Shown: positions 1 to 64,000, numbered from the stretch's first letter. The stretch: DNA of 64,000 bases from Leptonemataceae bacterium (GCA_965227295.1 OZ245742.1:1024001-1088000), one strand, 5' to 3'. Program-made: numbers and translations. Notes: generated by a model not told the origin, from the letters alone.

Positions 1-1149
1 GATCTCGTTGAAAGAGAACACGCGCTGCACCGCGGCATGGACCTGACCGCATGTGATCATCTCCTGTAAGATGCGAATGTCTTCCTGGCCCGCGAAGTGT
101 GACCCTTGAAAGCGCACGGATTTACGACTGAACTCCGAGCCGGCCATGGACGCGAGATATCCGGTCGTCCCGGCGCAAATCACAACCATGCCGCCCGGCG
201 CACACAGATGAAACGAAAGCGGCAGCGTATGCTCTCCAGGATGTTCGAAAACAATTTCTGGTAACTTGCCTTTTGTTATTGTTAGTACTTCTTCACGAAA
301 TACGTTCGCCCCGGCAATCCACCCGGCTTCGTTGTTTTTGTTTCGCGCGCCCGGTATTTTTACGTGATCGCGCCGGATTACGCCGGCAGCCCCAAGGCGC
401 TTGCAGAATTCCGCCTTCTCTTCGCTGTTTACAACGGCCACGGGAATGCCGCCGGCGGCTTTTACGATCTGAACGGCCATGCAGCCGAGGCCGCCGCTCC
501 CGCCCCAGATCAACACCGGCATGCCGGGTGTAACAACGTTTGGCTCCCAGTGCAACAGCATGCGCACCGCCGTGGCACCGCACAGTAAGTAGGCCGCGCT
601 GTCTTCCCAGCTCAAGTTGCGCGGGCGCGGCCAGACCTGCCAGGCGCGAGCACGACAGAACTGCGCGAACGATCCCCAGTTCGTTTCGTAGCCCCAGGCC
701 CGTAGCGACGGCGCATAAGCCGCATCACCGCCGTGCGCGATATAGGGATCATCGTGCTCCCAAAAGCCGGGGGAAACGATCACCTCATCACCGACGCGAA
801 CATTTGCAACGTTGTCGCCGACCTGGTAGACGATGCCGGCTGCATCGGAGCCGCCGATGTGAAAGTCCTCGGGCTCGCCCTGTTTATTGCGCGCGGCAAT
901 GACGTCCACCGGTCGCCCCAGAGCGGCCCAGACGTTGTTATAGTTCACGCCCGCGGCGATTACAGCGACGAGTACATCGAGCGCCCCCAATGGCGGCACG
1001 GGAACCGTTTCGATTTGGAAGGCGTGCTCCGGGTCGCCGAATCGCTCCCGGCGGATGACCTGGGCGTGCATGAACTCCGGCACCACGCCCGGGGGCGGCA
1101 GTTCTCCGATCGGATACAGTTTCTTCGTATGGCGCACGGTGGAAGCCAT
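1..1149 (-). CDS. ccr: Crotonyl-CoA carboxylase/reductase family enzyme (3' end runs off the window)
   Basis: Not in ORF track; manual translation from ATG at 1149 is open to base 1 and contains AAGVNYNNVWA, FHIGGSDAAGIV, WGYETNWGSFAQF, LIWGGSGGLG, FEHPG, GGMVVICAGTTGY and QGSHFA, all Ccr hallmarks. Confidence 0.9.
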   Translation of the reverse strand, partial: MASTVRHTKKLYPIGELPPPGVVPEFMHAQVIRRERFGDPEHAFQIETVPVPPLGALDVLVAVIAAGVNYNNVWAALGRPVDVIAARNKQGEPEDFHIGGSDAAGIVYQVGDNVANVRVGDEVIVSPGFWEHDDPYIAHGGDAAYAPSLRAWGYETNWGSFAQFCRARAWQVWPRPRNLSWEDSAAYLLCGATAVRMLLHWEPNVVTPGMPVLIWGGSGGLGCMAVQIVKAAGGIPVAVVNSEEKAEFCKRLGAAGVIRRDHVKIPGARNKNNEAGWIAGANVFREEVLTITKGKLPEIVFEHPGEHTLPLSFHLCAPGGMVVICAGTTGYLASMAGSEFSRKSVRFQGSHFAGQEDIRILQEMITCGQVHAAVQRVFSFNEI

Positions 1150-1264
1150 AGAACCGTCCGACTAATATGCTCTCTCTTGAATTTAGCAAGTAGTATTTTC
1201 CGCATTAGAAAATCATAAATACTTGCCGGTTCCGTGCCGGAGGAAGATCGTTCCGGCATAGTAT

Positions 1265-2317
1265 ATGAGCGAGTTGTTATGCGGATCAGTGGAGAGCGTA
1301 CGCATCAGCGGCGTGGGGACGGCCTTTGCTTCGAGCGGATGCTGGATTCATAACAACGACATTCATGAACTTCTGCACGGGTCGGCGTGGCGGAACATCA
1401 TGAAAGACCAGGGCCTGGACCCGCGGTACTATGAGCAACGCCACGGTTTTGTGCGCCGACACTGGACCCACATGCCCGGCGAGGCACTGTCCTCCGACGA
1501 ACCGACCTCCGCAGATTTGATGACCGACGCGGCGCGGGCCGCACTGGAACAGGCGCGGATCCGTCCGGAAGATGTTTCGCTGTTCATCGCCGTGTCCACG
1601 ACATCGCCACGGTACACTTCGTCGCTTGGTACGTTGGTTGGCGGCCGCCTGGGCCTGCGCAGTCCCGCCTTCGAAATGAAATCGGGTTGTTCTTCCTCGC
1701 TGTACGCCTTAACCATCGCCTATCGATTCTTAGCGGACGGAGCGCGACACGTATTGATCGCGGCAGGAGAAACACTCTCGCGGGTGCTACCACCGCGGGC
1801 ACCGCTCATCTACTCCGGCGGCGACGGCGCCGGTGCCGTCGTACTGAGTCGCGAATCTTCCGGCGACTCCGGCCTGCTCGCCGCGTACTTAGACTCCGAC
1901 GGAAGCTTTGCTCAGGACATGGGCGTGCCGGGTAACCTGCCGCCGCTCCGGAGTGATCTGGACGCGGGGAACTATTATATGGCCGCAACTGCAAAGATCG
2001 GTGACGCGGCGAAAGAACGCTGGCCGGAAAGTGCGGCCGCCGTCTTGCGGGCAGCCGGCTGTAGCGGCAATACCGTAGATCTCTATGTTCCGCATCAAGT
2101 AAGCCGGGATCTCATCTACCACGGTGCCGAAGTTGCCGGCATCCCCCGCGATCGGGTGGTGGATTGCCTCGATCGTTACGCCAACTGCGGTTCGGGTACG
2201 GTCTTGATTGCGCTGGCCGAAGCGCAGCGCCAGGGTCGTTGGGAGACGGGCAGCACGCTGTTGTTGAACGCCGTCGGCGGCGGGCTCGCCTGGGGAGGAT
2301 TGCTGCTTCGCGCGTGA
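1265..2317 (+). CDS. 3-oxoacyl-ACP synthase III (FabH/KAS III)-like condensing enzyme
   Basis: Catalytic Cys-His-Asn in SGCSS, VPHQ, YANCGSG; C-terminal AVGGGLAWG. Confidence 0.88.
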   Translation: MSELLCGSVESVRISGVGTAFASSGCWIHNNDIHELLHGSAWRNIMKDQGLDPRYYEQRHGFVRRHWTHMPGEALSSDEPTSADLMTDAARAALEQARIRPEDVSLFIAVSTTSPRYTSSLGTLVGGRLGLRSPAFEMKSGCSSSLYALTIAYRFLADGARHVLIAAGETLSRVLPPRAPLIYSGGDGAGAVVLSRESSGDSGLLAAYLDSDGSFAQDMGVPGNLPPLRSDLDAGNYYMAATAKIGDAAKERWPESAAAVLRAAGCSGNTVDLYVPHQVSRDLIYHGAEVAGIPRDRVVDCLDRYANCGSGTVLIALAEAQRQGRWETGSTLLLNAVGGGLAWGGLLLRA

Positions 2318-2332
2318 GCCGTGAGAGGATGC

Positions 2333-3094
2333 ATGGGCACACTGGATGAAAAACGAGCGCTGATCCTCGGGGCCGGCCGCGGCATCGGCGCGGCGACAGC
2401 CGCCGAATTTGCGGTACGCGGCGCGCAGGTCCGCCTCGTGGCGCGGAGCGAGGCGGAACTAATCGCACTGCACGGGAAGTTAGACGGCCAGGGACATGGG
2501 CACCACGCCCTGGACCTCAGCTCTGCCGACGACTGTGCCGCGCTCATCGACGCTATCGCAAGCGAACCGCCGCACATCGTCGTACAGAACTTTCACGCAC
2601 GCAGCCGACTGAAGAGACTGCGCCACATTCACGCATCGGATCTGGCCGAGAGTATCCGCGCAAATACCGAGGCCCTGCTGCAACTCCTCGCGGCGGTGCT
2701 GCCGTTTCAACGCGAGGCCGGCTTTGGCCGTTGGATCAGCGTAAGTTCCATGGCCGCCCGTCTCGGCGGCCCGGGACAGGCATCGTATGCGGCGGTGAAA
2801 TCGGCCATCGAGAGCATCTATCGTACACTGGCCGTGGAAGAACACCGTACCGGCATTACGGCGAACATCGTGTCACCCGGCTTCATCGATACGCCGGGCG
2901 TGCGCGAGAATTATCCGGAGGCATTGCGCGAACGTCTTGCCGCGATGAACCTCAGCGGACGCGCCGGCACAGCGGAAGAAGTGGCGCATGCGATTGCGTT
3001 TCTGGCGGAGCCGGCCGCCGCGTTTGTTACGGGGAGCAATCTTGTAGTGGACGGTGGTCTGGAGCGCGGCTGGTTTTTGAATCGGAGCGATTGA
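2333..3094 (+). CDS. SDR family oxidoreductase (FabG-like ketoreductase)
   Basis: GAGRGIG Rossmann motif, YAAVK catalytic motif, SPGFIDT, VTGSNLVVDGG; ATG 2333 follows GAGAGGA. Confidence 0.88.
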   Translation: MGTLDEKRALILGAGRGIGAATAAEFAVRGAQVRLVARSEAELIALHGKLDGQGHGHHALDLSSADDCAALIDAIASEPPHIVVQNFHARSRLKRLRHIHASDLAESIRANTEALLQLLAAVLPFQREAGFGRWISVSSMAARLGGPGQASYAAVKSAIESIYRTLAVEEHRTGITANIVSPGFIDTPGVRENYPEALRERLAAMNLSGRAGTAEEVAHAIAFLAEPAAAFVTGSNLVVDGGLERGWFLNRSD

Positions 3095-3104
3095 GTCTCG
3101 CAAC

Positions 3105-3494
3105 TCACGCCGCATCGCCCGACTGGTTCTGCACCATGGCGCGCCAGACGATTTGCCAGGCGCCGTCGGTTTGTTGCAACGCCCAGTGTTCGCGGCCCTG
3201 TTCTTTGTGACTCTCACCGTTCAGCGTGTATTCGATCGTGTAGTCCATGATCACGACGCCGGTGCGACCCCAGGTGCGAATGCTGCGGCGGCGTACCTCG
3301 AAGGCGCGGGTCTGCGCTGCGCTTACATAGTCTTTGATCGTTTGCAGGCAGGCGTCGCGGCCCGCGATTTCGGTTTCGCCGTCGGGGGCGACGAAGATGA
3401 CGTCCGGATGCAGGAGCGGTGTAATGTCATCGATGCGGCCCCGGGTCCAGCCGTCGTTGAAGTGTTCCATGAGTTGTGGGATGGCGTCGGGCAT
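3105..3494 (-). CDS. NTF2/SnoaL-like (DUF4440-type) protein
   Basis: 129 aa; LLHPDVIFVAPDG..IAGRDA and C-terminal DGAWQIV typical of NTF2-like fold. Confidence 0.75.
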   Translation of the reverse strand: MPDAIPQLMEHFNDGWTRGRIDDITPLLHPDVIFVAPDGETEIAGRDACLQTIKDYVSAAQTRAFEVRRRSIRTWGRTGVVIMDYTIEYTLNGESHKEQGREHWALQQTDGAWQIVWRAMVQNQSGDAA

Positions 3495-3556
3495 GTTTGG
3501 TTGGTGGCTGATGTTAAGTCGGCGTCAAGGAATTAGCGGCGGACGGGCTTTGTGTA

Positions 3557-3590
3557 GATCGTGGCGTTTCTCCGCAGAAGCGCGGAGGGG
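3557..3590. repeat. Left arm of inverted repeat flanking low-GC ATPase gene
   Basis: gatcgtggcgtttctccgcagaagcgcggagggg matches reverse complement of 5358-5392 at 29/35 aligned positions. Confidence 0.7.
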
Positions 3591-3735
3591 TAGCACCAGG
3601 CTAAATAAGATCAGAAAGTGGTATTGGTGGTGTTGAATTGTTGCTCCGATTGAGAGTTGCTACCTGCATTGCTTGAGTCGTTGGTTTACTTTTTCCCCGG
3701 GCGACAACAGGTTGCAGTTGCAGCCGAGTATGTGA

Positions 3736-5238
3736 TCACCTGTCCGGTTTGAATATTGGAGCCAGCCGCACATCATCGACTTGCTTGCGATCTGCCCCTC
3801 GCTCCCAAAATGCAATTTCTTGAACTCGATTATCTCCCCTCCGGGGAGGATGCGCATAAAGGCCCAAGTCCAGCATATACGCTTCGTATCGTCCATGATA
3901 ACTCTTAGCGCTTGTGTTTTCATGGACTTGATGAATATACCTGTAATCGAGTAACTTGCTCATCAATTCCTTGAAAGTGCGATTCTGCGATGAATCATCC
4001 TTGGTAATCAGGAAAACATTCTTCTTCGCATCTTCAACGCAGAAGGAAACTATTTGCTCTTTTAGTTTTTCTAGTTCATCGAGTTCGTCACCTTCCATAG
4101 TTGTGAGATCTTGATTCTTCGTTTCCTGCAGATAGAGAGTCGCCGCCTCATTGATAAGCAATGTATCTATTTTTTCCTTGTCTGCATCGCGCCCCCGCTC
4201 AATCGCTCGTGCAAGCACGTTTATGAAGTCACGTGGTACTCCTCCCGATGCCAAGATCAATTGATGCCAGGATTCGCCTCCAAATAATGCATCAAAGTAG
4301 CCAACATCTTGACTACCAGTCGCACTCTTGCTGATCTCCTTCCAAATTCGCGAAATAAAATCCTGAACAGATTGAAAGTTTCTAAACGATTTATCGAGAT
4401 CTATAGGCTGAATATCGTGACGCAGCTGTGATCCAATAGATGCCCGCCCCTCTATACGATATATTTTGCTGCGATGAGGGATCGTGCCTATTTTCAGATA
4501 GGCCGCCTCATTTTTCACAAGGGAACCCACATAATCCAGAACGCTAGCTTGGTTTTCGATACCCAAATGATAAAAATCATCTATGATAATAAAGCAAGGG
4601 CGGCCGAACCAAGTAAGGATGTCCCTCAGAAGTAAGCTCGCATCGTGTAGGTGACGATCTATTTCTTCTGATTTCAAGTAATCTCCAGAATGCGTCTCTT
4701 CTACGCTGTTCGTAGTCCGCTCCCCCGCTCGTAATTGATTTTTTCCGGCATAAAGATCCAATCCCATCTCACTATCAAGGTTAGACTTTTGCCCACGCTT
4801 AAGCTCTGATTTTGTGAAGCCCTGCAATCGTAGAGCCAAATACTCCTCTTCCCTCTTCAAACGTCTCATCAGAGAGTACCTCTTTGGCGACCAGAAGCAC
4901 CGCCAAAAAGGCGTCCGTTTATTTATCAATACTTTTGCACCCGCGAAGATGACGCGAAGTATTTGAATTAGCACATCGGGATAGTCTAACTTTTTGTATT
5001 TATCTATGTCGACCCATATCAGCCCATCACCCCGCTCATTTACTCGCCGCTCCAATTCGGTTAGAAGCATCGTTTTTCCAGCGCCTCTTCTACCAAATAT
5101 TACCGTATGAGAGTGCAATTCGATTTGATCAATATGGTCACTTGGGTCGATATATTCCATGGAGCGCCTCCGATCAGATCTAGACGCTTGTAAGTATAGG
5201 AATAGACGCCGAACAATTTCATCTTCTAGCTTTACCAT
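3736..5238 (-). CDS. Orphan P-loop (AAA-type) ATPase, low GC
   Basis: Walker A IFGRRGAGKT, Walker B CFIIIDDF, LASGGVPRD motif; start placed at MVKLEDE (5238) but uncertain; AT-rich relative to flanks. Confidence 0.8.
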   Translation of the reverse strand: MVKLEDEIVRRLFLYLQASRSDRRRSMEYIDPSDHIDQIELHSHTVIFGRRGAGKTMLLTELERRVNERGDGLIWVDIDKYKKLDYPDVLIQILRVIFAGAKVLINKRTPFWRCFWSPKRYSLMRRLKREEEYLALRLQGFTKSELKRGQKSNLDSEMGLDLYAGKNQLRAGERTTNSVEETHSGDYLKSEEIDRHLHDASLLLRDILTWFGRPCFIIIDDFYHLGIENQASVLDYVGSLVKNEAAYLKIGTIPHRSKIYRIEGRASIGSQLRHDIQPIDLDKSFRNFQSVQDFISRIWKEISKSATGSQDVGYFDALFGGESWHQLILASGGVPRDFINVLARAIERGRDADKEKIDTLLINEAATLYLQETKNQDLTTMEGDELDELEKLKEQIVSFCVEDAKKNVFLITKDDSSQNRTFKELMSKLLDYRYIHQVHENTSAKSYHGRYEAYMLDLGLYAHPPRRGDNRVQEIAFWERGADRKQVDDVRLAPIFKPDR

Positions 5239-5357
5239 TCTACTAAGCCTGCCGAACCAGAATATTGACACAATCAAGCATGGGCTGATTTTTTATAAAC
5301 CACTAAACCTTAGGCCCTTTCCGGAGATCTGCCTCCGCCAGTCTAGTCTAACCATCC

Positions 5358-5392
5358 CCCCTTCGCGCCTCTGCGGTAAAAACGCCATAATC
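5358..5392. repeat. Right arm of inverted repeat flanking low-GC ATPase gene
   Basis: ccccttcgcgcctctgcggtaaaaacgccataatc, inverted partner of 3557-3590. Confidence 0.7.
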
Positions 5393-5455
5393 ATCCCCAC
5401 TCCCGCCCCAAATTTCCAGTTGCCCCCGAAGCAATGAACAGCCATTCCGTCACCG

Positions 5456-7066
5456 ATGCCCCGACTCCAATCATCCATTCGCACGAGCACCGAAGAGTAT
5501 CAGCAAAACGCCGCGGCGTTGCAGGAGCGCACGCAGTACATCCGCGAAACCGCGCAGCGCATCCAGCAAGGCGGCGGCGAGAAGTCGCGGAAGCTGCACG
5601 AATCCCGCGGCAAATACTTCGTGCGCGATCGCATTCGACTCCTGCTGGATCGCGGGTCGCCGTTTCTCGAAGTCGGTCTCTTTGCCGGTCACGGCGTCTA
5701 TGAATTCGAAACACCCGCCGCGGGAATCGTGTGCGGCGTGGGCTTGATCGAAGGCGTGGAGTGTATGATCGTTGCGAACGACGCCACGGTCAAAGGCGGC
5801 ACTTACGTACCGCTTACCGTGAAGAAACATCTGCGCGCGCAGGAGATCGCCCTCGAAAATCGTTTGCCGTGCATCTATCTCGTCGACAGCGGCGGCGCGT
5901 TTTTGCCGATGCAGGACGAGGTCTTTCCGGATCGCGAGCACTTCGGCCGCATCTTCTACAACCAGGCACGGCTCTCGGCGCAAAAGATTCCGCAGATCGC
6001 CGTGGTGATGGGTTCGTGCACCGCCGGCGGCGCTTACATCCCGGCCATGTCCGAGGAAACCGTCATCGTCCGCGAGTACGGCACGATCTTCCTCGGCGGG
6101 CCGCCTCTGGTAAAGGCCGCCACCGGCGAAGAGGTCACTCCCAACGAGCTGGGCGGGGCCGAGGTGCACACCGAAAAATCCGGCGTGGCCGATCACTACG
6201 CCGTGAACGACGAAGATGCGCTCAGCATCACTCGCACCATCGTGCGCAATCTCAATCACCAAAAGGCCGGCAAACTTCCGCGGATCGTAAGTTACGACGA
6301 GCCCCTCTACGATCCCGCCGAAATCTACGGCGTCATTCAAAAGGATGCGCGCAAGTCGTACGATGTACGCGAGATCATCGCCCGCATTGTCGACGGGAGC
6401 GTCTTCGACGAATTCAAGCAGCGCTACGCCACGACCATCATCACGGGCTTTGCGCGTATTTTTGGTTATCAGGTGGGCATCATCGCCAACAACGGAGTCT
6501 TGTTTTCCGAAAGCGCGCTCAAGGCGACGCACTTCATTGAACTGTGCTGCGAACGAAACGTGCCGCTGCTCTTTTTGCAGAACATCACGGGTTTTATGGT
6601 GGGCCGCCAGTACGAGGCCGGCGGCATCGCCAGGGACGGCGCGAAAATGGTGACCGCCGTCTCCACGGCCAACGTTCCGAAACTCACCGTCGTCATCGGC
6701 GGTTCGTACGGAGCCGGAAACTACGGCATGTGCGGGCGCGCTTACTCGCCGCGTTTTCTATGGATGTGGCCGAACGCGAAGATCGGCGTGATGGGCGCCG
6801 AACAGGCGGCGTCGGTTCTCTTAACTGTGAAGCAAGATCAGTTAGCCCGCGACGGCAAATCGCTGAACGAACAGGAACAGGCCGAATTCAAGCAGCCCAT
6901 CCTGGACGAGTACAACGCAAAGTCGGACACGCTCTATTCCAGCGGCCGGTTGTGGGACGACGGCGTCATCGATCCCGCGGATACGCGCCGGGTGTTGGGT
7001 CTTTCGCTTTCGGTCTGCGACAACGCGCCGATTCCGGAACCGAACTTCGGTTTGTTTCGTATGTAG
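5456..7066 (+). CDS. Acyl-CoA carboxylase carboxyltransferase subunit (methylcrotonyl-CoA carboxylase beta-like)
   Basis: [55 protein letters not shown]-terminal FGLFRM. Confidence 0.92.
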
Positions 7067-7133
7067 ATCTTCTGCGGGGGCCGGTGCACCCGCGGTTCCC
7101 AATTGAGCGGGTGCACCGGCCCCCGCAGAAGAT
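7067..7133. repeat. Perfect 27-bp inverted repeat with 13-nt loop
   Basis: 7067-7093 atcttctgcgggggccggtgcacccgc is the exact reverse complement of 7107-7133; starts 1 nt after the carboxylase stop. Confidence 0.95.
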
Positions 7134-7162
7134 GAAGGGTAGAAGCAATCGTAGCCGGCTTT

Positions 7163-7298
7163 CGAGGAAGACGCCGTTCCGGTCCGCTCAACCCCGCTCC
7201 CCGGCATAACCTCCGCCCGTCGGCTGGAACCAGCCGTACCCATACTCTTTTTAACCCACGCTCACCGCAACTTACACCACGATTCGGGACGCTGGCGA
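7163..7298. repeat. Dispersed non-coding repeat, copy A (partial)
   Basis: Colinear with reverse complement of ~10582-10717 and with ~49401-49525; 7175-7209 vs 49401-49435 = 29/35. Confidence 0.85.
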
Positions 7299-7300
7299 TC

Positions 7301-8077
7301 TCACGGATAAAACGTCGCCTGCACGCTGACCCCGTGCTCGTACTCCTGCTCACTCGCGATCGACACGGGCGCGGCCACGCTTAAGGCGAAATCATCTTCG
7401 ATCTTAAAGCGCAAACCCGGCGCCACCTGTGTGGAAAACAGGCGTCGTTCCTTAGGGGCGAAGCGCATCTTACGCTGAAACTCCGCGAACACATCGAAGC
7501 CGTCGAAGACCAGGCCGGCTTCGGCTTCCCAGACCCAGGCACGATCGAAGGTCTCCTCTTCGGTTTCGCGAAAGCGACTGTTCGTCTGCACGTTTCCGCG
7601 AATCGCCGTGGTGATATAGACCGGGCCCGGGCTCCAGGACAGACCGAGACGCGATTCGAAACGGCCCAGGCGATTGCTGCCGATCCCGCGCGCGTCGTTT
7701 CCCGTGGGCCATTCAATCTCCACGCCGGCGGCTCCGTAGAAGTCCCGCCAGCGCAGACCGAAGCGGCCGCCCGTGGCGATGTTGTCGAGATGCGAGCGAT
7801 CGCCGTCGATGGAGTCGTCTTTGCGCGTAACCGGGACGTCGAAGTAGACCGATCCCCAGGATGCGTAGGCGTATTCGGCGAGCAAGGTCGCGGTGGTCGT
7901 GCGTTCGAAGGTTTCGTTTTCTTCGGATTGAAAGTGCGCACCGGCCAGGCGCACACGATGTCGGGGCAACAGCGTCTGCGTGAATGCGCCGTCCGGCGGT
8001 AACTGTCGCTCGGCGTAAGTTAGCGAGGGAGCCGCTGTGACGGCGAGCGTTGCAATCGCAAGCAGGTTTCGAATCAC
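7301..8077 (-). CDS. Exported protein, probable outer-membrane beta-barrel (transporter-like)
   Basis: Signal peptide, alternating amphipathic strands, EWPTG motif, aromatic-rich C-terminus. Confidence 0.6.
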   Translation of the reverse strand: MIRNLLAIATLAVTAAPSLTYAERQLPPDGAFTQTLLPRHRVRLAGAHFQSEENETFERTTTATLLAEYAYASWGSVYFDVPVTRKDDSIDGDRSHLDNIATGGRFGLRWRDFYGAAGVEIEWPTGNDARGIGSNRLGRFESRLGLSWSPGPVYITTAIRGNVQTNSRFRETEEETFDRAWVWEAEAGLVFDGFDVFAEFQRKMRFAPKERRLFSTQVAPGLRFKIEDDFALSVAAPVSIASEQEYEHGVSVQATFYP

Positions 8078-8994
8078 CAGCTACCTGAAGCTCCACCGCC
8101 GCCGAAGCTGCCGCCCCCGCCCGAGAAGCCCCCGGAGAATCCGCCGCCGCCACCGCTGGAAAAACCACCGCCGCCGATCCGCCCACCGCTGAGGCCGATG
8201 ACCGTGATAATGAACATGAGAACCCCGTAGAACAGCGCGGAGGCGAGGCCCACCGAAAGAATCACACCGATCACGAACGTCACCACGCCGAGACCGCCCG
8301 AGAAGAAGAAACGCCAGGGAAACGGAATCGCGCGGAAGAAAGCGCCGATCAGAAAGGCGCCGATGAATACGATCGAGCTGAACTTGTCGGCGGCGTCGGA
8401 GGTTCCGCCGTCACCGCCGCTCGAGGTTTGCGCCGGTTCGGGCAACGGCTCGTCCATGATCGCGGCGGCGATGACGTCCACCCCGGAACGAATGCCGGTG
8501 TAGAATTCGCCGTCGCGAAAGTGCGGCACGATATGTTCACGGATGATGCGACTCGCCAGCGCGTCCGGGATGGCGCCTTCGAGACCGTAACCAACTTCGA
8601 TGCGCAGACGCCGATCTTCTTTGGCGACGAGCAGAATCACACCGTCGTCGACTTTCCCGCGACCGATCTGCCACTCTTCGGCCACGCGAATGGAGTACTG
8701 CTCGATGGCCTCGGGTCCCGTCGTCGGCACGATGAGTACGACTACCTGAGCACCCTTGTCGACTTCCAGGCGGCCGAGCACGGCGTCCAGTTCTCGGCGC
8801 TCGTTTTCCGTTAACGTTCCGGTAAGATCAGTTACGCGCCCGCGCAGAGGCGGCACCGCGACTTCTTCCAGTAATGCAGGATCAGCCAGGCCGTCGTCCT
8901 GGGCCGCCACGGGCAGGGCGATGAGGGACAACAGAAAAACCGCGCCGAAAAAAACGGAGCGGGCGATGCGGGGTTTGTTCAGTCGATCAATCAA
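8074..8994 (-). CDS. TPM domain (YgcG-like) membrane protein
   Basis: RVTDLTGTL, DDGVILLVAKEDRRLRIEVGYGLEG, Gly-rich tail FSGGGGSFGGGGASGSW. Confidence 0.92.
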   Translation of the reverse strand: MIDRLNKPRIARSVFFGAVFLLSLIALPVAAQDDGLADPALLEEVAVPPLRGRVTDLTGTLTENERRELDAVLGRLEVDKGAQVVVLIVPTTGPEAIEQYSIRVAEEWQIGRGKVDDGVILLVAKEDRRLRIEVGYGLEGAIPDALASRIIREHIVPHFRDGEFYTGIRSGVDVIAAAIMDEPLPEPAQTSSGGDGGTSDAADKFSSIVFIGAFLIGAFFRAIPFPWRFFFSGGLGVVTFVIGVILSVGLASALFYGVLMFIITVIGLSGGRIGGGGFSSGGGGGFSGGFSGGGGSFGGGGASGSW

Positions 8995-9613
8995 AATTCA
9001 CTTCGGGCGGTTTGGAGATGGCCTCTTCGTTCTCAGGTTGGAACGTGGGCTTCGGTGTGTAGCCGAACATGCGGGCGGTAATGTTGTTCGGAAACGTACG
9101 CACGTCCACGTTGTACTGCTGTACGGCTTTGATGTAGCGCATGCGGGCGACGGCGATGCGATTCTCGGTACCTTCCAACTGCGCCTGGAGATCACGAAAG
9201 TTCTCGTTGGATTTGAGCTGCGGATAGTTTTCCGCCACGAGCAACAGTCGCGACAGGGCGGAGCCCATGGACGACTGCGCCTGCTGAAACTTCGCGAAGG
9301 CGGCCGGATCGTCCAGCAATTCCGGCGTGGCGTTGATGCCGCCGACGCGAGAGCGAGCCTCGGTGACTCTAATGAAGACTTCTTTCTCCTGGTCGGCAAA
9401 GGCCTGCACAGTTTTCACGAGGTTGGGAATGAGGTCGTAGCGGCGCTGGTACTGGTTCAGAACCTCGGCCCAGGCAGCCTTCACGGCTTCGTCGTTGGCC
9501 TGGATCTGGTTGTAGCCGCAGCCGCTCGTCGAGAGGGCGAACGCAAAGACGGCTGCGATGAGCACCGCCCGGCGAAGATGCGAAAAAGATCTGGAAACGA
9601 TGGTTGCTGTCAT
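8987..9613 (-). CDS. lemA: LemA family lipoprotein
   Basis: SGCGYN lipobox, YQRRYDLIPNLV, ENYPQLKSNENF, LEGTENRIAVAR; start moved to ATG 9613 because the longer ORF overlaps mscS. Confidence 0.92.
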   Translation of the reverse strand: MTATIVSRSFSHLRRAVLIAAVFAFALSTSGCGYNQIQANDEAVKAAWAEVLNQYQRRYDLIPNLVKTVQAFADQEKEVFIRVTEARSRVGGINATPELLDDPAAFAKFQQAQSSMGSALSRLLLVAENYPQLKSNENFRDLQAQLEGTENRIAVARMRYIKAVQQYNVDVRTFPNNITARMFGYTPKPTFQPENEEAISKPPEVNFD

Positions 9614-9688
9614 GCGATGAGTCATTCTGCCTGAATTCCAGCGACGCAAACATCGCCGGTCAATCAAAATTCCAGGCACCCGGACTTT

Positions 9689-10576
9689 ATGAAATTCCAA
9701 TCCATCCTCGAACGCACGAAAGACCAATTCATGTCCCAGGGCAACGACTGGCCGGAGCTCGTCGGCCTGCTCCTCTACTCGCTCATCCTGATCGTTTTCA
9801 TCCTCGTCGTGCGCTTTCTCGTGCTGCGCGTCGTTCTCCGGCGCACGAGCGACCGCCTGGAGCGTCAACGCTGGCGGCTTACGAGCATGTACATCAGCTT
9901 CTTCCTGACGTTGCTGCTGCTCACGCCGGTGTGGCTGTCTTCGCTGAGCGGTGTCCTGGCCATCCTCGGCCTCTTCGGCGCCGGTGTGTTGATTGTTACC
10001 AAAGAACCGATCCTGAACATCGTCGCCTGGTTTTACATCATGACCCGCCGGCCGTTTACGATGGGCCATCGCGTTGCGGTCGGCGATCTCATCGGCGACG
10101 TGATTGAAATTCGGTTGCTCGACTTTACCATGATCGAGGTCCTGCCCCGGGAGCGCGGCGGCCAGAGTACCGGGCGCATTATGCACGTACCCAACGGGCT
10201 GGTGTTCACCACGGCCACGGCGAATTCCAGCAAAGAGTTTTCGTTCAACTGGAACGAGGTTCTCGTGCCTTTAACACCGGAAAGCGACTGGAAAAAGGCG
10301 GAGCAGATTCTTTTGACCATCGCCAACAAAACCATCGAAGCGATCAGCCGCGAGGACCAACGCATCCGCCACGCCGAGGAGGTACACGCCATCCAGTACA
10401 CCATGCTCACGCCGTCGGTCTACATCGAATTCCGGGCCGGCGCCGTAGTTTTATTTTTGCGGCACTTAACGGAGCCCCGCCGCGTCCGAGACATGACGGA
10501 CCGCATCTGGCGCGCGATCCTGACGCAGTTCGCCGAGGAGCCGAACATTACCTTGAATACGGAGGCGTCGGAGTGA
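9689..10576 (+). CDS. Small-conductance mechanosensitive channel (MscS family)
   Basis: TM helices, RRPFTMGHRVAVGDLIGDVIEI, STGRIMHVPN. Confidence 0.88.
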   Translation: MKFQSILERTKDQFMSQGNDWPELVGLLLYSLILIVFILVVRFLVLRVVLRRTSDRLERQRWRLTSMYISFFLTLLLLTPVWLSSLSGVLAILGLFGAGVLIVTKEPILNIVAWFYIMTRRPFTMGHRVAVGDLIGDVIEIRLLDFTMIEVLPRERGGQSTGRIMHVPNGLVFTTATANSSKEFSFNWNEVLVPLTPESDWKKAEQILLTIANKTIEAISREDQRIRHAEEVHAIQYTMLTPSVYIEFRAGAVVLFLRHLTEPRRVRDMTDRIWRAILTQFAEEPNITLNTEASE

Positions 10577-10579
10577 AAG

Positions 10580-10814
10580 GTTCGCCAACGACCCGAATCG
10601 TGACGTAGGTGGCGGTCAGCGTAGATTAAGACTTTTATGGGCACGGCTGGTTCCAGCAGATGAACGGAGGTTGTGCCGGGGAATGTGGTAAGGCGCACCG
10701 GAACGGCGTCTTCTTCGTAAGGGACGTTTTCGAAGCTGAGTCGCAATGCGACGTCCGGGTCGAGGCGGACAGTCTTAACAAAACGAAATTCCACAACTCC
10801 GAAGAGCCGTAGCC
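10580..10814. repeat. Dispersed non-coding repeat, copy B
   Basis: Reverse complement of 10773-10813 matches 49300-49340 at 38/41; reverse complement of 10671-10705 matches 49401-49435 at 33/35. Confidence 0.9.
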
Positions 10815-11969
10815 TGTACTAGCCAACACCCGATCTGACACTCCTGCCTGTCAGATATGATCAGGTCGATACCTGATGCTGTTTATGCAGCATCTTTTCA
10901 CGCGCCACGGCGATGGATTCAGCGAACGTTTGCGCCGGCGTCTTGCCGAAGCAGTACTTGCCGCTGTGCGTCCGTTCCTGGTTATACTCGAGCATCCATT
11001 CATCCAGATCGGCTTGCAGCTCCTCGATGCTTGAGTAAAGTTTCTTGCGAAACGCGACGGCGTAGAATTCTTCCTGAATCGTCTTGTGAAAGCGTTCGCA
11101 GACGCCGTTCGTTTGCGGATGCCGCGCTTTGGTTTTGGTGTGATCGATGTCCTCCATCGCGAGGTACAACTCGTACTCGTGATTCTCCGGCTTGCCGCAG
11201 TACTCCGTGCCGCGATCGGTGAGCACGCGCAGCAGCGGGATGTTGTAGTCCGCGTAGAACGGCAACACACGATCGTTCAGCAAGTCGGCCGCCGTCAGTG
11301 CGTTCTTGCGATCGTAAAGTTTTGCAAAGCCGACCTTAGCGTACGTGTCGATGAAGGTCTGCTGGTAGATCCGCCCCACGCCCTTGATATTGCCCACGTA
11401 ATACGTGTCCTGCGAGCCCAGATAGCCGGGGTGGTGCGATTCGACCTCGCCGTGCGCTTCTTTGTCCTGGCGGCCTTTCTCAAGCGCCGCGACCTGCGCC
11501 TCGGTGAGGATGATCCCCTCCTGAGCCACGCGGGCTTCCAGAGCCTTCAGACGCTTCTTGAACGTCTCCATGTCGTGCCGCAACCAGACCTGACGCACGC
11601 CGCCCGGTGAGATCGAAACGCCGCGCTTGCGCAGCTCATTCGACACGCGCAATTGACCGTGCGCCGGCTTCTCGAACGTGAACTCGATCACCGCGTCTTC
11701 CACATCCGCCGGAATCCGGTTCTTCTTGTTCGGCTTGCGCCGCGTGAGATCCTTGAGAGCTTCTTCCCCGCCGGTCTCATACAACCGCTGGTAGCGGTAG
11801 AACGTATCGCGTGATACGCCCATCACCCGGCAAGCCTCTGCAACGTTATTCAGAGTGCGGGCCAGCCTCAAGATACCCACCCGGTGCTTTACGATTTTTT
11901 GTTCTGCTGTCATCTCTTTCCTCCGATACAAATTATATCGGAGTGTCAGATGGAATCTTGACTATTTCA
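10815..11969 (-). mobile_element. IS481-family insertion sequence, complete
   Basis: Imperfect terminal IRs tgtactagccaacacccgatctgacactcc (from 10815) vs tgaaatagtcaagattccatctgacactcc (minus strand from 11969), 23/30; 7-bp direct repeat CGTAGCC at 10808-10814 and 11970-11976. Confidence 0.93.
10861..11931 (-). CDS. IS481-family DDE transposase
   Basis: N-terminal HTH (ACRVMGVSRDTFYRY), GYLGSQDTYYVG, LTDRGTEYCG, PQTNGVCERFH; start may be the second Met (MTAEQK). Confidence 0.95.
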   Translation of the reverse strand: MYRRKEMTAEQKIVKHRVGILRLARTLNNVAEACRVMGVSRDTFYRYQRLYETGGEEALKDLTRRKPNKKNRIPADVEDAVIEFTFEKPAHGQLRVSNELRKRGVSISPGGVRQVWLRHDMETFKKRLKALEARVAQEGIILTEAQVAALEKGRQDKEAHGEVESHHPGYLGSQDTYYVGNIKGVGRIYQQTFIDTYAKVGFAKLYDRKNALTAADLLNDRVLPFYADYNIPLLRVLTDRGTEYCGKPENHEYELYLAMEDIDHTKTKARHPQTNGVCERFHKTIQEEFYAVAFRKKLYSSIEELQADLDEWMLEYNQERTHSGKYCFGKTPAQTFAESIAVAREKMLHKQHQVST

Positions 11970-12067
11970 CGTAGCCAGAACATCCCCTCTTCCATTCCGC
12001 AGCATACATTGTGATTCTCACAGCAGACTTCGCGAACTACGGCTCTTGAATACCGGAAACGCGCGAT

Positions 12068-13294
12068 TTATTCGCCGGATGCGGCTTCGCTGGTCCTTAC
12101 TTTGATTTCACTGTGCAACGTGCGATGCACCGGACACTTGTCGGCGATCTCCATCAACTTCGCGCGCTGCGCGTCGTCCAGGTCGCCGATCAATTCCACC
12201 TCGCGGTCGATGACGTCGATCTTGCCCTGTTTCGTTTCGCAGTTCTCGCAATCTTCGGCGTGCACCTTCGCGTGATCCAGATGCACGCGAATATTTTTCA
12301 CCGGCCACTTCTTGCGATCCGCGTACATTTTGATCGTCATCGAAGTACACGTTCCCAGCGCGGCGAGCAATAGATCGTACGGGTTCGGCCCCTGGTCCTG
12401 GCCGCCGACGCTCGTGGGTTCGTCGGCAATGAGACGATGCCGGCCGAGGCGCACGTCGCTGGTATACGGAACTTCGCCGGTACTGACACCAACCTGATGA
12501 CCCGTGCGAAAATCCGGCGCGTCCTCGTCGATGCCGTCCAGGTATCGTTGAGACCAGGCACCGATCATCTGCCCGGCGAACAGCGAATCCTGCTTCTTGC
12601 CCATGAGATGATCCGCCCCGTCCAGGCCGATGAAAGACTTCGGGTGTTTCGCGGCGACAAAGATCTTCGTGGCGTTGTTGATGCCCACAACGTTGTCGAT
12701 GGGCGAGTGCAGTACGAGCAGGGCCTTCTTTAACTTATGCACACATTCTTCTAAGGTTTGCTCGCGGATGTCTTCCAGCAACTGCTTCTTGATCTTAAAC
12801 GGTCGGCCCTCGATCTTCACCTCGGCCACGCCCCGCTCTTCGATGTCTTCCAGCGAATTCTGAAAGTGCTTCTCGATGTGTTCCGGCGACGCCGGCGCGC
12901 CGATGGTCACCACCGCCCGGGCGGACGGTACGTGTTCCGCGGCGCGCAGGACCGCGGCCCCGCCCAGGCTGTGGCCGATGAGAATCTGCGGCGGTGCGTA
13001 GTTCTTTGCCAGGTACTCGGCCGCCTCGACCAGGTCGGCGACGTTCGAGGAGAAGTTCGTATCGGCAAATTCGCCCTCGCTTTCACCGAGGCCGGTAAAA
13101 TCAAAACTCAGCACGCCGATGCGGTACTCGCCCAGGCCCTGGGAGATGTTGCGGATGGCGGTCAGATTCTTGTTACACGTAAAACAATGCGCGAAGAGCG
13201 CGTAGGCCACGGGATCGCCGGTTTCCGGCAGCTCCAGGCGCGCGGACAATTTTTGACCGGAGGAGTTTTCGAACGTAAGTTTTTCGATCTTCAT
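12068..13294 (-). CDS. Bifunctional alpha/beta hydrolase - OsmC family protein
   Basis: ALFAHCFTC, GHSLG nucleophile, C-terminal OsmC domain (GPNPYDLLLAALGTC, KCPVHRTL). Confidence 0.92.
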   Translation of the reverse strand: MKIEKLTFENSSGQKLSARLELPETGDPVAYALFAHCFTCNKNLTAIRNISQGLGEYRIGVLSFDFTGLGESEGEFADTNFSSNVADLVEAAEYLAKNYAPPQILIGHSLGGAAVLRAAEHVPSARAVVTIGAPASPEHIEKHFQNSLEDIEERGVAEVKIEGRPFKIKKQLLEDIREQTLEECVHKLKKALLVLHSPIDNVVGINNATKIFVAAKHPKSFIGLDGADHLMGKKQDSLFAGQMIGAWSQRYLDGIDEDAPDFRTGHQVGVSTGEVPYTSDVRLGRHRLIADEPTSVGGQDQGPNPYDLLLAALGTCTSMTIKMYADRKKWPVKNIRVHLDHAKVHAEDCENCETKQGKIDVIDREVELIGDLDDAQRAKLMEIADKCPVHRTLHSEIKVRTSEAASGE

Positions 13295-13316
13295 AATTGG
13301 CTATATTATACATTGC

Positions 13317-13961
13317 ATGAACGAAAACAAGCGCAGGAAACGCATTCTTCTCATACCCGGCCTCGGCGGCTCCGGACCGGAGCACTGGCAGAGCCACTGG
13401 CATGCCGAAGCAGATCGCGCCCGCGAAATCCTGAGCGTCGGCGCGAAGAACCTCGTCTTCGATCGTGTGGAGCAGGATGATTGGGATCGACCGGATCGCG
13501 AACAATGGCTGCAACGCCTCGACGAGGCGGTGAAAGAGGGGCGAGAAGCCGGCGACGAACTCATCCTGGTCCCGCACAGTCTCGCCGTCTCACTGACGGT
13601 CTTCTGGGCCCGGGAACTCGCCGATCGAGATTCCGAACTCGCTGCGGATAAGGCGGCCCCGCCCCGGGGCTTTCACGGTGTTGTCGGCGCACTCTTCGTC
13701 TCGCCGAGTGATACGGAGGCCCCGGATTTCCCGCCGGAAGCCCGAAGCTTCGCGCCGATGCCCCTGGACTTCGCGCCGCCGTTTCCCATCATCGTCGCCG
13801 CGAGCGAGGACGATCCGTTCGTGAAATTCGAACGCGCGGAGTACTTCGCCGGGCAATGGAAAGCGCACTTGCGCAACGTCGGCAGCCTGGGACACATCAA
13901 CGCCGAATCCAGGCTGGTGCTATGGGAACCCGGCCTGCGTCTGCTCGCAGAATTGTTGTAG
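13317..13961 (+). CDS. RBBP9/YdeN family alpha/beta hydrolase
   Basis: PGLGGSGPEHWQSHW, HSL nucleophile, ASEDDPFV, GHINAES. Confidence 0.88.
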   Translation: MNENKRRKRILLIPGLGGSGPEHWQSHWHAEADRAREILSVGAKNLVFDRVEQDDWDRPDREQWLQRLDEAVKEGREAGDELILVPHSLAVSLTVFWARELADRDSELAADKAAPPRGFHGVVGALFVSPSDTEAPDFPPEARSFAPMPLDFAPPFPIIVAASEDDPFVKFERAEYFAGQWKAHLRNVGSLGHINAESRLVLWEPGLRLLAELL

Positions 13962-14000
13962 TAAAGTTCTTTAAGCATACGTCAAATTAACTTCTACGCT

Positions 14001-15194
14001 ATGAGTATTTCACAAATCAAAGGAGCGCGTGTCCCGGTAAAAATGTGGACCGACGTAAACGAGGTCGAGTCCCAGGCGCTGCAACAACTGCGTAACGTCG
14101 CGTCGTTACCGTGGGTATACAAACACGTCGCCGCCATGCCGGACGTTCACTTCGGCAAGGGCGCCACGGTGGGTTCGGTCATCGCCATGAAAGAAGCGGT
14201 GTGCCCGGCCGCGGTGGGTGTGGACATCGGCTGCGGTATGGCCGCGGTACGTACAAACTTGACGGCGAACGATTTGCCGGAAAGCCTTCGGGAAATTCGC
14301 ACGGAAGTGGAAGCATCGATCCCGGTGGGCTTCAACTCCCACAAGAGCGCGGTGGTCAACTCACTGTTCCGCCACGGCGAGAACTACAAGTTCGCGAAGA
14401 AGTTGTACGACGACTTTGGTGACTTAAGTTCTCGCGTGCACAACTTAAAAGAGAAGTCTCTGCGCCAGGCCGGTACCCTGGGCGGCGGCAACCACTTCAT
14501 TGAGCTGTGCCTGGACGGAGAACAGAACGTGTGGATGATGCTGCACTCGGGCAGCCGGAACATCGGCAAAGAGCTGGCGGAATTTCACATCGCCCGTGCG
14601 AAGAAACTCGCGCACAACGGCGATGTGCCGGACCGCGATCTCGCCGTGTTCCTGGCCGGAACGCCGGAGATGGACGAGTACCGGCGAGACCTGTACTGGG
14701 CGCAGAACTACGCGTACCTGAACCGTCTGACGATGCTTGAACTGTATCTGCGCGCGCTGCGCAAATTCTTCCCGAACATCGAAGAACGCGAGCGGGTCAT
14801 CTGTCACCACAACTACGTGGCGGAGGAAAACCACTACGGCGAGCACGTCTATGTTACGCGTAAGGGCGCGATCCGCGCGGGCCTGGGCGACATGGGCATC
14901 ATCCCGGGCAGCATGGGCACGCGTTCGTACATCGTGCGCGGTCTGGGCAACGCCGAGTCGTTCGAAAGCGCGTCTCACGGCGCCGGTCGCCGCATGTCGC
15001 GCAGCAAGGCGAAAAAACAGTTCAGCCGCGAAGACCTGGTGCGCATGACCGCGGGTGTCGAGTGTCGCAAGGACAACGGGGTGATCGACGAAATCCCCGG
15101 TGCCTATAAGGATATCGACAAGGTCATGGAAAATCAGCGTGATCTGGTGGAGATCGTTTACGAACTCAAACAGGTCATGTGCGTGAAGGGGTGA
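14001..15194 (+). CDS. rtcB: RtcB family RNA ligase
   Basis: MPDVHFGKGATVG, VGVDIGCG, GTLGGGNHF, LHSGSR, HHNY, SASHGAGR, DEIPGAYK, C-terminal VKG. Confidence 0.95.
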   Translation: MSISQIKGARVPVKMWTDVNEVESQALQQLRNVASLPWVYKHVAAMPDVHFGKGATVGSVIAMKEAVCPAAVGVDIGCGMAAVRTNLTANDLPESLREIRTEVEASIPVGFNSHKSAVVNSLFRHGENYKFAKKLYDDFGDLSSRVHNLKEKSLRQAGTLGGGNHFIELCLDGEQNVWMMLHSGSRNIGKELAEFHIARAKKLAHNGDVPDRDLAVFLAGTPEMDEYRRDLYWAQNYAYLNRLTMLELYLRALRKFFPNIEERERVICHHNYVAEENHYGEHVYVTRKGAIRAGLGDMGIIPGSMGTRSYIVRGLGNAESFESASHGAGRRMSRSKAKKQFSREDLVRMTAGVECRKDNGVIDEIPGAYKDIDKVMENQRDLVEIVYELKQVMCVKG

Positions 15195-15209
15195 GCCGGG
15201 TAACCGGCT
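15194..15209. terminator. Short GNRA-capped hairpin between convergent genes
   Basis: agccgg-gtaa-ccggct at the rtcB stop; no clear U-tract. Confidence 0.4.
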
Positions 15210-15217
15210 TGCCCCGC

Positions 15218-16570
15218 CTATCGTGCTAACCTCAATCGGTACGCTTCTAAGCGCTCACGGCTTTCCGCGAGCATTTTCTCGTTCAGCCGCCCCGCGCGCT
15301 TCGCCCGCAGCAACGCCGCGAGCACCGGAAATACGTTCTCCCCGTCGTACGACACGAGCAGCAAATCCACGCCGGCGTTCAGTGATTCCACCGCCGCGCC
15401 GCCGATGCCGCCCGGGCCGTGGAACGTGGGGCGCATGTTCAGATCGTCCGTGATGACCGGGCCGGTGTGGCCGACATCCTCGCGCAATAGCCGCACCACC
15501 GCGGCCGAGAGCGAAGCCGGTCGTTGCGCATCCACGGAGTTTAAGTGTAAATGGGCTAACATTACGAACGCGCGCGCACTGCGCGCCGTTTCTGTGAACG
15601 GCAGCCAGTCCGTAGCGTGCAGTGCTTCCGGCGTCACGCGGAGGTGTGCGTCAAAGAAGTGCGTGTCCACCGGGACCCGGCCCAGCCCCGGAAAGTGTTT
15701 GAGCGTTGCGTATACGCCCCGGCGTTCGAACTCCGCCGCGTAAGCTGACACGGCATTCGCAACGATGCGTGCATTGGAATGCAGAGCTCGCCGTTCGATG
15801 CGACTGAACATATCGAACACGGACGGCGCGCGATCCACCGGTCGCAGATCGGCCACCGGCGCCAGGTTCACGTTCACACCCACGGATTGGAGCGCCGCCG
15901 CCTGGACCGCGGCGTAGTCTCGCGTGGCGGAATCAATCTCACCGGTCGCGGCTGCTTCCATGACATCGGCGAGCAACGGTTGCTGTTCCAGCGGCGGCGA
16001 AAGGCGCGAGACGTGTCCGCCCTCCTGATCCGTGGCGATCCACAGCAACGGCAGATCATTTCGTATGCGTAGTTGCTGGAGCTGCGCGATCTCAGCGGCG
16101 AACGTTTCGCGGCTCTTCGTGCGGGCGTTGCGGGCGGTCACAAACAAACCGCCGACGAATCCGTGCCGTGCGAGTTCCATAGCGAATTTTTTCTCGCGAT
16201 AGCCGGCCACCAGGTGCACGCCCAGGCCACGAATCTCTTCCGCAGAGGCCGCATACACCAACGCGCGGTCGTTGCGAAAACTCAGCTCCGCGTGCAATCC
16301 GAAGCCAACGGCCGTTGCAGCGAGGGTGACAATCAGCACGCGCTCCGGGATCGAGAACAAGAACTGCGGCCGGCCCAAACGAAACGACCGACGGCCTGCG
16401 GCGAAAGCGATGAGAACCAGCGCGCTCAGCAGCAACACGCCGAGGGGAATTAGAGGATCCGAAAACGCCGTGCGGATCTTTGCGATCAGCGGATCCCGAA
16501 ACAACAGGCCGCAAAACAACAGGCCCGTCGCAAAGCCGGCCGTGACGGTGAATCGCAGGAGTGCTAACAT
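15218..16570 (-). CDS. Membrane-anchored glycoside hydrolase family 3 (beta-N-acetylhexosaminidase-like)
   Basis: IATDQEGGHVSRL, NLAPVADL, KHFPGLG..DTH, VITDDLNM; three N-terminal hydrophobic segments. Confidence 0.88.
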   Translation of the reverse strand: MLALLRFTVTAGFATGLLFCGLLFRDPLIAKIRTAFSDPLIPLGVLLLSALVLIAFAAGRRSFRLGRPQFLFSIPERVLIVTLAATAVGFGLHAELSFRNDRALVYAASAEEIRGLGVHLVAGYREKKFAMELARHGFVGGLFVTARNARTKSRETFAAEIAQLQQLRIRNDLPLLWIATDQEGGHVSRLSPPLEQQPLLADVMEAAATGEIDSATRDYAAVQAAALQSVGVNVNLAPVADLRPVDRAPSVFDMFSRIERRALHSNARIVANAVSAYAAEFERRGVYATLKHFPGLGRVPVDTHFFDAHLRVTPEALHATDWLPFTETARSARAFVMLAHLHLNSVDAQRPASLSAAVVRLLREDVGHTGPVITDDLNMRPTFHGPGGIGGAAVESLNAGVDLLLVSYDGENVFPVLAALLRAKRAGRLNEKMLAESRERLEAYRLRLAR

Positions 16571-16584
16571 TTATCCGGGAGCAC

Positions 16585-17319
16585 TTAGCGGTCTTTCGGC
16601 GGATAATACACCAGGGCGGCACCGGTGACGGCGAAGGCCGGCGCCAGCAAAATGCCAAGGATCGGAACGAAGAGCGCCAGAAAAAATGCGCCGCCGAGAC
16701 CGAAGATTTCCATGCGATGTTGTTTCGCGAGCTGTTTGCGTTCCCGGACCGAGGCGGACTCCTTTTCGAACAAAAGATCGAAGGATCCCCGCCCCAGGAA
16801 GTACGACTGCGCCGCGGCGTTCACCAGCGCGCTGAAGGGGCCCACCAGATAACTCACGAGCAGTATGACGATGCCCGCCGCGCTGTGCTTGAATCCCGTC
16901 CCGGCTCCGATGAGGGCGTTACGAAAATCCTGGGCCAGGGTCGTCGTACGGCGCTCGCCGGTGTGGATCTGTTCCACCTGCTCCAGGAGCGGCCCGAGAA
17001 ACGGAATGATCACGAGGGAAAGCACCGGCCGAAAGAGCACTAACGTCAACACGATTGCGGTTACCAACTGAAGAAAGTAGCCGGACCAGTCCAGGATCAC
17101 GACGAGCGTTTCGTTGGAGATGAACTCCGCGAGATAGTGTTCCCAGAGATAATGCCCGAGATATTCGGCGCCATAGAGCGAAGCCGTGAAGATCAGAGCG
17201 CCGGCAAGCAGGCTGACGAGTCCCGGCAGGATGACGTACTTCCACAGGCTGTGCCGGTAAATAAAGGCCATGCCCCGAAAGAAAGCAAAGAAACCGTCTT
17301 TCCATTTCACCGGATTCAT
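16585..17319 (-). CDS. EI24/CysZ-like membrane protein
   Basis: LWKYVILP, PFLGPLLEQVE, LFVPILGILLAP pattern. Confidence 0.75.
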   Translation of the reverse strand: MNPVKWKDGFFAFFRGMAFIYRHSLWKYVILPGLVSLLAGALIFTASLYGAEYLGHYLWEHYLAEFISNETLVVILDWSGYFLQLVTAIVLTLVLFRPVLSLVIIPFLGPLLEQVEQIHTGERRTTTLAQDFRNALIGAGTGFKHSAAGIVILLVSYLVGPFSALVNAAAQSYFLGRGSFDLLFEKESASVRERKQLAKQHRMEIFGLGGAFFLALFVPILGILLAPAFAVTGAALVYYPPKDR

Positions 17320-18665
17320 AGATCGTACAGTCCCCGGCGCGCCGCTTTGCGGAGGATGCGGCTGCCTTCAGCGTTGTCGAAGTACGGAATGTGTTCGCCG
17401 GTGTTGCGCCATATCTCGAATCGCCCGGCGTAGTAGTTGCGCGCGTTGCGGAACTCGTCCTTTTTCACGTCGCTCACATACACGTTCCAGACTACCAACA
17501 CCGGCACAATGCCGAGGAATACCGGGCGCAAATCGTTTTGCCGGCGCAACCACAGGAGATACAACACCGCGCACAAGAATGCCGGCACGATGAGATACCG
17601 CGACACGTACACCACGCCGTCCTCGGGCAGCCGGGACAGCGAAGCCGCCGCAAGCGAGAGCAGCAACCATAATATCATCCCGGCAAAACTTAGTTCTTCC
17701 GGTTCCTTCTCGCTCCTTTGTCGACGCAATGCCGGCCGCCCGAACACGCCCCACAGCACCCAGGCCGAGGCGGCACAGAGGACGGTACCGACGATCAACT
17801 GCGGATACAACCAACCCGTGGAGCCGTAACGACTCACGTCCCAGCCGCCGAGAAAATCGAAAACCGAGCCCAGGGGGTAGCCGACGTGAAATAAAAAGAA
17901 CACGATCTTTAAACCGAAGTTCTCGAACGGACTGTCCTGGGCCACTACCCGCGGATTGTAATAATCAACGAAGTACAGGGCAAAGACCGCTGCGAATACC
18001 AGGAGCCACACGATCAGCGCTCGCCACCGCCCCGTCACCAGCAAGATCAAAGCCCCCGGCAGTACCAGAAACAAACCGTTGCCGAACACGAGCACTGCTC
18101 CGAGGGCCGCGGCCAGGGCCGCCGCAAAGTACGCCGCACCCGGCCGCGCAATCCACAACAGCGCGAGAAAGGCCGGCAAAAACACCGGCGTACTGGTCAT
18201 GGCCCCGGCCGTGTTCAACACCAGGGCGTAGTGGTGGAATTGAAAGACGAGCAGAAAGACCGGCGCCAGCACGGCGTAGCGCAGCAACGGATGTTTTACA
18301 TGATGGGGCCGTCCGGCGAAACACAACACGAGCGCGCTCCCGAACAACGTCGCCGCTCCCAGAAGGTTCATGGCGTAGAGATCGATCGTGCCCGCCCAGG
18401 CGAACAGCAGCGTCACCACGCGCAGAAAAACGAAACGATGCTCGAAGTACTGAGCCCACAGCAACGCAACGCGTTCGCCGAAAGTGCCGGCGTCCTGGAA
18501 TTCGATCGCGAACTTCAGAATCGCGGCGAAGTCGTCGTCGATGGGAAAGTCCGGCGTCAGCTTAGCAGTGTTTGCGTAGAAGTTAGCAACGGACCACAGG
18601 GCGGCGATGATCGCGAAACTCGCGGCGGCCGCCCTGGCCGGCATAAGACCGGGACCGTCCTTCAT
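17316..18665 (-). CDS. Polytopic membrane protein, possible GT-C glycosyltransferase
   Basis: ~11 hydrophobic segments; acidic PIDDDF motif after TM1 followed by EHR; SRY near C-terminus. Confidence 0.55.
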   Translation of the reverse strand: MKDGPGLMPARAAAASFAIIAALWSVANFYANTAKLTPDFPIDDDFAAILKFAIEFQDAGTFGERVALLWAQYFEHRFVFLRVVTLLFAWAGTIDLYAMNLLGAATLFGSALVLCFAGRPHHVKHPLLRYAVLAPVFLLVFQFHHYALVLNTAGAMTSTPVFLPAFLALLWIARPGAAYFAAALAAALGAVLVFGNGLFLVLPGALILLVTGRWRALIVWLLVFAAVFALYFVDYYNPRVVAQDSPFENFGLKIVFFLFHVGYPLGSVFDFLGGWDVSRYGSTGWLYPQLIVGTVLCAASAWVLWGVFGRPALRRQRSEKEPEELSFAGMILWLLLSLAAASLSRLPEDGVVYVSRYLIVPAFLCAVLYLLWLRRQNDLRPVFLGIVPVLVVWNVYVSDVKKDEFRNARNYYAGRFEIWRNTGEHIPYFDNAEGSRILRKAARRGLYDL

Positions 18666-18667
18666 GC

Positions 18668-20407
<1,740 letters not shown>

Positions 20408-20416
20408 CAATCCCGC

Positions 20417-21040
20417 ATGAATCTCGAAACATTCCAACAGGAAATCCGCGCCGAGGCCGAGCGCCTGCGCCGGGAATTTCAGATCGCCGAAGAAAACGAC
20501 GGCCGTGATTTCAACGCTCGCGAGGACGGCCGGGACCGAAGCCTGCTCGCCCCGCTGCGCCTGGATGAACTGCACTTCACACCGGCGCCTGTAACGGATG
20601 CGCGCGGAACCTATCGCTATCGCGACCTCGCCGCCTTCGATGATCGCGAGTTCATTCGGGTTGCCTATCGCGCGCTCTTGCGGCACAGCCCCGATCCCCG
20701 TGGCGAAGAAAGTTATCTGCAACGATTGCGCAACGGTACACACAAGGCCGAAATCCTGGCGCGCCTGCGCTGGTCTCACGAAGGGCGGACGCAGAAGGTT
20801 CACGTCCGCGGAATGATCGGACCGCTGGCGCTCGCCGCCCTGGCCTACGTTCCGCTACTGGGTGCTTTGGTGCAGTGGTGCGTCGCAATCGTAACGCTGC
20901 CGTCCGCCCTGTACGTTTTAAGGTTTCGCCAGGAGAAGTTACGCGCGCACCTGAATCGAAGTCTGGAACGCCTGGAGCGCAAAACGAACGAACAGAGCGC
21001 ACGCATCAACACTCTCCTGAGCGAAAACACCACCGACTGA
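20417..21040 (+). CDS. DUF4214-like domain protein with C-terminal TM/coiled coil
   Basis: DDREFIRVAYRALLRHSPDPRG..YL..L..G..KAEIL..L..S.EG motif. Confidence 0.75.
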   Translation: MNLETFQQEIRAEAERLRREFQIAEENDGRDFNAREDGRDRSLLAPLRLDELHFTPAPVTDARGTYRYRDLAAFDDREFIRVAYRALLRHSPDPRGEESYLQRLRNGTHKAEILARLRWSHEGRTQKVHVRGMIGPLALAALAYVPLLGALVQWCVAIVTLPSALYVLRFRQEKLRAHLNRSLERLERKTNEQSARINTLLSENTTD

Positions 21041-21046
21041 TTCCCC

Positions 21047-22171
21047 ATGCCGTCCTCCTCCACGATTCACTGCCGCCGCGCCGCCGTGCTGTTGCGCCGG
21101 GCCGGGCCGGGGGATGCCGTAAGCGCCGACGCCATGGGTCAGTGCCTGGCCCTGCGTGCGCAGGGCATCGAGGCACAACTTTTCGCTCACGACGGCGAAC
21201 TCCGCGGCGAAAACGTCCAGCCCGCCGCGAATCTACCGCGGTACGCGAATCATACTAAAGATCTAATCATCTATCATTACTCCATCGCCTGGGAAGAGGG
21301 TCTCGCCCTGATCGACCAAACTTCAGGAACGAAGATCTTAAAGTACCACAACGTAACGCCGCCGGAGTTTTTCGAACCCTACGAGCGCAACTACGCCCGG
21401 CTCTGCCGGCTCGGCCGCGGGCAACTGCATGACGTGGTACGCCGACCCTGGTTTCGATGGATCGGCGATTCGCGCTACAACGTCACGGACCTGCTTGCTG
21501 CCGGCGCCCCGGAGGAACGTTGTCGCATTGCGCCGCCGTTCGTACCCGTCGCGCCCCGGCGCCGCCTGGCGAAGGATCGCGCGCGAGCACGCAGGCAAGC
21601 CCTGGCCGCACCGCAGGGCCGAACGATCCTGAACGTCGGCCGCCTGGTGCCGAACAAGGGGCACGCCCTGCTCCTGCGTTCGTTCGCGTACTACGTGCAT
21701 GCCGTTCGTTCCCGGGGCGAGGCCCCGCCGCGGCTGATCCTCGCGGGGTCGATGGATCCGAACCTGAGTCGCTACTACGACGAACTCCGCCGCATCAGCG
21801 TGCACAACGGAATCGAAGCGCTCGTGACGTTTACCGGTTGGATCAGCGACGAAGAGTTGCGCGCGTGTTACGAGGTCGCCGATCTGTTGAGCATTACCAG
21901 CGAGCACGAAGGCTTCTGCGTACCCATCGTCGAGGCCATGCGCCGCGGACTGCCGGTGCTGGTGCTCGAACGCGGGGCCGTCGGTGAAACCACGGGGGAT
22001 GCGGGCATCGTGCTGGGTGAGGACGATGCGGCACAGTTCGGTGCGGCCATGGACCGGCTGCTGAACAATGCGGACATGATGACCGAACTCGCGCGCCGGG
22101 GCCGCCGACGTTTCCGCGGGCATTTCAGCATGCCGGCGGCGAAGCGCGCATTCTTCGAGGCTCTGCGTTAA
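21047..22171 (+). CDS. Glycosyltransferase family 4
   Basis: YHNVTPPEFF, VGRLVPNKG, SEHEGFCVPIVEAM. Confidence 0.92.
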   Translation: MPSSSTIHCRRAAVLLRRAGPGDAVSADAMGQCLALRAQGIEAQLFAHDGELRGENVQPAANLPRYANHTKDLIIYHYSIAWEEGLALIDQTSGTKILKYHNVTPPEFFEPYERNYARLCRLGRGQLHDVVRRPWFRWIGDSRYNVTDLLAAGAPEERCRIAPPFVPVAPRRRLAKDRARARRQALAAPQGRTILNVGRLVPNKGHALLLRSFAYYVHAVRSRGEAPPRLILAGSMDPNLSRYYDELRRISVHNGIEALVTFTGWISDEELRACYEVADLLSITSEHEGFCVPIVEAMRRGLPVLVLERGAVGETTGDAGIVLGEDDAAQFGAAMDRLLNNADMMTELARRGRRRFRGHFSMPAAKRAFFEALR

Positions 22172-22193
22172 CTTCACTGGAAATCATCTTACT

Positions 22194-23312
22194 ATGAACG
22201 GGAAACGCATCGCCATCCTCAACGCCCACGTCCATCGCGGCGACGCCGTCGGCCACGATACCCTGGAAATGTGCGCGGTCCTGCGGGCGGCCGGCCACGA
22301 TGCGCGCATCTTCGCCCCGGGCGCGGACGCCGGCCTGCCGCTGCGAGTGGAACCCATGCGGAATGTACGCGCATTCATCCAATCTCCCGACGACATCTTG
22401 CTCTATCACTACACCGTCGCCTGGGAAGAGCCCCTCCAGCTCTTTCGCGAACTGGAATGCCGGCGCATCATCAAATACCACAACGTAACGCCGCCGGAAT
22501 TCTTTGCGCCGTATCACTCCGGCTACGCCGACCTCTGCCGCCGCGGACGTTCCATGCTGCGCGAGTTCACGGCGACCCGGCCGGACCTCATGATCGGCGA
22601 TTCGCAGTACAACGTCCAGGACCTCATCGAAGCCGGCGCCGATCCGGAACGCACCGCGGTGGTGCCGCCGTTCCACGCCATCGATGAACTCATCGAAACA
22701 CTGGACGCCGATTTACACATGACCGCGCGGCTCAGTCCGGACGCCTTCGGTGCGCAGCGCAACGTACTCATGGTCGGCCGGGTGGTACCAAACAAGGGCC
22801 ACGAGTTGTTGATTCGTTCGTTCGCGTTGTATCGCGAGTTTTATGATCGTCACTGCCGGTTGATCATCGCGGGGAAACGCGAGGTTTTGTTGCACGGTTA
22901 TACCATGCACCTGCGTCGATTGATCGAGCGCCACGAACTGGAAGACGCCGTTCTGTTTACAGATCGCATATCGGCGGAAGCGTTGAAGGCGTGTTACCTC
23001 ACCGCCCACGCGTTCTGCATGACCAGCGATCACGAGGGTTTTTGCGTGCCTCTCATTGAAGCCATGGCCTTCGGCATCCCGGTGCTCGCGCTGGATCGCG
23101 GCGCAGTGGGCGAGACGGCCGGCGACGGAGCCATCGTGTGGAACGAAAAAGATCCCGCACTGTTCGCCGCAAGTCTCGGAAGGATCCTTGGCCGCGACGG
23201 CGAAGGCGACGCGCGGGAACTCGCCGAACGTGGACGGCAACGGTACCACGAGCACTTTACGAACCGTGTCATTCGCGAACGCTTCTTACAGGTGTTGGAG
23301 CCGTTTCTGTGA
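22194..23312 (+). CDS. Glycosyltransferase family 4 (paralog of upstream gene)
   Basis: YHNVTPPEFF, VGRVVPNKG, SDHEGFCVPLIEAM. Confidence 0.92.
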   Translation: MNGKRIAILNAHVHRGDAVGHDTLEMCAVLRAAGHDARIFAPGADAGLPLRVEPMRNVRAFIQSPDDILLYHYTVAWEEPLQLFRELECRRIIKYHNVTPPEFFAPYHSGYADLCRRGRSMLREFTATRPDLMIGDSQYNVQDLIEAGADPERTAVVPPFHAIDELIETLDADLHMTARLSPDAFGAQRNVLMVGRVVPNKGHELLIRSFALYREFYDRHCRLIIAGKREVLLHGYTMHLRRLIERHELEDAVLFTDRISAEALKACYLTAHAFCMTSDHEGFCVPLIEAMAFGIPVLALDRGAVGETAGDGAIVWNEKDPALFAASLGRILGRDGEGDARELAERGRQRYHEHFTNRVIRERFLQVLEPFL

Positions 23313-24544
23313 AACGCGTCGCCCTGGTGGTCCAGCGCTGTCACGCCGATGTCGTCGGCGGGGCGGAAAGCCTGGCCTGGCAGTACGCGGAATTCCTGCG
23401 CGACGCCGACGGCTACGCCGTGGACGTCCTCACGAGCCGGGCCGTGGACGCGGATACCTGGCGCAACGTTCTGCCGGAAGGCGAGGACTCCCGGGAAGGC
23501 GTGCGCATCTTACGTTTTACCTGCGAAGCCGGTCACGACCGACACTGGCAACAGGAACACGAGGTCCTCGCCCATCACTACCGCGCCGCCGCCCGGCGCC
23601 GTCGCAACAGCCTCCTCGAACTTCCCGGGACACCGACCATTCCCTGGACCCGCGCGCGCCAGGAAGATTGGGTGCGCCGCCAGGGCCCGTACAGCCGGGC
23701 GATGCTCGAATACATTCGCGAACACCACGCACGCTACGATGCGTGGATCTTCGTCACGTATCTGTTCGCGCCCACGGTCTTCGGCCTGCCCCTGGTCCCG
23801 CGCCGACGATCGATCCTGGTCCCCGCCGTGCACGACGAGGCGCCGGCCTATCTTTCGATCTATCGCGATCTGGTCCGGAGCGCCGGCTGCCTTTTCTGGA
23901 ACACGAAGGCGGAGTCGCGCTTCGGCGAGCAACTATGGGGCGCGGGCCTGAACGGTTCCGTGGTCAGCATGGGCATCGAAACGAACGTGAACACGGACGT
24001 CCCGCGGCCGCGTTTTCCGTACGCGTTGTACTGCGGTCGCATCGATCCGGGCAAGGGCTGTCAGAATCTCGTGGACTGGTTCGTGCGTTTCCAGAAAGAA
24101 CACCCCGGCCCGGCCAAACTTCTTTTCACTGGCAGTTTGCAGATGAAGTTACCCCGCCGACGGGACGTGCGCTATCTGGGGTTCGTCAGCGAGGCGGAAA
24201 AGTCAAAACTGATCAGCGCCGCGCGGGTCCTGGTGGTGCCGTCGCCGCACGAAAGTTTGAGCATTGTGGCCCTGGAAGCCCTGGCCCGCGGTACGCCCAT
24301 TCTGGTGTGGGGGCAAAACCCCGTGCTCCGGGATCATGCCGCGAGCGGCGGCGGCCTCACGTTCACGAGTTACGATGAGTTTCGCCAGGGCCTGGGCACG
24401 ATCCTCGCCAACGTACAATTGCGCGAACAATTCGCCGCCGCCGGACGCCCGTACGTCTGTGAGCGCTACGACATCGATCGGGTGCGCACACGCTTTTTCG
24501 AAGAGCTCGAAGGCCTGCTGCGGCGTGCGGAGGACGCAGCGTGA
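23309..24544 (+). CDS. Glycosyltransferase family 4
   Basis: GTG start overlapping upstream TGA; VVQRC..VVGGAE, VPAVHDE, GRIDPGKG, PSPHESLSIVALEA. Confidence 0.92.
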   Translation: MKRVALVVQRCHADVVGGAESLAWQYAEFLRDADGYAVDVLTSRAVDADTWRNVLPEGEDSREGVRILRFTCEAGHDRHWQQEHEVLAHHYRAAARRRRNSLLELPGTPTIPWTRARQEDWVRRQGPYSRAMLEYIREHHARYDAWIFVTYLFAPTVFGLPLVPRRRSILVPAVHDEAPAYLSIYRDLVRSAGCLFWNTKAESRFGEQLWGAGLNGSVVSMGIETNVNTDVPRPRFPYALYCGRIDPGKGCQNLVDWFVRFQKEHPGPAKLLFTGSLQMKLPRRRDVRYLGFVSEAEKSKLISAARVLVVPSPHESLSIVALEALARGTPILVWGQNPVLRDHAASGGGLTFTSYDEFRQGLGTILANVQLREQFAAAGRPYVCERYDIDRVRTRFFEELEGLLRRAEDAA

Positions 24545-25782
24545 ATGCGAAACGCGCGGCGGTGATCGTGCAGCGCTGGTATCCCGGCGTGACCGGCGGT
24601 TCGGAGCAACTGGCGTTTGCGTATACGCAGTACTTAAAAGAAGACTATGACGTGGATCTCATCACCACGTGCGCGAAAGACGCGTTGACCTGGAAGAACG
24701 AGATCGATCCCGGCGAGGACGAGGTGCACGGTGTCCGCATACTGCGATTCCCGGTGTTGCGCGAGCGCGATGCGTACTGGCACGAGTTGCATCGTTTACT
24801 CATCCGGACCCATCATGTCCAACAGAGCGAACCGGTCCCGGAATCTTACAACTACTTCAAGGACATACCGCCGGCGTTCTTCTGGACCGCGGCATTGCAG
24901 GAAGAATGGATTCGCCGCCAGGGCCCGCACAGCCCGGACCTCGTCGCCTATCTTCGTCACAACGCCGCGGCGTACGACGTACTGATCTTCGTAACGTACC
25001 TGTATGCGCCGACCTACTTCGGCAGCCGCGATCTCAATCACGCGAACGTGCTGCTGGTGCCGACGCTGCACGACGAGATCCCGGCGCACTTCCCCGTCTT
25101 TCGCGACATGTCCCGGCGCTTTCGTCGTTGCCTCTGGAATACCGAAACGGAACGCGAACTCGGCGCGCGCCTGTGGAACAATCCGTCCCATGAACAGCAC
25201 CTCGTATCCATGGGCCTGGATACGGAACACGCGCCGGCCGAAAGTATCGCCGCCGTGCGCCGGCGTTACGCAAACGATGAACCCTACGTTTTGTACAGCG
25301 GACGCATCGACGCGGGTAAGGGTTGCGATCACATGCTTGAGTTCTTCTTGCGATGGAGAACGCGGCGCAATGCGCAGCAACGCCTCATTCTTACCGGCGC
25401 CCTGCACGATCTTCTGCTGCCGAAGGACGACGCCGTACGTTACGCCGGTTTCGTCCCCGAAGCGGACAAGCTCGCGCTCATGGCCGGCGCCGATGCGTTC
25501 CTCATACCGTCCGTAAACGAAAGCCTGAGCATCGTTACATTGGAAGCCATGGCCCAGGGCACTCCCGTCCTGCTGAATGCAGACGGCCAGGTGTTAATGG
25601 AACACCTGCGCCGCGCCGGTGGCGGGGCGGCGGCATATCACGATGCGAATAGCTTCGCCGCACAACTGGACGAGATCCTTGCGGTGCCGGGACAATTCCG
25701 CGGCCAGGCCAGACAATACGTTGTCGAAAACTTCGCGCACGATTCGGTGCGGCAGCGGCTGATCAAAGCGGTCCAGGCCTGA
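24541..25782 (+). CDS. Glycosyltransferase family 4 (paralog of upstream gene)
   Basis: IVQRW..VTGGSE, VPTLHDE, GRIDAGKG, PSVNESLSIVTLEA. Confidence 0.92.
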   Translation: MNAKRAAVIVQRWYPGVTGGSEQLAFAYTQYLKEDYDVDLITTCAKDALTWKNEIDPGEDEVHGVRILRFPVLRERDAYWHELHRLLIRTHHVQQSEPVPESYNYFKDIPPAFFWTAALQEEWIRRQGPHSPDLVAYLRHNAAAYDVLIFVTYLYAPTYFGSRDLNHANVLLVPTLHDEIPAHFPVFRDMSRRFRRCLWNTETERELGARLWNNPSHEQHLVSMGLDTEHAPAESIAAVRRRYANDEPYVLYSGRIDAGKGCDHMLEFFLRWRTRRNAQQRLILTGALHDLLLPKDDAVRYAGFVPEADKLALMAGADAFLIPSVNESLSIVTLEAMAQGTPVLLNADGQVLMEHLRRAGGGAAAYHDANSFAAQLDEILAVPGQFRGQARQYVVENFAHDSVRQRLIKAVQA

Positions 25783-25815
25783 GGCACGTACAGCAAGCCT
25801 GGAGCGTTGCTCAAT

Positions 25816-26310
25816 TCAGCCCAGCGCTCTGATGTACTCCGGCTGAAGTTGCCAGACGATCATGCCGCGGCCGGTGGGGCGAGGGAACGGTAGATTCAAC
25901 GCCAGTACGGAACCCGGCGTAAAATAAAAGCCGCCTTCGCGCAGACCGGTCAGCGCCCCGGCCAGCCGCATTACGTCCGGTGCGTGAAAGATCCATATCG
26001 ACACCGAGTTCGCATCCAGCTCGTCGAAAATGTCGAGCGCGTCGTCGATGGCGAAACCGGGAGCAAGCCGGGGTTCCTCACTCAACCGCGGGTTACCGCC
26101 GCCGGCATTCGCCAGACTGCGCGTGAGCTGATCGCCGGTTTCCTTCGTGCGCGCCAACGGACTCGTGCGCACCTCGCCGACCTTCCAGCCCGTCCCCGCA
26201 ATGAACCGGCCCATGCGAGCAACGTCGGAGCGGCCGGTGTCGGTAAGGCGGCGCTGGAAATCGTCGATACCCGGCTCCGCTTCGCCGTGACGCATAATGA
26301 GCAACTTCAT
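25816..26310 (-). CDS. sixA: Phosphohistidine phosphatase SixA
   Basis: MKLLIMRHGEAE, RRLTDTG, SPLARTKET, FHAP. Confidence 0.85.
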   Translation of the reverse strand: MKLLIMRHGEAEPGIDDFQRRLTDTGRSDVARMGRFIAGTGWKVGEVRTSPLARTKETGDQLTRSLANAGGGNPRLSEEPRLAPGFAIDDALDIFDELDANSVSIWIFHAPDVMRLAGALTGLREGGFYFTPGSVLALNLPFPRPTGRGMIVWQLQPEYIRALG

Positions 26311-26392
26311 CGTGCCAGTCGAAGACGTAGAGAAGATCGGTCAAAGAAATTATTGTTGGACCAGGAAAGGAAGCCGCGACATACAGTCCGAC

Positions 26393-27331
26393 GTGTCCAC
26401 GGCGGTCATTGAAAGCCAGGGGCTGACGAAGTTTTACGGAAAACTTTCGGCACTCCAGAACCTTGAACTCCAGGTCGGCTCCGGAGAAATCTTCGGATTC
26501 CTCGGGCCGAACGGCGCCGGCAAAACCACGTTCATCAAAATCCTGCTCGCGTTCATTCGTCCGTCCGGCGGCGACATTCGCATTCTCGGCGATAGCCCGG
26601 AGCGCCTGGATCGCGCACGCATCGGTTATCTGCCGGAGCGCGTAAGCATTCAGCCGTTCCTCACCGGCCGCGAGTTCCTGCGCTACCAGGGCCGGCTCCT
26701 GGGACTGAGCGGCACCGAACTCGCGAACCGCGTAGATCGTTGCCTGGAGCGCGTCGAACTCACCGAGGCCGCGGACCGGCGAGTCGCCACGTACTCCAAA
26801 GGCATGATCCAGCGTGTGGGCCTTGCCCAGGCCATCCTCGGCGAACCGGAACTGCTGCTCCTCGACGAACCGGCGTCCGGCCTGGATCCCATCGGCATCG
26901 CGCGCATTCGGGAGATCATGCTCGAAGAACGGAAGCGCGGCGCGACGGTATTTTTTAATTCGCATCAACTGCTCGAAGTGGAAAAGACCTGTGATCGTGT
27001 GGCCATCCTGAACCGCGGTCGCCTGGCGGCTCAGGGCCGCTCCGGAGAACTCTCTTCACGCCAGGGTGTCACCCTGGAAGTCAGCGTTACGAACGACGCG
27101 TTGAACGAACTCATTCGCAAGTACGATGCAACGGCGAACGCCGAAACGACCGTCGGCGGCGGCACACGCTACGAACTCTCCATTACAAATGACGAAGAGG
27201 AACGCCGTTTTCCCGCGCGGGTCGTGGAAACCGGAGCACGCATTGAGAAGTACGCGCGCCATGCGGAGAGCCTGGAAGAAATCTTTCATCGCCTCATAAG
27301 CGCGGGCGACACCGGAGCTGCGCAGTCATGA
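26393..27331 (+). CDS. ABC transporter ATP-binding protein
   Basis: GPNGAGKTT, YSKGM signature, LLLDEP; start moved to GTG 26393 to avoid overlap with sixA. Confidence 0.93.
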   Translation: MSTAVIESQGLTKFYGKLSALQNLELQVGSGEIFGFLGPNGAGKTTFIKILLAFIRPSGGDIRILGDSPERLDRARIGYLPERVSIQPFLTGREFLRYQGRLLGLSGTELANRVDRCLERVELTEAADRRVATYSKGMIQRVGLAQAILGEPELLLLDEPASGLDPIGIARIREIMLEERKRGATVFFNSHQLLEVEKTCDRVAILNRGRLAAQGRSGELSSRQGVTLEVSVTNDALNELIRKYDATANAETTVGGGTRYELSITNDEEERRFPARVVETGARIEKYARHAESLEEIFHRLISAGDTGAAQS

Positions 27332-28299
27332 TGTCCGTTCTGAATCGTGTGGGCGTTATCTTCGCGCTGACGTTCCAGGAAGCGCGGCGGCGACGCCTGT
27401 TGATCATCTTCCTGATCGGCTGCATTCTGTTTATGGGCGGCGGGGCGACGTGCACCAACGGCTGTCGGCACCTGGAGCGCAGCGGCTTCGACCAGTACCG
27501 CTGGCAGGTCGAACAGCAGATGATCCAGAAGCAGGTGCCGCAGGCAGAACAAAAGCGCCAGCTCGCCGAACTGGATCATCAGTACAAACTTCAGCAAAAA
27601 GAGAGCGAACGCACGCTACAGTCCGCCCTGGTGATCGTCGGCTACGGACTCATTGCGTTCTGGTCGTACCTGCTCGCGGCTTTTTTCATTCCGTTCCTGG
27701 CCTTCAACGACTTTGCGACGAACCTGCACGTCTTGATCCTGGCGCGCCCGGTCCGACGATGGGAGTACCTCTTCGGAAAATTCGCGGCGGCCGCGGGCCT
27801 GGTGCTCGCCAGCGCGGCGCTCCTGTTGCTCTGCTACTTTCCGTTGATGAAGTTCGTCACCGGCGGTTGGGGCTTCGAAATCCTGCGCGGTCTCCTGTAC
27901 TTGCTCCAGGGCATTATCGTGTGGATTTTATTGCTCATGTTTTTGAGCCTCGCCACGGGCCGCCTGATTGCCGTTTTCCTGGGCCTCGTCGTTCTCGCCC
28001 TGGGCATTGTCCCGGGTTATCTCATCGCCCTGCAAACACCGCTGGAAGGCGGCATTACCGGCCAGGCCGTAGTCTACCTGCTCGGTTACGGCCTCCCGCA
28101 ATTGACGGTGAACTTCGTCCACGGTTTCGGAGCCATGGCCGTGGACCTGCCGGGCCTGGAAGAGATGGTACGGGAGTCCGGTCTGCGGAAGATCGGGAAC
28201 CACAGCGCCTGGCACGCCATCCTGCTGAACTTTGCCTGGATTGCCCTCTTATGGACGGGCCTGGTGCTGATCTTTCGTCGTCGCGAACTGGACGCATAG
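27328..28299 (+). CDS. ABC-2 type permease
   Basis: TFQEARRRR, LARPVRRWEYLFGKF, C-terminal FRRREL; overlaps ATPase stop. Confidence 0.88.
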   Translation: MMSVLNRVGVIFALTFQEARRRRLLIIFLIGCILFMGGGATCTNGCRHLERSGFDQYRWQVEQQMIQKQVPQAEQKRQLAELDHQYKLQQKESERTLQSALVIVGYGLIAFWSYLLAAFFIPFLAFNDFATNLHVLILARPVRRWEYLFGKFAAAAGLVLASAALLLLCYFPLMKFVTGGWGFEILRGLLYLLQGIIVWILLLMFLSLATGRLIAVFLGLVVLALGIVPGYLIALQTPLEGGITGQAVVYLLGYGLPQLTVNFVHGFGAMAVDLPGLEEMVRESGLRKIGNHSAWHAILLNFAWIALLWTGLVLIFRRRELDA

Positions 28300-28389
28300 T
28301 CCCTGCGTATCGAAATAATCCCGGATGTCCGTTCGTCTCATAGTGCAACCCTTGACATACAGGTCCGCGCCGCGGATCAATGTACCCCG

Positions 28390-29079
28390 GTGAGCAGCCC
28401 AACGTTACAACAAATCAACGAGAACATCTCCGTCACGGTCACGAACGGAAAGTATCTCACGCTGAAAACCCACCGCATGACCGGCATGGTGGAGAAGCAC
28501 ATTCAGCATGCCGTCGAAAGCATCCTCGACAAAAGCAAGCAGCCGTCCCTTGTCACGACGATCTATACCATTCTCAAAGAACTCGTAATTAACGGATGCA
28601 AGGCGAATCAGAAACGCATCTTCTTTGACGAACGCGGTCTGGACATCACGAATACCGACGACTACGTCGCCGGAAATGCCGAGTATAAAAAAATCTTCAG
28701 TGAGGACATGGCCCTCGAGTACGGGCTCAAGGCACGCACTCGCGGCTTCTACGTCGTGATCGACTTTCACTTCGACGACACCGGCATGACTCTCGAAGTC
28801 GTAAACAATACCAGCGTCGCCAGCCAGGAAGAGGCCGTGGTCCGGGAAAAACTGAAGAAGGCCATGGGCTACAACGACATCGCCGAATTCTACATGGAAC
28901 AGGCCATGAGCGAAGACGGCGACGAGGGCGCCGGCCTGGGCATTGCGCTGATCATCATCCTGTTGAAAGGCGAAGGCATCGATCCGAATCTCTTTCGCAT
29001 ATCCTTCGGCAAAGACAGCACCGTAGCGCGTCTGGAGATTCCGTTCACCGACGACTTCCAGAGCAAACGCGATCAGTAA
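28390..29079 (+). CDS. Stand-alone HATPase_c (anti-sigma kinase-like) protein
   Basis: N-box ILKELVINGCKAN, G-box EGAGLGIALI; no His-phosphoacceptor domain. Confidence 0.75.
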   Translation: MSSPTLQQINENISVTVTNGKYLTLKTHRMTGMVEKHIQHAVESILDKSKQPSLVTTIYTILKELVINGCKANQKRIFFDERGLDITNTDDYVAGNAEYKKIFSEDMALEYGLKARTRGFYVVIDFHFDDTGMTLEVVNNTSVASQEEAVVREKLKKAMGYNDIAEFYMEQAMSEDGDEGAGLGIALIIILLKGEGIDPNLFRISFGKDSTVARLEIPFTDDFQSKRDQ

Positions 29080-29096
29080 GCGCGGCCGCAAACGCC

Positions 29097-30368
29097 ATGG
29101 CCGGCATCAAGAACAGACTGCGACTCTACGATCGCTCCTTCGGCGACGCCCCCGATGCATCCGCATCGAACGAGCCGGTCCCCGCTCCGCCGCCGGCAAG
29201 CCCGCATCTCGCTCCCAAACAGTTCGGTTCCGCGCAGTTTCGCGCCCATGCGGAAGCGGTTTACGTACGCCGCGAACGTCTGGAAAGTCCCGGCCTCGGT
29301 TCCGTGCGCCTCGCCGATCATCTGCCGTTACGATTGAGCGGGATTCTGGAGCTGGCCCTCTGGCCGCGCCCGGAGGCTTTGCATCCGGAGGACGTCCTCT
29401 TTCTGGATACGGAAACCACCGGACTGAGCCGGGGCGTCGGCACCCTTCCGTTTCTTACGGGCCTCGCATTTTTCGAGGGCCACGCCCTAATTGTTGAACA
29501 GATATACTTAGACAACCCCGGCGGCGAAGAAGCCTACCTCGACTATCTCAAGCAGACCATGGAACGTTTCGAGTACCTCGTAAGCTACAACGGCCGTTCC
29601 TTCGACGTTCCGCTCATTCGCAACCGGCTCATCGTGAATCGCAAGAGCGGGCTGCGCGACGTGCCGCACTTCGACCTGCTGCACATCTTTCGGCGCCTGT
29701 TTCCGAAAGGCAGCCTGCCCGGCTACAAACAACAACACCTGGAACAAGAACTATTGCGCTTCGAACGCGAGGATGACATCCCCGGGGCCGAGATTCCGCA
29801 GATCTACTTCGACTACGTAAAGTACGGCCACGACGGCGGCATGGCCGACGTTTTCGCGCACAACTTCCGCGACCTCCAGGGCATGGTGTTGATTTTCCTC
29901 GAAGCCATTCGCATCTACGACGGTCGGGAAGGCGCACGGGGCGCCTTGCGTTCGGGCCTGGCCCGCATTCTGTTGCGCAACCGCCGCGAAGACGAGGCGC
30001 TGCATTTCCTGGAGAACATCGCGAGCGAACACGAGGCCGCCCTCACCGGCGACGAGGCCGCCGAAGTCTTAAGGTATCGTGATCTGTTATTACTGGGCCA
30101 GCTCTATCGCAGCCGCGGCGCCGCAGAAAAGGCCGTCATGATCTTCACGCGCGTCATTCATCGCTACGACTGCGCCTACGCGCGCATGTCCGTGGCGAAG
30201 CTCTACGAACACCGTCTGCGCGATTTTGACGCTGCGCTGCGTTACACGGACGAACTCATCGAACGTTTTCACGGTAACACGACCGAAGCAGCACCGGCCC
30301 GCGGATTGTACTCCCGCGCCGAACTGGAAAAACGCCGCAGCCGCATCGTACGGAAGATGGATTCGTGA
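29097..30368 (+). CDS. YprB-like RNase H-fold exonuclease with C-terminal TPR
   Basis: LFLDTETTGL, SYNGRSFDVP, HFDLLH, DDIPGAEIP, HNFRDL, AKLYEHR. Confidence 0.88.
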   Translation: MAGIKNRLRLYDRSFGDAPDASASNEPVPAPPPASPHLAPKQFGSAQFRAHAEAVYVRRERLESPGLGSVRLADHLPLRLSGILELALWPRPEALHPEDVLFLDTETTGLSRGVGTLPFLTGLAFFEGHALIVEQIYLDNPGGEEAYLDYLKQTMERFEYLVSYNGRSFDVPLIRNRLIVNRKSGLRDVPHFDLLHIFRRLFPKGSLPGYKQQHLEQELLRFEREDDIPGAEIPQIYFDYVKYGHDGGMADVFAHNFRDLQGMVLIFLEAIRIYDGREGARGALRSGLARILLRNRREDEALHFLENIASEHEAALTGDEAAEVLRYRDLLLLGQLYRSRGAAEKAVMIFTRVIHRYDCAYARMSVAKLYEHRLRDFDAALRYTDELIERFHGNTTEAAPARGLYSRAELEKRRSRIVRKMDS

Positions 30369-30375
30369 TTCGAAT

Positions 30376-30792
30376 CTATTTCTTTTTCCTGGCAGCCTTC
30401 TTTTTCGCGGCCCGTTTCTTTTTCTTCGCTGCCTTCTTCGCGGATTTGCGTGCCGGCGTCCCCGAACGCACCGCGGCCTCGTAGGCCTTGCGTGCCCAGG
30501 TAAGCATGACTTCGCGATTCTCCAGCGCGTCGTCCGGAGCGCGGTGATAGGACATGGCAACGGGCTTCGGCCGATTGTAGAGCGTGAACGGCTCGAGGTC
30601 CAGTTCCTCAAAATCCGCGCGATTGCCGTCGTCTACCTTCAAGTACAACACATCGTCGGCGACGAGCCCGAACATCTTGCTGCCGCGGTAAATGCCGAAG
30701 CCCCCGAACATGCGTTTCGCCTGCACGGCGCCCAGATCGGCCATCAGGTCCAGGAGGTGATCGATGAATTCGTTGTTGTGAGCGGTTTTCAT
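30376..30792 (-). CDS. TfoX N-terminal domain protein with Lys/Ala-rich tail
   Basis: KRMFGGFGIY, MFGLVADDVLYLKVD, MSYH; tail KKAAKKKKRAAKKKAARKKK. Confidence 0.88.
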   Translation of the reverse strand: MKTAHNNEFIDHLLDLMADLGAVQAKRMFGGFGIYRGSKMFGLVADDVLYLKVDDGNRADFEELDLEPFTLYNRPKPVAMSYHRAPDDALENREVMLTWARKAYEAAVRSGTPARKSAKKAAKKKKRAAKKKAARKKK

Positions 30793-30868
30793 ATGGGTTC
30801 GTGGTTGCACGGATACTGCGAATCGTCGACGAGGGACGCAATCCGAATTCCCGGGCCAGGAGGTCAGA

Positions 30869-31840
30869 GTGGCCGTTCAAATCATCCGTTACCGTTCCGG
30901 CAAGAGCGGCGCACAGTGGGGTGTCGTCGATGGGCGTACCATTCGCCCGGTGTCCGGCACCTATCCGACCACCGCGGATTTTCTACTCAAGGGTTCACCC
31001 CGGGCGCGCAAGCTGGCCGCGGCGAAACGGTCGAAGGGCGCAAAGAAGATCCTCATTGAAAAAGTAGAGATCCTGAGTCCGGTCACGGCCGACGCGCAGA
31101 TCGTCTGCCAGGGCAAGAACTACACCGAACACATCAAGGAGACCGGCTTTCGTCCCGAGGACAAAAGCTACAATCTCCTCTTCACGAAAGCCTCTTCGTC
31201 GCTCACGGGCGCCCGCGGCACGGTCTTACGGCCGCGCGGGGTCCGGCTGCTGGACTACGAACTGGAGCTCGGCCTCGTCATCGGTCGGCCGCCGGAACGC
31301 GGCGGCAGTGTGAATCCGGCGGATTGCGTGGCGGCACTGGTCATCGCCAACGACATTTCCGCCCGGGACATCCAGGTCCCCCAGGGCCAGTGGTTCAAGG
31401 GCAAGTCGTACCGTACCTTCTGCCCGGTGGGACCGTATCTGGTCCTGCTGGATCGAGACGAACTGGACCATCTCGGCGATCTGGAACTCGTCCTGCGGGT
31501 GAACGGGGAAATCCGTCAGCGCGCCCACATGCGGCAGATGCTCTTCGCCCCCGCTGAAACCCTTACGGAAATTGCCGGGCTCATGGAGCTGCGCCCGGGC
31601 GATCTCGTACTCACCGGAACCCCGGCGGGCGTTGCCATGCAGATTCCGCGGGGCTGGAAGGTGAAACTCGCGCGCCTCTTTCTCTCCGAGCCGGCCCTCA
31701 TGAAAAAATTCGTGGAATCACAGGCGGCTTCCGGTCGCTACCTCAAGGACGAGGATGTCATTCACGCGAGCATCCGCAACTCCGACGACTCCATCGACCT
31801 GGGTATGCAAGAGCTGGTGATCAAGAGTGTCACCGGCTAG
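30869..31840 (+). CDS. Fumarylacetoacetate hydrolase family protein
   Basis: CQGKNYTEH, LDYELELG, NDISARD, KGKSYRTFCPVGP, PGDLVLTGTPAGV. Confidence 0.92.
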   Translation: MAVQIIRYRSGKSGAQWGVVDGRTIRPVSGTYPTTADFLLKGSPRARKLAAAKRSKGAKKILIEKVEILSPVTADAQIVCQGKNYTEHIKETGFRPEDKSYNLLFTKASSSLTGARGTVLRPRGVRLLDYELELGLVIGRPPERGGSVNPADCVAALVIANDISARDIQVPQGQWFKGKSYRTFCPVGPYLVLLDRDELDHLGDLELVLRVNGEIRQRAHMRQMLFAPAETLTEIAGLMELRPGDLVLTGTPAGVAMQIPRGWKVKLARLFLSEPALMKKFVESQAASGRYLKDEDVIHASIRNSDDSIDLGMQELVIKSVTG

Positions 31841-31966
31841 CCGCACCCGGGTGGTGATTTTTTTGGTGCCGTTTTCCGTACCGAATGTCTAACTAAATAT
31901 GTGAAGGACAGGTCCGTGAGCCCTGCTCATGTCTTATCTTTCCGTACCGTAGAAACCTGAGAATGT

Positions 31967-32000
31967 GAGGGGTCCCGTGCAATCCGGGGCCCCTCTTTTT
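31967..32000 (+). terminator. Rho-independent terminator
   Basis: 11-bp stem gaggggtcccg/cggggcccctc (one G-U), 7-nt loop, followed by TTTTT. Confidence 0.75.
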
Positions 32001-32006
32001 ATGTAC

Positions 32007-32714
32007 TCAATGCTCGCCGATGTCGTCCAGGAGCGTGAGCATCTCCCCCGGCTCCTCCAGCAAATGGACCCGCTCCGGGTGTTCGGCCGCGTGAGCGGCG
32101 CAGATCTCCCGGAACGCCTGGCGTTCGCCGGCGTTCTTCGCCCACATTGCGCCCACAAAAACGCCGCTCACCTCCATGGTCGCATCGATGTCCACGGAAG
32201 AATCCCCGACGTAGACGATCTCCTCACCCCGCAGACCCAGGCGGCGGCAGGCCAGCAACAGCCCTTCCGGATCCGGCTTGGGCCGGTTCACATCGTCGTC
32301 GCAAATGCTCGTATCGAAGAGCAGGGGGCCCACGGCGCCGGCGCCGTCCAGCATGCGCATGGTGGACTCGTACGCCGGGCGGCTCTTGCCGGTGACCACG
32401 GCGGTGCCGTAGCCGCGTTCGACGACGGCCCGGGCCGCTTCCAGGGCACCGGGATACGGACCGTCGAAGTGCCCGGGATGATGTTCACTGTAATGGCGGA
32501 TGAAAGTACTGTAGAGTTCGTCGTACCGCGAACGGTACGGCTCATCGAGAAAAAAGCGGATCTCGGCCTTCGGCCGCAGTTCCTCGATCTCGGTGCCGGT
32601 ATAACCGCGGCCGAGGACCTCGTTTAACGTCCGTCGATAACTTTCAATGTACAGGCGCCAGGTGTCGACGAGGGTGCCGTCGAAGTCGAAGAATACACCG
32701 CGGATGCGCGCCAT
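32007..32714 (-). CDS. HAD family hydrolase
   Basis: FDFDGTLVDT, VVTGK, KPDPE, YVGDSSVD. Confidence 0.92.
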   Translation of the reverse strand: MARIRGVFFDFDGTLVDTWRLYIESYRRTLNEVLGRGYTGTEIEELRPKAEIRFFLDEPYRSRYDELYSTFIRHYSEHHPGHFDGPYPGALEAARAVVERGYGTAVVTGKSRPAYESTMRMLDGAGAVGPLLFDTSICDDDVNRPKPDPEGLLLACRRLGLRGEEIVYVGDSSVDIDATMEVSGVFVGAMWAKNAGERQAFREICAAHAAEHPERVHLLEEPGEMLTLLDDIGEH

Positions 32715-32717
32715 GTT

Positions 32718-33248
32718 TTAGAAAATGCCCAGGCCGGCGTAGAACGGCACCGGCAACACGCTGATGACGGCGGTGGCCGCGAGGAAAACGAGGAACGCCT
32801 TCACCGCCTGGAAACGATACACGATGCCGATGATCACGAAGGCCGTAATCAGATACCAGATCCCCGCCAGGCCGCTGATGATCCGACCCACGTCGCCGAG
32901 ACCCGGCGCCGCCGCCGCAATCAACGCCACGAAGATGAGCGAGGCAAACGACAGCGGCCGAAACACGGACCAGTAGTCGGCGCCCTTGCGCCCCGCGATC
33001 ATCGCGAAGACGTGGATTAAGCCGGCATACACGAAGATGCCGACGATCAATCCTCCCACCACGGAAAGCGGCAGGGGACCGAAACCGGCGAACAACGCGA
33101 ATCCCACGGCAATGAGAATGCCCGTAACGATCATGATGACAATGCCCGCCAGGGTCGCCCCGTTCCGCCCCGAAACCGCCTGGATTGTTTTGTTGTTCAG
33201 CGCAAGAATGCGCACGGCTTCCTGTAGTTCTTTTAAGAAATGCTGCAT
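32718..33248 (-). CDS. Membrane protein (Yip1-like)
   Basis: Five hydrophobic segments, co-oriented and closely spaced in operon. Confidence 0.6.
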   Translation of the reverse strand: MQHFLKELQEAVRILALNNKTIQAVSGRNGATLAGIVIMIVTGILIAVGFALFAGFGPLPLSVVGGLIVGIFVYAGLIHVFAMIAGRKGADYWSVFRPLSFASLIFVALIAAAAPGLGDVGRIISGLAGIWYLITAFVIIGIVYRFQAVKAFLVFLAATAVISVLPVPFYAGLGIF

Positions 33249-33254
33249 GATTGT

Positions 33255-34268
33255 TTATGCTCCGATCTTTATGCAAACCTTGCCGAAATGTTTACCGGCT
33301 TCAAGATACTGAAAAGCGGCGACCGAGTCCTCGAACGGAAAGACCTTATCGATGACCGGGTGCAGTTCGTGCAACGCGCAGGCCCGCTGTAGATCTTCGA
33401 AGCCCGCGCGGCTGCCCACCAGCACGCCCTGGATGCGAATGTTCTGCATGAGCACCGGCGTCATGTTGACCGATTGCGCGCCGCCGCCCGCGAGCACGCC
33501 GATCAGACTGATGTGTCCGAAGGGTTTCGTGCTCATGATGGACTGGTCCAACGTACCCGCGCCGCCGACTTCGATCACGTGGTGCGCGCCGGTCATTTTG
33601 GTAATGCGACGCACTTCCCGGGACCAGTTGCTTTTCGTTTTGTAATTGATGACGTGATCCGCGCCGAGCTGCTGCGCGCGTTCGAGTTTCTCGTCGCTGC
33701 TGGACGTGATGATTACCTGCGCGCCCTGCAGCTTCGCAAGCTGCAATGCGAAGATGGACACACCGCCCGTGCCGAGGGTAAGGACGACGTCGCCGGGCTG
33801 CGTGCCGGCCTGCATCATCGCCGACCACGCGGTGAGGCCGGCGCAGGGCAACGTGGACGCCTCTTCGAAACTCATGTAGTCCGGGATTTTGATAACACCG
33901 GTTTCCGGAAAAACGCGGTATTCCTGCAACGTTCCATCCAGCGGCCCGCCAAGAGACGAGCGCAGGGCGTCGAAGTCCGGCTCGCCGGAGATCCAGCCCT
34001 GGGCGAAGTTGCCCACCACGCGATCGCCTTCTTTCCAGAGCTTCACGCCCTCGCCCACGGAGACCACCTCGCCGGCACCATCGCACAGCGGGATCAGCGG
34101 TTTACGCATGCGCGGATTGTACTCGCCGATGACCGTAAGGTAGTCGCGGTAGTTAAGCGAGGCCGCGCGCATGCGCACGAGGATTTCACCCGGGCCGACC
34201 TCGGGCTCCGGCCGCTCCGTTAATTTGAGATGATCGAAACCGAATTCCTGTATTTCAAATGCTTTCAT
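33255..34268 (-). CDS. NAD(P)-dependent MDR (zinc-type alcohol dehydrogenase-like) oxidoreductase
   Basis: [36 protein letters not shown]; start MKAFEI (34268). Confidence 0.92.
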
Positions 34269-34284
34269 AAGAATCCGCGCGCAC

Positions 34285-35364
34285 TCACTGCGCCGCGGGC
34301 AGCCGAAACTTCGCAATCATCGGGAAGTGATCCGAGATGTGCAGCGTATCCCGGCTGCGAACGCCGTAGGACTCCATTGCGAGTTTCCTCGAATAGAAGA
34401 CGTAATCAAGGGTGCGGTCCGGTTCCGTGATGTCCGGATGATTGCTGAAGTACGTGAAGTATTGTTTGCGACTGGCCGGACCGCTCAGGAGTTCCGCGCT
34501 CACGGTGCTCGGAAAATCGTCGAAGAGTTTCTGCACTTCCGACGGCTCGTTGTAATAGACCCGGGACTGCTCCGGGAGATTGTTCACGGCAAACCCCGGC
34601 GGCAGCAGATTGAAATCACCGGAAATAATCCAGGGATCCTTGCCGGCTTCCAGATCGCCGAGCATCGCGTGTACTTTGCCCACCTGGAGCTCCATGGTAT
34701 TGCTGCCCTGCGCAAAGGCATCCAGGTGTGTATTGAGGCTGTGAAACGTTCCGCCGCCGGCGATCGGGAACTCCACCTGCAGGACCGCGCGGTCAAAGTT
34801 AAACAACTGCGACATGAGCCCCGGGATGCGCGGCAGTTGGTGCCGCGTCGATTTGTCGATTTTATGTTTGCTGATCGTGGCGAGCTTCATGCCCACGGAG
34901 GTCCAGACCTTCGGATGCGGCACGAAGGACGCACGCCAGTAGAACGCGTCCGTATGACAGCGGTACTCCGGCGGCAATTGTTCCAGAAGCAGTTCCAGTT
35001 GATCGTCGTAGTCGGTGTAGCCGGCGCCGTCGTTCACCTCTTGCAGGACCACGATATCCGGCTGCTCTTCGCTGACGATCCGGGCCACTTCGTCCAGCGT
35101 CTTTGCAATGTTCTCCGGGCTGGGGCGCAGGTCGGGCCCGTCGCCGTCGGGCAGATCATACCAGAAGACGTGGTCCTTGCTGCCCATGTACTGAACGTTC
35201 CAGTTGAGAATCTTGACGGATGCGCCGGGCCGTAGCTCGGGGGTGTCCGCCGGACATGTGACCTGGCTCGCTTCGATGTCGGCCGGATGATAGGTGGTCG
35301 TATAGAGCGCAATGCCGAGGGCGGCGAGGATTACCAGAACGGTGAGCAGCAGTTTTTTGATCAT
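34285..35364 (-). CDS. Endonuclease/exonuclease/phosphatase family protein, membrane-anchored
   Basis: [39 protein letters not shown]; start MIKKLL (35364). Confidence 0.9.
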
Positions 35365-35392
35365 GGAACACGTCTCGAAAGTATTTGTAGGG

Positions 35393-35420
35393 TTGACGGA
35401 TGGTAAAGGTATTATACAGT
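35393..35420 (+). promoter_or_regulatory. Possible sigma70-type promoter
   Basis: TTGACG-N16-TACAGT in the divergent gap upstream of the 7TM-DISM gene. Confidence 0.35.
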
Positions 35421-35439
35421 CCGCGCGATCAACGGTTTC

Positions 35440-37455
35440 ATGAATCAAAACCGGCGGTCGCGCGTGAGAGCGTGTCGGGACGGCAGTGTGCGTAAAGTCA
35501 AAAATCCGCACTCCCTGTTTTTCGTGATGGCCGCGCTGTTCGCAACGGCCGCTTTCCAGGGAGCGCACGCCGAAGGCGAGCCGGAAGCCGGCCCGGCAGT
35601 ACGTCTTTCGGAAGTCTCCGGCGCGGGTTACGTCAGTCCGCGCTTCGAATGGTTGGTCGACGAATCATCCACGCTGAGCTTCGAGGACGTGCGCCGGCGC
35701 GATTTTCCGCGGCGCTTCTCCGCGCCCTTCCCGAACTTCGGCCCCTCACGGTTTCCCGTGTGGGGGCGAATCCGCCTGCACAACGATCGGGACACCGGCG
35801 TAACACGGCGCCTGGTCCTCACCAACGCCCGCATGTGGGAGATCGATTTGTATCTGCGCGGTTCCGGCTCAGAGGACTGGCAACACCGACGGAGCGGCGC
35901 GCGCATCGCCTTCCACGAGCGCGAGGTGCAGGCCCACGACTTCGTATTCATACTGCACTTCGAACCGGGCGAAACCAAAACGATCTACGCCCGCTTTCGC
36001 AATCGCACGACGCTGCAAATCCCGTTGCGGCTGTTGGACCGCGACGGCTACGACGCCCTGCGCAACGTCCAGCGCTTCGGCTACGGATTCTTTTTTGGGA
36101 TCATGGCGGCGCTGGCGCTCTACAACCTGCTGTTGTTCGCGGCGTTACGGGATCGCAATTATCTCTACTATGTGGTGCTGCTTACGTTGATGGCCCTGTT
36201 CATCGGCGGTTTCCTGGGATTGAATTACCAGTACCTGTATCCCTGGTCCGCGGAATTCAATCACCTCGCGCTGCCCGCCGTGGGTCTGACCGCGGTATTG
36301 TTCGTGGGCCTGTTCACGATCGGCTATCTGCAAACGGCGCGGCTCATGCCTCGCGTGCATCTCATCTTGCAGGTGCTCATCGGCGGGGCGGCCCTGGCGA
36401 TCCCGCTGGATCTGATGGGCTGGACCGGCTACGCCACCGTGCTGGGAACCGGCGTCTCGCTGTGCATGTCCGTCACGGCGATCTACGGCGGCGCGTATCT
36501 CTGGCGCGGCCGGCGCTACAATCATGCGCGCTTTTATACGATTTCCTGGGGCATCTTCTTCGCCGCGGTCACCGTGCACGGCCTGATCCAGTTCGGCGTC
36601 TATACTTCGGCGCTGCTCATGAACCACGTCTTAATGTTCGGTACGTCGCTGTTTGCGATCTCGTTATCGCTGGGTATGGCCTGGCGCATTCAATTGATGG
36701 ACCGCGATCGTCTGGAAATGGAAACGCAGATGGAGATTGCGCGGGAGATTCAGCAGTCGCTCTTGCCGGGAGCAGCCCCGGAGCGCGATGATCTGCGCGT
36801 GGCCTATCTCTACAAACCCATGCAGAAAGTCGGCGGGGACTTCGTGGACTTCCACATCCGTGAAGACAACAAAGCGCTCTTTACGATTGCCGACGTCACG
36901 GGCCACGGCGTACCCGCCGCGTTGCTCGCTTCGATGATCAAGATGGCCCTGCCCGCCTGTTACAACGTGATGGAAGATCCTTCCCGGGCCGTACGCAAAC
37001 TTCACGAACGCATGCGCCCGCGATTGAGCGGTCATCACATCACGGTGTGTTTTTGTTATCTTGATCTCAGTACGGGCCTCGTGCGTCACGCAAGCGCGGG
37101 ACACCTGCCCGTACTCCGGGTCAACGCAAAAGGGGAACTGCACGTGATGGAGAAACCGGCCATCCTGCTGCATCCGCTCATCGAGCCGCAAAGCGAAAAC
37201 CAGGAGGTGCAGTTGGAACCGGGGGACACGTTGCTTATGTACACCGACGGCCTGACCGAGACGGTCTCGCCCACCGGCGAAGAATTCGGTGAAGAACGCC
37301 TGCGTAAACTGGCGACGGAGCTGGGCTTTCTTCCGCCGGCGGACCTGTGCAGTGAACTCCACGAGTACGTGAGTCTCTTCAGCGGCGACGTCGACGCGAC
37401 TCAGGACGATTTCACGCTGTTAGCCTGGCAGTACCTGGGCAATGCGCGCGATTGA
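35440..37455 (+). CDS. 7TM-DISM sensor fused to SpoIIE/PP2C phosphatase
   Basis: Extracellular DISMED2-like region, YNLLLF..RD..YLYY 7TM start, AREIQQSLLP, VGGDFVD, ADVTGHGVPAAL, YTDGLTE, DDFTL; true start may be downstream. Confidence 0.92.
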   Translation: MNQNRRSRVRACRDGSVRKVKNPHSLFFVMAALFATAAFQGAHAEGEPEAGPAVRLSEVSGAGYVSPRFEWLVDESSTLSFEDVRRRDFPRRFSAPFPNFGPSRFPVWGRIRLHNDRDTGVTRRLVLTNARMWEIDLYLRGSGSEDWQHRRSGARIAFHEREVQAHDFVFILHFEPGETKTIYARFRNRTTLQIPLRLLDRDGYDALRNVQRFGYGFFFGIMAALALYNLLLFAALRDRNYLYYVVLLTLMALFIGGFLGLNYQYLYPWSAEFNHLALPAVGLTAVLFVGLFTIGYLQTARLMPRVHLILQVLIGGAALAIPLDLMGWTGYATVLGTGVSLCMSVTAIYGGAYLWRGRRYNHARFYTISWGIFFAAVTVHGLIQFGVYTSALLMNHVLMFGTSLFAISLSLGMAWRIQLMDRDRLEMETQMEIAREIQQSLLPGAAPERDDLRVAYLYKPMQKVGGDFVDFHIREDNKALFTIADVTGHGVPAALLASMIKMALPACYNVMEDPSRAVRKLHERMRPRLSGHHITVCFCYLDLSTGLVRHASAGHLPVLRVNAKGELHVMEKPAILLHPLIEPQSENQEVQLEPGDTLLMYTDGLTETVSPTGEEFGEERLRKLATELGFLPPADLCSELHEYVSLFSGDVDATQDDFTLLAWQYLGNARD

Positions 37456-37527
37456 CGTCATCGAATTTACATTAACATCCGCGAAAATTCTCCTTTGCGT
37501 CGTCGCCGTGGTGGCCAGGCTATCCGC

Positions 37528-38817
37528 ATGAAGTGGCGGGAACACTACGATCAACATCTCATGAGCGCGCAGGATGCTCTGCGGCATGTGCAAAGCGGCC
37601 AGCGAATCTTCCTCGACGGCAACGCTTCGATTCCCTGGACCATCGTGAACGCGCTCATCGAGCGAGATAAAGAACTGGAAGACGTCGAGTTGAACCACCT
37701 GCTCGTCTTCGGCAAAGATCCGTTTCAGGGTTGCTGCGGCATTCGTAACAACGCCTGGTTCCTGGGGCCCGGCGTACGTAACGCCGTAAACGAAGGTCGC
37801 GCCGATTACATTCCCATCTTCCTGTCTGAAATTACGCAACTCGTGCGCGGCGGTAACTGGCCCATCGACGTCGCCCTCATCAACTGTTCGCCGCCGGACC
37901 GCTACGGTTTCATGAGTCACGGCATTGAGGTTTCGATCACGAAGCCGTGCGCCGAGGCGGCGAAGTTCGTCATCGCCCAGGTGAATCCCGCCATGCCGCG
38001 AGCACTGGGGGATTGTTTTATTCATGTGAGCGAAGTGAACGCCTTCGTCGAAGCCGAGGAATCACCGCTGGAAATTCCCGTGGGCACACCGAGCGAAACG
38101 GAAATGGCCATCGGCAAAAACGTGGCGAGCCTGGTGGAAGACGGCGCGACGTTGCAGATGGGCATCGGCGGCATTCCGAATGCAACCCTCGCACAGCTCG
38201 GCGACAAACACGACCTCGGCATTCACACCGAAATGTTCTCGGACGGCATCCTGCCGCTGCTCGAAGGCGGGGTCATTACAAATCAGAAGAAAGGCTTTCA
38301 TCGCGGTAAGATCGTATCGAGCTTCGCCATGGGCAGCCGCGAGCTGTACGATTACATCGACAACAATCCCATGTTCGAGTTTCGCCCGTCGCACTACGTA
38401 AACGATCCGTTCCTGATTGCGAACAATGAAAAGATGACCGCCATCAACTCGGCCATCGAAGTGGATCTTACGGGCCAGGTGTGTTCGGACAGCATGGGCG
38501 AAACGATCTACAGCGGCATCGGCGGCCAGGTGGATTTCATTCGCGGGGCGGCCCGCTCGAACGGCGGCAGGCCCATCATCGCCCTGCCGTCCACTGCGCG
38601 CAAGGGCCAGGTTTCGCGCATCGCCGCGCGGCTGTCGCCCGGAGCCGGGGTCGTGACGAGTCGCGGCGACGTGCACTACGTCGTCACCGAGTACGGCATC
38701 GCCGATCTCTTCGGCAAAAACTTACGCCAGCGGGCCGAGGCGCTGATCGAGATCGCGCACCCGGATTTTCGCGGCGAGCTGCGCCAGAAATCGCGCTGGG
38801 CCTTAAAGGATCGCTGA
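37528..38817 (+). CDS. Acetyl-CoA hydrolase/4-hydroxybutyrate CoA-transferase family
   Basis: GRADYIP, TLQMGIGGIP, HTEMFSDG, SGIGGQVDF, VVTEYG, IAHPDFR. Confidence 0.93.
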   Translation: MKWREHYDQHLMSAQDALRHVQSGQRIFLDGNASIPWTIVNALIERDKELEDVELNHLLVFGKDPFQGCCGIRNNAWFLGPGVRNAVNEGRADYIPIFLSEITQLVRGGNWPIDVALINCSPPDRYGFMSHGIEVSITKPCAEAAKFVIAQVNPAMPRALGDCFIHVSEVNAFVEAEESPLEIPVGTPSETEMAIGKNVASLVEDGATLQMGIGGIPNATLAQLGDKHDLGIHTEMFSDGILPLLEGGVITNQKKGFHRGKIVSSFAMGSRELYDYIDNNPMFEFRPSHYVNDPFLIANNEKMTAINSAIEVDLTGQVCSDSMGETIYSGIGGQVDFIRGAARSNGGRPIIALPSTARKGQVSRIAARLSPGAGVVTSRGDVHYVVTEYGIADLFGKNLRQRAEALIEIAHPDFRGELRQKSRWALKDR

Positions 38818-38824
38818 GTATAAG

Positions 38825-38998
38825 TTAGACGTCCTCGCCCTCAATCACCAGGCGGCGCCAGATTTCGAAAGTGAGCAGCATCCACAGACGAATGCCGTAG
38901 CGACCGGCGCCCTCCTCGATGTCGTAACGCAACAACTGCTGCACGCGTTCCGGATCGAAAATTCCGGCGCGGTGAATCTCTTTGGGACTGAGCTTGCG
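38825..38998 (-). pseudogene. C-terminal remnant of asparagine synthase (AsnB-like)
   Basis: LSPKEIHRAGIFDPERVQQLL...RLWMLLTFEIWRR matches the AsnB C-terminus; the rest of the gene is absent. Confidence 0.75.
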
Positions 38999-39396
38999 CG
39001 ACTCGCGTACACGCCGTTGCGATAGCGTTCCAGGTAGGCGGCCAGAGCAAGGACAACGGCTGAACACAAAAATCCATGAGTTCGCTTCACTAACATCACC
39101 TCAACCATAGCTACCGCCGCCGTCGCCGCCCGCCTGTTGTTGGGCCGAGGCGAGGGCCAGATCCTGGGAGTGCAACATGGCCGTGGCGGTGAGGCCGGCC
39201 AGCATCCCGGCGGACAGCGCTCCTTATCCGGGGTAAAACGCAAACGACCGAATTGTTCCACGGGTCCGCCGATCTGGAAGAGCCCTTGAAAACCCTCGTC
39301 CCGATGTTCGATGACGAGACCGCTGCCGCCGCTTAACTCGAGCGCGCCGGATGTTACGAAGTACATGCCCGCGCGCCCGTATCCAGGTCAAATCAA

Positions 39397-40872
39397 TCAC
39401 GCACGTGCAACGTCGCCGAGCAGCCGCAGCCAGTTGCGGATTTGCGAGAAGATCAGAAACTCCCGGTAGGCCCGGCGACGACCGCTCTCGCCCTGGAGAT
39501 CTCGCGCCGTGGTATCCGCGAGCATGGCATCCAGGGTGTCGGCGATTTCCTGCGCATCCTCCGGGTTCGCGACCAGGCGCCCGTCAATATGATCACGAAT
39601 TTGCTGGCGCAGACCCACGGCCTGACTGCCCATCATGGCGATGCCCTTCCACATGGCCTCGGTGGCCGTGAGGCCGAAGCCTTCTTTCAGCGAGTTCTGC
39701 ACGACCACCGTCGAACAACGTTGCAGGGCATTGACCATAAGGGCGTTGTGTTTGCGCGATTGCATGGGCAGCGCGATGATCGCCACGTCCCGCTGAAGTT
39801 CCGGTGCTAATTGTTTGTACATGGCGATTAGCTCTTCCAGCACCTCCCGGCCTTCGGGGTCATCCTGAATGGACGCCGGGTCCGGGCCGGCCAGGACCAG
39901 GCGCAGCAATTCGAGGCGGCGCCTGTGCTGCGGATCGCTGACGCTGCCGTTCAGTTTTTCTTTGAGCTTCACGAAACCTTCGAGTAACGCACCGTAGCCC
40001 TTCAATCGGTCCCAGCGCGAGACCTGCGTTACGATGGGCCGAAACAGCAGGCCGATCTCCTCCGGCTCGTTCGCCGGACCGAAGCTGCCGTCGCTCTGCA
40101 AACGTTCGACGGTAAATTCAAATTCCGGCGTGAGCACGGGTTGATGCGCGACGGCCAGGCGCGCGTTGCACAGGATGCCGACGATCTTGTGCGCGGAGAG
40201 CGGGCGGTTTTTATGCGACAACGGATCGATGGAAGGATAGATGATGCGCGAGCGACCGGTGAAGTAAGTGGGAATGTACTCCGTCGCCGAGAAGACGCCG
40301 GCGTCGTACTCGTTTGAGTAGTCGCGCAGGAATCGCCACACCGAGGATGTCACGTCGATGCGCTCCGCCGTGCCGATGTGGCAGCGCCAGATCGTTTTGA
40401 GTCCGGGAATCCTTCGGGCAATCTCGGCGCCCAGAGCCATGGGCTGCGGGTCGTGGACCACGAGGATGTCGTCCGCTTTGATGCGCGGCGCCAGGGACTC
40501 GGCGTTGCGATGATTGACGTCCTCGTAGGCGGAACGCTCGGCGTCGCTCACGCCCGGCACGCCGCTGCCGTGGATCATATTGTGTAAGCGCTTGGTAAAA
40601 TCGAAGAAGTCGTTTCGGTCGGCATTGATGACGGCCCACTCCACGGAAACGCCCAGTTCACGAAAGATGCTCACCATCTTCGGCATCATCTCGGCCACGC
40701 CGCCGCCGCGAGCGGTACTGTTCACCATCCACACGGTACGACCCTGGAGGTGCGGCACCAACTGCTGCGCCTCCGCACGCAACTCGCGCACGGCCGGCGT
40801 GAAGTCCGGTGATTTTTCGTAGTCGGCCAGGGTCAGCCGGCCGGCATCACTGACGTCGACGATTTCGATCAT
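39397..40872 (-). CDS. TreT-like trehalose synthase glycosyltransferase (GT4)
   Basis: VNSTARGGGVAEM, TKRLHN, HDPQP, WRCH, PSIDPLSHKN, QVSRWDRLKG, QNSLKEGFGLTATEAMWK. Confidence 0.88.
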   Translation of the reverse strand: MIEIVDVSDAGRLTLADYEKSPDFTPAVRELRAEAQQLVPHLQGRTVWMVNSTARGGGVAEMMPKMVSIFRELGVSVEWAVINADRNDFFDFTKRLHNMIHGSGVPGVSDAERSAYEDVNHRNAESLAPRIKADDILVVHDPQPMALGAEIARRIPGLKTIWRCHIGTAERIDVTSSVWRFLRDYSNEYDAGVFSATEYIPTYFTGRSRIIYPSIDPLSHKNRPLSAHKIVGILCNARLAVAHQPVLTPEFEFTVERLQSDGSFGPANEPEEIGLLFRPIVTQVSRWDRLKGYGALLEGFVKLKEKLNGSVSDPQHRRRLELLRLVLAGPDPASIQDDPEGREVLEELIAMYKQLAPELQRDVAIIALPMQSRKHNALMVNALQRCSTVVVQNSLKEGFGLTATEAMWKGIAMMGSQAVGLRQQIRDHIDGRLVANPEDAQEIADTLDAMLADTTARDLQGESGRRRAYREFLIFSQIRNWLRLLGDVARA

Positions 40873-40982
40873 GTCGATCAGCCTGGCACCCCCGACGATG
40901 CTGTCCACCGGAAGTCTCGCCATTGACATGCGCGTCCATGGATTGCTTGCGCCGTGCGACGGTCGCGAGCGAATGGCACGCT

Positions 40983-42146
40983 ATGGCGGATTACCGCAAC
41001 AAAAACGAACTGCTGAAAGGCGCCGCCGAAGTCCAGGCGACCTACAAAAACTACCGCAGCAGCCGAAACATCGACGCCCAGATTGCGGAGATGCAGGACC
41101 TGGGCGCGGACATGGAGCGCCCGGATTTCTGGGACGACGCGGACCGCGCCCGGGACGTTTCCGTAAAAAAAAGCGAGCTGGAACGCCGCATTGAGCCCTG
41201 GCAGATATTGAAGCAGGAACTCATCGATTTCCCGGACCTGGTCGAACTCACCATCGAAGAGTTCGACGATGAAAAAGCAGCCGTGGAGAGCCTGAGCGCC
41301 GATCTCAATGCCCTTGAGGAAAAACTCGAAGGCCTGCTCATGACCGAGGCCCTGGCCGGCGAGGACGATCGTCGCAACGCCCTCGTGTCAATTAACTCCG
41401 GAGCCGGCGGCACCGAGAGCCAGGACTGGGCGGACATGCTCTTGCGCATGTACTTGCGCTGGTTCGAAAAGAAAGGCTTCCGCGTGGAAACGCTGGACCA
41501 CCAGGATGGGGAAGAGGCCGGCATCAAGAGCGCCGCGTTGCTCGTGAAGGGCGAGAACGCCTTCGGTTACCTCAAGTCGGAGAACGGCGTGCATCGCCTC
41601 GTGCGCATCTCCCCCTTTGACTCAAACAAGCGCCGGCACACCTCGTTCGCCTCGGTCCACGTTGCTCCCGACATCGATGAGGACATCGAGATCGACATCG
41701 AAGACAAGGACCTCAAGGTCGACACCTACCGCGCCTCCGGAGCCGGCGGTCAGCACATCAACAAAACCGACTCGGCCATTCGCATCACGCACATTCCCAC
41801 GGGCATCGTCGTGCAGTGTCAGAGTGAACGTTCGCAGCACAAGAACCGCGCTACGGCCATGAAGATGCTGAAGGCTCGCCTGTACGAAATCGAAAAAGAC
41901 CGCATGCGCGAGGACGCGGAAAGCCGCGCCGGTGAAAAACGCGACGTGGCCTGGGGTTCACAAATCCGCAACTACGTCTTTCATCCGTACAAGCTCGTCA
42001 AAGACCTGCGCACCGGCTTCGAAAGCGGCAACGTCGACGCGGTCATGGACGGCGAACTGGAACCGTTCGTGGATGCGTATCTCAAAGACCTGGCGGGCAT
42101 CTGGAAAAAACCCGAGGGCGCGGGGAATGTAGAAGACCAGGTTTAG
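40983..42146 (+). CDS. prfB: Peptide chain release factor 2
   Basis: GAGGTESQDWA, SPF anticodon-mimic (RISPFD), GAGGQ; continuous frame from ATG 40983. Confidence 0.96.
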   Translation: MADYRNKNELLKGAAEVQATYKNYRSSRNIDAQIAEMQDLGADMERPDFWDDADRARDVSVKKSELERRIEPWQILKQELIDFPDLVELTIEEFDDEKAAVESLSADLNALEEKLEGLLMTEALAGEDDRRNALVSINSGAGGTESQDWADMLLRMYLRWFEKKGFRVETLDHQDGEEAGIKSAALLVKGENAFGYLKSENGVHRLVRISPFDSNKRRHTSFASVHVAPDIDEDIEIDIEDKDLKVDTYRASGAGGQHINKTDSAIRITHIPTGIVVQCQSERSQHKNRATAMKMLKARLYEIEKDRMREDAESRAGEKRDVAWGSQIRNYVFHPYKLVKDLRTGFESGNVDAVMDGELEPFVDAYLKDLAGIWKKPEGAGNVEDQV

Positions 42147-42312
42147 ACCGAGGATCGAGGCACCCGGGGGAAGATCGGGAGGGGTTTCGGTAGGTGAGTA
42201 CCGGCAGCGTATTCAAATTTTGGCGCGAGGGATGCGCAGGGCACCGATTTTTTTCGCAATGGCCCAGCCCGGTAGATAAGCCAGCCGAGTCGAAAAGACC
42301 GCCCCGCCTCTT

Positions 42313-42422
42313 GCGTTAGCGATTGGAGGGGTGGCCAAAGGCCAGTCTCGCGCTTGCGCGAGACCGGAGCGAAGCGGAGCCCCGGAAAGCGCGACCCGAG
42401 CGTAGCGAGGGGAACGCCCAAA
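42313..42422 (+). ncRNA. Structured repeat resembling the Flavo-1 RNA motif, copy 1
   Basis: gttagcgATTG...GGAAAGcgcgac frame enclosing several hairpins; family name from recalled consensus, not searched. Confidence 0.55.
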
Positions 42423-42489
42423 TGCTTTAGCCTGATGAGTGACACCTTCATTGAACATGACCCGCTACACTTTCCAGAAGTGTACTTTT

Positions 42490-42607
42490 TTTGGACGCCC
42501 CGCCGCGTTGCGGCGGCCGGGCTTTCCAGGGCTCCGGCTTCGCCTTCGGTCCTCCGCGCTACGCGCTCCGGACTCGCGCCTTGCGCGATCCTTTCAATCC
42601 CTGGCGT
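42490..42607 (-). ncRNA. Structured repeat resembling the Flavo-1 RNA motif, copy 2 (inverted)
   Basis: Minus strand gccagggATTG...GGAAAGcccggc with the same hairpin order as copy 1. Confidence 0.55.
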
Positions 42608-42663
42608 GAAGAGCCTCACCTCTAACTTTTCCCAATCTGCACTTAAACATGGGCCATCAAGGA

Positions 42664-44520
42664 TTACTGCAAATCTTCCAGATACAAAATCACCTTCTTC
42701 ACCTTACCAACGTCCGTCCCCGGCTCCGGGGCCTGGCCGTACACGTAACCGGATCCTTTCAGCTCCACCTGCACATCACTGTAAAACTCGTGGATGATCG
42801 AAAGCGCGTCGCGGGCCGCGAGGCCGCGAAAATCGTACAGGCGACCGCTTTCCACGCGCGGCGGATGCACGGTTAGATCGTCCGGCACTTCCAGTTTGCC
42901 GGGCTCCACCGACTCGCGGGTGTTTTCCAGATACGGCATCACTTCCTCGACGACGCGGCCGAAAACCGGCGCCGCCACCGAGCCGCCGCCGAGTCCGCCC
43001 TCGGGTTCGTCGAAGAGAATCAGACCGCCGTACTTCGGATCATCGGCCGGAAAGAAACCCATGAACGAAGCGACGTACTGGTCAAGGTAACCGCGCGCGC
43101 TGGCCTTCTCACCCGTGCCGGTCTTGCCGGCCACCGGCACACCGCGCACCTTCGCCGCAAGACCGGTTCCGTGATCGACGACACCGCGCATCATGCCGAG
43201 CACGCGCAGGTTTACCTCCGGCGGAAAGGGATTCTCACGGTATGCCGGACTCGTAGAATTCAATACATGATCCTCGGCGTCGAGGACCTGGTGAGCAAGA
43301 TAAGGTTGCACGATGCGACCGCCGTTGACGAGGGACGCGCCCGCCCGTAACAATTGCACCGGCGTAACGCTGAAGCCCTGGCCGATGGGCATGTAGTACG
43401 ACGTCGACGGGACCCACTGCTTCAGTGACGGAAAGTATCCACCGGTCTCTCCTGATCCCGGCGGCAGCACCGCGGTCTTTTCACCGAAACCGAGGCCCTG
43501 CATGTACTCATAGAAGCGATCCTTACGCACCCGTTGCATGGCCTTAATGATGCCGACGTTGCAAGAACGGGCGATGATCTCTTCGAGGGTAAGATCGCCG
43601 TGGGCGTGCATACGCCCGTTTTGGCGACAACGCACGGTGGAGTTGTGGAAGTGTATTTCGCCGTTGCAGTAAAAACGTTCCTTTGGTTTCACCGCTTCTT
43701 CGGTTAAGAGCATGGCGGCCATAAAGACTTTCACGGTGGAACCCGGTTCGTAGTTGAGGCGAATGTTCCAGTTGCCGCGCTGAAACGGCGTGCTGTTGTA
43801 GTACTTGTTCGGATCGAAGTTCGGCAGGCTCGCCATCGCGAGGATCTCGCCGGTCTGCACGTTCATGAACAAACCCGCGGCGCGTTTACTTTTCGAAGAT
43901 TCAAAGGCCTCCCCGAGCGCGCGCTCCAATCGGTGTTGCACCAACGCGTCGATGCTCAGACGCAGCGTCGGCCCTTCACGCGGAGAACGCGGCAGCGGGC
44001 GGGTCAGCAAATCGTTAAACGCTCGTTCGGCGCCGGCCAGGGCGTTGCTCTGGTCCCGCCCCACGAACCCCAGCAGGTTGCTGGCCAACGTGTTGCCGGG
44101 ATACACCCGACGATACTCCCGCTCACGATGCACACCCGGCAGATGCAAATCCACGATTTGATCCGCCGTAAGGTTTTCCACCTGGCGCTTTAAGAGAAAG
44201 TAGCGACGGTTCTTGTGTACATAGAATCTTTCGAGGACGTCTTCGAGCGGCATGCCGAGGCGCTCGGCGAGCACCTCGGCGGTAAAGTCCGCGTCCACGA
44301 GTTCGTTCGGCGCGATTGCGATGGTGCTCGCTTCTTCGGTAACGGCGAGGGCAAATCCGCGACGATCCTGGATATCACCGCGAACGACGCGCGCCGGACC
44401 GGCGGCCCGCCCGCTCGAACCATGGGCGAACGTCAGGTACATCACACGGCCGAGGATCACCGTAAACGCGAGGGTGAAGACCACGGCCAGGACGATTAAG
44501 CGCTGCTTCGCCTTCGGCAT
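42664..44520 (-). CDS. Class B penicillin-binding protein (FtsI-like)
   Basis: RGDIQDRRG, YEPGSTVK (SxxK), SCN (SxN), KTGT, C-terminal PASTA-like segment. Confidence 0.92.
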   Translation of the reverse strand: MPKAKQRLIVLAVVFTLAFTVILGRVMYLTFAHGSSGRAAGPARVVRGDIQDRRGFALAVTEEASTIAIAPNELVDADFTAEVLAERLGMPLEDVLERFYVHKNRRYFLLKRQVENLTADQIVDLHLPGVHREREYRRVYPGNTLASNLLGFVGRDQSNALAGAERAFNDLLTRPLPRSPREGPTLRLSIDALVQHRLERALGEAFESSKSKRAAGLFMNVQTGEILAMASLPNFDPNKYYNSTPFQRGNWNIRLNYEPGSTVKVFMAAMLLTEEAVKPKERFYCNGEIHFHNSTVRCRQNGRMHAHGDLTLEEIIARSCNVGIIKAMQRVRKDRFYEYMQGLGFGEKTAVLPPGSGETGGYFPSLKQWVPSTSYYMPIGQGFSVTPVQLLRAGASLVNGGRIVQPYLAHQVLDAEDHVLNSTSPAYRENPFPPEVNLRVLGMMRGVVDHGTGLAAKVRGVPVAGKTGTGEKASARGYLDQYVASFMGFFPADDPKYGGLILFDEPEGGLGGGSVAAPVFGRVVEEVMPYLENTRESVEPGKLEVPDDLTVHPPRVESGRLYDFRGLAARDALSIIHEFYSDVQVELKGSGYVYGQAPEPGTDVGKVKKVILYLEDLQ

Positions 44521-44573
44521 AGGCTGTACTTCGATCGAAGCGGACCAGAGTACAAGAAGAAAACGACCAGGCC

Positions 44574-45482
44574 TTACAGCACCGTGCCGAGCACGTAGAA
44601 CGTGGGAATGAAACCGATGCTGCGGGAGTCGCGGCTGTGAGAGCGATTGTCACCCATGACCAGGAGCGTATGCGGCGGTACGGTGCCGCGGCGACCGGCC
44701 CCCTCGAGGGCGGAGACCCGCACATCCACCGGGAGCAGGTTCAGTTCCAGCGGCAACGGATACACGGCGGGCTGGGCGAAGATCGGGCGGGGATCGGTGC
44801 GCGTGCCCGGCGGAAGATACGGCTCGTCCATGAGTCGCTCGTTGATGTAAACATCACCACCAACCAGCTCAAAACGATCTCCGGGCAGGCCGATGACCCG
44901 CTTGATGAAATAGTCCTCCCGTCGCCGGGACATGCCCGGATAGCGAAAGACCACGATCTGCCCCTGACGAAACAGGCCGAAACCGTGGACCGGCAGCTTG
45001 CCGGTAATGCTTACCGGTCCGAAGGGAAACGATAGCTGTGGTAGATTGATGCCGGTACTGAGCTTCTCGATCCAGATGACCTGACCGCTTTCGTAGGTGG
45101 GAGCCATGCTGCTGCCGGAGACCTCCACCCGCTCCACCAGGCAGATTTTCACGTGCAGGGCGGCGAGGACCAGGGTCAGCCCCACCACGAGGACCTTGAA
45201 CGGACCGGCCGGTCCCAGTCCCTCGGGGAGGTTCAGATTTTGAGCCAGGGTCTCCAGGATCGGCGTGCCGGCGAAAAATAGCAGTGCCCCCAGAATTCCC
45301 GCGGCGAAAAACGCCCAGGCCAGGTAGCCGTTACCACTGCCCGGAAGCCCCGGGCGGGCCGCATTGGCGAAAAACCAGCCGGCATAGAGGGACAAAAGTG
45401 CGCTCAGGACGCGAAAGCGAAATGAAAATGATTTTACAGAGGGCACCGCTTTCCCGAATTTGGCCGGTAAGTCTCCCTCCAT
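44574..45482 (-). CDS. lepB: Signal peptidase I
   Basis: GSSMAPT, FIKRVIGLPGD, MGDNRSHSRDSR; ATG 45482 preceded by AAGGAG. Confidence 0.9.
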   Translation of the reverse strand: MEGDLPAKFGKAVPSVKSFSFRFRVLSALLSLYAGWFFANAARPGLPGSGNGYLAWAFFAAGILGALLFFAGTPILETLAQNLNLPEGLGPAGPFKVLVVGLTLVLAALHVKICLVERVEVSGSSMAPTYESGQVIWIEKLSTGINLPQLSFPFGPVSITGKLPVHGFGLFRQGQIVVFRYPGMSRRREDYFIKRVIGLPGDRFELVGGDVYINERLMDEPYLPPGTRTDPRPIFAQPAVYPLPLELNLLPVDVRVSALEGAGRRGTVPPHTLLVMGDNRSHSRDSRSIGFIPTFYVLGTVL

Positions 45483-45504
45483 TGCTCCTTTCCCCTCAAT
45501 ATAC

Positions 45505-47508
45505 ATGGCCGAAGAAAACGTCTTACAGCTCGAATTGGAAAAGCTGGATGTCGCCGGGCTGAAGCGAATCGCTCAACTCTGGAACATTCCCAAGACCGGT
45601 AAAGATAAAAAGACGATCATCAAGAACGTCGTCACCGGTATGCAGGACGAGTTTCATCTCAAAGGTGTCCTCGAAAAGCTTTCCGCCACTCAGGTGACGA
45701 TCTATACGTCGATCCTGAAAAGCAAGTCCAGCATTCTAACCCTGGGGGAAATTTCACGCAAAATTTCCATGCCCCCGGTAAACACGGAGATGGAGCTGGG
45801 TGTACTCAAGCGCTACTTCCTGGTGTACCAGCGGAAGAACCGCGAACGCCTCACGAACAACCTCGATAAGTACTACTATTATCCGGAGAGCGGGCAGAAC
45901 GTCCGCCTGGATTCCAACGACAAGGGACAGAAGTTCCGGCTGAACCTCGGCAAGGTTCTCCAGGCCCAGGAAAAAATGCCGCCGGAATGGAAGAAGGTCC
46001 TCGGCGGGCGTACGTCCTCCAACGGTTCCTTCACCGCCGAAGCCGCCGCCGCGGCGATGGAAAGTGAGACCCTCGATCAGATCCTTGAGGCCCTGGGTGA
46101 GAACGAAAGAGACCTGCTGTTGGAATGTTTCCAGCAGGGCGGCATTCTGGAGATCAACCGCGCCCGGGAATATCTCCAGGGTCGTAAGGCGAAGTGGGAT
46201 CAGATCATCCGGCAGTTGAACGAACTCGGCCTGCTCCTGGACGAGTACTACATCGACGAAAAGTTCGTGCGGGTCCTGGTGTTGCCCGCCGAGGTTTTCA
46301 CGCACCTTCAGGATTTTCCCATCCTGCCGCCGCAGAAGAAGGGCACCCGGCGTCGCCAGGAAAAGGTCGCCTCCAACGATCTCGACTTCTATCTCAATCT
46401 CAAGAAGATGGTGGTCTACATCAGTCGCAAGGGCCTGAACCTGGCGAAGTCCGGTAAGATCAAACAAATCGATCTTAAGGAAACGGAGAACCGCCTGCTG
46501 CGGCCGGACATCGGCCTGTTCATCGAAAAGTCTCAGATCTACCAAATCGAACTGCTGCTGCCGGTGATGCGTCTGCTGGATATTGTCCGTGTCAAACGGG
46601 ACGATGTCGTTCTGCGCAACAACTACGACAAAGTACTCGAAACCGAGATCTTCACGCTCATGGATCAGGTCATCAAAGAGATGGCCGGCGCGCGCAATCG
46701 TCGCGTCCGCTACGAGGACGTCTTCGAACCCATGTACGTGCCCTTCTTTGAGAAGTCCATGTTCGATGAGTGCGTGAACCTCATTCAAAAGCGCGGCCGC
46801 GCCATGTACTTCGTCGTCATGGCGACGATCATCCGCGAGAAGCTACTGCTGGCGAAGGGCTTTCGCATTAAGAACTTCCAGCAGGCTTTACAGGACCTGC
46901 GCAAAGAAATCACAAGTGCACTGTTCTACCTGCAACTGCTGGGCCTCATTAGCGTCGAGTATCCGGATCGCTGGGTAACGTTGAGCGAACTGGGCCTGCA
47001 CTATCTCAAAGGCAAAACCCTGGAACGCAATGACGAGGCCGGCGGCGTCATCATCAACCCGGACCTCTCGCTGATCGCCATCCCGGAAAACGTTTCGATC
47101 AAGGGCATCCAGGTGCTGAAGTCCTTCGCCGAAGTGAAGACCTTCGATAACGTCTACACGTTCCAGATTACCCGGGAATCCTTTCAAGAAGGTCTGCTGC
47201 TGAAAAGCGATCCCGAGGAGTTCATCGACCTGTTGCGTCGTACGAATCGCGCGGAGCTGTCCCAGAACCTGCTCTTTTCCATTGAAGATTGGTCGCGCAA
47301 TCTGCCGCTGATCACGATCACCGACGAGTGCGTCGTAGTGCAAACCCAGGACCCCAATCACATGGAACTCCTGCTCGGCCAGATCTCCGGCAAGAAAATC
47401 GTGTCGCAAAAGATCAGCCCCACGACGATCCTCATTGACGCGGACAAGATTTACGAAACGATCAACTACGCCGAAAAATTAAACTTGATCGTGAAGTTGA
47501 TCCGCTGA
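45505..47508 (+). CDS. Helicase-associated (XPB-related, Helicase_C_3-like) domain protein
   Basis: C-terminal IINPDLSLIA...TFQITRESF..G....L...LSQNL...IEDW pattern; no Walker motifs. Confidence 0.65.
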   Translation: MAEENVLQLELEKLDVAGLKRIAQLWNIPKTGKDKKTIIKNVVTGMQDEFHLKGVLEKLSATQVTIYTSILKSKSSILTLGEISRKISMPPVNTEMELGVLKRYFLVYQRKNRERLTNNLDKYYYYPESGQNVRLDSNDKGQKFRLNLGKVLQAQEKMPPEWKKVLGGRTSSNGSFTAEAAAAAMESETLDQILEALGENERDLLLECFQQGGILEINRAREYLQGRKAKWDQIIRQLNELGLLLDEYYIDEKFVRVLVLPAEVFTHLQDFPILPPQKKGTRRRQEKVASNDLDFYLNLKKMVVYISRKGLNLAKSGKIKQIDLKETENRLLRPDIGLFIEKSQIYQIELLLPVMRLLDIVRVKRDDVVLRNNYDKVLETEIFTLMDQVIKEMAGARNRRVRYEDVFEPMYVPFFEKSMFDECVNLIQKRGRAMYFVVMATIIREKLLLAKGFRIKNFQQALQDLRKEITSALFYLQLLGLISVEYPDRWVTLSELGLHYLKGKTLERNDEAGGVIINPDLSLIAIPENVSIKGIQVLKSFAEVKTFDNVYTFQITRESFQEGLLLKSDPEEFIDLLRRTNRAELSQNLLFSIEDWSRNLPLITITDECVVVQTQDPNHMELLLGQISGKKIVSQKISPTTILIDADKIYETINYAEKLNLIVKLIR

Positions 47509-47522
47509 GACTCTCACGCGTT

Positions 47523-47954
47523 ATGCGCACTGTTCCGGCGATTCTCTCTCTGTTCTTGCTCACGCTCTGCGTGCACTGCGCCGGTGAGCGTCGTCTGGAA
47601 TTCGACGGCTTCGAACTCAGCAGCAATCCCGGATCCACGCCGCGCTCCATTCCGGAAGAGTTTCTGTATCCTAACGCGAAGCAGATCTACAGCGGCGAAT
47701 ACACCCGCAATCCGTACCGCAGCACGCGCGAGGGCGCCCTGGTCCTCGAAAGCGTGGACAGTCTCGATTTGATCCAGTCCTTTTATCTGCTGCGCCTCCA
47801 GGAAGGCGGCTGGCAGATCATCCAGAGCCGTGACGAAGACGGCGAGGTCCTGCTCATGGCCGAGAATCTTTCCCGCCGATTGTTCACGGTCGTGCTTCGC
47901 GACGAAGATCCCGTACGCATCAAGCTCTATATCAAAACTGCCGGACTGCGCTGA
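47523..47954 (+). CDS. Hypothetical lipoprotein
   Basis: Signal peptide ending LCVHC; stop overlaps xseA start. Confidence 0.65.
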   Translation: MRTVPAILSLFLLTLCVHCAGERRLEFDGFELSSNPGSTPRSIPEEFLYPNAKQIYSGEYTRNPYRSTREGALVLESVDSLDLIQSFYLLRLQEGGWQIIQSRDEDGEVLLMAENLSRRLFTVVLRDEDPVRIKLYIKTAGLR

Positions 47955-49282
47955 TGGCCGTTGCTCGCGCTGCATCGGAAGGCGAACCGGGCCGTCCGGA
48001 GGGTCTCGATGTCTGGACTCCCAGCCGGCTCAATCTTACTGTTCGGGATCGTCTACAGGGTGATCCCGGCCTGCAGGGCATCTGGATCGAAGGCGAGGTC
48101 TTCAATCTTAATTATCACACCAGCGGGCACGTTTACTTTTCGTTGAAAGATGCGCAGTCCGCCGTGCGCTGTACGTTCTTCCGCAACGCGAATCAGCGTC
48201 ACAAACACATTCGTCTACAAAACGGCATGCGCATCCTGGCGGCGGGCGGGCTTTCGGTCTACACGCCCCGCGGCGAGTATCAGTTCAACGTGCAGCGGGT
48301 GATGCTGGCCGGCGAAGGCGAGCTGCGGCTCAAGATCGAAGAACTGAAGAAACGCCTGCACGCCGAGGGCCTGTTCGATCCCGCACGCAAACAGGCGCTG
48401 CCGTTCCTCCCGACCACCGTCGGCGTGGCCACGGCCCCCACCGGCGCCGCCGTAAGAGACATTCATCGTACATTAAGGCGGCGCTTCCCGAATGTAAACA
48501 TTCTGCTGGCCCCCTGCGTGGTGCAGGGCGACGACGCCTCCGTTTCCATTGTAGAAGCCATCGAGGCCCTGAACGATCCGCGCTTCGGCGTGGACGTAAT
48601 CATTGCCGGGCGGGGCGGCGGATCTTTTGAGGATCTCCTGCCCTTCAACGACGAGGCCGTCGTCCGTGCTTACGCAAACTCGCGTGTGCCGATCGTCAGC
48701 GCTGTCGGTCACGAGATCGATCATCCCCTCAGCGATCTCGCCGCCGACGTCTACGCCCCGACGCCCACCGGCGCCGCGGAGATGGTGGTCCCGGTCTACG
48801 AGGATCTGGTCGAAACCGTCGATGACTGCGGCCTGCGCCTGCGCGTGGCCCTGCACAATCGTCATCGCAGTGAGCGAGATCGCTTAAATCGCATCTTTAC
48901 ATCGCGCGTGTACGAAAATCCGCAGAGCATGTTTCAGGAGCGCGCGCAGAGCCTCGACATTCTTTCGCGCGAGCTGCGCCAGGCATTGCAGGCCCGCGTC
49001 GCCCGGGCCCGCAGCGAATTGCAGAACAGCGCGGGCATGTCCATGTTGTTCGAACGCAATCTCTCGCGATTCGCGCGGCGCTTTTCCATTGCCGACGAAC
49101 GCCTGCAGAACTTCAGCCCGCTGGGAACGTTGCAGCGCGGTTTTGCCGTGGTGCGTAACGCGAAGAAAGACGTGATCCGGCGCGCGAAAGATGTCCGCGT
49201 CGGCGAAGAGTTACAGGTTTTGTTGGGGGAAGGTGAGTTGTGGGTGAAAGTTGAGCAAAACTCGGGCGAGACTCAAAAATAA
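47954..49282 (+). CDS. xseA: Exodeoxyribonuclease VII large subunit
   Basis: SGHVYFSLKD, TGAAVRD, GRGGGSFEDL, SAVGHEID, APTPTGAAE, SPLGTLQRGF. Confidence 0.95.
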   Translation: MAVARAASEGEPGRPEGLDVWTPSRLNLTVRDRLQGDPGLQGIWIEGEVFNLNYHTSGHVYFSLKDAQSAVRCTFFRNANQRHKHIRLQNGMRILAAGGLSVYTPRGEYQFNVQRVMLAGEGELRLKIEELKKRLHAEGLFDPARKQALPFLPTTVGVATAPTGAAVRDIHRTLRRRFPNVNILLAPCVVQGDDASVSIVEAIEALNDPRFGVDVIIAGRGGGSFEDLLPFNDEAVVRAYANSRVPIVSAVGHEIDHPLSDLAADVYAPTPTGAAEMVVPVYEDLVETVDDCGLRLRVALHNRHRSERDRLNRIFTSRVYENPQSMFQERAQSLDILSRELRQALQARVARARSELQNSAGMSMLFERNLSRFARRFSIADERLQNFSPLGTLQRGFAVVRNAKKDVIRRAKDVRVGEELQVLLGEGELWVKVEQNSGETQK

Positions 49283-49299
49283 ATAAGGGGAGTCTTTTT

Positions 49300-49525
49300 G
49301 CTACGGCTCTACGGAGTTGTGGTATGTCGTTTTGTTAAGATCGCTGTATTCGACCCGGACGTTAGTCAGCGACTCAGCTTCGGGAAAAGTGTCTCCAATT
49401 CGTTCCGGTCCGCCCTACCACATTCCCCGGCACAAATTCCGTTCGTCGGCCGGCACCAGTCGTACCCATAAAAGGCTTAACATACACTGACCGCCACTTA
49501 TGCAGCGATCCAGGCGTCCACGAAC
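49300..49525. repeat. Dispersed non-coding repeat, copy C
   Basis: Colinear over ~225 bp with the reverse complement of 10580-10813, one ~7-nt indel. Confidence 0.9.
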
Positions 49526-49532
49526 TTCTGCA

Positions 49533-49763
49533 TCAGCCGGCGTGCACGTAGTTACGGTTCTCTCGCCGATCCAGGTCCTGGTCGAGAACGCAAATGAAAT
49601 CCCGCGGGTTATCGAACAAGAGCGAGCGGATGCGCCGGGCGCGATGCTTGCGCGACCGCGAGATATCCAGGAACAGATAGCCGAAGAGGTCCTCGCCGTA
49701 CTCGTAGCGCACGTAGTTGCCGCGCAGGCGACCCGTAGTGTTCTTGAGCAAGATCGTGCTCAT
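49533..49763 (-). CDS. Small protein, possible degenerate WGR-like domain
   Basis: 76 aa, host-like codons; YVRYEYGEDLFGYLFL and C-terminal RRENRNY echo WGR consensus but WGR itself is absent. Confidence 0.55.
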   Translation of the reverse strand: MSTILLKNTTGRLRGNYVRYEYGEDLFGYLFLDISRSRKHRARRIRSLLFDNPRDFICVLDQDLDRRENRNYVHAG

Positions 49764-49775
49764 GGCGCAACCATA

Positions 49776-51125
49776 TCATTCCGGCGCGGGAAGTACAAGC
49801 AAAAAACGCGCGCCCGAGCCGTGCAGTGGTCGCGCGGCCAGTAAACGCCCGCCGATGCGCCGACTCAGGTCCCGGGCCGACGCCAGGCCGATGCCCCAGC
49901 CTCCGCCGGCACGGCCGATGTTTTGCTCGGAAACCTCGAAGGAATTCTCACGTGATACCAGACCTGTACCCGAGTCTTCCACATCCACGATGACATGCCT
50001 GTGCCGCGGGCTTACGCTCACGTAGAGCCGGCCGGGACTGGAACTGAACTTCACTGCGTTGGAAATCAAATTAAACAAGATGCGACTCAGAGCCGTGCGA
50101 TTCGACAGGCAAATCGGCTCGGTTTCACCGCGCAACTCGTAATGCAGTTCAATGCGCCGACGTTCCAACAGCTCCTCGTGAATACCCAGCACCTCGTCGA
50201 TGCATTCACGAACGGAAAAACGATCCGTGTCCTCGGGATTGATGCGCCCGGTTTCCAACTGCAACAGGTCGTGCGTAAAATGCTCCAGCACGTGCAGTTG
50301 TTTCTTAATGCGTTCGAGGAGGCGTTCGATTCCCTGGGCGTGCTCCGTCCGGCTCGGTCGTAGTTCGCCGACCAGTAACTCCATGTTTTCGTAACTTAAG
50401 AAAAGATGAGCGAGGGGCATGCGGATGTCATGGGTAATGCGCACGAGACTGCGTTCCCGGGACTCGTAGCGGCGGCGCATCTCATGGAGCTCCCGGGCCG
50501 TGGCAGTGCTCTCTTCTTCGAACAATTGCAGGCCGCGGCGATCCGGCAGTTCGGCCAGGCGCCGCGCGAAGGCCCGCACGCCGGCCAGCAATCGATCCTG
50601 GTCCGGAGTGAATTCATCTTCCGCACAAACGGCAATGAGATGCAGGCGCGGATCCAGTTCAGCGGCCGCGGCGAGGCATACACTCAGTGCGCCCCGCGTC
50701 CTTGATCGCGAGAGCATAGCACGCCAGTCCCGAAATGTGGACGACTCCGCATCGATGGCCCGCCGAATCACGGCGGCGTCGAGACCACAGGAGTGCATGC
50801 GCTGTAACCAGTTGCGGAGCCGCGGTGCGCGAGATTCAAACCAACGCCGCGAAGATTCTGAGGTATGGAGGAAGCGTAGCCGGCCGTCCTTGCGACGCAG
50901 AACCAGGGCATGGCGTCGACCGGGCAACGATCGACAGAGATAGTCCGCCCGCGCATCCGGCCCCGGCAACGGCTGAGATCGCACACCACGGAGCCGTTCA
51001 TAATAACGCCGACGATCCCGGTGCCGCCGCGATGTCGCCAGCAGGCGACCGAAGATACTGAGAGTGGTCCACGCGAGGCCGATGCCGACCGGCAATAACG
51101 TCACCGCGGATATCCACAGATCCAT
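49776..51125 (-). CDS. Sensor histidine kinase
   Basis: H-box ITHDIRMPL, N-box NLISNAVKF, VEDSGTG, GWGIGLA; single N-terminal TM. Confidence 0.88.
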   Translation of the reverse strand: MDLWISAVTLLPVGIGLAWTTLSIFGRLLATSRRHRDRRRYYERLRGVRSQPLPGPDARADYLCRSLPGRRHALVLRRKDGRLRFLHTSESSRRWFESRAPRLRNWLQRMHSCGLDAAVIRRAIDAESSTFRDWRAMLSRSRTRGALSVCLAAAAELDPRLHLIAVCAEDEFTPDQDRLLAGVRAFARRLAELPDRRGLQLFEEESTATARELHEMRRRYESRERSLVRITHDIRMPLAHLFLSYENMELLVGELRPSRTEHAQGIERLLERIKKQLHVLEHFTHDLLQLETGRINPEDTDRFSVRECIDEVLGIHEELLERRRIELHYELRGETEPICLSNRTALSRILFNLISNAVKFSSSPGRLYVSVSPRHRHVIVDVEDSGTGLVSRENSFEVSEQNIGRAGGGWGIGLASARDLSRRIGGRLLAARPLHGSGARFLLVLPAPE

Positions 51126-51211
51126 GTCCGTGTATCGGCTCTGGAAAAGATGTACGTGACCGCCCGCGCACCCGAATTTTTCTGGCATGATAGCCGTTTT
51201 CCGTAAGCATC

Positions 51212-51910
51212 ATGGCGACCGAAATTCAATCCATGTCCGCCTCCGCGTCCGAAACTACCACGCGTTTCCTGAAGTATGCGGAGCTGTATCTTTCTCTGCA
51301 GGGCGAGGGCAAACATTCGGGCCTGCCGTGTTTTTTTATTCGTACCGCGGTTTGCGATCTGCGCTGCCGTTGGTGTGACACGCCGGAAGCCCTGAGCGGC
51401 GGTGAGTGGATTTCCCGGGACGAGATTCTGAGCGCCGTTCCGGATCACGTGGAGCTCGTCCAGATCACCGGCGGCGAGCCGCTCGTGCAAAAAGATCGCA
51501 TCATCGAACTTATAGAAATCCTCAGCGCGGCTCCGCACCACAAGAAGGTGCTCCTGGAAACCGGCGGTCATCGCAGCCTGGCGGGTCTGCCCGAGAGTGC
51601 TCACATCGTTATGGACATTAAACTGCCGGCATCCGGCGAAGGCCGGCACGACTTCGCCGCAAACTTCCAGTATCTAAAACGTGAAGATGAAATTAAGTTC
51701 GTCGTCGCCGACCGCAATGATTTCGAACGGGCCGAACGCTGGATTCGTGAGTACCGTCTGGAGGACGTGTGTGATCTGCTTTTTTCTCCCGCCTGGGATC
51801 AACTCTCACTGAACGATCTGGCTCAATGGATACTCGATGCGAAACTCCGGGCGCGTCTGCAAACGCAGTTGCACAAACATGCCTGGGGCGGAGAGGCCAC
51901 CGGTGTCTGA
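51212..51910 (+). CDS. queE: 7-carboxy-7-deazaguanine synthase (radical SAM)
   Basis: SLQGEG, CDLRCRWCDT, ITGGEP, LQTQLHK. Confidence 0.93.
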   Translation: MATEIQSMSASASETTTRFLKYAELYLSLQGEGKHSGLPCFFIRTAVCDLRCRWCDTPEALSGGEWISRDEILSAVPDHVELVQITGGEPLVQKDRIIELIEILSAAPHHKKVLLETGGHRSLAGLPESAHIVMDIKLPASGEGRHDFAANFQYLKREDEIKFVVADRNDFERAERWIREYRLEDVCDLLFSPAWDQLSLNDLAQWILDAKLRARLQTQLHKHAWGGEATGV

Positions 51911-52277
51911 AAGTCGCCGCGTCGAGATTGCGAAGTCCTTTCGCTTCGAAGCAGCCCATCTGCTACCGAACGTACCGGAAGGGCACAAGTGCCGGCGACT
52001 GCATGGTCATTCGTTTCGGTTTGAGGTCAAGCTGGCCGGAGAAGCGGATCCGCATACGGGCTGGCTCCTGGACTTCGGCGACATCAGCCGCGTCGTTAAG
52101 CCGTTGATTGAAAATTCTCTGGATCATCGTTACTTAAACGATGTGCCCGGTCTGGAAAATCCTACGAGTGAGAACCTGGCCATCTGGCTCTGGCAGCGCA
52201 TTCGGCCGGAACTGCCGCAGCTCGCGGAAATCGTCGTCTACGAAACCTGCAATTCCTGTTGCATCTATCGCGGCTGA
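51903..52277 (+). CDS. queD: 6-carboxytetrahydropterin synthase
   Basis: FEAAH, KCRRLHGHS, LDHRYLN, NPTSEN; GTG start at 51903. Confidence 0.95.
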   Translation: MSESRRVEIAKSFRFEAAHLLPNVPEGHKCRRLHGHSFRFEVKLAGEADPHTGWLLDFGDISRVVKPLIENSLDHRYLNDVPGLENPTSENLAIWLWQRIRPELPQLAEIVVYETCNSCCIYRG

Positions 52278-52330
52278 AGTCAAAATGTGAACCTGCGCTG
52301 CACCGGACTCAGCGCCTGCGAATCTTTGCC

Positions 52331-53032
52331 ATGGCTCCGCAATCCAAAAACGATCTCGCCGTAGTGCTGCTCAGCGGCGGCCTGGATTCCGCAACGGTAT
52401 TGTCCATTGCGCGCGAAGAGAACAAGGAATTGATCGCTCTCTCCTTCTGGTACGGCCAGCGCCACGCCGTAGAACTGGAATGTTCACAACGCCTGGCCCG
52501 GGGCGCGGACGTTCGGCACTTAATCGTCAAGCTCGACCCCGCCCTCTTTCGCGGCTCGGCGCTGGTCGGCGAAGCCATCGATATTCCGGTAGATCGAAAC
52601 ATCGACGCGTCCATTCCCGTAACTTACGTCCCCGCACGGAATATTCTCTTTCTTTCGCATGCCCTCGCGCTGGCCGAGTCATCCGGCGCGTCGCGAATCT
52701 ACATCGGCGTGAACGCCCTGGATTATTCCGGCTACCCGGACTGCCGCCCCGAGTTTCTACAGGCCTTTGAAAAGGCGGCCTTGCTCGGCATGAAACAAGG
52801 TGTGGAAGGAAACCCGGTGCGTTTCCACGCCCCGCTGGTAAAATTGAGCAAAGCTGAAATCATCCTCCGTGGGACTGAGCTGGGTGTGGACTACGGTAAT
52901 ACTTCGAGTTGTTACCAGCCCGCGGATGACGGAGCTCCGTGCGGCCGCTGCGACAGTTGCGCCCTGCGTGCGAAAGGTTTCGCCGAAGCCGGCATCGCGG
53001 ACCCGCTCGTTCAGAAATTTACGGACCGGTAA
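52331..53032 (+). CDS. queC: 7-cyano-7-deazaguanine synthase
   Basis: LLSGGLDS, YGQRH, TYVPARN, YSGYPDCRPEF, SCY, CGRCDSC. Confidence 0.95.
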   Translation: MAPQSKNDLAVVLLSGGLDSATVLSIAREENKELIALSFWYGQRHAVELECSQRLARGADVRHLIVKLDPALFRGSALVGEAIDIPVDRNIDASIPVTYVPARNILFLSHALALAESSGASRIYIGVNALDYSGYPDCRPEFLQAFEKAALLGMKQGVEGNPVRFHAPLVKLSKAEIILRGTELGVDYGNTSSCYQPADDGAPCGRCDSCALRAKGFAEAGIADPLVQKFTDR

Positions 53033-53109
53033 ATCTTCGCCTTCGGCCCGGGATGTCCCGGCAATTGACAATTGACACCACAAGTCGTGTAGCTAGTTTC
53101 ATCTACGCT

Positions 53110-53856
53110 ATGACGAAGGTCCTCGGAGCCATTCCCGCTCGCTACGCATCGCAACGATTCCCCGGCAAACCCCTGGCCATGATCGGCAACAAACCCATGA
53201 TTCAGTGGGTGTACGAGGCCGCCCAACGCTGTGAAGATCTGGATGCAGTCGTCATTGCCACGGACGACGAACGCATTCGCGAGGCCGTAACGAGCTTCGG
53301 CGGCGAAGTCCTCATGACGTCCGAGAACCATCGCAGCGGAACCGATCGGCTGGCCGAGGTGGCGGACTTCTACAAAGACTACGAGGTGCTGGTCAACATC
53401 CAGGGCGACGAACCCGGCATCGATCCGGGATTGATCAGCGGCGTAACACGGCTGAAGCTTGAGCATCCGGAATGGGAAGTCAGCACGGCGGCGCGGCCCT
53501 TCGGCAAGAGCGAGGATCCCCTGGTTCCGAATCGCGTGAAGGTTGTATTGAGCCGCAGCGGCCGGGCCCTGTATTTTTCGCGATCCCTCATTCCCTTTCC
53601 GCGCAACAAGAGCGACCACCCGGTGTATCTGCATCTCGGCATCTACGCCTACCAGCGGGACTTCCTCATGCGATTTCATACGCTCCCGCCGTCGCATCTC
53701 GAAGGAACGGAGTCCCTCGAACAACTGCGCGTTCTGGAGAACGACTTCAACATCGGTGTGTACCTGGCCGCGGAAGCGGAACTGCCCGGAGTGGACTCCC
53801 CGGAAGATCTACAAAAGATCAAGCAAATATTCAAAGAACGTAAGTTAATCGACTGA
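53110..53856 (+). CDS. kdsB: 3-deoxy-manno-octulosonate cytidylyltransferase
   Basis: IPARYASQRFPGKPL, SGTDR, NIQGDEP, ALYFSRS, HLGIYAY, ESLEQLR. Confidence 0.95.
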   Translation: MTKVLGAIPARYASQRFPGKPLAMIGNKPMIQWVYEAAQRCEDLDAVVIATDDERIREAVTSFGGEVLMTSENHRSGTDRLAEVADFYKDYEVLVNIQGDEPGIDPGLISGVTRLKLEHPEWEVSTAARPFGKSEDPLVPNRVKVVLSRSGRALYFSRSLIPFPRNKSDHPVYLHLGIYAYQRDFLMRFHTLPPSHLEGTESLEQLRVLENDFNIGVYLAAEAELPGVDSPEDLQKIKQIFKERKLID

Positions 53857-53877
53857 CGTTACGGAGGCTGCACGTTC

Positions 53878-54843
53878 ATGGCGCAATCGGTCGGCACGAC
53901 CCTGATGGAAATCGTCAAGCGAATCCGCGATGTAAATCACGGCCAGAAAGAGTATCCCATCCCGGCCTCCGACACCATCTACCGGAAGCACATGCCGGAC
54001 CTCGTCAAAGACGACAAGCAGCTCCAGGAATACCTGGACGTCCTCACCGAGGCGCACTATCTGTTTGAGATCTCCATGGTGGAGCCGGACGATACGCTCA
54101 TGATCTCCGGTATTAACGGCTACGTCGTCGCGGACATTCCGACGCTCAAGGTCTTACGTGAGCGCGCGGACAACGACCTGGAATCCGTCTACGAACAGCA
54201 GTTTTATCGACGCAAGCAGGTCGTCACGATCATCCGGGAGTTACTGCCCCAGGCGCGGAACTTCAACAACACCGACCTCGGCCGCGCGCTGAACATCGCC
54301 GTTATGTTGCAGCAGTTCGAACAATTGCTGACGACGACCTTCGGCGAATACACGGACACCTGGAAGCGCCGGAAGCTGGAAGAACTCGTGCCGGACCTGG
54401 GTTTGCAGGACGAACCCACGGACGGGGGCGGCTCCGCTCCCATGGAAGATCCCACGGCACCGCCGGGCCACCAAGACGACCACCTCGATCATCCGCCGGA
54501 TACACATCCCAAACGCGCCGTGGACAGCGGCGAACTCGCCCGCATCCAGGAAATGGACCGCAGCGGCAACTGGGGCAGCGCCGTAGATCGTTACGGCGTG
54601 CAGTTCCTGCTGCGTATCCACTTTCGTAAGTACGAATTCGATAAAGTTAAGTGGCTGATGCGTACCGGCAAGGTCGCCCGCGAGGAAGATCTACGTTTCG
54701 TTCGCAACACCATCCGCACCATGGAAGGCCGCACGCACCTGGACCTCAAGCTGCTGAAGTTCGACAAAGAAATGGCCGAGATCAAACGCATCGCGCAGAT
54801 GAAACTGAACCAGATTCACCAGGTCCGTAAAGGCGACGCTTAG
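53878..54843 (+). CDS. Hypothetical protein with acidic/Pro-rich linker
   Basis: 321-aa ORF with GGAGG RBS and host codon usage; no motif recognised. Confidence 0.7.
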   Translation: MAQSVGTTLMEIVKRIRDVNHGQKEYPIPASDTIYRKHMPDLVKDDKQLQEYLDVLTEAHYLFEISMVEPDDTLMISGINGYVVADIPTLKVLRERADNDLESVYEQQFYRRKQVVTIIRELLPQARNFNNTDLGRALNIAVMLQQFEQLLTTTFGEYTDTWKRRKLEELVPDLGLQDEPTDGGGSAPMEDPTAPPGHQDDHLDHPPDTHPKRAVDSGELARIQEMDRSGNWGSAVDRYGVQFLLRIHFRKYEFDKVKWLMRTGKVAREEDLRFVRNTIRTMEGRTHLDLKLLKFDKEMAEIKRIAQMKLNQIHQVRKGDA

Positions 54844-54845
54844 CA

Positions 54846-55436
54846 TCACGCCTGCACCTGCTCCACCAGCTTCACATTGAACCGACAGTAGTCCAGCCAG
54901 CCCATCCGTTCCGCCCGCGTCCGCGAGATGACCAACTGCGGCAACCACACCGGCTTCACCGGCGCCGGGTCCAGTTTCCAGCCGAGTTCCTTGAGCAGTT
55001 TGTTACCTTTCGCTGAGTTGCACTTACGGCACGCCGTCGTGAGGTTCTCCCACGAATTGAAATCGCGCGGCACGGCGTCGGCGTTTTGTTTTTTCCAGGT
55101 CCGCCAGCGAGAGCGCGGGATAATGTGATCGATCGTCAGATCCGAAAGCGAACCGCGGTTCTTGCAGTACTGGCACGTAAGATCGTCCCGCTGCATGATG
55201 TTCCACTTGTTCAGCGCCACGTCCCGCTTCGGGATCTTGTGATACTTCACCCGCGCGATGATCAGCGGCACCGCCACGCTGACGGAAGGAGATCGGAGCC
55301 GGAGCGGAGATTCCTGCACCGGAACCGCAACATTGCGAAAGATGTCGAGAATGGCCTTTCGAACCGTACAGATCTCGATGGGGATCATGCCCGCGTTCAG
55401 TACGAGCACCGACTGGCTGAGTATCGTAGTCTCCAT
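54846..55436 (-). CDS. HNH endonuclease (McrA-like family)
   Basis: VLVLNA, RDDLTCQYC, LTIDHIIPRS, WENLTTACRKCNSAKG. Confidence 0.92.
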   Translation of the reverse strand: METTILSQSVLVLNAGMIPIEICTVRKAILDIFRNVAVPVQESPLRLRSPSVSVAVPLIIARVKYHKIPKRDVALNKWNIMQRDDLTCQYCKNRGSLSDLTIDHIIPRSRWRTWKKQNADAVPRDFNSWENLTTACRKCNSAKGNKLLKELGWKLDPAPVKPVWLPQLVISRTRAERMGWLDYCRFNVKLVEQVQA

Positions 55437-55526
55437 TGTGCGCGCTCCTCCTCGCTACACGCCGTATATACGACGGGAAAACCGTCGCAGATACGGTGGG
55501 GAGCGCGCTGACTGCTACGCCCCGGA

Positions 55527-58070
55527 CTATGCTTCCGACAGGATCGCGACGTCGCGCACCCTGTCCTCGGAACCTAAGTTGACCAGTTTCACCCCGACGG
55601 TTGCCCGCCCGATCTGGGATACGTCTTTACACTGCATGCGAATGGCGAACCCGCTCTGCGCGATGATGACGATGTCGTCTTCATCCTGGACGCTGCAAAC
55701 CCGCACCGCAGGACCGTTTTTGTCGGTGATCTTGATGTACGTCATGCCTTTTCCGCCGCGGCCCTTCGACTGGAAGTTCGAATACGCGACGCGTTTACCG
55801 AAGCCCTTCTCCGAAATGACCAGCAGCGAGGTCTTCGGGTCCACGACGTCCATGCCGACGATGCGATCATCTTGATCCAGACGCATGCCGATGATGCCGC
55901 TGGCCGTGCGCCCCTGAGAACGCATCTTCGCCAGGTTCGTGCGCAGGGCATTGCCCATGCGGCTGGCCACGATGATGTCGTCTTTCGGACCGACCAGTCG
56001 CACATCGATGAGCTCATCGTCCTTGCGCAGACTCAGTGCGATGATGCCGCCCTTCTTCGCGTTTTCGAAGGCCGAAACCTCGGACTTCTTCAAGATGCCG
56101 TCCCGGGTTACCATCACGAGGGCCCGCTCGCCTTCGAAGTCCCGGGTCGCCGCCAGCGCCGTAATCTCTTCTTCGTTCGCAAGGTTAATGAGCGCCTTCA
56201 GCGACTTACCCCGCGAATCCCGGGAGGCTTCGGGAATTTCGTGCACGCGCATGAGGAAGACCTTGCCCTTGTTCGAAAAGAGCATGAGATTCTCGTGCGT
56301 CGAAGCCACCAGCATACGCCGGGTGTAGTCGTCGCGTTTGTTGGAGCCCTTCACGCCGCGCCCGCCGCGTTTTTGCCGGCGGAACGTATCGAGCGGCATG
56401 CGTTTGATGAAGCCCTCTTCGGTAAGCGCGATCACCACGTCTTCGTCGGCGATGAGGTCCATTACCTCGAAGTTCGTCGTGTCCACGGAGGAGTGGTCCA
56501 CTTCGGTGGCGCGTTTGCCGGGATACTGTTTAACGATTGCGGCCAGTTCGTCGGAGACGATCGCAAACTGCCGTTCTTCGCTTTTCAGGATCGCCTTGTA
56601 GTCCTTGATCTTGCCCTGGAGCTCTTTGAGTTCTTCAATGACCTTCGCCGATTCCAGGGAGGTAAGTTTTTGCAGGCGCATGTCCAGGATGGCGTTGGCC
56701 TGGACCTCGGAAAGTTTGAAGCGCTTCATCAACGACTTGCGGGCGTCGTCGACGGTCTTCGACTTGCGAATGATCTTGATGACTTCGTCAATAAAGTCGA
56801 GGGCGATCTTCAGTCCCTCGAGAATGTGCGCTCGCTTCTCGGCCTGGTTGAGTTCGTACTGTGTCCGCCGGACCACCACCTCGCGGCGGTGTTTGATGTA
56901 CTCGACCAGGATCTCTTTGAGATTCAGGACGCGCGGCTGGCCGTCGACGAGCGCGAGCAGGTTGATGCCGTAGCTCGTCTGCAATTGCGTTTGCTTGTAG
57001 AGTTGATTGAGGATGACCTGTGTGTTCGCGTCCTTCTTGATCTCGATCTCCACGCGAATGCCGTGGCGATCCGAGAGGTCGCGAATGTCGGCGATGCCTT
57101 CGATGACCTTGTTCTGGATCAGCTCGCCCATCTTTTCGAGCATCGTCTTCTTGTTCACCTGATACGGGATCTCGGTCACGACGATCATCTCACGACCGCG
57201 CTGCGCTTTCTCCACGTCGACCTTCGCACGAATGCGCAACGAACCGCGGCCGGACTTGTACGCGGACTTCAAACCTTCCCCGCCGATGATGATGCCGCCC
57301 GTGGGGAAGTCCGGCGCCGGGATGAACTTCATCAATTGCTCGACGGTCATGTCCGGCTTTTTGATGAGCGCGCTGACGGCTTCGATGACTTCGCCCAGGT
57401 TATGCGGCGGGATGTTCGTGGCCATGCCCACGGCAATGCCGCTCGCCCCGTTGACCAGCAGGTTCGGGAACGAAGCCGGCAGAACGTCCGGTTCGTTCTT
57501 CGTGGCGTCGAAGTTCGGGCTGAAGTTCACCGTGTCTTTGTCGATGTCCTTCAGCATCTCCTCCGCGACCTTCGTGAGCCGTGCCTCGGTGTAGCGATAA
57601 GCCGCGGGAGGGTCGCCGTCGATGCTGCCGAAGTTTCCCTGACCGTCGATCAACGGGACCCGCATGGACCAGGGCTGGGCCATACGCACGAGGGTGTCGT
57701 AGACGGCCGAGTCGCCGTGCGGATGGAAGTTACCGATGACCTCGCCGACGATCTTCGCGCACTTCACGAATGCGCGGTCGCTGCGCCAGGCACGATCGTG
57801 CATGGCGTAGAGGATGCGACGATGCACCGGCTTGAGTCCGTCACGAACGTCGGGAAGGGCCCGACCGACGATGACACTCATGGCGTAGTCGAGGTACGCC
57901 TCTTTCATCTGGTCCTGAATTTCTACGGGAACGAGGCGCTGGCCTCTGGTGAGGGCCTGCTGAAGATCGGTCCGGACGATTTCGTTGAGATGAGCGTCGT
58001 CCTGCTTGCTGCGGCGAGCGCTGGAGGATTTGGAAGACTTGCTGGATTTGCTACTGCGTTTTTTGGCCAT
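55527..58070 (-). CDS. gyrA: DNA gyrase subunit A
   Basis: RALPDVRDGLKPVHRR, HPHGD, AAYRYTEARL, GyrA-box QKRGGRG, beta-pinwheel repeats. Confidence 0.96.
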   Translation of the reverse strand: MAKKRSSKSSKSSKSSSARRSKQDDAHLNEIVRTDLQQALTRGQRLVPVEIQDQMKEAYLDYAMSVIVGRALPDVRDGLKPVHRRILYAMHDRAWRSDRAFVKCAKIVGEVIGNFHPHGDSAVYDTLVRMAQPWSMRVPLIDGQGNFGSIDGDPPAAYRYTEARLTKVAEEMLKDIDKDTVNFSPNFDATKNEPDVLPASFPNLLVNGASGIAVGMATNIPPHNLGEVIEAVSALIKKPDMTVEQLMKFIPAPDFPTGGIIIGGEGLKSAYKSGRGSLRIRAKVDVEKAQRGREMIVVTEIPYQVNKKTMLEKMGELIQNKVIEGIADIRDLSDRHGIRVEIEIKKDANTQVILNQLYKQTQLQTSYGINLLALVDGQPRVLNLKEILVEYIKHRREVVVRRTQYELNQAEKRAHILEGLKIALDFIDEVIKIIRKSKTVDDARKSLMKRFKLSEVQANAILDMRLQKLTSLESAKVIEELKELQGKIKDYKAILKSEERQFAIVSDELAAIVKQYPGKRATEVDHSSVDTTNFEVMDLIADEDVVIALTEEGFIKRMPLDTFRRQKRGGRGVKGSNKRDDYTRRMLVASTHENLMLFSNKGKVFLMRVHEIPEASRDSRGKSLKALINLANEEEITALAATRDFEGERALVMVTRDGILKKSEVSAFENAKKGGIIALSLRKDDELIDVRLVGPKDDIIVASRMGNALRTNLAKMRSQGRTASGIIGMRLDQDDRIVGMDVVDPKTSLLVISEKGFGKRVAYSNFQSKGRGGKGMTYIKITDKNGPAVRVCSVQDEDDIVIIAQSGFAIRMQCKDVSQIGRATVGVKLVNLGSEDRVRDVAILSEA

Positions 58071-58195
58071 AAAATCGGAACGTCAGGGGTTGACGGAGGT
58101 TATGTCTTATAAAACTACAGTTTCGGGCGCTTTCCTCTGGCCGCAACTTCTATTTAAAGAAGGCCCTTGAATTTGGCGGCGCCCGGAGCGAACGT

Positions 58196-60652
58196 ATGCC
58201 CACAATGCAGCAAAATCATTTCGTCCTGGTTACGATCCTCTCGATTTTCCTGATCCTCGTCGCCTTCCAGTATCCTTCGCTCCCTACCGCCCACGAAGCC
58301 GACGCGCCGCCGGCCGCCTTCTCCGCCCATCGCGCGCTGGAACATGTGCGGAGCCTGGCCGGGGAACCCCGCCCCACCGGCTCGCCTGGAAACGAGCGGG
58401 CCCGGCAGTATCTCATCGAGCAACTGCGCGCCATCGGTCCGGAGCTGGAGATCGAAACTCAACCGGCCGCGGTCGTGCGCGGCGCCGTGTCCGGTCTGGT
58501 CAGCGGCGCCCGCCTGGAGAATGTCATCGCCCGACTCCCCGGCACGGATTCCAGCGGAACCATCTTGCTCATGGCTCATTATGACAGTGTGCCCAACGGT
58601 CCCGGCGCCAATGATGATGCGGCGGGCACTTCGGTTGTACTGGAGAGCCTGCGTGCGCTCTACGCAAGCGGCCCCCACCGCAACGACGTCATCGCGCTGT
58701 TGACCGACGCCGAGGAACGCGGCATGCTCGGGGCCCGCGCATTTTACGAACAGCATCCGCTCGGCAAAACACCTGCGGCCATCCTGAACTTCGAAGCCCG
58801 CGGCAACACCGGCGTTGTCTTAATGTTCGAAACCGGCGCGAACAATCACTGGCTCATTCGCGAGTTCGCGGCGACCGCGGATCGCATTGCCGCCAGTTCC
58901 GTGGCCGCCGCACTCTTTCGCATTCTCCCGTACGGCACCGATCTTGCCCCGTTCAAAGAGGGTGGATTGTCCGGGCTGAACTTCGCCTACATCGACGGTC
59001 CGCTACGCTATCACTCCGTGCTGGACAACGCGGACAGCGTGGACCCGCGCAGCCTGCAACACGACGGCGACCTGGCGCTGCCGCTCACTCGCCGGCTTGC
59101 TGCGATGGATCTCACTGCGACTCGCGAATCGAGCGGCGATGCGATCTTCTTCAACGTGGGCAATCGACTGGTCTATTACTCGACCGTGCTCGCCTGGCCG
59201 CTGTTCGTTCTGGCCTGCGCCGGCTACGTCTTTTTCGTCTACCTGGCCTTCGGTCACCGCGGTCCGGGCCTGCGCGCGGGTGGCAGTATGCTGGGCTTCT
59301 TCGCGGTTGTCCTCGGATGTGTGCTCGTACCGCTGCTACTGGCTGGAACCTGGTGGCTGGTACGCCTCGTGCTAACGGACTACGCGGCCCTGGCGTACGC
59401 CGGGGAGGTCTACCAGTCCGTGTACTTTAAGTTTGCGTTTGCGATCCTGGCAGTGCTCGGTTGCGTGCTGTTGTGGCGACTATGGCTGCGCTGGTTTCGC
59501 TTCGTCGATCTCTTGCACGGCGGCATCATCTTCTGGCTGCTCGCCGGAGCATTGACGACGGCCCTGGTGCCCGCCGCGAGCTATCTATTCACGCTGCCCA
59601 TGATCGTATACACACCGTGCGCGGCCTTAAGCATCGTACGCATTCGCAAAGAACCGTCGTTGCATACGGTGAATCTTACGGCGAGCGGTGCGCTGCTCGC
59701 TCTGTTCCTGTTCGTTTCCCTGGCGCGTTTTCTCTTGTTTCAATTGCTGAACGTCACAACGTTCGCGGCAGGCAGCGTGCTGATCGTAGTCCTGTTCGTT
59801 CTCTACGTCCCCGCTCTGGCATACATAAATGCGCGGTCACCCATGTCCCTGGCCGGACTGCGCCGACAGCCTCCCTGGCGTTTCGCGGCGGCGGCGCTCT
59901 TAGTTGTATTTATTGTACTGTTAACGACCGGCCTGGTGCGTTCCCGCTTCGGCAGGGATCAGCCCCGCCCCAACAGCGTCGTCTACGCCCTGAACGCCGA
60001 CGACAACGCGGCACATCATCTTTCCTGTGACGTACACCTGGATGCCTGGACGCGTGCGTTCTTCCCGCCGGATCGGCTCGACGACGATAAGGCCTTCCAG
60101 CCATACATTCCTGTGCTCAAGCGTTGCATTCCCGGCTGGAATCGGCCGCACCGGGCGGCAGCTTCAGTTCCGGAACGGCCCGGCGATCTGCGCGCCCCGG
60201 CGGTTGACCTGCTGGTGGATCGCCGCACGGTGGACGGTCGCCGCTTGCGGCTGCGCTGGCGTTCTCGGCGGGACGCGCCGGTGCTCTTCGGCTTTTTGCG
60301 GCCCACGGACGGTTCGAGCATTGCGGCCCTCAGCGTGGACGGAGTTGCCGTGGAACTGCCGGAACGACAGACGCCGGGATTTCTGAGAAGCCTGGCCTCC
60401 AGCGCGGTGGTGATGGATGATTGGACGACGATTTCGTACGCCATTAGCGGGCGTCGCAAAGAAATCATCATCGAAGTCGAGCTCACCGCCGCGGCCGTTG
60501 AAGCGACGCCGGGCCTGGAACTCCGGCTCATGGATCACACCACCGGCCTGCCCGCTTTTCTCGCCGCACCGCCACGTCCCGCCGGCACAATGCCCGGGAT
60601 GCGCTATCCGTTCGGCGACGGCGCGTTCGTGTATGTGCGGCGGGTGTTCTGA
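58196..60652 (+). CDS. M28 family membrane metallopeptidase
   Basis: MAHYDSV, GANDDAAG, TDAEERG, NFEARG, YHSVLD, followed by multiple TM helices. Confidence 0.92.
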   Translation: MPTMQQNHFVLVTILSIFLILVAFQYPSLPTAHEADAPPAAFSAHRALEHVRSLAGEPRPTGSPGNERARQYLIEQLRAIGPELEIETQPAAVVRGAVSGLVSGARLENVIARLPGTDSSGTILLMAHYDSVPNGPGANDDAAGTSVVLESLRALYASGPHRNDVIALLTDAEERGMLGARAFYEQHPLGKTPAAILNFEARGNTGVVLMFETGANNHWLIREFAATADRIAASSVAAALFRILPYGTDLAPFKEGGLSGLNFAYIDGPLRYHSVLDNADSVDPRSLQHDGDLALPLTRRLAAMDLTATRESSGDAIFFNVGNRLVYYSTVLAWPLFVLACAGYVFFVYLAFGHRGPGLRAGGSMLGFFAVVLGCVLVPLLLAGTWWLVRLVLTDYAALAYAGEVYQSVYFKFAFAILAVLGCVLLWRLWLRWFRFVDLLHGGIIFWLLAGALTTALVPAASYLFTLPMIVYTPCAALSIVRIRKEPSLHTVNLTASGALLALFLFVSLARFLLFQLLNVTTFAAGSVLIVVLFVLYVPALAYINARSPMSLAGLRRQPPWRFAAAALLVVFIVLLTTGLVRSRFGRDQPRPNSVVYALNADDNAAHHLSCDVHLDAWTRAFFPPDRLDDDKAFQPYIPVLKRCIPGWNRPHRAAASVPERPGDLRAPAVDLLVDRRTVDGRRLRLRWRSRRDAPVLFGFLRPTDGSSIAALSVDGVAVELPERQTPGFLRSLASSAVVMDDWTTISYAISGRRKEIIIEVELTAAAVEATPGLELRLMDHTTGLPAFLAAPPRPAGTMPGMRYPFGDGAFVYVRRVF

Positions 60653-60664
60653 ACGAGAATGCTG

Positions 60665-61561
60665 TCAATCTGAGCTTTTGACCGGCCGACGCATTTGCGC
60701 CCGCACACCCATCACACTGCCGAGGACGATCAGCCCCGCGCCGCCCAGGGTGCGCAGATCCACGGTTTCGTCTAGAATCAAAACAGCAAAAGTTAGCGAG
60801 ATGGGCAGGTAAGCGTAGTAAACAGTGCTTGTGGTCTGCGGCGGCAGCACCGTGGAGACACGCACCCATAACGTATGACTGAGGGCCGTACAAAAGAGCG
60901 TGAGGTATCCAAGCTTCCACCAATCCAGGGCCGGCAGTTCCCAGTCCGTCCACGGGAAGAAGAACGCGAACAGGACGAAGGCAAAGGCGAACTGTCCGAA
61001 GGTCCGCACCTGCGAGGACATGTGTTTGTTGTGCTGATGCAGGATGGGCAGGAGCGCGAAGAGAAACGAACTCACGGCCCCGAGAGCAAGTCCCGCGGCG
61101 ACGTCATTTGACAGGCTGAACTCGGGAACCAGAAAGTAGACCCCTACAATGCAGATGGCCACGGCCAGCACTTCCAGCCAGCGCGGCGGGCGCCGGTAAT
61201 AGACGGCGCCGAGGATCGTGAGAAAGACACCGTAGCCGGCGAGCCCGATGGCCCCGATAGACGCCGACGATGTCTTGATGCTCAGAAAATAGGTGGCCCA
61301 GTGCCCGCCGAAGACCAGGCCGATCACCCCGAGCCATAGCCAGTCGCGTCCGCGGAGCTTTCGCAGCGCGCCGCCCTCCCGGCTCACGAAGATCAGATAG
61401 ATCAAAACGGAACCGAAGAAGAGCCGGAACACGCCGATGGTCCAGGCGTTCGCGGAAAGGGAGCGTATGACCACGGGAACCGAGGCCCAGAGCGTAATCG
61501 CCACGGCCGTTTCAAGAACCAGCCGCGCCGGAGACGGGGACGCTTCGTTCGGATCCTGCAT
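60665..61561 (-). CDS. DMT/EamA family transporter
   Basis: Two EamA-like halves, ~10 TM, HWATYFLSIK, ILDE...GGAGLI. Confidence 0.88.
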   Translation of the reverse strand: MQDPNEASPSPARLVLETAVAITLWASVPVVIRSLSANAWTIGVFRLFFGSVLIYLIFVSREGGALRKLRGRDWLWLGVIGLVFGGHWATYFLSIKTSSASIGAIGLAGYGVFLTILGAVYYRRPPRWLEVLAVAICIVGVYFLVPEFSLSNDVAAGLALGAVSSFLFALLPILHQHNKHMSSQVRTFGQFAFAFVLFAFFFPWTDWELPALDWWKLGYLTLFCTALSHTLWVRVSTVLPPQTTSTVYYAYLPISLTFAVLILDETVDLRTLGGAGLIVLGSVMGVRAQMRRPVKSSD

Positions 61562-61680
61562 GAAACCAGGGGAACGCGAGGCAGCGAGACTGTAAGCCCA
61601 TATTCTCGATTTCCGGGTTGCGCCCAAAGTCCGGAAGAAATGGGCCTTGACATCGACGGGATCGCAAGTCGCCTGATGCC

Positions 61681-63081
61681 GTGGCTGAAACCGAAGACAG
61701 CATTTCGGAGATTCCGGAATTTGATCCGCCGCCGGGCCCGGAAGAAACGGAGGATCGTTTCTTCGGACTGCAGGATCTGGATTCGTTCAAACAGAACTTT
61801 ATCGACGTGAACCGGGGCAAGCCTCTGTTCCTCATCCGCTTTCAGAATATCCAGGGCCTGGATCTGCTGGACTTCATCGAGCTGTTGCGGGATCAGATCC
61901 ACACGATTCTGGACCTGTCCGGCGTCGAATTCGGCTTTCATCACCTGGACACGGACCGCGCCCTGCTCATGGGCATCTCTCCACTGCGCCGCCCCAACAG
62001 CGAAGACAACGTCCCGAACATTGATAACGCCATCGGTCGTTTCCACGACTACTGCTCCCGCAAACAAATTTGCGGCTTCGACTTCGGCATCGGCCGAACC
62101 CAGTGCAACTTCGTCTCGAACGTCGACGAAATCTACGAGGTCCTGGCTCAGTCATCCAACAAGAACCTGCACGACAACCTCATCCGCTGGAGCTGGACCT
62201 ACTTCAACCGCGCGAACACCTACTTCTCCGGCGACGCCCACGAGGCCGTCATTCAGCCCACGGTCTACTTTGATCCGCGATCAAAAACATTCACCGTTCG
62301 GGGCGGCGAGGTCTTCGTCGGCGGCGGCCTTTACCAGGGCTACCACCAGTTGATCAGCGACATTCCGCCCGGAGAAGATTTAGAGCGAATCGAGTTGCTC
62401 ATCTTCGAAAAGCTGATCATCGCCTGCGAGAAGACGCCGGGCACTCTAAAATTCAACATCAGTCCGCAGACCCTCCTCGATACGTTTTCGAGCCATGAAC
62501 GCGTCGTGCGTTTGAATCGATTGCTGCACGCACGCGGCCTGAATCCCCAGAACGTGCGCTTCGAACTCGTGGAGAAACCGTACGAAGAAACGGAGAAGCT
62601 GCTGAAAGAAGTCTGCCAGGATTTCTACAACTACGGCATCACCTTTGCAGCGGACGATTTCGGCGTGAAGTCGCAGTCGCACCAGGTCATCCTGGACCTG
62701 GGGATCATGATCAAGGAATTCAAGCTGGATCCCATTTCCTTCAAGTTCAAGGCCGACGAGGATCGCACGAAGTTCCTGGACAACCTGGCCTTCATCGCCT
62801 ATTGCAAACGACTGGCGGACAACCGGGAGGCGGGCATCACCGCCGAAGCCGTCGAAGACTACGACACGCTCTGTTTCTTAATGGAGCACGCCATCCACCA
62901 GTACCAGGCAAACATGTTCTGCGGTAAAATGCCCGTGGTCCGCTACCGTGAGGAATTCGAAAACATGTCCGGTCTCCCCGAGGACGTGGCCCGGGAGATC
63001 TTCACGCACCCGGAATTGTGGGAACAGCAGCGCCAGCGACAGAACATCTTTCTATTCGCGAAAGAACGCGGGCTGTTTTAA
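61681..63081 (+). CDS. EAL-domain protein (variant signature)
   Basis: IQP, GGEVF, FNISP, FELVE, ADDFG, FKLD, AEAVED. Confidence 0.82.
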   Translation: MAETEDSISEIPEFDPPPGPEETEDRFFGLQDLDSFKQNFIDVNRGKPLFLIRFQNIQGLDLLDFIELLRDQIHTILDLSGVEFGFHHLDTDRALLMGISPLRRPNSEDNVPNIDNAIGRFHDYCSRKQICGFDFGIGRTQCNFVSNVDEIYEVLAQSSNKNLHDNLIRWSWTYFNRANTYFSGDAHEAVIQPTVYFDPRSKTFTVRGGEVFVGGGLYQGYHQLISDIPPGEDLERIELLIFEKLIIACEKTPGTLKFNISPQTLLDTFSSHERVVRLNRLLHARGLNPQNVRFELVEKPYEETEKLLKEVCQDFYNYGITFAADDFGVKSQSHQVILDLGIMIKEFKLDPISFKFKADEDRTKFLDNLAFIAYCKRLADNREAGITAEAVEDYDTLCFLMEHAIHQYQANMFCGKMPVVRYREEFENMSGLPEDVAREIFTHPELWEQQRQRQNIFLFAKERGLF

Positions 63082-63098
63082 GAACAAATCCTCCGGGC

Positions 63099-63998
63099 TT
63101 AGTCCGGCGTCAGGCGCCGCGGAGAATAGACGCCGGGACGTAAGACCTCGTGATCGTAGCGCTGGACGTCCTCCGGTTTTTCCACGATGTTCTCCGGCGG
63201 CGGCTCATCCAGCTCCGCGAAGTCCAGTTCGTCCCAGAAACGATCAAAGGCGCTGGCCTTGCCGATCCCCAGGCGATAGTAACTATCCGCGTGATTCAAC
63301 AGGAGGGCGTCCCGGTCCTCGGTAATACCGGCGTTAAAAAGCAGGCGCTCCACTTCCTCGTACTTCACGACGGCCGGATTGGCCGGCTGGGTGAACGAGT
63401 TTATGCGGATGTGCACCAGGATGCGATAACGCGTGGCGTGGCGACCGCGCTCGAAGGCGTCGGCCAGTTTCACCAGGCGGTTCACGTAGTTCGTCGGCGG
63501 ATTCACGTTCTGCTCCGCAACCACCAGGCGACGGCAGAGCTCGACTTCCCGCAGTCCCTTCTTTAACCACTGCTTCACGTGAGGCGGCTGCTTTTCGTTC
63601 AACACTCGCCCGGCGAGCAGAATCAACTCCGCGTTTTCCTGGAGGCGTTTCCGCTCCACCACCCGCTCGTAGAGTTGAATCAAGAGCAACTGACTCTTTT
63701 GCAGATTGCGATAGGCCTGATGGTAGCGCACACCGTAGAACTCGGCCTCCGCCCGAATGTGCCACAGGATGGAGCGGCGATAGATCGCCAGGTCCCTGGA
63801 ATCACCGAAGTTGCTGACGGCGGTATTGATCTTATCCAGATACTTGAGGTTCAGCTCCAGGCCGATCCGACTCCGGTCCTCAGCTCCGGCGATTACCGGC
63901 ACCGCCGGCTCTTCGATTCTCCGCAACGACAGCACTTCCTCGGCCCCGACAGGCATGAGTCCCGCCGAAACAGCCCCAAGCAGCGCCAGGATTCCCAT
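63099..63998 (-). CDS. Exported helical protein, OmpL37-like (start may lie outside the window)
   Basis: Signal peptide; INTAVSNFG...H......F....Y..AY..L..SQ.....LY resembles the recalled leptospiral OmpL37 family pattern. Confidence 0.5.
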   Translation of the reverse strand: MGILALLGAVSAGLMPVGAEEVLSLRRIEEPAVPVIAGAEDRSRIGLELNLKYLDKINTAVSNFGDSRDLAIYRRSILWHIRAEAEFYGVRYHQAYRNLQKSQLLLIQLYERVVERKRLQENAELILLAGRVLNEKQPPHVKQWLKKGLREVELCRRLVVAEQNVNPPTNYVNRLVKLADAFERGRHATRYRILVHIRINSFTQPANPAVVKYEEVERLLFNAGITEDRDALLLNHADSYYRLGIGKASAFDRFWDELDFAELDEPPPENIVEKPEDVQRYDHEVLRPGVYSPRRLTPD

Positions 63999-64000
63999 TC

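Follow-up and report, generated by a model that had tools for sequence, protein, structure and literature searches.

Three short look-alike stretches of DNA had been noticed in a 64-kb window of the genome of an uncultured, spirochaete-related bacterium of the Leptonemataceae (the window being the whole stretch of 64,000 nt analyzed here), each lying beside a stop codon between convergent genes, and the question that they raise is what kind of element they represent. The original prediction was that they belong to a dispersed non-coding family with many more copies genome-wide, formed either of structured RNAs from 3' untranslated regions or of a non-autonomous mobile element directed to gene 3' ends. 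A unit HMM and a three-way alignment confirmed that the three copies, referred to as A, B and C, exist close to where they had been placed, with matches far above chance (nhmmer E from 1e-37 to 2.5e-69). The block identities (38/41 and 33/35 for B versus C; 29/35 for A versus C) agreed with a re-reading of the sequences, and stop codons were found at 7301, 10576 and 49533 as claimed. The features of the window are given below, M2, M3 and T being modules of the repeat unit.

7069..7133, no strand: long perfect palindrome with a stem of ~26 bp, read from the sequence
7141..7317, plus strand: copy A, a partial unit (unit-HMM 92-261; nhmmer unit E 1e-37)
7159-7299, plus strand: module M2 of copy A (M2 match E 7.6e-34)
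10578..10815, minus strand: copy B, main part (unit-HMM 16-250; nhmmer E 2.5e-69)
10580-10721, minus strand: module M2 of copy B (M2 match E 9.1e-43)
10733-10815, minus strand: module T of copy B (T match E 4e-23)
10815..11970, minus strand: insertion sequence splitting copy B, not a member of the family (Pfam, blastn)
11994..12075, minus strand: copy B, 5' part (unit-HMM 243-325, module M3; unit E 1.3e-14, M3 E 1.1e-15)
49285..49529, plus strand: copy C (unit-HMM 3-252; nhmmer E 2.6e-57)
49286-49381, plus strand: module T of copy C (unit/module HMM scan)
49401-49525, plus strand: module M2 of copy C (unit/module HMM scan)

The 3' end of copy A adjoins the stop codon (7301-7303) of a convergent gene of 258 amino acids in the ORF calls. 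The palindrome upstream of it directly follows the stop codon of a carboxyltransferase gene and takes the position that a palindromic module, P, occupies elsewhere, just ahead of M2; no match to the P HMM was obtained for it in the module scan of the window. Copy B is a single unit interrupted by a 1156-bp insertion sequence (10815-11970), and a fourth piece in the window (11994-12075, minus strand), missed previously, belongs to it. Its 3' end lies 1 nt from the stop of an mscS-type gene (10576), and its 5' part overlaps the stop of an OsmC/hydrolase gene (12068-13294, minus strand; Pfam). Copy C occupies the spacer between the stop of xseA (49282), which it follows after 2 nt, and the stop of a 76-amino-acid gene (49533). 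Both junctions of copy C were matched with 0 differences by contigs from the public sequencing runs X1 and X2, a match that does not count as independent support because these runs are possibly the source samples. Among the neighboring genes, the mscS-type assignment (9689-10576) held, with a match to Pfam MS_channel_2nd, whereas the genes that had been named 'barrel' and 'WGR-like' gave no Pfam match.

The insertion sequence within copy B encodes a 356-amino-acid transposase with HTH and rve_3 domains (10861-11931; Pfam HTH_29 4e-17, rve_3 2.1e-12), is bordered by a 6-bp direct repeat and is present in six copies in the genome at 94-100% identity (blastn). In the sister loci searched, the mscS-type gene has no ortholog of the transposase gene as a neighbor. 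This IS481-type element was considered as the mobilizer of the family and rejected, its five other copies being located away from the repeats.

The expectation of many more copies was fulfilled on a genome-wide scale. A unit of ~327 nt, with a period of 323-329 nt, gave 316 nhmmer matches at 115 loci, covering 73,061 bp or 1.2% of the 5.94-Mb genome. Most copies are arranged head-to-tail, with a single orientation per array and at most 7.6 units in a row, and the others are solo; the tandem and modular nature of the family had been missed because the window holds partial solo copies only. The modules follow the cyclic order M3 (~75 nt), T (~100 nt) and M2 (~145 nt), with the optional palindrome P of ~60 nt ahead of M2. 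The corresponding transitions were counted 187 times for M3 to T, 177 times for M2 to M3 and 156 times for T to M2, and 44 of the 48 P modules lead into M2. The T module consists of a T-run, a G·U-rich hairpin and a U-rich tract. Any two copies are on average 0.77 identical, but conservation reaches 90% or more in many blocks and is highest at unit-HMM 172-203, and such blocks alternate with variable patches. A CRISPR array does not fit this arrangement, the entire 327-nt period being conserved between units and unique spacers being absent. Identity is 0.826 within arrays versus 0.769 between arrays, and the nearest relative of 60 of 168 units is an array-mate, a pattern of similarity that would be expected from local growth combined with dispersal.

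The non-coding nature of the family was borne out by tests of reading frame, indels and periodicity. Unit lengths are not multiples of three, and the 3-base periodicity of variation ranks only 37th among 164 frequencies. It could be supposed that the units once encoded a repeated domain of ~100 amino acids and are now pseudogenes: the forward strand is poor in stop codons in two of the three frames, 58.9 kb of arrays contain 165 open frames of 80 codons or more, and a single frame is open over unit-HMM 46-240 in 24 of 140 copies. However, which frame is open varies among copies, the indels do not come in threes (the blocks of the first pair are shifted in frame relative to each other in 60/140 copies, and those of the second pair in 53/140) and codon-position periodicity is absent. 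Furthermore, the sole DNA matches to the M2 core outside the genome are chance overlaps of 38 nt with unrelated genes. Protein coding was rejected on the grounds of shifting frames, non-triplet indels and missing periodicity, and decay from a coding domain is regarded as very improbable. The outside matches came from a metagenome scan with the M2 core, which returned five loci, all 38-nt partial matches and taken as chance; four of these are the same stretch, in frame with a protein when read by eye, with no other module and no similarity to the present genome.

The predicted preference for gene 3' ends was also supported. Gene contexts were taken from a crude in-house ORF caller, by which 18 of the 115 arrays were themselves overlain by a predicted gene. 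By these calls, 53/115 arrays are located in convergent spacers, which make up 18.4% of all spacers (p 1e-11), and divergent spacers are avoided (8/115 arrays, p 7e-4). No recurrent gene family was found next to the arrays among 221 flanking proteins. The tightness with which the copies abut stop codons results mostly from the shortness of the spacers: the median convergent spacer in the genome is 37 nt, and next to arrays a median of 29.5 nt of DNA remains. The further claim that a single end of the element abuts stops proved to be wrong, since stops are found at both ends of each of the three copies; the palindrome upstream of copy A starts immediately after the upstream stop, and the far piece of copy B overlaps the stop at 12068. 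The same polarity relative to three unrelated genes, which had been emphasized, is uninformative, because either orientation in a convergent spacer sets both ends next to stops. In spacers between genes of the same direction, the two orientations occur 30 versus 24 times (p 0.50).

A possible role at these sites is suggested by the T module, in which the forward strand, but not its complement, carries a terminator-like hairpin and a U-tract behind it. The forward strand folded with a mean energy of -8.4 kcal/mol in 171 of the 191 T modules examined, compared with -0.6 for the reverse complement and -4.1 for shuffled sequences, and the 13-nt tail after the hairpin contains 7.8 T on average. The hairpin of copy C reaches -15.2 kcal/mol (z -4.69), and a terminator scan detected the T hairpin in every unit of one array. 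A strand-defined stem-loop with a U-tract and, by our own ORF calls, enrichment at convergent 3' ends place the family beside the SPRITE-like terminator class. Since every unit brings such a Rho-independent-terminator-like hairpin, the arrays are predicted from their sequence to act, probably, as transcription stops or 3'-end stabilizers for the upstream gene. Termination as the selected function is nevertheless disfavored by the absence of co-orientation in same-direction spacers. A search for RNA runs containing the sequence returned none.

The elements may be 3'-UTR structured RNAs, as proposed; a strand-specific terminator-like hairpin is present, but no convincing compensatory base changes were found among the paralogs. 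In a listing of helices across the paralogs, substitutions mostly altered one side of a pair (G-C/G-U) and double changes were very rare, and the forward and reverse consensus folds score alike. In three long-form sister copies, compensatory changes are confined to an inserted hairpin, and of the 19 T copies from sister species 2 fold at z <= -2, most folding no better than shuffles. Two approaches were abandoned: single-sequence folds of copy B, which did not surpass shuffled sequences for one strand or the other (z -0.39 and +0.38), and a mutual-information search for RNA pairs, which was swamped by subfamily structure and misalignment of the P palindrome.

The hairpins and the alternation of conserved blocks with variable patches would also suit arrays of small RNA genes in which each unit is its own transcription unit, a promoter in M2 driving an RNA of ~170 nt that runs through M3 and ends at the hairpin and U-tract in the T module of the following unit. 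On this view, antisense transcription into the convergent gene would start from those solo copies whose last module is M2. The conserved block at unit-HMM 172-203 loosely resembles an ECF-type -35/-10 pair when the consensus is read by eye. However, the ECF-like motif (GGAAC-N16-18-CTTAA) has 141 occurrences in arrays against 11 elsewhere, and five proteins downstream of the motif, judged by eye from their translations, show no resemblance to a sigma factor: they appear RecX-like, McsB-like, sigma-54-activator-like and S13-like, with one unplaced. The idea of an ECF-sigma promoter in M2 was consequently dropped. No sigma-70-like promoter was seen on either strand of an array, covariation is absent, and 53/115 arrays end in M2 without a subsequent terminator. 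Small RNA genes are thus considered an unlikely explanation, though the least unlikely of the alternatives weighed here.

Known families and known mobilizing machinery were then compared with the repeat. Rfam gave 0 matches in the window at gathering thresholds and, at E up to 1 across three array-bearing loci, one weak RsmW match outside the array; no plasmid or phage matches to the repeat were found. The statement that terminal inverted repeats and target duplications are lacking was upheld by an inverted-repeat search, in which copies B and C and one full unit contained short internal pairs only, and by a flank-word test, in which the 15-nt flanks of the 115 arrays shared words to the same extent as mismatched-flank controls; the features of a MITE are thus missing from both searches. 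The Y1 (RAYT) transposase profile PF01797, expected for REP/BIME/REPIN elements, had 0 matches in the genome (93.55% complete), with matches in 6/14 known genomes in the control search, and the TnpB profile PF07282, expected for IS200/IS605 elements and TnpB/IscB guide RNAs, also had 0 matches.

The arrays are circularly permuted, beginning and ending at many unit positions and in all modules, and this permutation, together with the absence of target duplications and inverted ends, may recall a satellite-like element that spreads as multimers. Such an element would be copied by a rolling circle from a circular RNA of ~327 nt or single-stranded DNA, possibly using a group II intron reverse transcriptase, and its concatemers would integrate at gene ends. 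The genome carries 10 RVT_1 genes, several of which are identical copies. In addition, the forward strand is the leading strand in 45/115 arrays (p 0.025) and in 16/53 of those in convergent spacers (p 0.0055), a bias that depends on an origin inferred from GC skew alone. Against this explanation, array ends are not uniform but cluster near unit-HMM 250 (38/115), units within an array differ by ~16% where fresh concatemers should be near-identical, and the Rfam search revealed neither ribozymes nor group II intron RNAs in arrays. No reverse transcriptase is encoded among the flanking genes; four arrays (47-53 kb) lie 6-20 kb from two reverse transcriptase genes. We regard the satellite-like explanation as improbable. 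A slightly smaller chance still is given to its fullest form, a self-propagating non-coding replicator whose multimers are re-inserted at gene ends; if true, bacteria would possess an equivalent of the retrozyme or satellite amplification of eukaryotes, one that would account for the bias in replication strand, the permuted ends and the fact that neither target duplications nor inverted repeats are present.

Comparison with related genomes shows that the family is restricted to this species. The spacer orthologous to that of copy C is empty in both sister species, being 32 nt in one (G001) and 68 nt in the other (G002). A T-core pattern was counted 176 times in the present genome, 12 times in G002, 9 times in G001 and 0-3 times in 38 other genomes of the family; in 400 genomes from the phylum, it occurs about as often as chance would predict. 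The two sister species contain the T core only, in ~10 copies each, and modules M2 and M3 were not found in either of them. A scan of a genome collection with the T core returned 13 loci, six in the two sister MAGs and seven singletons in unrelated taxa, the latter number being close to a chance expectation estimated by hand. The empty site and the dispersal indirectly favor the suggestion of a mobile element; the enzyme that would mobilize it was not found.

The reading that we prefer, with a confidence a little better than even, is a species-specific, non-coding, modular intergenic repeat, selfish and non-autonomous, of the REP/BIME, BOX, SPRITE and MIRU kind. The ~100-nt T core would be the older part, recruited in this species into a composite unit that then expanded. 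New spacers might be reached by some trans-acting route, possibly single-stranded or recombinational, and arrays could grow locally through unequal recombination or replication slippage between units. Persistence at gene ends is proposed to follow from the fact that insertions there leave promoters intact. Counting against the selfish repeat, no pair of copies exceeds 98.4% identity, a value that gives no sign of recent activity. The missing mobilizing enzyme, the scattered array ends and the absence of target duplications or terminal repeats that would define an insertion event also belong on that side.

On this preferred reading the repeat is a new family within a known general kind of mosaic. 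REP/BIME elements are high-copy extragenic G+C-rich palindromes combined with short motifs in mosaic clusters, biased to convergent spacers and with proposed roles in mRNA stability or termination (PMC3184786; bioRxiv 10.64898/2026.03.23.713779); those of enterobacteria and pseudomonads thereby resemble the present family as intergenic mosaics with a convergent-spacer bias. REP units are short (~35 nt; REPIN-type palindromes, ~20-40 nt) and alternate or invert in orientation, whereas the unit here is ~327 nt and strictly head-to-tail. REP elements are tied to RAYT (Y1) transposases. Here, only the optional P (48 copies) is palindromic, and the genome has no Y1_Tnp gene. The BOX element of Streptococcus pneumoniae is modular, with one module tandemly repeated (PMC3184786; cf. 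PMC3049150). Compared with SPRITE and BOX, the unit here is larger, and it is the complete set of three modules that recurs, up to 7.6 times in a row, across 115 loci; no sequence relationship was seen in searches covering Rfam, plasmids and phages. Mycobacterial MIRUs form minisatellite-like tandem arrays over many intergenic loci of one genome, with units of ~40-100 bp that are found within operons and may contain small, overlapping open reading frames. The present arrays are likewise dispersed, tandem and intergenic, but their units are 327 nt, non-coding and mostly in convergent spacers. Neisserial NIME units, of 50-150 bp, are bounded by 20-bp dRS3 inverted repeats and tied to pilin loci. 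Here, bounding inverted repeats are absent and the flanking genes are mutually unrelated. As in the present family, NIMEs form arrays of repeat units in intergenic DNA (PMC3184786).

The spread of dispersed repeats without a cognate transposase is poorly understood, and this family is unusually large-grained, with a three-module unit occupying more than a hundredth of the genome of one species. The low-copy ~100-nt core in the two sister species, set against the expansion described here, provides a natural before-and-after comparison for the expansion of a 3'-end element. In practical terms, the arrays inflate ORF calls, as in the arrays overlain by predicted genes, and are bound to fragment short-read assemblies: in runs X1 and X2, contigs break and word depth spikes, rising 9-24-fold within conserved blocks. 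They could also serve as variable-number markers for strain typing in this uncultured lineage.

The three look-alike stretches of the window, copies A, B and C, belong to a large, non-coding, modular and species-restricted repeat family located at gene 3' ends. Alignment of the three confirmed that they are colinear, their positions and adjoining stop codons (7301, 10576 and 49533) were verified, and the block identities of the original prediction agree with a re-reading of the sequences. When copies A, B and C were compared by blastn with the source genome, which is assembled as a single contig of 5,938,550 bp with 59.8% G+C, 831 alignments were obtained that merged into 313 places, many of them 320–340 bp apart. 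A single full period served as the seed of an nhmmer profile, which after one iteration gave 316 matches; these were grouped into 115 loci and total 73,061 bp (1.2% of the genome). At least 1.5 units are present at 69 of these loci and at least three units at 27, and the longest array contains 7.6 units (5,079,790–5,082,285). Copies A, B and C are partial, solo members of the family, which usually occurs as head-to-tail arrays; neither a full unit nor a tandem array is present in the window. The sole tandem repeat reported by TRF in the window has an 18-nt unit (3.3 copies, 68% matches, 30380–30438). Both junctions of copy C were reproduced with 0 differences in contigs from two public sequencing runs, possibly of the source samples; these contigs break within the conserved blocks, which show a 9–24-fold increase in word depth.

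Full-length units (n = 83) measure 323–329 nt, the commonest lengths being 327 (n = 13), 328 (n = 10) and 325 nt (n = 10). Separate HMMs were built for three consecutive unit parts, the modules M3, T and M2, and for the palindrome P, which is seen at many array starts. M2 was found 244 times, T 224 times, M3 218 times and P 48 times, with the neighbour pairs M3→T (187), M2→M3 (177) and T→M2 (156) defining the order. Of the 48 P modules, 44 precede M2, and none closes an array. Arrays start with M2 (37), M3 (37), P (23) or T (18) and end with M2 (53), T (38) or M3 (24); their ends concentrate around position 250 of the profile of one full unit (unit-HMM), with 38 at 240–262 and the rest dispersed. 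A scan of the window with the module HMMs resolved copies A and C as follows, and copy B and its insertion are listed with them.

7159–7299: M2 of copy A, preceded by a palindrome
49286–49381 and 49401–49525: copy C, T followed by M2
copy B: a complete M3–T–M2 unit that runs from unit-HMM 243 round to 250 and is interrupted between M3 and T
10815–11970: insertion sequence of 1156 bp, splitting copy B at the start of its T module

Just before copy A, a perfect palindrome (7069–7133; ∼26-bp stem) adjoins the carboxyltransferase stop; its location is that of P, yet the P HMM gave no match there. The insertion sequence within copy B, bordered by a 6-bp direct repeat, encodes a 356-amino-acid HTH_29/rve_3 transposase. 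Six copies (94–100% identity) exist in the genome, and since the other five lie away from arrays, its link with copy B is incidental. No transposase ortholog was found beside the mscS-type gene at the sister loci searched.

Protein coding was rejected: the units do not come in multiples of three nucleotides, the open frame varies among copies, and a three-base period is absent from the variation along the unit (among 164 frequencies, 1/3 is 37th in power). The forward strand of the units has few stop codons in two frames, as decayed coding repeats might, and this origin is nevertheless scarcely credible: one frame is open over unit-HMM 46–240 in just 24 of 140 copies, and the offset in frame from one conserved block to the next differs from zero in 60/140 and 53/140 copies.

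The arrays are unevenly distributed among the classes of intergenic spacer, as defined by gene calls from an in-house ORF and codon-usage caller (4,790 genes, 88% coding) that are crude and approximate.

Array-bearing spacers by orientation of the flanking genes
Convergent: 53 of 115 arrays (p = 1e-11); 18.4% of all genome spacers
Divergent: 8 of 115 arrays (p = 7e-4); 18.4% of all genome spacers
Same direction: 54 of 115 arrays; 63.3% of all genome spacers

The element had been predicted to start right after a stop codon and to have the same polarity relative to its neighbouring genes. The polarity does not hold: among the arrays in same-direction spacers, 30 share the orientation of the genes and 24 oppose it (p = 0.50), so the element has no polarity relative to genes, and convergent spacers are uninformative because both array ends meet stop codons whichever the orientation. 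Adjacency to stop codons is real, but no special relation to them need be invoked. Convergent spacers have a genome-wide median of 37 nt, and in the 48 array-bearing convergent spacers without an overlapping predicted gene a median of 29.5 nt is left uncovered by the array (5' side, 17.5 nt; 3' side, 6 nt). In spacers this short, abutment would be expected of any insertion and is no evidence of stop-codon recognition. The true bias is towards gene 3' ends and away from promoter regions; a bias of this kind is reported for REP and SPRITE elements in a passage of PMC3184786. Pfam searches (E ≤ 0.001) gave no match for the genes at 7301–8077 ('barrel') and 49533–49763 ('WGR-like').

Each unit carries a forward-strand terminator-like hairpin. 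It lies in the T module, which consists of a T-run, the hairpin and a U-rich tract; the lower stem does not vary and has many G·U pairs, and the tip differs among copies, some having a UUCG loop and others loops of 7–9 nt. Both anchors were identified in 171 of 191 T modules; in these, the stem region has a mean folding energy of −8.4 kcal/mol as forward RNA, compared with −0.6 for the reverse complement and −4.1 for shuffled sequences, and the 13-nt tail contains a mean of 7.8 T. The copy C hairpin has a z of −4.69. The folding predicts a Rho-independent-terminator-like signal on the forward strand, and this hairpin is the sole strand-specific structural evidence obtained. It might also be expected of arrays of small RNA genes, an explanation that we regard as unlikely. 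No convincing covariation was found beyond the T hairpin, an exhaustive helix listing giving mostly one-sided changes; consensus folds are equally good on the forward and reverse strands; and whole copies fold no better than shuffles. Conservation is uneven, with a mean pairwise identity of 0.77 yet long runs of columns at ≥90%, which points to specific blocks, notably the nearly invariant M2 blocks at unit-HMM 115–135 and 172–203, that may be constrained or homogenised. Cumulative GC skew places the origin and terminus approximately at its minimum (1.16 Mb) and maximum (4.08 Mb), the two genome halves having mean skews of +0.027 and −0.030. With this skew-based origin, the element's forward strand coincides with the leading strand in 45 of 115 arrays (p = 0.025) and in 16 of the 53 arrays in convergent spacers (p = 0.0055), a bias that is suggestive of a strand-specific step, provided that the origin is correctly placed.

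When copy B was searched by blastn against 41 relatives, the family was found in the source genome only, and the T part matched weakly in two same-genus sister genomes (G001 and G002), where M2 and M3 are undetectable. A T-core pattern (≤2 mismatches) matched 176 times in the source genome, 12 times in G002, nine times in G001 and 0–3 times in each of 38 other genomes of the taxonomic family, with 0–2 matches for the reversed-pattern control. A longer T-core pattern (≤2 mismatches) gave 169 matches in the source genome and chance-level results across 400 genomes of the phylum, six of which had one two-mismatch match each. The sisters carry the T core as a single ∼100-nt element at gene ends, with conserved flanking motifs and a variable middle that at times has extra hairpins; most of these copies fold no better than shuffles, and the 21 sister copies are too few and too variable for an alignment. 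The T core is an older, low-copy core. Searches of Rfam, plasmids and phages gave no match to the family. Five metagenome matches to the M2 core were dismissed as 38-nt chance overlaps; four of them (contigs L077–L080) fall in one and the same stretch, readable in frame as protein, and their likeness to M2 looks coincidental.

Synteny with both sister genomes is retained at loci A and C. The spacer orthologous to that of copy C, between xseA and a 76-amino-acid gene, measures 32 nt (G001) or 68 nt (G002) without trace of the element, compared with 250 nt in the source genome, 245 nt of which are element; locus C is one clear filled-versus-empty site. The spacers orthologous to that of copy A (L048:3118–3302, 185 nt, in G001; L049:3118–3341, 224 nt, in G002) contain two to four head-to-tail units of ∼68 nt, each comprising a short hairpin and an A+T-rich stretch. 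These repeats are unrelated to the ∼327-nt family and have no match in the source genome, so the same spacers attract different repeats in different species. Proteins of the source genome and the sisters share only 62–80% identity, a divergence too great for exact insertion points. Mean unit identity is 0.826 within arrays, 0.769 between arrays and 0.843 for adjacent units, with a maximum pairwise identity of 98.4%; the closest relative lies at another locus for 108 of the 168 units that have an array-mate. These likenesses fit in-place duplication and dispersal or gene conversion alike.

Neither target duplications nor terminal inverted repeats were found at the arrays, no neighbour gene recurs among the 221 proteins flanking them, and a genome search found neither a Y1 transposase nor a TnpB zinc-ribbon domain. 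The genome contains ten RVT_1 genes, several of which are present in identical copies, including 32821–33507, 40883–41494, 765390–766001 and 3743265–3743951 (loci L011–L016); a 456-amino-acid frame scores identically at four places, and frames of 624 and 472 amino acids do so in pairs. The RVT_1 genes look like group II intron reverse transcriptases of apparently active introns. The unit HMM has no match on the reverse-transcriptase genes themselves, but four arrays (47–53 kb) lie 6–20 kb from two of them. Spread of the family as multimers made by rolling-circle or retro-copying is quite improbable.

Among known systems, SPRITE elements are similar in function (terminator-like, at convergent gene ends), BOX elements in being modular, and BIME, NIME and MIRU elements in layout, as dispersed clusters or arrays. 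Unlike REP/REPIN sequences, the family has no RAYT gene and does not consist of short palindromes; unlike MITEs, it lacks inverted ends and duplications. It did not show the tested features of IS200/605 derivatives, Rfam RNAs or CRISPR. On balance, the family probably consists of selfish, non-autonomous repeats of the REP/BIME, BOX, SPRITE and MIRU kind, which would colonise spacers without promoters and whose arrays would lengthen through unequal recombination. The host would tolerate the arrays and might benefit from them as terminators or 3'-end stabilizers. Such intergenic repeats are already familiar as a general phenomenon; the sequence family is new, as judged by a limited literature search and the Rfam, plasmid and phage searches, and its combination of a three-module 327-nt unit, strictly head-to-tail arrays, 115 loci and no cognate transposase is unusual.
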